DNA of 64,000 nucleotides, taken from positions 1,428,001 to 1,492,000 of the forward strand of contig CM075990.1 of the NCBI GenBank assembly GCA_038087875.1. Direction: 5' to 3'. Source of the DNA: Malacoraja senta. Lineage: Eukaryota. Below the pieces are notes generated by a model, which saw only the letters and a list, made by a program, of their open reading frames with translations, had not been told where the DNA came from and did no database searches. Position 1 is the stretch's first letter, and each line of letters starts with the position of its first letter. This document shows, piece after piece, positions 1 to 64,000 of this stretch. The translations under genes were made by a program, and so were the position numbers.

Positions 1-1276
1 GATGTAATGGTAAATTAATGTTAGCTAAATTAAACTGATATATCATGGCCGTCCGAAGAGGGGGGGTGGTGCGTTGGGTGCGGTCGCATCCCACCTTTTT
101 TTCACAGAATAAGAAATATTCGCGAGGAAATAAATGGAGCGCAATCAGCGTTTACCCGTTGGGGGAAGTTGGGGGAAGCCGGTGACGCACTAGGGACGTA
201 ACATGACGCTGTCTCTCCGCGCGTGCGCAGTGGGTCCGGGCGGGATCAGGTCAGATCAATTTTCACTCCACACCAATGATACTAGAGCACCCTTTGCTCC
301 ACACAATCAGAGATCTCCTCGATGCCTCGTGTCTACTCAGGGTAAGTAGTGAAATGTTGCGTTGCGGGAGGGGGAGTCTTTTTCATATCCTGGGTGGCAA
401 ACTCCGTTTCTCCGTGGGGGGGGGGGCGCTGCGGTGTCTGCCCATCGCCTGGCGTCCACGGAGCGGGTCCGCTGCCGGCGGCCGGCGGACCAATCCGGGG
501 AGACCGTTCTCCCGTTGCCGGGCGGGATCCGGAACGACTGAATCTGAACCTGTCGGGCCCTCGCCTCCCCCTCCGCCCCCCCCCCCGCTGGGCCCACGCC
601 ACCTTTTCCCCGCCCACGCCACCCCACACTACCGCAGGGCCCACGCCTTTCTTCCGCCCCCCCGCAGCGGACCCGCGCCACCGCGGACAGTCGCCCCCCC
701 CGCGGACCCTCGCCTATCGCCTTTCGCCCCCCCCCCCGCGCAGCGGTCCCTCGCATATCGCCCCCCCCGCGGCGCGCACTCGCATCTCGCCCCCTCCCCA
801 CCCTCGCATCTCCCCCCCCCCACCCGCAGCGGCCCCTCGCATCTAGCCCCCCCAGCAGTGGACCCTCGCATCCTCCCCCAACGCTGCGTGGGAAGTAGGA
901 AGGTGAAAGAGGGGGGAATGTGAGACAGGGAGGGATGGGAGGGGGAGAGAGAGGGGAAGGAGGGGAGGGGAGAGAGAGAGAGATGGGGAGGGAAAGAGAG
1001 GTGGAGGGCAGAGGGAAACGGGGATTATCTTTAGTGACATTGGAAAATTAAGGTCGGTTTTAGAGCTATTATATTTTCTCCTCTATATGAATAATATTAA
1101 ACAATATCAAATAATATCAAACATTTGGAACTCCTTTCTTTTACTTGATAACAATACTGAAAAATATGAATTCCATAGTTTGTTACATAAATACACATTT
1201 TAATGGGAGCATTATATATAGATGTAACATTTCCATTTTGAGATCAAGGGGGTGGGGGCAAATATGCAAGGGCATA

Positions 1277-2252
1277 TGGAAGGGCATGCAAGAAATTACC
1301 AACTACAAGAGGAAAGCCCCCGCTCTTTGAACAATCGTCAGCTGAGCCACGACCTGAATGAGCTTTACTGCAGGTTTGAAAATCAGAAACGTTACTCTGC
1401 TAACCCCTCCCCAACAAACACAGCCCGACCCGTCTGCAAATGATGGACCCAGCTCCCTCTCCTTCCCATTCACCACTTCACACCTACGTAAGGCAAGACT
1501 CCAGTATGAAAAGAGTGGACCCTTTCCCACCCCAACTAATACTTCACACCCACTCACAGCCTGACCTCATTCTACAAAGACTGGGCCCTTCTACACCCAC
1601 CCCACTCCAATCACCACTTCACACACAATAACTCATTTTTAACCAGTCCCTGCAAACATGTACTGTCCCTGTCTGCTTCAAAGTCTCCACTATTGTCCCT
1701 GTACACAAAGAGGCAAGGATTACTTGTCTTAATGACTACAGGCCTGACGCACTGACCTCTGTAGTCATGAGGACCCTTGAAAAGGCTTGTGCTGGCCAAG
1801 CTGAAAAATATCACAATTCCCCTGCTGGACTCTCTGCAGTTTGCATATTGGGCCAATAGATTTGTGGATGACGCAGTCAATCTGGGCCTGCACTTCATTC
1901 TCCAGCACCTAGATCGCCAGGGGACCTATGCGAGCATTTTGTTTGTTGATTTTAGCTCTGCATTCAACACCATTTGTGCCAGAGCTACTACGCTCCAAAC
2001 GTTCCGAGTTTAGTGTGTCTGAACCCCTCTGTCGGTCGACCACCAGATTCCTGACAGACAGGAAGCGGCATGTGAGGCTGGAAAAGCACATCTCGGACCC
2101 GCAAACGCTCAGCGTAGGAGCAATGCATGGCTGCGTACTCAACCCTCTCCTCTACTCTCGCTACACCAATGACTGCACCTCCACAGACACCTCTGTCAAG
2201 CTTCTCAAGTTTGCGGACGACACAACCCTGATTGGACTGATCCAGGATGGGG
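1277..2252 (+). mobile_element. Degraded Rex1/Babar-type LINE ORF2 (RT) fragment
   Basis: Frameshifted RT motifs [43 protein letters not shown]. Copies at ~27315-28290 and ~47880-48928. Confidence 0.75.
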
Positions 2253-3190
2253 ATCTCTGTACTCTTTCCAGTTTGACATCTTTCCTACAACACGGTGCCC
2301 AGTACTGAACACAATATTCTAAATGCGGTCTCACCAACATCTTATACAATTGCAACATGACCTCCCGACATCTATACTCAATATTCTGACCGATGAAGGT
2401 CAAAATTCCAAAATATTTTTGACCACCTGATGTACCTGCGACTCGACCCTCAAGGAACCATCAACCATTCCTCTGCTCACCTGGCTAAATGATCCAGATC
2501 CTGCTGCAATCTTTCACAACCATCTTCACTATCTGCAAAACCACTCACTTCCGTATCATCAGCAAACTTGCTAATCTGGCACTGTTCTATGACGTTTCAC
2601 AGAGTGCTGGAGTAACTCAGCGGGCCAGGCTGAGTATAGAAGTTGGGAGGTCATGTTGCAGTTGCATAAGAAGTTGGTGAGGCAGTATTCAGAGCGTTGT
2701 ATTCAGTTCTGGGCACCATGTTATGGGAAAGATGTCATCAAACTGGAAAGGGTACAGTGAAGATTTACGAGGATGTTGCCAGGACTAGAGGGCCAGAGCT
2801 ATAGGGAGAGGTTGAGTAGGCTGGGACTCTATTTCATGGAGCACAAGAGGATGAGGGATGATCTAATAGAGGTGTATAAAATCATGATTTGATTAGATAT
2901 GGTTGAGTAGGTGAATCGAGGAGCAGAGGACATAAGTTTAAGGTGAAGGGGAAAAGATTTAATAGGAATCTGAGGGGTATATTTTTCACACAAAGAGTGG
3001 TAGGTGTATGGAACAAGCTGCCAGAGGAGGTAGTTGAGGCAGGGACTATCGCAACATTTAAGAAACAGTTAGACAGGTACATGGATAGGACAGGTTTGGA
3101 GGGATATGGATCAAACGTGGGCAGATGGGACAAGTGTAGATGGGACATGGTGGGCCGAAGGGCCTGTTTCCACACTGTATCACTCTATGA
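2253..3190. mobile_element. Patchwork of degraded CR1 LINE 3' fragments (both strands)
   Basis: CR1 ORF2 C-terminal motifs LVRPHLEYCVQYW (minus) and FFTQRVVGVWNKLPEEVVEAG (plus). Confidence 0.7.
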
Positions 3191-3272
3191 CTATCTATCT
3201 TTCCCTGTCAAACCCATTATATTGCCTTCTCCCCATTACCTCTGACACCCGTATCAATCAAGAATCTATCAA

Positions 3273-3423
3273 AGGTACACAAAAATGCTGGAGAAACTCA
3301 GCGGGTGCAGCAGCATCTATGGAGCGAAGGAAATAGGTAACGTTTCGGGCCGAAACCCTTCTTCAGACCTTCAACCCTTTGTGTACCTTCGATTTTCCAG
3401 CATCTGCAGTTCCTTCTTTAACA
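3273..3423. mobile_element. 151-bp Penelope-derived insertion with hammerhead-like core and 14-bp TSD
   Basis: Flanked by CAAGAATCTATCAA (3259-3272 and 3424-3437). Present in unit 2 (~29313-29463); single empty site in unit 3 (~49913-49926). Confidence 0.75.
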
Positions 3424-3852
3424 CAAGAATCTATCAATCTCTTCCTGAAAAATGTCCATTGACTTGGCCTCCACAACTGTCTGTGGCAATGAATTCCACA
3501 GTTCACCACCCTCTGACTTAAGAAATTCCTGCTCATCTCCTTCCTAAAGGAATGTCTTTTAATTCTGAGGCTGTGGCCACTGGTCCTAGACTCTCCCACT
3601 AGTGGAAACATCCTCTCCACATCCACTCCGTCCACGTTTTTACCAGGCTGGGACAGACTGCAACAGCTTCACACCATATCCCAAGGCTTGTGTCCTTTAA
3701 CTGCATCACCCAAGGCAGGAGAGACGTTATAGGAGAGGGCAAGCACCGTCACAAATTAGCTCATGATGGTTTGGGTAACATTCAGGAATGTCTATGCATG
3801 TCACATTATGCATTTTACTGAAGAAGGGTCTTGACCCGAAATATAATCTATC

Positions 3853-4384
3853 GTGTGGGAAAATGAACCCCACGCTCCCGTCTCCCCCTTCTCTCTCCCC
3901 TCTTCTCTATCTACCCCCCTCTCTCTCTCTCTCTCCCTTCTCTCTACCCTCTTCTCTCTCTCCTCTTCTCTCTCTCCTCTTCTCCTCTCACTCCCTTCTC
4001 TCTCCCTTCTTTCTCTCCTCCGTCTCCACCCGCGGGAGCGTCCCACAGTCACTGACCGCAGTCGGAGGGAGGGGGGGGGAATCACCCTGGTGTGGGGGTT
4101 GGGGTCCGATGGCGGTGCATCGCGGTCAGTGACTGTGGGACGCTCCCGCGGGTGGAGACGGAGGAGAGAGAGAGAAGGAATAGCGGGGTGAGAGAAGGGG
4201 GAGGGAGAGGAGGGAGAGAGAAAGGAGAGTGGGGGGTGAGAGGAGGGGAAGAGAGAGGAGGAGAAAGAGTAGAGTGGAGAGAGTGAAGAGGGTAGAGAGA
4301 AGGGAGAGAGAGGGAGAGGGGGGAGAGAGAGAAGTGGTGAGAGAGAAGGGGGGAGACGGGTGCGTGGGGTTCATTTTCCCACAC
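3853..4384. repeat. Fold-back (long inverted repeat) element with CT/AG-rich arms
   Basis: Ends GTGTGGGAAAATGAACCCCACGC / GCGTGGGGTTCATTTTCCCACAC; inner arms ~4013-4059 and ~4122-4168 are reverse complements. Copies at 29893-30443 and 50342-50968. Confidence 0.8.
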
Positions 4385-5804
4385 AAGCCATAGCTGACTG
4401 GGCAATCTGAACCCAAGCACCAAGTTGAAAGGGGCCGAATGTATGCATCGCTCGGGACAGCCCCCACTCTCCCACGGCCAACCTCCGCGGGCTGCGGGTC
4501 GGGTGGAGCGGAGGTTTGGGACAATGTTCATGTCTTCACAGTGATGTGATGGACGCGAGGGTCTGGACCAATCGCTGACAAGTCCCGCCCCCCGCAACGT
4601 CATGTCCGTTATTGGACTTTTCTGTTGAGCGGCAGTCAGTCCTTTGGCCTGTGGGCGACGCCGCCATTCGGGTAGTTGGCGTTATGACAGAGCGGCCATT
4701 CGGTAAGTTTGCTTTTAGGCGACGCTGCTTTTCGGTTCCTTGGGTTTAGGCGTCCCGCCCATTCGGGTAGTTTGCATTTAGGCGTCCCATCCCTTCGGTT
4801 AGTAGGCGTTTCGTCTTCGGACTCTTTCGGTTTATTGGCGTTTCGGCCTCGCTTCCATTCCGTTGTTTGGCTTCGACTTCTTTGCTTCGGCTTCTTGTCT
4901 GTCGGCGCCACGTCCGGGTACCATAATCTATACCTTTTCTCCAGAGATGCTGCCTGACCCACTGAGTTACTCCGGCACTCTGTGAAACGTCACCTATCCA
5001 TGTACTCCACAGATGCTGCCTGACTCACTGAGTTATCCAGCACTTTGTGCCTATTTTCCCTTCACCCATCTCCCCAAACCCACCTCCCCCTCCTTTTCTA
5101 TGTTCCTTTCCACCCATAAACCTCTCTCTGCCTTTACATTTCACTCCTCTTTCAAATCTGCTTTACTTATCTACATGCATTTTTCTTCTTAACTTTTTAG
5201 TCATAGAATGATGCAGTGTGGAAACAGGCCCTTCAGCCCAACTTGCCCACACCGACCAACATGTCTCATCTACAATAGTCCCACTCACACGCGTTTGGTC
5301 CAGATCCATCTAACCTGTCCTATCTGTACGTGTCTAAATGTCTCTTAAACATTAGGATAGTCCCAGCCTTAACTACCTCCTCTGGCAGCTCGTTCCATAC
5401 ACCCACCATCATAGAAACATAGAAACATAGCAAATAGGTGCAGAAGGAGGCCATTCGGTCCTTAGAGCCATTGTGATCATGGCTGATCGTCCCCTATCAA
5501 TAACCCGTGCCTGCCTTCTCCCCATATCCCTTGACTCTCCACTAGCCCCTAGAGCTCTATCTAACTCTCTCTTAAATCCATCCAGTGACTTGGCCTCCAC
5601 TGCCCTCTGCGGCAGGGAATACCACAAATTCACACAACTCTCTGGGTGAAAACGTTTTTTCTCACCTCAGTCTTAAATGACCTCCCCTTTATTCTAAGAT
5701 GCATCCTTTGTGTGAAAAAGCCACCTCTCAGATTCCTGTTAATCTCTGAAATATTGGTCATAGATTTGGGGCAAAAATGCTCCAAAATAAGGCTCGGAAT
5801 GCAT

Positions 5805-6675
5805 GCAATACAATACAATACAATACAATACCATTTATTGTCATTTGAACCTCAAATGAAGTTCAAACGAAATTTGGTTTCTGCAGTCATACAAACAGTA
5901 AAAAGAACCAAGACACAACACAATGTACACAAACATCCATCACAGCGAATCTCCTCCTCGCTGTGATGGAAGGCAAAGTCTTATCTCTCCCCTGCACTCC
6001 TCATTCTCCTCCCGATGTCAGAGTCAGAGCCCCCGGCGGGCGATGGAAAATAAGTCCCGCGGCCATTAAAGCTGCACTGGGCGATGCAAGGCTGCCCTCC
6101 GGGTCTGGATGTTGGAGCCCCCGGTAGCGCCAGCAAGTCCAGCGACCATTAAAGCCGCGCCGGGCGATGTTAGACCCACCTCCAGGTCATCTTCAACCCC
6201 GCAACTCGGGCGGGAGAAGTTGCCGTTGCGGGAGCCGCGAAAACCGGTCTCCCACCAGGGACCCGCGAGCTACCGATGTTACCGTCCACCTGACCTGCGG
6301 CTGGAGCCTCCGAATCTCCGGGGTCGGGTCACAGCCGCGCGTCACCGCAGCTCCTCCACGCTCCGAACTCGGCCAACTCCACGATGGTGAGTAGTCCGCA
6401 GGCTCTGCGACTGGAGCCCCAGGTCGTTCCGGTTGGAGGCCTCTCCACGGTGCTAGGCGCCAATGACAACGGAGACCCGACAGAGAAAGGTCGGGTCCTC
6501 CATACAGGGAAGAGATTTTTTAAGTTTCCCCCTCCCCCCCCCCCCCCGCCCCCCACATATACACAGTTAAAAACAATATAAAAAAACACAAACAACTACA
6601 TTTAACAAGACAAAAATAAAAAAAGACAGACGGAGTGCAGTCGAGCCGCTGCCGTTAGGCGCCGCCACTTCCGGA
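5805..6675 (-). mobile_element. Probable non-autonomous retroposon with microsatellite tail
   Basis: On the minus strand, a GC-rich body is followed by AATAAA and a (TATTG)n tail; no coding motifs. Present in all three units. Confidence 0.45.
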
Positions 6676-6941
6676 AGGTGCATCAGAGAGCATATAAAAC
6701 CCCAGAGCTTCCAGGGCCCTTAAGCGGGCCCTGTACCCCGGCACCGAGGGACTTCGCGCTCACATTATTTCACATTAAAATTTGTGTAATCCTGTCATGC
6801 CACCCCCCTTTTTGAAAAGCTTCGTGCGGGCCTGTATATACATATTGTCTGTGACCAAAGATAGACACAAAATGCTGGAGCAACTCAGCAGGACAGGCCG
6901 CATCTATGGAGAGAAGGAATGGGTGACGATTCGGGTCGAGA

Positions 6942-7434
6942 CATAGATACATAGATACATAGAAAATAGGTGCAGGAGTAGGCCATTCGGCCCTTCGAGC
7001 CTGCACCGCCATTCAATATGATCATGGCTGATCATCCAACTCAGTATCCCGTACCTGCCTTCTCTCCATACCCCCTGATCCCTTTAGCCACAAGGGCCAC
7101 ATCTAACTCCCTCTAAATATAGCCAATGAACTGGCGTCAACTACCCTCTGTGGCAGAGAGTTCCAGAGATTCACCACTCTCTGTGTGAAAACGTTTTTCC
7201 TCATCTCGGTCTTAAAGGATTTCCCCCTTATCCTTAAGCTGTGACCCCTTGTCCTGGACTTCCCCAACATCGGGAACAATCTTCCTGCTTCTAGCCTGTC
7301 CAACCCCATAAGAATTTTGTACGTTTCTATAAGATCCCCTCTCAATCTCCTAAATTCTAGCGAGTATAAGCCAAGTCTATCCAGTCTTTCTTCATATGAA
7401 AGTCCTGACATCCCAGGAATCAGTCTGGTGAACC
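6942..7434 (-). mobile_element. Young 5'-truncated CR1 LINE insertion (unit 1 only)
   Basis: (TATCTATG)n tail and CR1 ORF2 C-terminus; nearly identical to 61199-61695. Empty site GTCGAGACCCTTCTTCAG in units 2 (~32990) and 3 (~53492). Confidence 0.9.
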
Positions 7435-8000
7435 TTCTTCAGATCTGCAGAACTTTCCAACACTCATTGTTTGTGACCACGTTACGCGGGATAATGATGG
7501 GCTAGAAAGGTGTCACAGGTGACATTCAATGATTGCGCATACTTTCGACGGAACATATTCGAGGGCCGAAAGACCTCCTCCGATTACTGTGCTTCTGTTC
7601 TGTTTTCACAAGTTGTGATCTGGGATTTGAGTGTCGATCAGACCGATGGGAAAACCTCCCCTGCTCCGCCTCTGTCCCTGAATTTGCAATGTTTAAAGGG
7701 CGTGTGGTTCAGTGACCTGACCAGTCTTCGTCAGTCAAGGACTGAGGTGGAAAATGGCGAGAATTCTCTGTTTCTCTTGTCTGGTGAGATCTATATTCCG
7801 AATTGACAAAAATGTTCAGCAGCGGGATTACCACATCTGATGAACATGGTGCGTTATATAAAAATTGACGCAGAATTAGGTGAACGACTATGCCCGGATT
7901 CTTGAGTTGGAAGTGAACCGAGTTTCCTCATCTCCGTCCAAAATGGCCTCCACTTATTCTTAAACTGTGACCCCTTGTTAAGTACTGCAGTGGTAAAGTA

Positions 8001-8072
8001 GCCGAATAGCTCAGTTGGGAGAGCGTTAGACTGAAGATCTAAAGGTCCCTGGTTCAATCCCGGGTTTCGGCA
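8001..8072 (+). tRNA. tRNA-Phe-GAA: tRNA-Phe(GAA) variant with 1-nt deletion in the acceptor stem (possible pseudogene)
   Basis: Matches vertebrate tRNA-Phe but begins GCCGAATAG rather than GCCGAAATAG (72 vs 73 nt). Could be a homopolymer sequencing error. Confidence 0.85.
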
Positions 8073-8303
8073 ATGGTATTTATGACTTAAAAATTTAAAT
8101 CAGCGTTCATAGATGTATGGTTTATTCCAGCGCTATTATTCGTTACGCAGCCGTCAGTGCCGCTCAATCAAGGGTTAACGTTAACCTCCGGTGTTCTTTG
8201 ACTGTCTTTCTGCCTCCATATGACTTATTACATTTCCAGCAGGTACCACGATTTCCAGTCAAACACCACAGACATGCGATCGGTAATTAAATTGGCCATG
8301 TAG

Positions 8304-9951
8304 TAGGTATGTTACAATACTTACCTTCAGCGGCGCTGCAATTCTGCCACTGGCCGTGTGCGCGATTTTGGCGCCTTTAAGGGGGGCGGGGTTAAAACGC
8401 GGGTTTCTCCTACCTTGTCCTGGTTAATATTTCGTTGGAGTGCAAGCGTTTGCTGAAAAATCGTTCCGACGGGCGTTTTGTGTATTTATTATTTTTATTC
8501 GATCGACAATTTCAGCGCTGGAGTTATTTTAAAATCAGCTTCTGAAACCGTCAACGCCGACAACGGGGACGGATTTCACACACGGGACAGGTAAACGAAA
8601 GTAGTTTATTTTAATGTATAAAAGTGCTTCTTAAGAAGACTTTAATTCACATTTTTAATGCGAAACGGTAATTCTTTTCCCCGAACTAACGGCAGAATTT
8701 TTCATGCCGATACAGGGTTAAATTCACCGCAAATCAACGTTCCAATTGATCGTGTTCCAGAAAACCCCATTCGCAAGATGATTTAAATGCCCATTAATTT
8801 ACAGGTTTTAAACATTAAATTCCTTCCATTTGGCCTGTAAATCCATGACAATGAGATTTAAAAATTATGTTATATTGTGAATTCTTGTGTGAATGTTATT
8901 TGGACACTAAAAGGCCTGTCTCACGAGTCTGCGGTCTATGGCGGCGAAACGGGAGGAATCTGCCGCCATAGACCGCGCACTCGTGAGAAAGTACAATTCC
9001 CGGGCCGTGCGGTGGTGTTCCCAACACCGCGCGGTGCTAAAATAAAAACGACAATGTCCAAAACAAAATACTCACCGCACAACCTCCACCAGTGATGCAC
9101 AAGTGCGCACGGCCGCTCGCACGGGCCGCCGCCAGTATGGCTCGAGCGCCGTGCGTCAAACCTCCACTGGCACAGCCTCCGCCAGTGACGCACGTGCCGC
9201 CGCCAGTGATGCACGTGTGCTGCACGGCCGCAGGCACAGCCACCGCTACAGCGCCGCGATCAGGATGGCCGCCGCCACAGCCGCCGCTGGTGAGTCACGT
9301 GCGGCGGGCCGACGTCATCGCAGTCGGCCCGCCCTTTTTTTACTTACCGCAAGCACGTGGGACCCGCCGTGTTTGAATTAACTCGGCCCCCGCGCAACAT
9401 CCGTGCGGCGCTCCGGTGGATAGGCTCGACGCTCTCACCGTTGCCGCGCGGTCCTCGCTACCGGCGACGCCGCGCTTCACTGCCGATGACCACAAACAGG
9501 TAAGACAGAGCCTTTAGGCTATTTAAAAATGTTAATCTATTCCTAAGAAATTGATAGATATTTAGATCTAGTAATTGAATTTTGTAATTAGCTACAATTA
9601 GATAACTAACTAATTATATGCTTTCATTTCATGTCATCTAAGTAAGATTATTTCATATGTGTTTCAGAATGCTTCAATCTATAATAACTGAACATTTCTT
9701 TCAGTTCTCTTGATTATTAAGAAACTTATGGGCTTTTGACTGTCCTCGATCACAGCTTTTGTGTTAAGTCAATGGAAAAGCAATTGGGAACAAGATGCTA
9801 ATTTCCGAGTATGAAAATGGCCATAACTTTTTTAATACTGAAGATATGAAAGTGAATTAGGTGTCAAATTAAACTTCTTTTTATGCTTTATCTGATGGGA
9901 TAAATTACAGACTTTATTTTGTAAAATCTCAAAATTTTGTAACATTGGCTA
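8304..9951. mobile_element. Non-autonomous DNA transposon with short imperfect TIRs and 7-bp TSD
   Basis: TIRs TAGGTATGTTACAA / TTGTAACATTG(G)CTA; TSD CATGTAG at 8297-8303 and 9952-9958; empty site in unit 3 at 54380-54386. Confidence 0.85.
8911..9513. mobile_element. PIF/Harbinger-like MITE nested in the 7-bp-TSD element (unit 1 only)
   Basis: Imperfect TIRs AGGCCTGTCTCAC / GTAAGACAGAGCCT, flanked by TAA/TTA. Unit 2 shows the empty site ACACTTAGGC (~34471-34480). Confidence 0.75.
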
Positions 9952-10211
9952 CATGTAGCTCACCCTTTAGAACGGGGCTGTTTCGTGCATGGTATACGGC
10001 GGGATGTAGCTCAGCTACATAAATAGGAGAGGAATGGACGATAACATTTTAACGCAGAGTGAGATGTTACGCTAGGGCCGAACGACAGTTTTATTAACGT
10101 CTCGCGGGTGTATCTTTTACACCAGCAGACAAAAATTCTTACCAGAGGTAGATCCTTGGTGTATTGAGAGGATGATTCTCGTGACATTAGACACTGAAAA
10201 GTCTGAGCAAT

Positions 10212-10284
10212 GCCCGGCTAGCTCAGTCGGTAGAGCATGAGACTCTTAATCTCAGGGTCGTGATCTCGAGCCCCACGTTGGGCG
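10212..10284 (+). pseudogene. tRNA-Lys-CTT: tRNA-Lys(CTT) with mutated T-arm/B-box (likely pseudogene)
   Basis: Identical to vertebrate Lys-CTT except GTGGGTTCGAG -> GTGATCTCGAG (G52A, G53T, T54C). Confidence 0.85.
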
Positions 10285-10474
10285 ACACTTTCTTTAACCA
10301 TTATCAAATGCAAACATATGTCTACCCAGCCAATAGTTCAGGAATACTCTGCATTTTGGGAATCTAAGGATTTTATACCTTTGAAACCTATCGGTTACAT
10401 TAATCGGAGACAATTAACAGCAAGATGTGTTTTATTTATCGTGAAATAAAACGACAATGGTTGAGAGCGCCCAA

Positions 10475-10712
10475 CACACCAAACTGATCTCCCGGTGGCT
10501 CAGCACTTCTACTCCCCCTCCCATTCCAATTCCGACCTTTCTGTCCTGGTCCTCCGCCACAGCCAGAGTGAGGCCCAGCGCAAACTGGAGGAACAGCACC
10601 TCATATTTCGCTTGGGTAGTTTACACCCCGGCGGTATGAACATTGACTTCTCCAATTTCAGATAGCCCTTGCTTTCTCCCTCGTTCCCCTCCCCTTCCCA
10701 GCTCTCTCACAA
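10475..10712 (+). mobile_element. Penelope-like element 3' ORF fragment
   Basis: Translates to ...RKLEEQHLIFRLGSLHP.GMNIDFSNF, resembling a PLE GIY-YIG C-terminus. In unit 3 it continues into the hammerhead-bearing repeat at ~55216. Confidence 0.55.
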
Positions 10713-21379: not shown

Positions 21380-21960
21380 TATGAGGGGTCCTTGGACGGA
21401 GTCGAGGTGGGGGCGGGTGGGGGCATTGGGACAGGTTTTGCATCTCCTGCTGATGCAGGGGAAAGTAACTGGGAAGGGGGAGGTTTCAGTGTGAAGAAGG
21501 TTGTGAGTTGAGTTGAGTTGAGAAAGAGTGAGTTGAAGAAATGGGTGGAGATGGGACCAGGAAGTTGAGCAGTGAACGGACTCTGCGGAAAGCGGAAAGG
21601 GCTGGAAATGGTTCTTTAGACTGTAAATCGGTGGGGAGGAGGGGACGTGTCCCATACTCGGATGGGTGAGATTTCCTTATCCAAGGAACGTGGGTTTTCC
21701 TGTTCTCTCATAGAGGAGAGCCTCACACCTCAGTGTCCCGTAGTTCTGCTCTTGCTTTCTTTTCGCCCAGTCGCAACAAAGACAGTTCCCCTGATCCTCA
21801 CTTTTCACCCCACCAGACTCCAGCCTACACATTATCCTCCGATATTCCCGTCACCTCCTGAGGGATGCGACCACTAATCACATCTTCTCATCTCCATCCC
21901 TTTCCGCCTTCCCCAGGCACTGCTCCCTCCAGAATTCACTCATCTCTTCCCACCCACCTC
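21380..21960. mobile_element. Degraded Penelope-like element fragments
   Basis: TFPCISRRCKTCP (minus) and VPLILTFHP (plus) resemble the PLE RT-endonuclease linker. Copy at ~41838-42420. Confidence 0.55.
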
Positions 21961-22359
21961 AATGTAGATGGGAAGAACCGGGTGGTCTTACCTTCAGCGC
22001 CCTCGAGGTCGGCTGCGGGATGTGCCCCTCGGGGGAACTATAGCTGAAGAGGGCAGGTGTGGAGAGGGATACCGGATTACAGGACATCCGGAATGGAGGC
22101 GAGGGCTGCAACGGGCCTGTGTCACCAGCTACAGCTGCGACTGTAAAATGGCGCCAAGATGGCACCTCATGCTTATGGACTCAGTGTGGTGTTCTGTGTA
22201 GACAGTACTGACTAGGGTGATTATGCATATGGACAGGGATAGTCTTGCTGAGCTGTATGAAATAATCCGTTCAACCATCCCCTTCCTAGGTACATTCCCA
22301 GCAACCGCAGTAGATGCAACACGTGTCTCTATACCTCCTCTCTTGACACCACCAAGGGC

Positions 22360-24438
22360 CCCTTGGGTAAGAGTGACCATAATATGGTTGAGTTCTTCAT
22401 TAGAATGGAGTGTGACATAATTAATTCAGAAACAAGGGTTCTGAACTAAAGGAAAGGTAACTTTGAGGGTATGAGACGTGAATTGGCCAAGATAGATTGG
22501 CAATTGATTTTTAAAGGGTTGTCGGTGGATATGCAATGGAAGGCATTTAAAGGCTGCATGGATGAACTACAACAATTGCAAAAGAATAAATCAGGGAAGG
22601 TAGTGCATTCGTGGATAACAAGGGAAATCATGGATAGTATAAAAACAAAAGATGAAGAATACAAATTTGCCAGAAAAAGCATCCTACCAGTGGACTGGGA
22701 GAAATTCAGAGTCCAGCAGAGGAGGACAAAGGATTTAATAGGAAAGGGAAAATAGATTATGAGTGAAAACTGGCAGGGAACATAAAAAACTGACTGCAAA
22801 CGTTTTTATAGATATGTAAAGAGAAAAAGATTAGTTAAAACAAATGTCGGTCCCTTGCAGTCAGAAACAGGTGAAATGATCATGGGGAAGAACGACATGG
22901 TAGACCAATTGAATCACTAAGGAAGACTTAATTAATCTGCCGAAAATAGCAGGGGACCGGGGGTCAAATGAGATGGAGGAACTGAGTGAAACCCCAGGGC
23001 CAGATAGGCTGCATCACAGAGTACTTAAGGAAGTAGCCCCAGAAATAGTGGATGCATTAGTGATAATTTTTCAAAACTCTTTAGATTCTGGACTAGTTCC
23101 TGAGGATTGGAGGGTAGCTAATGTAACCCCACTTGGGGAAACTGCTAGAGTCAGTTATTAGAGATGGGGTAGCAGCACATTTGGAAAATGGTGAAATCAT
23201 TGGACAAAGTCAGCATGGATTTATGAAAGGTAAATCATGTCTGACGAATCTTATAGAATTTTTAGAGGATGTAACTAGTAGTGGATAAGGGAGAACCAGT
23301 GGATTTGTTATATCTGGACTTTCAGATGGCTTTCGACAAGGTCCCACATAACAGATTAATATACCAACTTAAAGCACACGGTATTGGGGGTTCGGTATTG
23401 ATGTGGATAGAGAATTGGCGGGCAGACATGAACCAAAGAGTAGGAGTAAACGGGTCCTTTTCAGAATGGCAGACAGTGACTAGTCGGGTACCGCAAGGCT
23501 CAGTGCTGGGACCCCTGCTATTTACAATATATATTAATGATTTGGACGAGGGAATTGAATGCAACATCTCCAAGTTTGCGGATGACACGAAGCTGGGGGC
23601 AGTGTTAGCTGTGAGGAGGGTGCTAGGAGGCTGCAAGATGACGGATAGGCTGGGTGAGTGGGCAAATGCATGGCAGATGCAGTATAATGTGGATAAATGT
23701 GAGGTTATTCACTTTGGTGGCGAAACTGGAAAGTAGACCATTACCTGAATGGTGGCCGATTAGGAAAAGGGGAGATGCAACGAGACCTGGGTGTCATGGT
23801 ACACCAGTCATTGAAAGTAGGCATGCAGGTGCAGCAGGCAGTGAAGAAAGCGACTGGTATGTTAGCATTCATAGCAAAAGGATTTGAGTATAGGAGCAGG
23901 GAGGTTCTACTGCAGTTGTACAGGGTCTTGGTGAGACCGCACCTGGAGTATTGCGTACAGTTTTGGTCTCCTAATCTGAGGAAGGACATTCTTGCCATAG
24001 AGGGAGTACAGAGAAGGTTCACCAGACTGATTCCTGGGATGTCAGGACTTTCATATGAAGAAAGACTGGATAGACTCGGCTTGTACTCGCTAGAATTCAG
24101 AAATTTGAGGTTTTTTTTATAGAAACTTACAAAATTCTTAAGGGGTTCGACAGGCTAGATGCAGGAAGATTGTTCCCGATATTGGGAAGTCCAGAACAAG
24201 GGGTCACAGTTTCAGGATAAAGGGGAAATTTTTTAGGACTGAGATGAGAAAAACATTTTTTACACAGAGAGTGGTTAATCGCTGGAATTCTCTGGCACAG
24301 AATGTAGTTGAGGCCAGTTCATTGGCTATATTTAAGAGGGAGTTAGATGTGGCCCTTGTGGCCATGATCATATTGAATGGCGGTACAAGCTCGAAGGGCC
24401 GAATGGCCTACTCCTGCACCTATTTTCTATGTTTCTAT
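22360..24438 (+). mobile_element. Degraded CR1 LINE ORF2 with 3' tail
   Basis: [55 protein letters not shown] motifs with frameshifts; TTTCTATG tail. Confidence 0.9.
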
Positions 24439-24509
24439 GACCCCAGGCATAGGCGGAAATTGCTTTTAAAACATGGGAGGGACACATTGCAGCCTGACAT
24501 CAAGGAAAG

Positions 24510-24950
24510 AGGTCGGCAACCTACGGCCCACGGACCGGATCCGGCCCGCAACCCAAAATCATCCGGACCGCAGATGTATTTTTTTTCAATTTGTTTTCGC
24601 GTCCTGGGAACTGCAGTCAGTCCCAGGGCACGCAGGCGACCTGGGCGCTACAGCCAGACCTGCCAGCCGACATGGGCGCTACAGGCATTCCCGAGGCAGG
24701 CGAGCCCCTCTGGGCGCAACAACCATTCCCGGGCAGGCGAGCTGCCCTGGGCGCAACAGCCAGTCCCACGGCACGCAGGCGACCTGGGCGCTAAAGCCAG
24801 ACAAATGCCAAGCGAGCTGACTTGGGCGCTTCAACTAGGCATGCCATTCGACCTACAGCTTGTCGCGGGGCGGGCGAGCCCACCAGGGCGCTACAGCCAT
24901 TCGCGGGGCAAGCGAGCCGACCTGGGACTGGTTGTTGCGCCCAGGGCACA
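24510..24950. repeat. hAT/Charlie-like terminus followed by ~37-bp degenerate minisatellite
   Basis: GGTCGGCAACCTACGGCCC.CGG.CCGGATCCGGCCC, then about eight repeats with core CTGGGCGC(T/A)ACA(G/A)CCA. Copy ~45066-45505. Confidence 0.55.
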
Positions 24951-25127
24951 AAACATGGGGAGGGGGAAGGGTTTGACCCCCCAGCTCTCAAGCAGGTGCC
25001 CCCCGTCCCCCGTCCACCCAATGATTAACTGGAAGATGTGTTTTCTTTATTGTGAAATAAAACGACAAAGGCTGAGAGCGCTGAACTCCGTGACAGGTTG
25101 GTGTTTCAAGTATTGTTTTCAGGAGAT

Positions 25128-25228
25128 CCTCCAGGTGAGACAAAGGTTCACATGTACCTCGTCGAACCAGATTAACTGCATCCGCTGTTCCTAATGTGGG
25201 CTCCTTTACATCGGTGAGACCAAACGTA
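25128..25228 (+). mobile_element. Penelope-like GIY-YIG endonuclease fragment
   Basis: QVRQRFTCTSSNQINCIRCS*CGLLYIGETKR contains a YIGET motif. Confidence 0.7.
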
Positions 25229-28200
25229 GAATCATAGAAAAACATAGAAACATAGAAAAATAGGTGCAGGAACAGGCCATTCGGCCCATCGAGCCAGTAC
25301 CGTCATTCTATCATGACTGATCATCTAAAATCAGTATCCCGTTCCTGCTTTTCCCCCATATCCCTTGATTCCTTTAGCCCAAAGAGCTAAATCTAACTTT
25401 GTCTTGAAAAAATCAAGTGAATTGGCTCCCACTGCCTTCTGTGGCAAAGAATTCCGCAGGTTCACAACTCTCTGGGTGAAAACGTTTTTCCTCATCTCAG
25501 TTCAAAATGGCCTACCCCTTATTCTTAAACTGTGACCCCTGGTTCTGGACTCCCTCAGCATCGGGTAGATTTTTCCTGCATCAACTAGATAAATTAATAA
25601 TGTGCGGAGTCCACTGTTGTGCTTCAATAAATGTCATCGCGACGGACGTTCAGGTGCAAAGTTAGGAATGACTTCGACAAGGAATGGGTAGATGATATAT
25701 CAGAGCTCTTGTAAGGCAACTGGTCCGTCGTCTCACCAGCTCTAGAGCGGTCCTGACCTTCCATCTACCTCATTTGAGACCTTCGAACTATCTTTAATCG
25801 GACTTTACTGGACGTTTAACCATTAAGTTTAACCATTAAGTTATACGTTTAAGTCTGAAGAAGGGTCACGACCCGAAACGTCACCCATTCCTTCTCTCCA
25901 GAGATGCTGCCTGTCCTGCTGAGTTACTGTAGCATTCTGTGTCTCTCTTCGGTTCAAACCAGCATCTGCATTTCCTTCCTTCACGTCACCTTTATTACAA
26001 TCATGTAAAGTCCTTTCTCATACAGTATTCTATTGTATCTCGCTGCACGATGTAATGGTAAATTTATGTTAGCTAAATTAAACTGATATATCATGGCCGT
26101 CCGAAGAGGGGGGGGGGTGCGTTGGGTGCGGTCGCATCCCACCTTTTTTTCACAGAATAAGAAATATTCGCGAGGAAATAAATGGAGCGCAATCAGCGTT
26201 TACCCGTTGGGGGAAGTTGGGGGAAGCCGGTGACGCACTAGGGACGTAACATGACGCTGTCTCTCCGCGCGTGCGCAGTGGGTCCGGGCGGGATCAGGTC
26301 AGATCAATATTCACTCCACACCAATGATACTAGAGCACCCTTTGCTCCACACAATCAGAGATCTCCTCGATGCCTCGTGTCTACTCAGGGTAAGTAGTGA
26401 AATGTTGCGTTGCGGGAGGGGGAGTCTTTTTCATATCCTGGGTGGCAAACTCCGTTTCTCCGTCCGGGGGGGGGGCGCTGCGGTGTCTGCCCATCGCCTG
26501 GCGTCCAGGGAGCGGGTCCGCTGCCGGCGGCCGGCGGAACAATCCGGGGAGACCGTTCTCCCGTTGCCGGGCGGGATCCGGAACGACTGAATCTGAACCT
26601 GTCGGGCCCTCGCCTCCCCCGCCGCCCCCCCCGCTGGGCCCACGCCACCTTTTCCCCGCCCACGCCACCCCACACTACCGCAGGGCCCACGCCTTTCTTC
26701 CGCCCCCCCGCAGCGGACCCGCGCCCCGCGGACACTCGCCCCCCCGCGGACCCTCGCCTATCGCCTCTCGTCCCCCCCCCCGCGCAGCGGTCCCTCGCAT
26801 ATCGCCCCCCCCCGCGGCGCACACTCGCATCTCGCCCCCCCCACCCTCGCATCTCCCCCCCCACCCGCAGCGGCCCCTCGCATCTAGCCCCCCCAGCAGT
26901 GGATCCTCGCATCCTCCCCCAACGCTGCGTGGGAAGGAGGAAGGTGAAAGAGGGGGGAATGTGAGACAGGGAGGGATGGGAGGGGGAGAGAGAGGGGAAG
27001 GAGGGGAGGGGAGAGAGAGAGATGGGGAGGGAAAGAGAGGTGGAGGGCAGAGGGAAACGGGGATTATCTTTAGTGACATTGGAAAATTAAGGTAGGTTTT
27101 AGAGCTATTATATTTTCTCCTCTATATGAATAATATTAAACAATATCAAATAATATCAAACATTTGGAACTCCTTTCTTTTCCTTGATAACAATACTGAA
27201 AAATATGAATTCCATAGTTTGTTACATAAATACACATTTTAATGGGAGCATTATATATAGATGTAACATTTCCATTTCGAGGTCAAGGGGGTGGGGGCAA
27301 ATATGCAAGGGCATATGGAAGGGCATGCAAGAAATTACCATCTACAAGAGGAAGCCCCCGCTCTTTGAACAATCGTCAGCTGAGCCATGACCTGAATGAG
27401 CTTTACTGCAGGTTTGAAAATCAGAAACGTAACTCTGCTAACCCCACCCCAACAAACACAGCCCGACCCGTCTGCAAATGATGGACCCTGCTCCCTCTCC
27501 TTCCCATTCACCACTTCACACCTACGTAAGGCAAGACTCCAGTATGAAAAGAGTGGACCCTTTCCCTCCCCAACCAATACTTCACACCCACTCACAGCCT
27601 GACCTCATTCTACAAAGACTGGGCCCTTCTACACCCACCCCACTCCAATCACCACTTCACACCCAATAACTCATTTTTAACCAGTCCCTGCAAACATGTA
27701 CTGTCCCTGTCTGCTTCAAAGTCTCCACTATTGTCCCTGTACACAAAGAGGCAAGGATTACTTGTCTTAATGACTACAGGCCTGACGCACTGACCTCTGT
27801 AGTCATGAGGACCCTTGAAAAGGCTTGTGCTGGCCAAGCTGAAAAACATCACAATTCCCCTGCTGGACTCTCTGCAGTTCGCATATTGGGCCAATAGATT
27901 TGTGGATGACGCAGTCAATCTGGGCCTGCACTTCATTCTCCAGCACCTAGATCGCCAGGGGACCTATGCGAGGATTTTGTTTGTTGATTTTAGCTCTGCA
28001 TTCAACACCATTTGTGCCAGAGCTACTACGCTCCAAACTTACCGAGTTTAGTGTGTCTGAACCCCTCTGTCGGTCGACCACCAGATTCCTGACAGACAGG
28101 AAGCAGCATGTGAGGCTGGGAAAGCACATCTCGGACCCGCACACGCTCAGCGTAGGAGCACCGCATGGCTGCGTACTCAACCCTCTCCTCTACTCTCGCT

Positions 28201-29957
28201 ACACCAATGACTGCACCTCCACAGACACCTCTGTCAAGCTTCTCAAGTTTGCGGACGACACAACCCTGATTGGACTGATCCAGGATGGGGATCTCTGTAC
28301 TCTTTCCAGTTTGACATCTTTCCTACAACACGGTGCCCAGTACTGAACACAATATTCTAAATGCGGTCTCACCAACATCTTATACAATTGCAACATGACC
28401 TCCCGACTTCTATACTCAATATTCTGACCGATGAAGGTCAAAGTTCCAAAATATTTTTGACCACCTGATGTACCTGCGACTCGACCTTCAAGGAACCATC
28501 AACCATTCCTCTGCTCACCTGGCTAAATGATCCAGATCCTGCTGCAATCTTTCACAACCATCTTCACTATCTGCAAAACCACTCACTTCCGTATCATCAG
28601 CAAACTTGCTAATCTGGCACTGTTCTATGACGTTTCACAGAGTGCTGGAGTAACTCAGCGGGCCAGGCGGAGTATAGAAGTTGGGAGGTCATGTTGCAGT
28701 TGCATAAGAAGTTGGTGAGGCAGTATTCAGAGCGTTGTATTCAGTTCTGGGCACCATGTTATGGGAAAGATGTCATCAAACTGGAAAGGGTACAGTGAAG
28801 ATTTACGAGGATGTTGCCAGGACTAGAGGGCCAGAGCTATAGGGAGAGGTTGAGTAGGCTGGGACTCTATTTCATGGAGCACAAGAGGATGAGGGATGAT
28901 CAAATAGAGGTGTATAAAATCATGATTTGATTAGATATGGTTGAGTAGGTGAATCGAGGAGCAGAGGACATACGTCTAAGGTGAAGGGGAAAAGATTTAA
29001 TAGGAATCTGAGGGGTATATTTTTCACACAAAGAGTGGTAGGTGTATGGAACAAGCTGCCAGAGGAGGTAGTTGAGGCAGGGACTATCGCAACATTTAAG
29101 AAACAGTTAGACAGGTACATGGATAGGACAGGTTTGGAGGGATATGGATCAAACGTGGGCAGATGGGACTAGTGTAGATGGGACATGGTGGGCCGAAGGG
29201 CCTGTTTCAACACTGTATCACTCTATGACTCTATCTATCTTTCCCTGTCAAACCCATTATATTGCCTTCTCCCCATTACCTCTGACACCCGTATCAATCA
29301 AGAATCTATCAAAGGTACACAAAAATGCTGGAGAAACTCAGCGGGTGCAGCAGCATCTATGGAGCGAAGGAAATAGGTAACGTTTCGAGCCGAAACCCTT
29401 CTTCAGACCTTCAACCCTTTGTGTACCTTCGATTTTCCAGCATCTGCAGTTCCTTCTTTAACACACAAATCTATCAATCTCCTCCTGAAAATGTCCATTG
29501 ACTTGGCCTCTACAGCTGTCTGTGGCAATGAATTCCACAGTTCACCACCCTCTGACTTAAGAAATTCCTGCTCATCTCCTTCCTAAAGGAATGTCTTTTA
29601 ATTCTGAGGCTGTGGCCACTGGTCCTAGACTCTCCCACTAGTGGAAACACCTCTCTCCACATCCACTCCATCCACGTTTTTACCAGGCTGGGACAGACTG
29701 CAACAGCTTCACACCATATCCCAAGGCTTGTGTCCTTTAACTGCATCACCCAAGGCAGGAGAGACGTTATAGGAGAGGGCAAGCACCGTCACAAATTAGC
29801 TCATGATGGTTTGGGTAACATTCAGGAATGTCTATGCATGTCACATCATGCATATTACTGAAGAAGGGTCTTGACCCGAAATATAATCTATCGTGTGGGA
29901 AAATGAACCCCACGCTCCCGTCTCCCCCTTCTCTCTCCCCTCTTCTCTATCTCCCCC

Positions 29958-29988
<31 letters not shown>

Positions 29989-32900
29989 ACCCTCTTCTCT
30001 CTCTCCTCTTCTCTCTCTCCTCTTCTCTCTCTCCTCCTCTCTCTCCCTTCTCTCTCCCTTCCCTCTCTCCTCCGTCTCCACCCGCGGGAGCGTCCCACAG
30101 TCACTGACCGCGGTCGGAGGGAGGGGGGGGGGGTGAAATCACCCTGGTGTGGGGGTTGGGGTCCGATGGCGGTGCATCGCGGTCAGTGACTGTGGGACGC
30201 TGCCGCGGGTGGAGACGGAGGAGAGAGAGAGAAGGAAGAGCGGGGTGAGAGAAGGGGGGGGAGAGGAGGGAGAGAGAAAGGAGAGTGGGGGGGAGAGAGG
30301 GGAAGAGAGAGGAGGAGAGAGTAGAGTGGAGAGAGAGAAGAGGGTAGAGAGAAGGGAGAGAGAGAGAGAGAGAGAGGGGGGGGGGAGAGAGAGAAGAGGT
30401 GAGAGAAAAGGGGGAGGGGTGCGTGGGGTTCATTTTCCCACACAAGCCATAGCTGACTGGGCAATCTGAACCCAAGCACCAAGTTGAAAGGGGCCGAATG
30501 TATGCATCGCTCGGGACAGCCCCCACTCTCCCACGGCCAACCTCCGCGGGCTGCGGGTCGGGTGAGCGGAGGTTTGGGACAATGTTCATGTCTTCACAGT
30601 GATGTGATGGACGAGAGGGTCTGGGCCAATCGCTGACAAGTCCCGCCCCCCGCAACGTCAAGTCCGTTATTGGACTTTTCTGTTGAGCGGCAGTCAGTCC
30701 TTTGGGCCTGTGGGCGACGCCGCCATTCGGGTAGTTGGCGTTACGACAGAGCGGCCATTCGGTAAGTTTGCTTTTAGGCGACGCTGCTTTGCGGTTCCTT
30801 GGGTTTAGGCGTCCCGGCCATTCGGTTAGTTTGCATTTAGGCGTCCCATCCCTTCGGTTAGTAGGCGTTTCGTCTTCGGACTCTTTCGGTTTATTGGCGT
30901 TTCGGCCTCGCTTCCATTCCGTTGTTTGGCTTCGACTTCTTTGCTTCGGCTTCTTGTCTGTCGCGCCACGTCCGGGTACCATAATCTATACCTTTTCTCC
31001 AGAGATGCTGCCTGACCCACTGAGTTACTCCAGCACTCTGTGAAACGTCACCTATCCATGTACTCCACAGATGCTGCCTGTCTCACTGAGTTATCCAGCA
31101 CTTTGTGCCTATTTTCCCTTCACCCATCTGCCCAAACCCACCCTCCCTCTCCTTTTCTATGTTCCTTTCCACCCATAAACCTCTCTCTGCCTTTACATTT
31201 CACTCCTCTTTCAAATCTGCTTTACTTATCTACATGCATTTTTCTTCTTAACTTTTTAGTCATAGAATGATGCAGTGTGGAAACAGGCCCTTCAGCCCAA
31301 CTTGACCACACCGACCAACATGTCTCATCTACAATAGTGCCACTCACACGCGTTTGGGCCAGATCCATTTAACCTGTCCTATCTGTACGTGTCTAAATGT
31401 CTCTTAAACATTAGGATAGTCCCAGCCTTAACTACCTCCTCTGGCAGCTCGTTCCATACACCCACCATCATAGAAACGTAGAAACATAGCAAATAGGTGC
31501 AGAAGGAGGCCATTCGGTCCTTAGAGCCATTGTGATCATGGCTGATCGTCCCCTATCAATAACCCGTGCCTGCCTTCTCCCCATATCCCTTGACTCTCCA
31601 CTAGCCCCTAGAGCTCTATCTAACTCTCTCTTAAATCCATCCAGTGAATTGGCCTCCACTGCCCTCTGCGGCAGGGAATACCACAAATTTACACAACTCT
31701 CTGGGTGAAAAAGTTTTTTCTCACCTCAGTCTTAAATGACCTCCCCTTTATTCTAAGAAGCATCCTTTGTGTGAAAAAGCCACCTCTCAGATTCCTGTTA
31801 ATTTCTGAAATATTGGTCATAAATTTGGGGCAAAAATGCTCCAAAATAAGGCTCGGAATGCATGCAATACAATACAATACAATACAATACCATTTATTGT
31901 CATTTGAACCTCAAATGAAGTTCAAACGAAATTTGGTTTCTGCAGTCATACAAACAGTAAAAAGAACCAAGACACAACACAATTTACACAAACATCCATC
32001 ACAGCGAATCTCCTCCTCGCTGTGATGGAAGGCAAAGTCTTATCTCTCCCCTGCACTCCTCATTCTCCTCCCGATGTCAGAGTCAGAGCCCCCGGCGGGC
32101 GATGGAAAATAAGTCCCGCGGCCATTAAAGGCGAACCGGGCGATGCAAGGCTGCCCTCCGGGTCTGGATGTTGGAGCCCCCGGTAGCGCCAGCAAGTCCA
32201 GCGGCCATTAAAGTCGCGCCGGGCGATGTTAGACCCATCTCCAGGACATCTTCAACCCCGCAACTCGGGCGGGAGAAGTTGCCGTTGCGGGAGCCGCGAA
32301 ATCCGGTCTCCCACCAGGGACCCGCGAGCTCCCGATGTTACCGTCCACCAGACCTGCGGCTGTAGCCTCCGAATCTCCGGGGTCGGGTCACAGCCGCGCG
32401 TCACCGCAGCTCCTCCACGCTCCGAACTCGGCCAGCTCCACGATGGTGAGTAGTCCGCAGGCTCCGCGATTGGAGCCCCAGGTCGTTCCGGTTGGAGGCC
32501 TCTCCACATTGCTAGGCCCCAACGACAACGGAGACCCGACAGAGAAAGGTCGGGTCCTCCATACAGGGAAGAGATTTTTTAAGTTTCCCCCTCCCCCCCC
32601 CGCCCCCCACATATACACAGTTAAAAACAATATTAAAAAACACAAACAACTACATTTAACTAGACAAAAATAAAAAAAAGACAGACGGACTGCAGTCGAG
32701 CCGCTGCCGTTAGGCGCCGCCACTTCCGGAAGGTGCATCAGAGAGCACATAAAACCCCAGAGCTTCCAGGGCCCTTAAGCGGGCCCTGTACCCCGGCATC
32801 GAGGGACTTCGCGCTCACATTATTTCACATTAAAATTTGTGTAATCCTGTCATGCCACCCCCCTTTTTGAAAAGCTTCGTGCGGGCCTGTATATACATAT

Positions 32901-33565
32901 TGTCTGTGACCAAAGATAGACACAAAATGCTGGAGCAACTCAGCAGGACAGGCCGCATCTATGGAGAGAAGGAATGGGTGACGATTCGGGTCGAGACCCT
33001 TCTTCAGATCTGCAGAACTTTCCAACACTCATTGTTTGTGACCACATTGCGCGGGATAGTGATGGGCTAGAAAGGTGTCACAGGTGACATTCAATGATTG
33101 CGCATACTTTCGACGGAACATATTCGAGGGCCGAAAGACCTCCTCCGATTACTGTGCTTCTGTTCTGTTTTCACAAGTTGTGATCTGGGATTTGAGTGTC
33201 GATCAGACCGATGGGAAAACCTCCTCTGCTCCGCCTCTGTCCCTGAATTTGCAACGTTTACAGGGCGTGTGGTTCAGTGACCTGACCAGTCTTCGTCAGT
33301 CAAGGACTGAGGTGGAAGATGGCGAGAATTCTCTGTTTCTCTTGTCTGGTGAGATCTATATTCCGAATTGACAAAAATGTTCAGCAGCGGGATTACCACA
33401 TCTGATGAACACGGTGCGTTATATAAAAATTGACGCAGAATTAGGTGAACGACTATGCCCGGATTCTTGAGTTGGAAGTGAACTGAGTTTCCTCATCTCC
33501 GTCCAAAATGGCCTCCACTTATTCTTAAACTGTGACCCCTTGTTAAGTACTGCAGTGGTAAAGTA

Positions 33566-33638
33566 GCCGAAATAGCTCAGTTGGGAGAGCGTTAGACTGA
33601 AGATCTAAAGGTCCCTGGTTCAATCCCGGGTTTCGGCA
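33566..33638 (+). tRNA. tRNA-Phe-GAA: tRNA-Phe(GAA), intact
   Basis: 73-nt canonical vertebrate sequence GCCGAAATAGCTCAGTTGGGAGAGC...GGTTCAATCCCGGGTTTCGGCA. Confidence 0.97.
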
Positions 33639-33869
33639 ATGGTATTTATGACTTAAAATTTTAAATCAGCGTTCATAGATGTATGGTTTATTCCAGCGCT
33701 ATTATTCGTGACGCAGCCGTCAGTGCCGCTCAATCAAGGGTTAACGTTAACCTCCGGTGTTCTTTGACTGTCTTTCTGCCTCCATGTGACTTATTAAATT
33801 TCCAGCAGGTACCTCGATTTCCAGTCAAACACCACAGACATGCGATCGGTAAATAAATTGGCCATGTAG

Positions 33870-34910
33870 TAGGTATGTTACAATACTTACCTTCAGCGGC
33901 GCTGCAATTCTGCCACTGGCCGTGTGCGCGATTTTGGCGCCTTTAGGGGGGGGCGGGGTTAAAACGCGGGTTTCTCCTACCTTGTCCTGGTTAATATTTC
34001 GTTGGAGTGCAAGCGTTTGCTGAAAAATCGTTCCGACGGGCGTTTTGTGTATTTATTCTTTTTATTCCATCGACAATTTCAGCGCTGGAGTTATTTTAAA
34101 ATCAGCTTCTGAAACCGTCAACGCCGACAACGGGGACGGATTTCACACACGGGACAGGTAAACGAAAGTAGTTTATTTTAATGTATAAAAGTGCTTCTTA
34201 AGAAGAATTTAATTCACATTTTTAATGCGAAAAGGTAATTCTTTTCCCCGAACTAACGGCAGAATTTTTCATGCCGATACAGAGTTAAATTCACCGCAAA
34301 TCAACGTTCCAATTGATCGTGTTCCAGAAAACCCCATTCGCAAGATGATTTAAATGCCCATTAATTTACAGGTTTTAAACATTAAATTCCTTCCATTTGG
34401 CCTGTAAATCCATGACAATGAGATTTAAAAATTATGTTATATTGTGAATTCTTGTGTGAATGTTATTTGGACACTTAGGCTATTTAAAAATGTTAATCTA
34501 TTCCTAAGAAATTGATAGATATTTAGATCTAGTAATTGAATTTTGTAATTAGCTACAATTAGATAACTAACTAATTATATGCTTTCATATCATGTCATCT
34601 AAGTAAGATTGTTTCATATTTGTTTCAGAATGCTTCAATCTACAATAACTTAACATTTCTTTCAGTTCTCTTAATTATTAAGAAAGTTATGGGCTTTTGA
34701 CTGTCCTCGATCACAGCTTTTGTGTTAAGTCAATGGAAAAGCAATTAGGAACAAGATGCTAATTTCCGAGTATGAAAATGGCCATAACTTTTTTAATACT
34801 GAAGGTATGAAAGTGAATTAGGTGTCAAATTAAACTTCTTTTTATGCTTTATCTGATGGGATAAATTACAGACTTTATTTTTTAAATCTCAAAATTTTGT
34901 AACATTGCTA
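33870..34910. mobile_element. Non-autonomous DNA transposon (1041 bp), 7-bp TSD, un-nested copy
   Basis: TIRs TAGGTATGTTACAA / TTGTAACATTGCTA; TSD CATGTAG at 33863-33869 and 34911-34917. Confidence 0.85.
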
Positions 34911-34913
34911 CAT

Positions 34914-35463
34914 GTAGCTCACCCTTTAGAACGGGGCTGTTTCGTGCATGGTATACGGCGGGATGTAGCTCAGCTACATAAATAGGAGAGGAATGGACGA
35001 TAACATTTGAACGCAGAGTGAGATGTTACGCTAGGGCCGAACGACAGTTTTATTAACGTCTCGCGGGTGTATCTTTTACACCTGCAGACAAAAATTCTTA
35101 CCAGAGGTAGAACCTTGGTGTATTGAGAGGATGATTCTCGTGACATTAGACACTGAAAAGTCAGAGCAATGCCCGGCTAGCTCAGTCGGTAGCTCACCCT
35201 TTAGAACGGGACTGTTTCGTGCATGGTATACGGCGGGATGTAGCTCACCTACATAAATACGAGAGGAATGGACGATAACATTTTAACGCAGAGTGAGATG
35301 TTACGCTAGGGCCGAACGACAGTTTTATTAACGTCTCGCGGGTGTATCTTTTACACCAGCAGACAAAAATTCTTACCAGAGGTAGATCCTTGGTGTATTG
35401 AGAGGATGATTCTCGTGACATTAGACACTGAAAAGTCTGAGCAATGCCCGGCTAGCTCAGTCG
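34914..35463. repeat. 275-bp tandem duplication (unit 2 only)
   Basis: 34914-35188 is repeated at 35189-35463, with GTAG microhomology at the junction. Confidence 0.9.
35171..35192 (+). pseudogene. Truncated 5' fragment of tRNA-Lys
   Basis: GCCCGGCTAGCTCAGTCGGTAG then jumps back into upstream sequence. Confidence 0.85.
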
Positions 35464-35518
35464 GTAGAGCATGAGACTCTTAATCTCAGGGTCGTGATCT
35501 CGAGCCCCACGTTGGGCG
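35446..35518 (+). pseudogene. tRNA-Lys-CTT: tRNA-Lys(CTT) with mutated T-arm/B-box (likely pseudogene)
   Basis: Same G52A/G53T/T54C changes as 10212-10284. Confidence 0.85.
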
Positions 35519-38500
35519 ACACTTTATTTAACCATTATCAAATGCAAACATATGTCTACCCAGCGAATAGTTCAGGAATACTCTGCATTTTGGGGATCTA
35601 AGGATTTTATACCTTTCAAACCTATCGGTTACATTTATTGGAGACAATTAACAGCAAGATGTGTTTTATTTATCGTGAAATAAAACGACAATGGTTGAGA
35701 GCGCCCAACCCACCAAACTGATCTCCCGGTGGCTCAGCACTTCTACTCCCCCTCCCATTCCAAATACGACCTTTCTGTCCTGGTCCTCCGCCACAGCCAG
35801 AGTGAGGCCCAGCGCAAATTGGAGGAACAGCACCTCATATTTCGCTTGGGTGTGTTTACACCCCAGCGGTATGAACATTGACTTCTCCAATTTCTGATAG
35901 CCCTTGCTTTCTCCCTCGTTCCCCTCCCCTTCCCAGCTCTCTCACAAGCCAACTGTGGAACTCTCTATTGTGATTAATCAAACCTGGTTAATGGGGTGGT
36001 TTACGAATAAGACTGCAACGCAGTGGAATCCGACACCGAGACCCACCACCGTGACAGCTTCTTCCCAACTCCCACCAGGCTATCAAACTCGACAAAACAC
36101 CAAATAACTGGCTTTCTGACACTAATTTTGGGGATATTAATTCTTTTGTATTGTTATGTGAGTATTGTCTTTTCGGGTTTATTATGCTACTCCAAGCAAG
36201 CATTTTGTTGTGCCATTGAATGTACATATGACAACAGACATTAGACAATGGGTGCAGAGGTAGGCTATACGACCGTTCGAGCCAGCACCGCCATTCAATG
36301 TGCTCATGGCTGATCATCCACAATCAGTACCCCAATTCCTGCCTTTTCTCCATATCCCTTAACTCCGCTCTCCCGAAAAGCTTTATCTAACTCTCACTTG
36401 AAAGCATCCAGAGAACCAACCAGTGAGGCAGATAATTCCGCACACTCACAACTCTCTTTGTGCAAATGTTTTTCCTCATTTTCGTTCGAAATGGCTTACC
36501 ACCTATTCTTAAAATATGGCCCCTGTTTCTGGACTCCTCCAACATTGGGAACATGTTTCCTGTCTCTAGCGTGTCTAACCCATTAACAATCTTATATGTT
36601 TCAATAAGATCTCCTCTCATCCTAAATTCCAGAGTATAAAAGCCAAGCCGCTCGAATTTATCAACATATGACCGTCCCGCCATCCCGGAAATTAACCTTG
36701 TGAAACTACGCTGCACCCCCTCAATAACAAGAATAGACAATAGACAAGAAACAATAGGTGCAGGAGTAGGCCACAAGGCCACTCGAGCCAGCACCGCCAT
36801 TCAATGTGATCAAGTTTGGAGAACAAAACTGCATACAATACGCCAGGTGTGGTCTCACTATGGCCCTGTACAACTGCAGAAGGACCTATTTGTCCGTATA
36901 CTCAACTCCTCTTGTTATGAAAGTCAACATGCCATTCGCTTTCTTCACTGCCTGCTGTACCTGCATGCCTTTCAGTGACCGATGAACGAGGACCCCAGAT
37001 CATGTTGTAACTCCCCTTTTGCCAACTTGACACCATTTATATAATAATCTAACTTCCTGTTTCCGTCATCACAGTGTACAACCTCATATTTATCCACATT
37101 AAACCGCATCTGCCATGCGTCTGCCCACTCACCCAACCTGTCCAACCGCCCTGCATCCTCATACCATCCTCCTCACAGTTCACAATGCCCCCCGGCTTTG
37201 TGACATCTGCAAATTTGCTAATGTAACTTTTAATCCCTTCAACCAAATCATTAATATATATTGTAAACAGCTGCGGTCCCAGCACCCAGCCTTGCGGGAA
37301 CCCACTAGTTACTGCCTGTCATTCTGAACGGGACCCGTTAATTCCTACCATTTGTTTCCTGTCTGCCAACCAAGTTTCTATCCATGTCAGCACCCTACCA
37401 CCAATACCACGTGCTTTAATTTTGCCCAGTATTCTCCTATGTGGGACCTTATCAAATGCTTATGACAATTAAATACTCTTGACTCGACTCTCTGGAAAAG
37501 AATGGAAGGGTACGGACCAAAACGGGTAAATCCAATTGACGTAGAGGGCGTCACCGTCGACATGTATATGGTGGGCCATGAAGTCTCGGTGCCAGTGATC
37601 TTAAGTCTCCGGATACTGACGATTACAAGGCCATTTGCAGGTACAGGATCAATCAAATCAATTATTTCAAATGCATGCGGATCTTTACATTGAAATCAAA
37701 AGAGATTAAAGATAGTCGAATTTATGCAGGCAATACAGGGCAGCTGGTAAATCATACTTGTGGGGGCTGGCGATAGCGCGCTGGGAAGGGATCACCAGAT
37801 GTAGAAGGGGTCCGTGGTGAACATGACAGACAGATATTTGAAAGCCCGGGTGCTGAGCGAGATGACAGCAATTATTGTGTGTGGGATGGAACTGCAGATG
37901 CTGGTTTACACCGGAAACACAAAATGCTGGAGTAACTCAGCGCTCCAGGCAGCATCTCTGAAGAAAATGAATAGGCGACGTTTCGGATCGAGACCGTACT
38001 TCAGATTGAGATTCAGGGATGTGGGTAACTAGAGGTATGAAAAGGTACGGGACAAAGCAGAAATTACGCTGATGTCCAAAGAGCGCACAATGCTCCATTG
38101 TTGGCTGAGGAAGAGGTGAAAACGAAGGGTTAAGAACAGTGAAACTATCAAAACGACTGGGATGTGGCAGGGACCGGGAGAGAGAGGGAATGCAAGGGTT
38201 ACCTGAAATAAGAGACATCAGTTATCATACTTGCTATGTTCTTAGGAATTATTTAGATTTATTTAAGATGTTTCAATATTAGAGCAGGTGTTCCCAACGT
38301 TGTTCGTCCCGTTTACCCCAGCCAATTTTAAAATACTGTTTTTAACATTATTATTTTAATTTCCAGAATCAACAAATTTACCCCCGGGGGTAAATTTACC
38401 CCAGGTTGGGTACTCTCGCTCAAGATCCTTGACCTCCTTGGTTACTTCCCACCAGTGTATCAGGATCAGAGCGGCCTCACGGTTCTCCAAGCCAGGATGT

Positions 38501-38918
38501 CACGATACAGCTCTCTCTGACTTTCAAATATGCACTGCATAAAATGGGAATGGGGGGGGGGGGGGTGGGGGGTGTTAGAGATCACAGGTAGGCAAGTACA
38601 TTAGATTAAGGATGATCGACACAAAAAACTGGAGTAACTCAGCGAGACAGGCAGCATCGCTGGAGAGGGAATGGTAACGTTTCGGGTTGACACCCTTCTT
38701 CAAAGTAGATTAGATTATTTTGGCATTATGTTAGACACTATTGTTGGCCGAATGGGCCTGTTTCTGAGCTCCTGTGCTGTATGTATTATGTTAATTCGGA
38801 ATGTTCAAGAAAGCGATCAATTCAGCAAAACCATATTTGATGCTGCCACCATTTATAAATCAAGATGTGCAAAATACGCCTTGGAATTCCAGTGAAAATT
38901 TAGAACGACGAAAACTTT

Positions 38919-38990
38919 CTCCCCGTCGGGGAATTGAACCCCGGTCTCCCGCGTGACAGGCGGGGATACTAAACACTATACTAACGAGGA
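38919..38990 (-). tRNA. tRNA-Asp-GTC: tRNA-Asp(GTC) with G19T A-box/D-loop substitution
   Basis: Minus strand reads TAGTGTTTAG instead of TAGTGGTTAG; otherwise canonical. Confidence 0.85.
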
Positions 38991-40718
38991 ACCATCATAT
39001 GTTTTGCGTTGTGAAGCAGAATAAGGTTTGTAGGTGGAAGGCGAGGGGGTGAAGGAGAAATGGCTGCGAGTCGAAGAGGAAAGTGGGGGAAAGTGTTGTT
39101 TGTGGGTTAGTTACATAAGGTTGCAGAATTTCATGTTAATAGCCTTAGATTTTCTTTGACCAAAATCCTGCAACTTTCAGACATTCACTTCTCACTGTTT
39201 GACATGTGCTCTCGGCTTCTTCCGCGATCCGGTTACTTATTCAAGTACATGCTCGTGTTGAATTATTTAATAAAGGGGCGCTTTCATTTTCTAAACGCAT
39301 GTAACCGGAATTGCGAGTCGTATTCTGTATTTGCTGTCACAAGCAGCAGCGGGACTGTGTTCGAGTCACAGAGTCACACTGCACTGAAGACGGTTCCGTT
39401 CCTAACTCGCCGATGGAATAGCGTCTCCTGCCTTCTGTCTGGTTTACACCGAGTGCCGAAGATGGACACAAAAAGCTGGAATAACTCAGCGGCACAGGCA
39501 GCATCTCTGGAGAGAAGAAATGGGTGACTGAATGGGGAAGCCTGAAGAAGGGTCTCGACCCGAAACGTCACCCATTCCTTCTCTCCAGAGATACTGCCTA
39601 ATTATACTCCTATCCCTTATGAACAGAACGCAGCTGCATCAAGTCAAGTCAAGTTGTATTCGTCAAGTCAAGCTTTATTCGTCACTTGCACATAAAATGC
39701 AAGCGAAATGAATTTGCCAGCAGCGGTACAATAAAAAAGAACACACAATACACAATAAAAAATTAACACATTCATCACTGTGGTGAAAGGCACAAAAATT
39801 GGCCAGTCCTCCACCACTTTCCCCCGTGGTCGGGACTTCAACCCTCCGCAGTCGCCGCTGCGGGCGTCCAGATGTTCAGACAAGATAAATCCACGTAGGT
39901 GCCTCCCCACCGGAGACCGCGGCTTCAAGTGGGTGTAAGCCGCAGGCCGGCGGTCCAAGATCTAAAGTCCTCGCCGCGCCGCAGGAAGAAGCACCGCAGA
40001 CCGCAGGCCCGGCGGTCCGAGCTCGTCTCCATGGATCCCAGGCGAGGGGCCCCGCTTCGGATGGTAAGTCCCCGCCGCGCCCGCGGTAGAAGTAGGCCGC
40101 GGGTCGGCCGTCGGAGCTCTTCTCCTCCCGTGTCCCCAACGAGGGATCCCAAGCTCCGGACGCCGCGCCACCTGGAGCTCCGCAGACGGCGGCTTCAGGC
40201 TGCCGCGGGCCAGCGAACGGAGCGCTCCCCTCCGGCGACCCCCAGCGAGGGCTCGCCCGCTCCGCGACGAAAGCGACCTCGCTGCGCCCGCTGCTAAAGC
40301 CCCCGGCACGTCTCCGGGAAAGGCCGCACCGATCTTCGATGTTAGGCCACGGGGGAGGAGACATGGAAAAAGTCGCCTCCCCGTGGAGGAGGCGACCGAA
40401 AAGGTTTCCCCCTTAACCCCCCACAACACCCCCCCCCCCCCCACACACACACAAGACACACAGAGAGACATTAAAACACACATTAAGATACACGGACTAG
40501 TGGATATTATGCAGCAGAGATTATTATGAATTAATTGGTCAACCGCCGAGCACAACGGGGACCATGGTGTCACCCACGGATTCTCCAATAAAACTCATAA
40601 AATGATGCAATGAAACGAAGCCTTTTGTTGAAATAGGAATTTCCCCGAATGAAACGAAATATACGTTGTACACGCGTGTGAACGGACGGTATTTTCTCAA
40701 AAGTATCCATTGATAGAA

Positions 40719-40790
40719 TAGCAGAGGATGGTTTCGATCCATCGACCTCTGGGTTATGGGCCCAGCACGCTTCCGCTGCGCCACTCTGCT
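40719..40790 (-). tRNA. tRNA-iMet-CAT: Initiator tRNA-Met(CAT), intact
   Basis: Reverse complement AGCAGAGTGGCGCAGCGGAAGCGTGCTGGGCCCATAACCCAGAGGTCGATGGATCGAAACCATCCTCTGCTA (A1-U72, three G-C anticodon-stem pairs, A54); TTTT ~16 nt downstream. Confidence 0.98.
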
Positions 40791-42819
40791 CTCACAGAAA
40801 CATTCTTAGCGTGTGTGCTCCTTTCTGCTAATCTCTTACCTTACACCGTTTGCAGGCTGTACTTTCTTTTCTCGCGTACCCACTTCTATCTTCCATTTTT
40901 TCTCCATCTTACTTTCTTTATTTCTTACTCTCTACCCCATCCGGTTGTTATGAATGTGCTGTCTGTCCCGGTCGGATACATTGTTCCAGAGGATTTCGCA
41001 ATGAATAAATTATTTAAATTACCCAATTCCAGCAGCCCTGTTGCTGAATATTCCGATTATTTTGCTCTGTGTCTCTCCCACATTCATTCGGGCCGATCTT
41101 CCGATCACACTTCAATATAAAAACAGCGAGCACCGACTGAGCTGCAGCCGAGGATTCACCCACACCCGGCTGTTTATTTTGTCCAATCCCCAGATCCCCA
41201 GATCTCATTAATTTCCCAACCCGTCAATGCGATCAACTGAATATCAGATTCCTTCAGAGTTGAAGGGCCAGCAGATCACGTTGACTCTTTGCGGAACTTA
41301 TCTGGTGCCTTCACAAGTTCACTTCAAGTGCAACACATCCGTCTACCGGGTTTCACACTTGGCGACCCAACGGCTGCTGTAAACTCCGGAGCAACAAGGC
41401 GGGAGCAGGCAGTGACAATGTGCAGCAGCGGAGTACCGCAGGACCCAGGAAATCTGCCAGCTAAAGAGTGACGGCGATCAGCAAGACTGTTTTCCCAGAT
41501 AAGACTCGCCCGTTGCACCCCCGGAGATAGACACAAAATGAATTGAATTGAATGAATGTTATTAGCCAAGTATGTATACATACAAGGAATTCGCCTTGTT
41601 GCTTTGTACGCAAGTAACAACACGATATACAGTAGACAATTAAAAATAAAATGCTGGAGTAACTCAGCAGGACAGGCAGCATCTCTGGAGTGAAGGAATG
41701 GGTGACGTTTCGGGTCGAGACTCTTGTTCAGATTGATGCCAGGGAAGGGAGATAGGCACAAAAAAGTGGAGTAACTCAGCGGCACAGGCAGCATCTCTGG
41801 AGGGAAGCAATGAATGACGGATACAGTAGTTGACGTATGAGGGGTCCTTGGACGGAGTCGAGGTGGGGGCGGGTGGGGGCGGGTGGGGGCATTGGGACAG
41901 GTGTTGCATCTCCTGCTGATGCAGGGGAAAGTAACTGGGAAGGGGGAGGTTTCAGTGTGAAGAAGGTTGTGAGTTGAGTTGAGTTGAGAAAGAGTGAGTT
42001 GAAGAAATGGGTGGAGATGGGGCCGGGGAGTTGCGCAGTGAACGGGCTCTGCGGAAAGCGGAAAGGGCTGGAAATGGTTCTTTAGACTGCAAATCGGTGG
42101 GGAGGAGGGGACGTGTCCCATACTCGGGTGGGTGAGATTTCCTTATTCAAGGAACGTGGGTTTTCCTCTTCTCTCATAGAGGAGAGCCTCGCACCTCAGT
42201 GTCCCGTAGTTCTGCTCTTGCTTTCTTTTCGCCCAGTCGCCACAAAGACAGTTCCCCTGATCCTCACTTTTCACCCCACCAGACTCCAGCCAACACATTA
42301 TCTTCCGATATTCCCGTCACCTCCTGAGGGATGCGACCACTAATCACATCTTCATCTCCACCCCTTTCCGCCTTCCCCAGGCACCGCTCCCTCCAGAATT
42401 CACTCATCTATTCCCACCCACCTCAACGTAGATGGGAAGAACCGGGTGGTCTTACCTTCAGCGCCCTCGAGGTCGGCTGCGGGATGTGCCCCTCGGGGGA
42501 ACTATGGCTGAAGAGGGCAGGTGTGGAGAGGGATACCGGATTACAGGACATCCGGAATGGAGGTGAGGGCTGCAACGGGCCTGTGTCACCAGCTACAGCT
42601 GCGACTGTAAAATGGCGCCAAGATGGCACCTCATGCTTATGGACTCAGTGGGGTGTTCAGTTTAGACAGTACTGACTAGGGTGATTATGCATATGGACGG
42701 GGATAGTCTTGCTGAGCTGTATGAAATAATCCGTTGAACCATCCCCTCCCTAGGTACATTCCCAGCAACCGTAGTAGATGCAACACGTGTCTCTATACCT
42801 CCTCTCTTGACACCACCAA

Positions 42820-44994
42820 GGGCCCCTTGGGTAAGAGTGACCATAATATGGTTGAGTTCTTCATTAGGATGGAGTGTGACATAATTAATTCAGAAACAAG
42901 GGTTCTGAACTTAAAGAAAGGTAACTTTGAGGGTATGAGACGTGAATTGGCCAAGATAGACTGGCAATTGACTTTTAAAGGGTTGTCGGTGGATATGCAA
43001 TGGAAGGCATTTAAAGGCTGCATGGATGAACTACAACAATTGCAAAAGAACAAATCAGGGAAGGTAGTGCATTCGTGGATAACAAGGGAAATCATGGATA
43101 GTATCAAAACAAAAGATGAAGAATACAAATTAGCCAGAAAAAGCAGCCTACCAGAGGACTGGGAGAAATTCCGAGTCCGGCAGAGGAGGACAAAGGATTT
43201 AATAGGAAAGGGAAAATAGATTATGAAAGAAAACTGGCAGGGAACATAAAAACTGACTGCAAACGTTTTTATAGATATGTAAAGAGAAAAAAGATTAGTT
43301 AAAACAAATGTCGGTCCCTTGCAGTCAGAAACAGGTGAAATGATCATGGGGAAGAAGGACATGGCAGACCAATTGAATCACTGAGGAAGACTTAATTAAT
43401 CTGCCGGAAATAGCAGGGGACCGGAGGTCAAATGAGATGGAGGAACTGAGTGAAATCCAGGTTAGCCGGGAAGTGGTGTTAGGTAAATTGAATGGATTAA
43501 AGGCCGATAAATCCCCAGGGCCAGATAGGCTGCATCCCAGAGTACTTAAGGAAGTAGCCCCAGAAATAGTGAATGCATTAGTGATAATTTTTCAAAACTC
43601 TTTAGATTCTGGACTAGTTCCTGAGGATTGGAGGGTAGCTAATGAAACCCCACTTGGGGAAACTACTAGAGTCAGTTATTAAAGATGGGATAGCAGCACA
43701 TTTGGAAAATGGTGAAATCATTGGACAAAGTCAGCATGGATTTATGAAAGGTAAATCATGTCTGACGAATCTTATAGAATTTTTCGAGGATGTAACTAGT
43801 AGAGTGGATAAGGGAGAACCAGTGCATGTGTTATATCTGGACTTTCAGATGGCTTTCGACAAGGTCCCACATAACAGATTAATATACCAACTTAAAGCAC
43901 ACGGTATTGGGGGTTCAGTATTGATGTGGATAGAGAATTGGCGGGCAGACAGGAAGCAAAGAGTAGGAGTAAACCGGTCCTTTTCAGAATGGCAGACAGT
44001 ACCGCAAGGCTCAGTGCTGGGACCTCAGCTATTTACCATATATATTAATGATTTGGACGAGGGAATTGAATGCAACATCTCCAAGTTTGCGGATGACACG
44101 AAGCTGGGGGGCAGTGTTAGCTGTGAGGAGGGTGCTAGGAGGCTGCAAGATGACGGATAGGCTGGGTGAGTGGGCAAATGCATGGCAGATGCAGTATAGT
44201 GTGGATAAATGTGAGGTTATTCACTTTGGTGGCACAACTGGAAAGTAGACCATTACCTGAATGGTGGCCGATTAGGAAAAGGGGAGATGCAACGAGACCT
44301 GGGTGTCATGGTACACCAGTCATTGAAAGTAGGCATGCAGGTGCAGCAGGCAGTGAAGAAAGCGACTGGTATGTTAGCATTCATAGCAAATGGATTTGAG
44401 TATAGGGTCTTGTACAGGGTCTTGGTGAGACCACACCTGGAGTATTGCGTACAGTTTTGGTCTCCTAATCTGAGGAAGGACATTCTTGCCATAGAGGGAG
44501 TACAGAGAAGGTTCACCAGACTGATTCCTGGGATGTCAGGACTTTCATATGAAGAAAGACTGGATAGACTCGGCTTGTACTCGCTGGAATTTAGAAGATT
44601 GAGGCGGGATTTTATAGAAACTTACAAAATTCTTAAGGGTTCGACAGGCTAGATGCAGGAAGATTGTTCCCGATGTTGGGGAAGTCCAGAACAAGGGGTC
44701 ACAGTTTAAGGATAAAGGGGAAATCTTTTAGTACTGAGATGAGAAAAACATTTTTTACACAGAGAGTGGTGAATCGCTGGAATTCTCTGGCACAGAATGT
44801 AGTTGAGGCCAGTTCATTGGCTATATTTAAGAGGGAGTTAGATGTGGCCCTTGTGGCTAAAGGGCTCAGGGGGTATGGAGAGAAGGCAGGTACAGGATAC
44901 TGAGTTGGATGATCAGCCATGATCATATTGAATGGCGGTACAAGCTCGAAGGGCCGAATGGCCTACTCCTGCACCTATTTTCTATGTTTCTATG
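42820..44994 (+). mobile_element. Degraded CR1 LINE ORF2 with 3' tail (paralog of 22360-24438)
   Basis: Same CR1 RT motifs, with frameshifts. Confidence 0.9.
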
Positions 44995-47900
44995 ACCCCA
45001 GGCATAGGCGGAAATTGCTTTTAATACATGGGGAGGGACACATTGAAGCCTGACATCAAGGAAAGAGGTCGGCAACCTACGGCCCACGGACCGGATCCGG
45101 CCCGCAACCCAAAATCATCCGGCCCGCAGACGTATTTTTTTTTCAATTCGTTTTCGCGTCCTGGGAACTGCAGTCAGTCCCAGGGCACGCAGGCGACCTG
45201 GGCGCTACAGCCAGACCTGCCAGCCGACATGGGCGCTACAAGCATTCCCGAGGCAGGCGAGCCCCTCTGGGCGCAACAACCATTCCCGGGCAGGCGAGCT
45301 GACCTGGGCGCAACAGCCAGTCCCACGCACGCAGGCGACCTGGGCGCTAAACCCAGACAAAGGCCAAGCGAGCTGACCTGCGTGCTTCAACTAGGCATGC
45401 CATTCGACCTACAGCTTGTCGCGGGGCGGGCGAGCCCACCAGGACGCTACAGCCATTCGCGGGGCAAGCGAGCCGACCTGGGACTGGTTGTTGCATCCAG
45501 GGCACAAAACATGGGGAGGGGGGAGGGTTTGTCCCCCAGCTCTCAAACAGGTGCCCCCCCGTCCCCCGTCCACCCCAGGATTAACTGGAAGATGTGTTTT
45601 CTTTATCGTGAAATAAAACGACAAAGGCTGAGAGCGCTGAACTCCGTGACAGCTCTGTGGTTGGTGTTTCAAGTATTGTTTTCAGGAGATCCTCCAGGTG
45701 AGACAAAGGTTCACATGTACCTCCTCGAACCAGATTAACTGCATTCGCTGTTCCTAATGTGGCTCATTTACATCGGTGAGACCAAACGTAGAATCATAGA
45801 AAAACATAGAAACATAGAAAAACAGGTGCAGGAACAGGCCATTCGGCCCATCGAGCCAGTACCGTCATTCTATCTGATCATGACTGATCATCTAAAATCA
45901 GTATCCCGTTCCTGCTTCCCCCCCCCATATCCCTTGATTCCTTTAGCCCAAAGAGCTAAATCTAACTTTGTCTTGGAAAAAATCAAGTGAATTGGCTCCC
46001 ACTGCCTACTGTGGCAAAGAATTCCACAGGTTCACAACTCTCTGGGTGAAAACGTTTTTCCTCATCTCAGTTCAAAATGGCCTACCCCTTATTCTTAAAC
46101 TGTGACCCCTGGTTCTGGAGTCCCTCAGCATCGGGTAGATTTTTCCTGCATCAACTAGATAAATTAATAATGTGCGGAGTCCACTGTTGTGCTTCAATAA
46201 ATGTCACCGCGACGGACGTTCAGGTGCAAAGTTAGGAATGACTTCGACAAGGAATGGGTAGATGATATATCAGAGCTGTTGTAAGGCAACTGGTCCGTCC
46301 TCTCACCAGCTCTAGAGCGGTCCTGACCTTCCATCTACCTCATTTGAGACCTTCGAACTATCTTTAATCGGACTTTACTGGACGTTATCTACATTAAGTT
46401 TAACCATTATGTTATACGTTTAAGTCTGAAGAAGGGTCACGACCCGAAACGTCACCCATTCCTTCTCTCCAGAGATGCTGCCTGTCCTGCTGAGTTACTG
46501 TAGCATTCTGTGTCTCTCTTCGGTTCAAACCAGCATCTGCATTCCCTTCCTGCACGTTACCTTTATCTGCAAACTGCAAACAGCTTGATTACAATCATGT
46601 AAATTCCTTTCTCATACACTATTCCATTGTATCTCGCTGCACGATGTAATGGTAAATTAATGTTAGCTAAATTAAACTGATATATCATGGCCGTCCGAAG
46701 AGGGGGGGGGTGCGTTGGGTGCGGTCGCATCCCACCTTTTTTTCACAGAATAAGAAATATTCGCGAGGAAATAAATGGAGCGCAATCAGCGTTTACCCGT
46801 TGGGGGAAGTTGGGGGAAGCCGGGGACGCACTGGGGACGTAACATGACGCTGTCTCTCCGCGCGTGCGCAGTGGGTCCGGGCGGGATCAGGTCAGATAAT
46901 TTTTCACTCCACACCAATGATACTAGAGCACCCTTTGCTCCACACAATCAGAGATCTCCTCGATGCCTCGTGTCTACTCAGGGTAAGTAGTGCAATGTTG
47001 CGTTGCGGGTGGGGGAGTCTTTTTCATATCCTGGGTGGCAAACTCCGTTTCTCCGACCGGGGGGGGCGCTGCGGTGTCTGCCCATCGCCTGGCGTCCAGG
47101 GAGCGGGTCCGCTGCCGGCGACCGGCGGGAGTTCCGGGGAGACCGTTCTCCCGTTGCCGGGCGGGATCCGGAACGACTGAATCTGAACCTGTCGGGCCCT
47201 CGCCTCCCCCGCCGCCCCACCCACCCCCCCGCGCTGGGCCCACGCCACCTTTTCCCCGCCCACGCCACCCCCCACTACCACCGGGCCCACGCCTTCCTTC
47301 CCCACCCCCGCAGCGGACCCGCGCCCCCGCGGACACTCGCCCACCCCGCGGACCCTCGCCTCTTGCCTCTCGCCCCCCCCCCCCCGCAGCGGTCCCTCGC
47401 ATCTCGCCCCCCCCCCCCTCAGTGGACCCTCGCATCCTCCCCCAACGCTGCGTGGGAAGGAGGAAGGTGAAAGAGGGGGGAATGTGAGACAGGGAGGGAT
47501 GAGCGGGGGATAGAGAGGGGAAGGAGGGGAGGGGAGAGAGAGAGATGGGGAGGGAGAGAGAGGTGGAGGGCAGAGGGAAACGGGGATTATCTTTAGTGAC
47601 ATTGGAAAATTAAGGTAGGTTTTAGAGCTATTATATTTGCTCCTCTATATGAATAATATTAAACAATATCAAATAATATCAAACATTTGGAACTCCTTTC
47701 TTTTCCTTGATAACAATACTGAAAAATATGAATTCCATAGTTTGTTACATAAATACACATTTTAATGGGAGCATTATATATAGATGTAACATTTCCATTT
47801 CGAGATCAAGGGGGTGGGGGCAAATATGCGTCAAGCCGATGGCCTAATCGTTAAAGAGTTAAAAGATAGCCTAATCGATAAAGAGCTGAGAACAGGAACC

Positions 47901-50900
47901 AGAGCTCCCAAGGAAAGTTACTCTGAGAAGTTGAGGAGTAAATTCTCAGTTAGTGACTCTTCTTCAGTTTGGAAGGGCATGCAAGAAATTACCAACTACA
48001 AGAGGAAAGCCCCCGCTCTTTGAACAATCGTCAGCTGAGCCACGACCTGAATGAGCTTTACTGCAGGTTTGAAAATCAGAAACGTAACTCTGCTAACCCC
48101 TCCCCAACAAACACAGCACGACCCGTCTGCAAATGATGGACCCTGCTCCCTCTCCTTCCCATTCACCACTTCACACCTACGTAAGGCAAGACTCCAGTAT
48201 GAAAAGAGTGGACCCTTTGCCACACCAACCAATACTTCACACCCACTCACAGCCTGACCTCATTCTACAAAGACTGGGCCCTTCTACACCCACCCCACTC
48301 CAATCACCACTTCACATCCAATTACTCATTTAACTAGTCCCTGCAAACATGTACTGTCCCTGTCTGCTTCAAAGTCTCCACTATTGTCCCTGTACACAAA
48401 GAGGCAAGGATTACTTGTCTTAATGACTACAGGCCTGACTCACTGACCTCTGTAGTCATGAGGACCCTTGAAAAGGCTTGTGCTGGCCAAGCTGAAAAAT
48501 ATCACAATCCCCCAGTTTGCATATTGGGCCAATAGATTTGTGGATGACGCAGTCAATCTGGGCCTGCACTTCATTGTCCAGCACTTAGACCGCCAGGGGA
48601 CCTATGCGAGGATTTTGTTTGTTGATTTTAGCTCTGCATTCAACACCATTTGTGCCAGAGCTACTACGCTCCAAACTTTCCGAGTTTAGTGTGTCTGAAC
48701 CCCTCTGTCGGTCGACCACCAGCTTCCTGACAGACAGGAAGCAGCATGTGAGGCTTGGAAAGCACATCTCGGACCCGCACACGCTCAGCGCAGGAGCACC
48801 GCATGGCTGCGTACTCAACCCTCTCCTCTACTCTCGCTACACCAATGACTGCACCTCCACAGACACCTCTGTCAAGCTTCTCAAGTTTGCAAACGACACA
48901 ACCCTGATTGGACTGATCCAGGATGGGGATCTCTGTACTCTTTCCAGTTTGACATCTTTCCTACAACACGGTGCCCAGTACTGAACACAATATTCTAAAT
49001 GCGGTCTCACCAACATCTTATACAATTGCAACATGACCTCCCGACTTCTATACTCAATATTCTGACCGATGAAGGTCAAAGTTCCAAAATATTTTTGACC
49101 ACCTGATGTACCTGCGACTCGACCTTCAAGGAACCATCAACCATTCCTCTGCTCACCTGGCTAAATGATCCAGATCCTGCTGCAATCTTTCACAACCATC
49201 TTCACTATCTGCAAAACCACTCACTTCCGTATCATCAGCAAACTTGCTAATCTGGCACTGTTCTATGACGTTTCACAGAGTGCTGGAGTAACTCAGCGGG
49301 CCAGGCGGAGTATAGAAGTTGGGAGGTCATGTTGCAGTTGCATAAGAAGTTGGTGAGGCAGTATTCAGAGCGTTGTATTCAGTTCTGGGCACCATGTTAT
49401 GGGAAAGATGTCATCAAACTGGAAAGGGTACAGTGAAGATTTACGAGGATGTTGCCAGGACTAGAGGGCCAGAGCTATAGGGAGAGGTTGAGTAGGCAGG
49501 GACTCTATTTCATGGAGCACAGGAGGATGAGGGATGATCTAATAGAGGTGTATAAAATCATGATTTGATTAGATATGGTTGAGTAGGTGAATCGAGGAGC
49601 AGAGGACATACGTTTAAGGTGAAGGGGAAAAGATTTAATAGGAAACTGAGGGGTATATTTTTCACACAAAGAGTGGTAGGTGTATGGAACAAGCTGTCAG
49701 AGGAGGTAGTTGAGGCAGGGAGTTAGACAGGTACATGGATAGGACAGGTTTGGAGGGATATGGATCAAACGTGGGCAGATGGGACTAGTGTAGATGGGAC
49801 ATGGTGGGCCGAAGGGCCTGTTTCCACACTGTATCACTCTATGACTATCTATCTTTCCCTCTGAAACCCATTATATTGCCTTCTCCCCATTACCTCTGGC
49901 ACCCGTATCAATCAAGAATCTATCAATCTCCTCCTGAAAAATGTCCATTGACTTGGCCTCTACAGCCGTCTGTGGCAATGAATTCCACAGTTCACCACCC
50001 TCTGACTTAAGAAATTCCTGCTCATCTCCTTCCTAAAGGAATGTCTTTTAATTCTGAGGCTGTGGCCACTGGTCCTAGACTCTCCCACTAGTGGAAACAT
50101 CCTCTCCACATCCACTCCATCCACGTTTTTACCAGGCTGGGACAGACTGCAACAGCTTCACACCATGTCCCAAGGCTTGTGTCCTGTAACTGCATCACCC
50201 AAGGCAGGAGAGACGTTATAGGGGAGGGCAAGCACCGTCACAAATTAGCTCATGATGGTTTGGGTAACATTCAGGAATGTCTATGCATGTCACATCATGC
50301 CTATTACTGAAGAATGGTCTTGACCCGAAATATAATCTATCGTGTGGGAAAATGAACCCCACGCTCCCGTCTCCCCCTTCTCTCTCCCCTCTTCTCTATC
50401 TCCCTCCCCCTCACTCTCTCTCTCTCCCTTCTCTCTAACCTCTTCTCTATCTCCTCTTCTCTCTCTCCTCTGCTCTCTCTCCTCCTCTCTCTCCCTTCTC
50501 TCTCCCTTCTCTCTCTCTCCTCCGTCTCTACCCTCTTCTCTCTCTCCTCTTCTCTCTCTCCTCTTCTCTCTCTCCTCCTCTCTCTCCCTTCTCTCTCCCT
50601 TGTCTCTCTCTCCTCCGTCTCCACGCGCGGGAGCGTCCCACAGTCACTGACCGCGGTCGGAGGGAGGGGGGGGGGGAAATCACCCTGGTGTGGGGGTTGG
50701 GGTCCGATGGCGGTGCATCGCGGTCAGTGACTGTGGGACGCTCCCGCGGGTGGAGACGGAGGAGAGAGAGAAGAGCGGGGGGAGAGAAGGGGGAGAGAGA
50801 GAGAAAGGAGAGTGGGGGGAGAGGAGGGGAAGAGAGAGGAGGAGAGAGAGTAGAGTGGAGAGAGAGAAGAGGGCAGAGAGAAGGGAGAGAGAGAGAGGGG

Positions 50901-53900
50901 GGGGGGAGAGAGAGAGAAGAGGTGAGAGAGAAGGGGGAGACGGGAGCGTGGGGTTCATTTTCCCAAACAAGCCATAGGTGACTGGGCAATCTGCAGCCAA
51001 GCACCAAGTTGAAAGGGGCCGAATGTATGCATCGCTCGGGACAGCCCCCACTCTCCCACGGCCACCCTCCGCGGGCTGCGGGTCTGGTGGAGCGGAGGTT
51101 TGGGACAATGTTCATGTCTTCACAGTGATGTGATGGACGCGAGGGTCTGGACCAATCGCTGACAAGTCCCGCCCCCCGCAACGTTCAGTCCGTTATTGGA
51201 CTTTTCTGTTGAGCGGCAGTCAGTCCATTGGCCTGTGGGCGACGCCGCCATTCGGGTAGTTGGCGTTACGACAGAGCGGCCATTCGGTAAGTTTGCTTTT
51301 AGGCGACGCTGCTTTTCGGTTCCTTAGGTTTAGGCGTCCAGCCCATTCGGTTAGTTTGCATTTAGGCGTCCCATCCCTTCGGTTAGTAGGCGTTTCGTCT
51401 TCGGACTCTTTCGGTTTATTGGCGTTTCGGCCTAGCTTCCATTCCGTTGTTTGGCTTCGCCTTCTTTGCTTCGGCTTCTTGTCTGTCGGCGCCACGTCCG
51501 GGTACCATAATCTATACCTTTTCTCCAGAGATGCTGCCTGACCCACTGAGTTACTCCAGCACTCTGTGATACGTCACCTATCCATGTACTCCACAAATGC
51601 TGCCTGACTCACTGAGTTATCCAGCACTTTGTGCCTATTTTCCCTTCACCCATCTGCCCAAACCCACCCCCCCTCCTTTTCTATGTTCCTTTCCACCCAT
51701 AAACCTCTCTCTCGCTTTACATTTCACTCTTCTTTCAAATCTGCTTTACTTATCTACATGCATTTTTCTTCTTAACTTTTTAGTCAGTGTGGAAACAGGC
51801 CCTTCAGCCCAACTTGCCCACACCGACCAACATGTCTCATCTACAATAGTCCCACTCACACGCGTTTGGTCCAGATCCATCTAACCTGTCCTATCTGTAC
51901 GTGTCTAAATGTCTCTTAAACATTAGGATAGTCCCAGCCTTAACTACCTCCTCTGGCAGCTCGTTCCATACACCCACCATCATAGAAACATAGAAACATA
52001 GCAAATAGGTGCAGGAGGAGGCCATTCGGCCCTTAGAGCCATTGTGATCATGGCTGATCGTCCCCTATCAATAACCCGTGCCTGCCTTCTCCCCATATCC
52101 CTTGACTCTCCACTAGCCCCTAGAGCTCTATCTAACTCTCTCCTAAATCCATCCAGTGACTTGGCCTCCATTGCCCTCTGCGGCAGGGAATACCACAAAT
52201 TCACACAACTCTCTGGGTGAAAACGTTTTTTTCTCACCTCAGTCTTAAATGACCTCCCCTTTATTCTAAGATGCGTCCTTTGTGTGAAAAAGCCACCTCT
52301 CAGATTCCTGTTAATTTCTGAAATATTGGTCATAAATTTGGGGCAAATGCTCCAAAATAAGGCTCGGAATGCATGCAACACAATACAATACAATACCATT
52401 TATTGTCATTTGAACCTCAAATGAAGTTCAAACGAAATTTGGTTTCTGCATTCATACAAACAGTAAAAAGAACCAAGACACTACACAATTTACACAAACA
52501 TCCATCACAGCGAATCTCCTCCTCGCTGTGATGGAAGGCAAAGTCTTATCTCTCCCCTGTACTCCTCATTCTCCTCCCGATGTCAGAGTCAGAGCCCCCG
52601 GCGGGCGATGGAAAATAAGTCCCGCGGCCATTAAAGCGCGCCGGGCGATGCAAGGCGGCGCTCGGGGTCTTGATGTTCGAGCCCCCGCTAGCGCTAACAA
52701 GCCCCGCGGCCATTAAACCGCGCCGGGCGATGTTAGACCCAGCTCCAGGTCATCTTCAACCCCGCAACTCGGGCGGGAGAAGTCGCCGTTCCGGGAGCCG
52801 CGAAAACCGGTCTCCCACCAGGGACCCGCGAGCTCCCGATGTTACCGTCCACCAGACCTGCGGCTGTAGCCTCCGAATCTCCGGGGTCGGGTCACAGCCG
52901 CGCTTCACCGCAGCTCCTCCACGCTCCGAACTCGGCCAGCTCCACGATGGTGAGTAGTCCGCAGGCTCCGCGACTGGAGCCCCAGGTCGTTCCGGTTGGA
53001 GGCCTCTCCACGGTGCTAGGCCGCAACGACAACGGAGACCCGACAGAGAAAGGTCGGGTCCTCCATACAGGGAAGAGATTTTTTAAGTTTTCCCCTCCCC
53101 CCGCCCCCCACATATACACAGTTAAAAACAATATAAAAAAACACAAACAACTACATTTAACTAGACAAAAATAAAAAAAAGACAGACGGACTGCAGTCGA
53201 GCCGCTGTCGTTAGGCGCCGCCACTTCCGGAAGGTGCATCAGAGAGCATATAAAACCCCAGAGCTTCCAGGGCCCTTAAGCGGGCCCTGTACCCCGGCAT
53301 CGAGGGACTTCGCGCTTCACATTATTTCACATTAAAATTTGTGTAATCCTGTCATGCCACCCCACTTTTTGAAAAGCTTCGTGCGGGCCTGTATATACAT
53401 ATTGTCTGTGACCAAAGATAGACACAAAATGCTGGAGTAACTCAGCAGGACTGGCCGCATCTATGGAGAGAAGGAATGGGTGACGATTCGGGTCGAGACC
53501 CTTCTTCAGATCTGCAGAACTTTCCAACACTCATTGTTTGTGACCACGTTGCGCGGGATAGTGATGGGCTAGAAAGGTGTCACAGGTGACATTCAATGAT
53601 TGCGCATACTTTCGACGGAACATATTCGAGGGTCGAAAGACCTCCTCCGATTACTGTGCTTCTGTTCTGTTTTCACAAGTTGTGATCTGGGATTTGAATG
53701 TCGATCAGACCGATGGGAAAACCTCCTCTGCTCCGCCGCTGTCCCTGAATTTGCAACGTTTACAGGGCGTGTGGTTCAGTGACCTGACCAGTCTTCGTCG
53801 GTCAAGGACTGAGGTGGAAGATGGCGAGAATTCTCTGTTTCTCTTGTCTGGTGAGATCCATATTCCGAATTGACAAAAATGTTCAGCAGCGGGATTACCA

Positions 53901-54067
53901 CATCTGATGAACACGGTGCGTTATATAAAAATTGACGCAGAATTAGGTGAACGACTATGCCCGGATTCTTGAGTTGGAAGTGAACTGAGTTTCCTCATCT
54001 CCGTCCAAAATGGCCTCCACTTATTCTTGAACTGTGACCCCTTGTTAAGTACTGCAGTGGTAAAGTA

Positions 54068-54140
54068 GCCGAAATAGCTCAGTTGGGAGAGCGTTAGACT
54101 GAAGATCTAAAGGTCCCTGGTTCAATCCCGGGTTTCGGCA
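54068..54140 (+). tRNA. tRNA-Phe-GAA: tRNA-Phe(GAA), intact
   Basis: 73-nt canonical sequence, identical to 33566-33638. Confidence 0.97.
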
Positions 54141-54639
54141 ATGGTATTTATGACTTAAAAATTTAAATCAGTTAAATCAGCGTTCATATGTATGGTTTAT
54201 TCCAGCGCTATTATTCGTGACGCAGCCGTCAGTGCCGCTCAATCAAGGGTTAACGTTAACCTCCGGTGTTCTTTGACTGTCTTTCTGCCTCCATGTGACA
54301 TTAAATTTCCAGCAGGTACCTCGATTTCCAGTCAAACACCACCAAACACCACAGACATGCGATCGGTAAATAAATTGGCCATGTAGCTCACCCTTCAGAA
54401 CAGGGCGTTTCGTGCATGGTATACGGCGGGATGTAGCTCAGCTACATAAATAGGGGAGGAATGGACGATAACATTTTAACGCAGAGTGAGATGTTGCGCT
54501 TCGGCAGAACGACAGATTTATTAACGTCTGGCGGGTGTATCTTTTACACCCGCAGACAAAAATTCAAACCAGAGATAGATCCTTGGTGTATTGAGAGGAT
54601 GATTCTCGTGACATTAGACACTGAAAAAGTCTGAGCAAT

Positions 54640-54712
54640 GCCCGGGTAGCTCAGTCGGTAGAGCATTTGACTCTTAATCTCATGGTCATGGGCTCGAGCC
54701 CCACGTTGGGCG
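54640..54712 (+). pseudogene. tRNA-Lys-CTT: tRNA-Lys(CTT) pseudogene
   Basis: Changes vs canonical: C7G, G28T, A29T, G44T, G49A, T54C; these disrupt the acceptor, anticodon and T stems. Confidence 0.85.
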
Positions 54713-56538
54713 ACAGTTTCTTTGACAATTATCTATGGCAAACATATGTCTACCCAGCGAATAGTTCAGGAATACTCTGCATTTGGGGGGAATCTAAGGA
54801 TTTTATACCTTTCAAACCCATCGGTTACATTTATTGGAGACAATTAACAGCAAGATGTGTTTTCTTTATCGTGAGATAAAACGACAAAGGTTGTGAGCGC
54901 CCAACCTACCAAACTGATCCCCCTTGGCTCCGCACTTCCACTCCCCCTCCCATTCCAAATCCGACCTTTCGCTCCTGGTCCTCCGCCACAGCCAGGGTGA
55001 GGCCCAGCGCAAATTGGAGGAACAGCACCTCATATTTCGCTTGGGTAGTTTAAACCCCAGCGGTATGAACATTAACTTCTCCAATTTCAGATAGTCCTTG
55101 CTTTCTCCCTCGTTCCCCTCCCCTTCCCAGTTCTCTCACAAGCCAACTGTCTCCGCCTTTTCCTTATAATTTTCCCGCCCCCACATCAGTCTGAAGCAAA
55201 GATAATGGTCTGATTCTGAAGAAGGGTCTCGACCCGAAACGTCGCCTAATCCTTCTCTCCATAGATGCTGCCTCACGCGCTGAGTTTCTCCAGCTTTTCT
55301 GTCTAATTTCGGTGACCAGCAGGCAAAGGATAAGACTGTTGGGTAGTTTTGTGACATTGTCGGCGCCAACATGTGGAGACAATTATGTACTGCATAGGTT
55401 ATATGCAAAACAAGGTATTTCACTGCACCTAAGTACCCTAGGTACATTCGGCAATAAAGTATCATTCGTTCGTTCATTCATTCATTCATTCATTCATTCG
55501 TTGGTTCGTTCATTCATTCATTCAATTCTGTAACTGATCTATATCTCACTGTAAACCTTGATAGTCTTACACACAACCTATGATCCCAGTAATCTTGGTG
55601 TAAAGTGCAAACTTACGAACCAACCGTCTACATATATATATTATATATATTATATATATATTATAAACAGCGGATCACAGATCCATGTAGAACTCTCGGA
55701 TTCTGGCTTTTTGACACTAATTTTGGGGATATTAATTCTTTTGTATTGTTATCTGAGTATTGTCTATTCGGGTTTATTATGCTACTCCAAGCAAGCATTT
55801 TGTTGTGCCATTGAATGTACATATGACAACAGACATTAGACAATAGGTGCAGAGGTAGGCTATACGACCGTTCGAGCCAGCACCGCCATTGAATGTGCTC
55901 ATGGCTGATCATCCACAATCAGTACCCCAATTTGTTGCCTTTTCTCCATATCCCTTAACTCCGCTCTCCCGGAGAGCTTTATCTAACTCTCACTTGAAAG
56001 CATCCAGAGAACGAGCCTCCACCGCCCTCTGAGGCAGATAATTCCACACACTCACAACTATCTTTGTGAAAATCTTTTTCCTCATTTTCGTTCGAAATGG
56101 CTTACCACTTATTCTTAAAATATGGCCCCTGTTTCTGGACTCCTCCAACATTGGGAACATGTTCCTGTCTCTAGCGTGTCCAAACCCTTAACAATCTTAT
56201 ATGTTTCAATAAGATCTCCTCTCATCCTTCTAAATTCCAGAGTATACAAGCCAAGCCGCTCGAATTTATCAACATATGACAGTCCCGCCATCCCGGAAAT
56301 TAACCTTTAGAAATTACGCTGCACCCCCTCAATGACAAGAATAGACACTAGACAAGAGACAACAGGTGCAGGAGTAGGCCACATGGCCACTCGAGCCAGC
56401 ACCGCCATTCAATGTGATCAAGTTTAGAGACCAAAACTGCATACAATACTCCAGGTGTGGTCTCACTAGGGCCCTGTACAACTGCAGAAGGACCTATTTG
56501 CTCCTATACTCCATTCCTCTTGTTATAAAAGTCAACAT

Positions 56539-58922
56539 AGAAAAAGCGTTTGATCAAGTAGAATGGGACTATATGATCAAAGTATTGCAAAAATTCCAAT
56601 TGGGAGAAAACTTTATTGCATGGATAAAACTACTATATAACAAACCTACGGCTAGAATACTAACTAATAATATATTATCTTCAAAATTCGAATTATCTAG
56701 GGGCAACAGACAAGGATGTTCACTATCACCGCTGTTATTTGCTTTGGTAATTGAACCCCTTGCTGAAAAAATAAGAACACACTCGAATATTCACGGTTAT
56801 AACACAAAATATTCAAACAACAAACTATCCCTATATGCTGATGATGTACTACTGTACATCACAAAACCACAAATTAGTATACCAAATATATTAAACTTAA
56901 TTGAGGACTTTGGATCCTTTTCAGGATATAGAATAAATTGGAACAAAAGTGAAATTATGTCGATTAAACCAAAAGACTCAACACATCTCAGGAAATTCCC
57001 TTTTAAAATAGCTATGGAAAAATTCAAATATTTAGGAATTGAGATTACTAGAAATTACCATGATATGTTTAAAGCTAATTATAATCCCCTACTTAAGAAA
57101 TTAAATAATTTGATTAAATTTTGGAAAACACTTCCGATGTCCTTAATAGGTAGGATAAATGCTATAAAAATGATTTTCTTACCACAAATCCTTTACCTAT
57201 TTCAATCAATACCTATATATCTCCCAAAAAAGTTTTTCAAAAAACTGGACTCAGACATTACAAATTTTATATGGGATTACAAATCCCACAGAATACAAAG
57301 AACACACCTTAACAAACGAAAAGAGTTGGGGGGTCTAGCGCTCCCTAACTTTATGTATTATAACTGGGCAGTAAATATGAAAAATATGATTCACCTGCTG
57401 GACAATTCTGCCCAGCAGGTGGACTGGATTATAATGGAAAAAGGGGATTGCTCCCCGAATAATATAGGAGCGATTATTCTCTCTCCAATAAATTTGAATA
57501 ATAAAAATTATAATAAAAATCCAATTATATATAGCACTATTAGAACATGGAAGCAAATAAAACAGAATCTAAAATTAAGAAACCTATCTCTCTTAATACC
57601 AATAGTCAATAACCCATCGTTTAAACCTTCAATCATAGATAAATCATTTATACAATGGGAAAGAATGGGAATCAAAACGCTCGAAGATCTGTATGAATTA
57701 GAAAAATTACTATCATTCCAACAACTACAACTGAAATATAATTTGAAAAATAATCAATATTTTAAATATCTACAAATCCGTGACTATTTGAAAACACACA
57801 CAAAAGATTATTATAATATGCCTTCCGACTTACTAGATGAAGCAATGAAGACAAAGGCGGAATCAGTTAATTTAATATCATACTTATATAATATCATCTT
57901 AAATATAGAAATACCCACAACAGATGGAATTAGAAGAGATTGGGAACAAGATCTAGGTATAAAAATTTCAAAAGAGAGTTGGGATAATCATTTATTACAG
58001 GTGCATAAATGCTCGATCAACGTACGACATACGCTTATCCAATTTAAAACATTACATAGATTATATTATTCAAAAACCAAACTAAATAAAATCTTTCCTA
58101 ACGTCTCACCAATCTGTGATAAATGTATATGTCAAGAAGCTACCATAGCACATTCTTTTGTCTTTTGTACAAAAATCCAAAAATTCTGGTTTGAAATATT
58201 TGATATTTTTTCAAAATTAATCAAAATAAAACTGGTACCAAAACCAGAATGGATTATTTTTGGAATATCGGAAGGTATTCCTGAATTAAACGTGTATCAG
58301 AAGAATTTACTCAATTATGGGCTAATAATGGGAAAAAAGCTTATACTTAAATTCTGGAAAAATGCGCCCACACCAACAATAAAAATGTGGACATCAAATA
58401 TGTTGGAAACATTACATCTGGAAGAGATGAGATTCCTCCTAGTAGGCAAAGTAGACCAATTTCAAAAGACGTGGTCTACGTTTTTGGACCTATTACAAGC
58501 ATGAGGTGCAATAGTAATTTAGAAAAACAAATAAATAAATAAAAGGTATCTGGACCTGGTAATGGGAGGTAAAATAAAAACAGACTTGGTTGGTAGTTCC
58601 TTCTCTATGAAGTATGTTATAAGAGTTATAATAGAGCGATTGTTCCTTCTTTCTTTCTCTTTCTTTTCTAGGGTCTATTTTCTAACTTTACTTCCTTCTC
58701 TAACTTCTTTTCTAAGGGGCTTTCTTTTCCCAACACTCTTTTGCACTTCACAACCTTTGCGCACTTTCTTCACTTTTCTTACTTCTTTCTTTTTCTTTCT
58801 TAAAGTTTAAAAAAGTGAAGCGGTACAAAAAATGTATTAATATATACGTGTTGTACATTACTGTAATCTACCGTACTTCTATTAAAAAAATTATTTAAAA
58901 AAAAAATAAAAAAAATAAAAAA
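56539..58922 (+). mobile_element. Young 5'-truncated L1-clade LINE (unit 3 only)
   Basis: TSD AAAAGTCAACAT (56527-56538, 58923-58934), 3' UTR, ATTAAA and A-rich tail; empty site at ~11675-11686 and ~36919-36930. Confidence 0.93.
56540..58504 (+). CDS. L1 ORF2 (partial: RT + C-terminal cysteine-rich domain), uninterrupted
   Basis: EKAFDQVEW, GNRQGCSLSPLLF, LYADDVLLY, KYLGI, CDKC..ATIAHSFVFC; open frame to the stop at 58504. Confidence 0.88.
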   Translation, partial: EKAFDQVEWDYMIKVLQKFQLGENFIAWIKLLYNKPTARILTNNILSSKFELSRGNRQGCSLSPLLFALVIEPLAEKIRTHSNIHGYNTKYSNNKLSLYADDVLLYITKPQISIPNILNLIEDFGSFSGYRINWNKSEIMSIKPKDSTHLRKFPFKIAMEKFKYLGIEITRNYHDMFKANYNPLLKKLNNLIKFWKTLPMSLIGRINAIKMIFLPQILYLFQSIPIYLPKKFFKKLDSDITNFIWDYKSHRIQRTHLNKRKELGGLALPNFMYYNWAVNMKNMIHLLDNSAQQVDWIIMEKGDCSPNNIGAIILSPINLNNKNYNKNPIIYSTIRTWKQIKQNLKLRNLSLLIPIVNNPSFKPSIIDKSFIQWERMGIKTLEDLYELEKLLSFQQLQLKYNLKNNQYFKYLQIRDYLKTHTKDYYNMPSDLLDEAMKTKAESVNLISYLYNIILNIEIPTTDGIRRDWEQDLGIKISKESWDNHLLQVHKCSINVRHTLIQFKTLHRLYYSKTKLNKIFPNVSPICDKCICQEATIAHSFVFCTKIQKFWFEIFDIFSKLIKIKLVPKPEWIIFGISEGIPELNVYQKNLLNYGLIMGKKLILKFWKNAPTPTIKMWTSNMLETLHLEEMRFLLVGKVDQFQKTWSTFLDLLQA

Positions 58923-61198
58923 AAAAGTCAACATGCCATTCGCTTTCTTCACTGCCTGCTGTACCTGCATGCCTTTCAGTGACCGATGAACGAGGACTCC
59001 AGATCATGTTGTACCTCCCCTTTTGCCAACTTGACACTATTTAGATAATCTAACTTCCTGTTTCCGTCATCAAAGTGTATAACCTCATATTTATCCACAT
59101 TAAACCGCATCTGCCATGCGTCTGCCCACACACCCAACCTGTCCGACCGCCCTGCATCCTCATACCATCCTCCTCACAGTTCACAATGCCTCCCGGCTTT
59201 GTGACATCTGCACATTTGCTAATGTAACTTTTAATCCCTTCATCCAAATCATTAATATATATTGTAAACAGCACCCAGCCTTGCGGGAACCCACTAGTTA
59301 CTGCCTGCCATTCTGAAAGGGACCCGTTAATTCCTACACTTTGTTTCCTGTCTGCCAACCAAGTTTCTATCCATGTCAGCACCCTACCACCAATACCATG
59401 TGCTTTAATGTTGCCCAGTATTCTCCTATGTGGGATCTTATCAAATGCTTATGACAATTAAATACTCATGACTCTACTCTCTGGAAAAGAATGGAAGGGT
59501 GGGGACCAAAACGGGTAAATCCAATTGACGTAGAGGGCGTCACTGTCGACATGGACATGGTGGGCCATGAGGACCCGTATCTGCGGTCAACGATTCCATA
59601 TTTATTTGAATCTAATGTCGAGGGCCTGTTCCGAGATGTGCGAGGAAATTACGAAGCACCCAAAGCTTTAAAACTGCTGCTGATAAGGGAGGGAGCGAAG
59701 ATGTTAAGAACCATTTATTGAAATCCGGTCCCGGGCCGTAAGGGGTTCATGGCGAGGCAGTGAGACACGCTACCGGAGGTAGAATTCCCTTCATCGGAGA
59801 CTCTGTGAAAACCGGGCAATGAAGGTTCGGTGCCAGTGATCTTAAGTCTACGGATACTGACGATTACAACGCCATTTGCAGGTACAGGATCAATCAAATC
59901 AATTATTCCAAATCCATGCGGATCTTTACATTGAAATCAAAAGAGATTAAAGAGAGTCGAATTTATGCAGGCACTACAGGGCAGCTGATAAATCATACTT
60001 ATGGGTGCTGGGGATAGCGCGCTGGGAAGGAATCGCCAGATGTAGAAGGGGTCCGTGGTGAACGTGACAGACAGATATATGAAAGCCGGGGTGCTGAGAG
60101 AGATGACAGCAATTATTGTGTGTAGGATGGAACTGCAGATGCTGGATTACACCGAAGAGAGACACAAAATGCTGGAGTAACTCAGCGCGCCAGGCAGCAT
60201 CCATGAAGAAAATGTATAGGCGACGTTTCGGATCGAGACCGTACTTCAGATTGAGATTCAGGGATGTGGGTAACTAGAGGTATGAAAAGGTACCTATGAA
60301 AAGCAGAGATTACTCTGATGACCAAAGAGCTCACAATGGTCCATTGTTGGCTGAGGAAGAGGTGAACACGGAGGGATAAGAACAGTCAAACGATCAAAAC
60401 GACTACGGTGGGGGAGGGACGGGGAGAGAGAGGGAATGCAACTGTTACCTGAAATTAGAGACATCAATTATCATACCTGTTGTGTTCTTAGGAATTACTT
60501 TAGATTTATTTAAGATGTTCCATTATTAGAGCAGGGGTTCCCAACGTTTTACGTCCCGTTTACCCCAGGCAACTTTTCGAAAGTAAATTTACCCTCACCC
60601 TGTTTTGTTCAGTAATTGAGTTTACACTTCTACCATAATAAAGCAACCGACAAAGGGGATCTTTTAAAATACTGTTTTTAACATTATTATTTTAAGTTTC
60701 AGAATCAACAAATTTACACCCCGGGAGCCTTCGCTCTAGATCATTGAGCTCCTTGGTTATATCAGGATCAGAGGGGCCTCGCGGTTCTCCAAGCCAAGAC
60801 GTCACGATGCAGCTCTCCCTGACATTCAAATATGCACTGCATAAAATGGGAATGGTCGGGGGAGGGGGTGTTGGAGATCACAGGTAAGTAGATTAGATTG
60901 AAGATGATAGCAACAAAAAGCTGGAGTAACTCAGCGAGACAGGCAGCATCGCTGGAGTGAAGGAATGAGTGACGTTTCGGGTTGACAACCTTCTTCAATA
61001 ACCTCCATCTTAACACCACAAAAACCAAGGAGATAGTTGTGGACTTCAGGAGGGGGAGGAGGAAGACTCAAGCAACACCAATCACCATTAGGGGCACTGA
61101 GGTGGAGGTGGTCGCTAACCACAGGTACCTACCTAGGTGTGCAGCTTGACAGGGAGCTGGACTGGAAGTGTCATATGGTGGCGGTGTACAGGAAGGGA

Positions 61199-62766
61199 CA
61201 TAGATACATAGATACATAGAAAATAGGTGCAGGAGTAGGCCATTCGGCCCTTCGAGCCTGCACCGCCATTCAATATGATCATGGCTGATCATCCAACTCA
61301 GTATCCCGTACCTGCCTTCTCTCCATACCCCCTGATCCCTTTAGCCACAAGGGCCACATCTAACTCCCTCTTAAATATAGCCAATGAACTGGCCTCAACT
61401 ACCCTCTGTGGCAGAGAGTTCCAGAGATTCACCACTCTCTGTGTGAAAAAGTTTTTCCTCATCTCGGTCTTAAAGGATTTCCCCCTTATCCTTAAGCTGT
61501 GACCCCTTGTCCTGGACTTCCCCAACATCGGGAACAATCTTCCTGCATCTAGCCTGTCCAACCCCATAAGAATTTTGTACGTTTCTATAAGATCCCCTCT
61601 CAATCTCCTAAATTCTAGCGAGTATAAGCCAAGTCTATCCAGTCTTTCTTCATATGAAAGTCCTGACATCCCAGGAATCAGTCTGGTGAACCTTCTCTGC
61701 ACTCCCTCTATGGCTATAATGTCCTTCCTCAGATTTGGAGACCAAAACTGTACGCAATACTCCAGGTGTGGTCTCACCAAGACCCTGTACAACTGCAGTA
61801 GAACCTCCCTGCTCCTATACTCAAATCCTCTTGCTATGAAGGCCAACATACCATTCGCTTTCTTCACTGCCTGCTGCACCTGCATGCCTACTTTCAATGA
61901 CTGGTGTACCATGACACCCAGGTCTCGCTGCACCTCCCCATTTCCTAATCGGCCACCATTTAGATAATAGTCTGCCTTCCCGTTTTTGCCACCAAAGTGG
62001 ATAACCTCACATTTATCCACATTATACTGCATCTGCCAAACATTTGCCCACTCACCCAGCCTATCCAAGTCACCTTGCAGTCTCCTAGCATCCTCCTCAC
62101 AGCTAACACTGCCCCCCAGCTTAGTGTCATCCGCAAACTTGGAGATGTTGCTTTCAATTCCCTCGTCCAGATCATTAATATAAATTGTAAATAGCTGGGG
62201 TCCCAGCACTGAGCCTTGCGGTACCCCACTAGTCACTGCCTGCCATTGTGAAAAGGACCCGTTTACTCCTACTCTTTGCTTCCTGTTTGCCAGCCAGTTC
62301 TCTATCCACATCAATACTGAACCCCCAATACCGTGTGATTTAAGTTTGTATCCTAATCTCTTATGTGGTACCTTGTCGAAAGCCTTCTGAAAGTCCAGAT
62401 ACAACACATCCACTGGTTCTCCCCTATCCACTCTACTAGTTACATCCTCGAAAAATTCTATAAGATTCGTCAGACACGATTTACCTTTCGTAAATCCATG
62501 CTGACTTTGTCCAATGATTTCACCACTTTCCAAATGTGCTGCTATCCCATCTTTAATAACTGACTCTAGCAGTTTCCCCACTACCGATGTTAGACTAACT
62601 GGTCTGTAATTCCCCGTTTTCTCTCTCCCTCCCTTCTTAAAAAGTGGGGTTACGTTTGCTACCCTCCAATCCTCAGGAACTACTCCAGAATCTAAAGAAT
62701 TTGAAAAAATTATCACTAATGCATCCACTATTTCTGGAGCTACTTCCTTGAGTACTCTGGGATGCA
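61199..62766 (-). mobile_element. Young 5'-truncated CR1 LINE nested in Rex1
   Basis: (TATCTATG)n tail and open ORF2; splits the Rex1 reading frame. Confidence 0.93.
61298..62766 (-). CDS. CR1 ORF2 reverse transcriptase (partial, uninterrupted ~490 codons)
   Basis: [58 protein letters not shown] with no stops. Confidence 0.88.
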
Positions 62767-63545
62767 TTGTATTTTTTAAGGAGGCTGAGGGCATTTAACA
62801 TCTGCCAACCCCTACTGTGCAGTGTCTACCATTCAGTGGTGGCCAGTGCTCTGTTTTTTGCGGTGGCCTGTTGGGGAGATGGCGCTCGCATAGCGGACAA
62901 AAACAGACTGGACAAACTGATCAGGAAGGCCGGTTCAGTGGTCGGGGCTGAGCAACGAACGGTCCAGCAGGTGGCAGAGGCCAGAACTCTGAAAAAACTG
63001 GGTTCTATAATGACCAACCCCACTCACCCACTCCATGCCCTGAAGGTGATCAAGAGCAGCAGCTTCAGTCAGAGACTGATTGCACCAATGTGCAAAACGG
63101 AGAGACATAGGAAGTCCTGTTTACCAGCTGCGATAAGGTTATATAATGCGCATAAATAACTGCACTTTTTTTAAATTAATTGTATTTTAACTTGTATTTT
63201 CACTTGTATTTTAACTTGTTAAGTATGGAAGCTATTCGTGGTGTTATGTCTATCTTGAAGCTGTCGTGGCATTGTAATTTCCTGCAAAGGATTATTAAAG
63301 GTATAATCTAATCTAATCTAATCTAATCTAATGATTAGATTAATTTGGCATTATGTTAGACACTGATATATTGGACCGATTGGACCTGTTTCTTAGCTCC
63401 TGTACTGTATGTATTATGTTATTTCGGGATGTTCAATAAAGCGATCAATTCAGCAAAAACATATTTGATGCTGTCACCATTTATAAATCAAGATGTGCAA
63501 AATACGCCTTGGAATTCCAGTAAATTTTTGAACGACAAAAACGTT

Positions 63546-63617
63546 CTCCCCGTCGGGGAATTGAACCCCGGTCTCCCGCGTGACAGGCGGGGATACTTAC
63601 CACTATACTAACGAGGA
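63546..63617 (-). tRNA. tRNA-Asp-GTC: tRNA-Asp(GTC), intact
   Basis: Canonical sequence with D-loop GGTAAG variant; T5 run just downstream. Confidence 0.95.
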
Positions 63618-63648
63618 ATCACAATATCTTTTTTGTTGTGAAGCAGGA

Positions 63649-64000
63649 TCTATATTACTAAAACTAAGATCTTGACCGCTTTTGACTTACTGTTTTGTGA
63701 TTTCGGAGAGAACGCCGCCAGTAAAGGCCGTCATTTTTGGCCACCTTCCTCAGAGCCCCCTTCCGCCGGAATGGACCGGAGGATTTTTCCCATCGATGAA
63801 AAATCAGAGATATATTAAAGTTTTTTTTTAAATCGCCATTCTCTCTGCTGCCCCCGCTGGCGGCAGGGTGGCGGAACTCTAAAACCCGGAATGTCGTGGC
63901 TCACTCAGTCTCTTCCAGACGGAGGATGCGATAGGGTCACGGCTCTCTGAGCTGCGAATAACACTGAATACACGTCTACTCCACGGCGAGTCCACGGGAT
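63649..64000 (+). mobile_element. Probable Helitron-like element 5' end (runs off the window)
   Basis: Homology to units 1/2 stops at A|TCTATATTACTAAAAC, a typical Helitron 5'-TC start. The 3' CTRR end is not visible. Confidence 0.45.

What the first reader, a model, noticed from the sequence alone, without database searches (positions are those of the whole stretch)
1..63648. ~20.6-kb tandem macro-repeat amplifying a Phe-Lys-Asp-iMet tRNA cassette
Seen: three consecutive collinear units whose only recognisable host genes are tRNAs, arranged Phe+ Lys+ Asp- iMet- in ~20 kb of transposon relics (the third iMet would lie beyond the window). Known: tandem tDNA arrays exist in Xenopus and mammals, with units of a few kb. 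Inference: this is an unusually large, TE-laden tDNA macrosatellite, probably in a cartilaginous fish, that may be copy-number variable and set initiator-tRNA dosage.
Basis: partly seen in the sequence, partly recalled or inferred. Interest (0 to 1): 0.7.

Follow-up and report, generated by a model that had tools for sequence, protein, structure and literature searches.

The report
Decaying tandem tRNA-cluster duplication in ray
A roughly 20-kilobase stretch carrying four tRNA genes was copied head-to-tail several times in a skate- or ray-like fish, but the copies are drifting apart and about half of the tRNA genes are damaged, so this looks like ordinary gene-cluster turnover rather than a device for boosting initiator tRNA.

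Summary
The repeat is real: two full copies (1-26048, 26049-46642) and about two thirds of a third (46643-63649), with the order Phe+ Lys+ Asp- iMet-. The period is not fixed: 19.2-26.0 kb, and 20.6 kb fits only the middle copy. The copies are not homogenised. They differ by 1.6%, about 2.5% and about 6% in three blocks with sharp switch points, and each carries its own transposon insertions. Only 5 of 11 tRNA loci look intact. All three Lys copies have a broken T-arm/B-box, and the first iMet has lost 38 nt to a templated-insertion scar, leaving one intact iMet. The host is a batoid-like elasmobranch, a group reported to carry large tRNA clusters. Best reading: serial, phase-shifted one-period duplications by unequal crossing-over inside a tRNA cluster, followed by birth-and-death decay; this predicts at least one more unit upstream. 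Copy number and polymorphism could not be measured. The initiator-dosage idea is not supported. Low interest.

The parts
1..26048 (.). Copy 1 of the repeat (phase arbitrary: the window starts inside the array); about 20.2 kb after removing three private insertions
26049..46642 (.). Copy 2, 20,594 bp; the only copy matching the stated 20.6 kb
46643..63649 (.). Copy 3, partial and chimeric: left part (to about 54.4 kb) 2.2-2.6% from copies 1/2, right part 4-9%
8001..8072 (+). tRNA-Phe(GAA) copy 1; one base missing in an A-run of the acceptor stem (mutation or sequence error)
33566..33638 (+). tRNA-Phe(GAA) copy 2, intact; T4 terminator at +21
54068..54140 (+). tRNA-Phe(GAA) copy 3, intact body; first T4 only at +334
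10212..10284 (+). tRNA-Lys(CTT) copy 1, probable pseudogene: C at position 54, two T-stem mismatches, no B-box match
35446..35518 (+). tRNA-Lys(CTT) copy 2, identical to copy 1, probable pseudogene
54640..54712 (+). tRNA-Lys(CTT) copy 3, probable pseudogene: C at 54, mismatches in acceptor, anticodon and T stems; 7 differences from copy 1
13656..13727 (-). tRNA-Asp(GTC) copy 1, intact, T4 at +5
38919..38990 (-). tRNA-Asp(GTC) copy 2, one G of the conserved D-loop GG changed to T
63546..63617 (-). tRNA-Asp(GTC) copy 3, intact body, T5 at +5; upstream flank replaced beyond about 30 bp
40719..40790 (-). Initiator tRNA-Met, the only intact one in the window (A1-U72 pair, three G-C pairs closing the anticodon stem, A at 54; these initiator hallmarks are recalled), T4 at +17
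20277..20334 (-). iMet relic of copy 1: 38 nt including the anticodon arm replaced by a 24-nt insert (20296-20319) made of a 10-nt direct copy and a 16-nt inverted copy of flanking DNA
8304..9951 (.). Non-autonomous DNA transposon with terminal inverted repeats and a 7-8 bp target duplication (hAT-like, label recalled); in copies 1 and 2, absent from copy 3; its empty site (about 54380) lies in the divergence switch interval
8908..9513 (.). 606-bp nested MITE with inverted ends, copy 1 only
6943..7432 (-). 490-bp LINE 3' end, copy 1 only; 99.2% identical to the LINE inserted at a different site in copy 3
15161..19898 (-). Young Ty3/Gypsy-type LTR retrotransposon, copy 1 only: LTRs of about 202 bp with no substitution and one indel, 5-bp target duplication, gag/protease ORF and RT-RNaseH-integrase ORF
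34914..35467 (+). 275-bp local tandem duplication, copy 2 only, leaving a 22-nt 5' Lys fragment at 35171-35192
56527..58922 (+). 5'-truncated LINE (708-aa RT frame, poly-A tail, target duplication; L1-like label recalled), copy 3 only
60999..63332 (.). Copy-3-only LINE with (TAATC)n tail, itself interrupted by a young CR1-like LINE (about 61198-62770, 498-aa RT frame, minus strand)
63647..64000 (.). Sequence with no match elsewhere in the window, starting about 30 bp upstream of Asp3; probably another insertion; hides whether copy 3 continues

Best explanation
A slice of a tRNA-gene cluster in a batoid (skate/ray) genome that grew by at least three successive tandem duplications of about one 20-kb period, each with its breakpoint at a different phase of the unit (unequal crossing-over), and that is now decaying by birth-and-death. 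SHOWN: three divergence classes with sharp switches. The right part of copy 3 is about 6% from the others (oldest event). The left part of copy 3 and the second halves of copies 1 and 2 are about 2.2-2.9% apart (middle event; switch at 54366-54500, at the edge of a transposon that copy 3 lacks). The first 14-15 kb of copies 1 and 2 are 1.6% apart (youngest event; switch at about 12.8-14.9 kb). Also shown: private insertions after each event, and damage in 6 of 11 tRNA loci. INFERRED: the mechanism is unequal crossing-over; the youngest event copied a period that begins upstream of the window, so at least one more unit lies to the left; the iMet relic is a polymerase-theta-type repair scar; Phe and Asp are weakly constrained while Lys, already mutated at position 54 before the oldest event, evolves neutrally; the transposon-rich spacer is a passenger, and the cluster adds a few redundant Pol III templates to a large genomic pool.
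For: Three-way alignment: copy-3-private substitutions 95 of 6357 sites left of 54380 against 177 of 3344 right (Fisher p=2.5e-25), while copy-1 plus copy-2 private rates do not change (p=0.60); change-point LR 111.6 against a maximum of 17.1 in 200 permutations. Copy 1 v 2: 200 of 12378 sites (1.62%) left of about 14.6 kb against 180 of 6218 (2.89%) right; LR 32.1 against a maximum of 17.7; holds without CpG sites. Private insertions with empty sites in the sister copies. tRNA lesions. Substitutions in genes against flank-rate expectation: Phe 0 v 2.2, Asp 2 v 5.0, Lys 7 v 5.0; P=0.027 for Phe+Asp. Direct-plus-inverted templated insertions are described as a polymerase-theta scar (PMC7165422 passages). 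Tandem proliferation with rapid pseudogenisation is the described norm for tRNA genes (PMC4981973 passages). An unequal-crossover tRNA array under drift is described in Arabidopsis (PMC2886086 abstract and one section). More than 300 tRNA loci lie in one cluster in red stingray (10.1101/2025.06.08.657570 section 6).
Against: Only 64 kb is visible and no genome is held, so the predicted upstream unit and the total copy number are unseen. Gene-conversion tracts could give the same mosaic. Copy 1 has more private changes than copy 2 on the left (58 v 35), and in 53500-54379 copy 2 is closer to copy 3 (1.2%) than to copy 1 (1.8%), which a clean three-step tree does not explain. The permutation tests treat sites as independent, so local rate variation could inflate the weaker switch. 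The selection signal falls to P=0.075 if the Phe1 deletion is counted. Transitions do not exceed transversions (189 v 207), lower than I would expect for vertebrate neutral divergence (expectation recalled). Gene activity is judged from structure only.
Confidence: 0.68

Rival explanations
1. A simple local triplication (two duplications) whose mosaic divergence comes from long gene-conversion tracts between neighbouring copies; no further units exist.
For: Same block structure; small tracts where copy 2 is closer to copy 3 than to copy 1; only 2.65 periods are seen.
Against: Needs a conversion tract of 14 kb or more. The window starts inside repeated sequence with no left boundary in view.
Confidence: 0.14
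2. The frayed end of a long, copy-number-variable tDNA macrosatellite that supplies Phe/Asp/iMet tRNAs, perhaps in oocytes, and so affects dosage.
For: Divergence between neighbours falls towards the left (about 6%, 2.5%, 1.6%), as at the edge of an array. Weak constraint on Phe and Asp. Repetitive tRNA clusters encode maternal tRNAs in zebrafish (PMC11417395 passages), and oocyte-specific tandem tRNA genes are active at genome activation in Xenopus (PMC11500080 passages).
Against: The leftmost copy is the most damaged (iMet destroyed, Phe1 deletion, Lys dead, three private insertions). Known tDNA VNTRs are described as homogeneous (PMC4041453 Discussion). One intact iMet per 64 kb is little against hundreds of clustered loci.
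Confidence: 0.12
3. Copies 1 and 2 are two haplotypes of one locus joined by the assembler; only an older two-copy duplication is real.
For: 1.6% divergence with insertion polymorphisms is not impossible for alleles in a repeat-rich region; no read support was obtained.
Against: No N or gap. The copy 1/2 junction is the same sequence as the copy 2/3 junction. Three copies of 1-13.8 kb exist, one 4-9% diverged. Divergence reaches 2.9% over 6 kb. Differences are 396 substitutions against 29 one-base indels, which is not a long-read error pattern.
Confidence: 0.06

Closest known systems
Elasmobranch tRNA gene clusters (red stingray chromosome 28, more than 300 loci, with histone genes; 10.1101/2025.06.08.657570)
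   Same: Same lineage; clustered multi-isotype tRNA loci in repeat-rich DNA. This window is most likely a slice of such a cluster.
   Different: The passages and section read give no unit structure or duplication history. No histone motif was found in this window.
Human 1q23.3 / mouse 1qH3 tDNA tandem repeat (PMC4041453)
   Same: Head-to-tail units with several tRNA isotypes in fixed order and some TE fragments.
   Different: Units 7.3 and 7.6 kb, GC-rich, homogeneous, 9-43 copies per human allele, different isotypes (Leu, Gly, Glu, Asp). Here units are 19-26 kb, 48% GC, 1.6-6% diverged, with 6 of 11 genes damaged.
Arabidopsis chromosome 1 tRNA triplet array (PMC2886086)
   Same: Multi-tRNA unit expanded by unequal crossing-over in several steps, likely under drift.
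   Different: 27 small units with concerted evolution; no 20-kb transposon-filled spacer.
Xenopus oocyte-type tandem tRNA genes and zebrafish chromosome 4 clusters (PMC11500080, PMC11417395)
   Same: Repeated tRNA genes in an anamniote; the Xenopus unit includes initiator Met, Phe and Lys (recalled, not from a call).
   Different: Those are compact, high-copy and expressed maternally. Here density is about one tRNA locus per 6 kb, and expression is unknown.

Membership tests
tDNA macrosatellite / VNTR (1q23.3 type) | Head-to-tail multi-kb units with tRNA genes in fixed order | tested here: met
tDNA macrosatellite / VNTR (1q23.3 type) | Homogeneous units of constant length | tested here: not met
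   1.6-9% divergence, spacing 19.2-26.0 kb, private insertions
tDNA macrosatellite / VNTR (1q23.3 type) | Many copies, variable between alleles | not testable with these tools
   No genome held; no run holds half of the sampled words (best 0.42, 21 rows); no depth result obtained
tDNA macrosatellite / VNTR (1q23.3 type) | tRNA genes intact in each unit | tested here: not met
   5 of 11 loci intact; 0 of 3 Lys; 1 of 2 iMet
tDNA macrosatellite / VNTR (1q23.3 type) | GC-rich unit with conserved CTCF site | tested here: inconclusive
   Window GC 48% with patches above 60%; CTCF motif not searched
Birth-and-death tRNA cluster grown by tandem segmental duplication | Paralogous blocks with shared flanks at several ages | tested here: met
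Birth-and-death tRNA cluster grown by tandem segmental duplication | Mix of intact genes and pseudogenes | tested here: met
Birth-and-death tRNA cluster grown by tandem segmental duplication | Turnover between related species | not testable with these tools
Initiator tRNA-Met (40719-40790) | A1-U72, three G-C pairs in the anticodon stem, A54 (features recalled) | tested here: met
Polymerase-theta templated insertion (iMet relic) | Deletion with a 3-30 bp insert copied as direct and/or inverted repeat from flanking DNA | tested here: met
   38-nt deletion, 24-nt insert = 10-nt direct + 16-nt inverted with overlap; definition from PMC7165422 passages; the enzyme itself is inferred

The most novel reading that the evidence does not exclude
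The window is the diverged edge of a long array of 20-26 kb units, about three times the unit size of the mammalian tDNA VNTR, that is copy-number polymorphic among individuals and serves as the batoid equivalent of the oocyte-type tDNA arrays of frogs and zebrafish, keeping Phe, Asp and initiator Met under selection while carrying a dead Lys gene and a load of still-active transposons along.
Probability: 0.12. Interest if true: 0.5.

Novelty: new member of a known kind. Interest (0 to 1): 0.22.

Why it matters
It gives a base-level picture of how elasmobranch tRNA clusters, so far described mainly as counts, turn over: whole 20-kb transposon-filled blocks are duplicated, and genes die inside them. 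It also warns that tRNA locus counts in sharks and rays include dead copies: three Lys pseudogenes pass Rfam's cut-off at 37-49 bits. It does not open a new mechanism, and nothing here ties it to initiator-tRNA dosage.

Tried and rejected
Whole-genome search: no genome held. No read or contig laying result was obtained, which leaves copy number, polymorphism and conservation in relatives open. Hidden host genes: none by Pfam (2 of 99 ORFs of 72 aa or more, taken from copy 1 outside the Gypsy element and tRNA genes plus one at the right end) or by recalled zinc-finger and histone motifs in six frames of the whole window; short exons are not excluded. Other RNA genes: Rfam gave 10 tRNA hits; two snR86 hits far below gathering score are low-complexity TC/GA hairpins and were rejected. 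A relaxed ARAGORN run with introns gave implausible models. Ty3-like targeting of tRNA promoters: rejected, since the Gypsy copy lies 1.4 kb from Asp1 and about 380 bp from the 3' end of the iMet relic. A single global three-way alignment failed beyond Asp because copy 3 ends and was replaced by block alignments; low-complexity stretches (about 690-1024 and 3851-4399 and their copies) were left out of the three-way counts. Earlier scan notes: three look-ups, nothing found. Literature: six searches listed no paper on a Phe-Lys-Asp-iMet unit of this size in an elasmobranch; the library lacks most subscription journals, and the supplements of the Squalomix preprint, which may list such loci, were not seen.
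Full report
Observation. The window (64,000 bases, no N, 48% GC) is almost wholly one repeat. Self-BLAST gives collinear alignments of 3-7 kb at 92-97% identity, and the first 40 bases recur at 26049 and 46643. There are two full copies and about two thirds of a third, ending at 63649. ARAGORN finds 8 tRNA genes and Rfam 10; BLAST with these genes adds an iMet relic at 20277-20334 and a 22-nt Lys fragment at 35171-35192. The order Phe+ Lys+ Asp- iMet- is right. The period is not 20.6 kb throughout: homologous anchors are 19,194 to 26,048 bp apart, and copy 1 shrinks to about 20.2 kb only after three private insertions are removed. About 30 bp upstream of Asp3, sequence with no match in the window begins, so whether a third iMet exists cannot be told.

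Other genes. Pfam finds only retroelement-type domains: 6 of 12 chosen long ORFs and 2 of 99 further ORFs from copy 1 and the right end. Recalled zinc-finger and histone motifs are absent in six frames. Rfam finds no other RNA family at its cut-off. Between 28 and 33% of each copy has a dispersed match inside the window, a lower bound on transposon content.

Host. The young LINE frame at 61301-62794 has, among the 120 rows listed, named relatives at 90% and 88% in Leucoraja, 87% in Mobula, 75-76% in Hypanus and Chiloscyllium, and at most 58% in birds, turtles and coelacanth.

State of the tRNA genes. Five of 11 loci look intact: Phe2, Phe3, Asp1, Asp3 and iMet2. All three Lys copies have C at position 54 and no B-box match. 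Lys1 and Lys2 have two T-stem mismatches; Lys3 has mismatches in the acceptor, anticodon and T stems. The shared change at 54 means the gene was impaired before the oldest duplication (inference). Asp2 has lost one G of the D-loop GG, and Phe1 lacks one base in an A-run, which may be a sequence error. In the copy-1 iMet, 38 nt including the anticodon arm are replaced by 24 nt made of a 10-nt direct copy and a 16-nt inverted copy of the adjacent DNA. The inverted part carries the copy-1 allele of the flank, so it arose in that lineage. Such inserts are described as polymerase-theta scars (PMC7165422, passages). Against flank rates, Phe shows 0 substitutions for 2.2 expected, Asp 2 for 5.0 and Lys 7 for 5.0; P=0.027 for Phe+Asp, or 0.075 counting the Phe1 deletion. 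This is weak evidence for constraint on Phe and Asp and none for Lys. Phe1 and Phe3 have no T4 run within 290 bp.

History of the repeat. Divergence is a mosaic. In blocks shared by all three copies, copy-3-private substitutions are 95 of 6357 sites left of 54380 and 177 of 3344 right of it (p=2.5e-25), while the private rates of copies 1 and 2 do not change (p=0.60). The switch lies at 54366-54500 and includes the empty site of a 1.65-kb DNA transposon that copies 1 and 2 carry. Copies 1 and 2 differ at 200 of 12378 sites (1.62%) up to about 14.6 kb and at 180 of 6218 (2.89%) beyond; this survives removal of CpG sites. Three one-period tandem duplications with breakpoints at different phases reproduce all these distances: an old one (about 6%), a middle one breaking between Phe and Lys (about 2.5%), and a young one breaking between Asp (or just before it) and iMet (1.6%). 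The young event must then have copied a period starting left of the window, so at least one more unit is predicted there. This is inference; long conversion tracts could mimic it, and some small tracts do not fit a clean tree (58 v 35 private changes in copies 1 and 2; copy 2 nearer copy 3 in 53500-54379). After the duplications each copy gained its own elements: in copy 1 a 490-bp LINE end, a 606-bp MITE and a 4.7-kb Gypsy element with near-identical LTRs; in copy 2 a 275-bp duplication; in copy 3 three LINE pieces and smaller inserts. The LINE ends in copies 1 and 3 are 99.2% identical yet sit at different sites, so that family moved recently. A homogenising array would erase or spread such insertions.

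Artefact check. Differences between copies 1 and 2 are 396 substitutions, 29 one-base indels and 18 longer indels in 18,595 columns. There is no gap, and the copy 1/2 junction has the same sequence as the copy 2/3 junction. The right part of copy 3 is too diverged to be an allele. Against this, transitions do not outnumber transversions (189 v 207) and no read support was obtained. No genome is held, and none of 21 listed runs holds half of the sampled words. Copy number, polymorphism and conservation in relatives remain open.

Comparison with what is known. Elasmobranch genomes stand out for abundant, clustered tRNA loci, with more than 300 on one red stingray chromosome (10.1101/2025.06.08.657570, passages and section 6; supplements not seen). 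tRNA genes are described as proliferating by tandem duplication and turning rapidly into pseudogenes (PMC4981973, passages). An Arabidopsis tRNA array was modelled by unequal crossing-over under drift (PMC2886086, abstract and section 18). The human 1q23.3 tDNA VNTR has 7.3-kb homogeneous units at 9-43 copies per allele (PMC4041453, search listing, passages and Discussion); this window shares the layout but fails on homogeneity and gene integrity. Repetitive clusters encode maternal tRNAs in zebrafish and Xenopus (PMC11417395 and PMC11500080, passages), which keeps an oocyte-array reading alive at low odds. Six searches listed no description of this unit, within the limits of the library. Three look-ups in the scan's own notes returned nothing. 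Transposon class labels (hAT-like, CR1-like, L1-like) are recalled, not from a repeat library.

Verdict. A real, apparently undescribed tandem segmental duplication of a four-tRNA cassette with an unusually long, transposon-filled unit. It is best read as ordinary birth-and-death turnover in an elasmobranch tRNA cluster (0.68). It works like other unequal-crossover tRNA arrays but is not a member of the homogeneous tDNA macrosatellite class on the features tested. With one of two iMet genes destroyed, the dosage idea has no support. New member of a known kind; interest 0.22.

Noticed in passing
window 15161-19898: Very young, apparently full-length Ty3/Gypsy-type retrotransposon: LTRs differ by one indel only, 5-bp target duplication, 461-aa gag/protease frame and 1010-aa pol frame overlapping in different frames, primer-binding-like site and purine tract beside the LTRs.
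   Followed up: partly
window 20296-20319: Germline scar with one direct and one inverted templated piece replacing the core of an initiator tRNA gene; a textbook-like polymerase-theta footprint in an elasmobranch.
   Followed up: yes
window 6943-7432 and 61198-62770: Two 99.2%-identical CR1-like LINE ends at different sites; the longer keeps an open 498-aa RT frame, so the family is recently active.
   Followed up: partly
window 3853-4384, 29893-30443, 50342-50968: Fold-back element: long inverted arms made largely of TC/GA microsatellite around a short loop; arm length differs between copies. Gives false snR86 hits.
   Followed up: partly
window 45-1050 and copies at 26.1 kb and 46.7 kb: GC-rich, CpG-rich stretch with promoter-like motifs and a good splice-donor match near 350; no downstream coding exon found; may be the inside of a DNA transposon.
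   Followed up: no
window 8073-8370 and 54141-54480: Phe1 and Phe3 lack a run of four T for about 300 bp downstream, whereas Phe2 has one at +21 through a single base difference.
   Followed up: partly
window 63647-64000: Unrelated sequence starts about 30 bp upstream of Asp3, between an A and a T and beginning with TC, like a Helitron 5' end (recalled); it removes the upstream flank of that gene.
   Followed up: no
whole window: The SINE head motif occurs 19 times on the + strand and 6 times on the - strand; the counts are inflated by the duplications and were not tested.
   Followed up: no
window 54383-63649: Within the old block, divergence is higher next to tRNA genes and in unique spacer (6-9%) than in the old LINE relic at 55.7-59.6 kb (4.0-4.7%).
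   Followed up: no
window 56378-58504: A+T-rich 5'-truncated LINE with an open 708-aa frame and poly-A tail, inserted into an older LINE relic in copy 3.
   Followed up: partly
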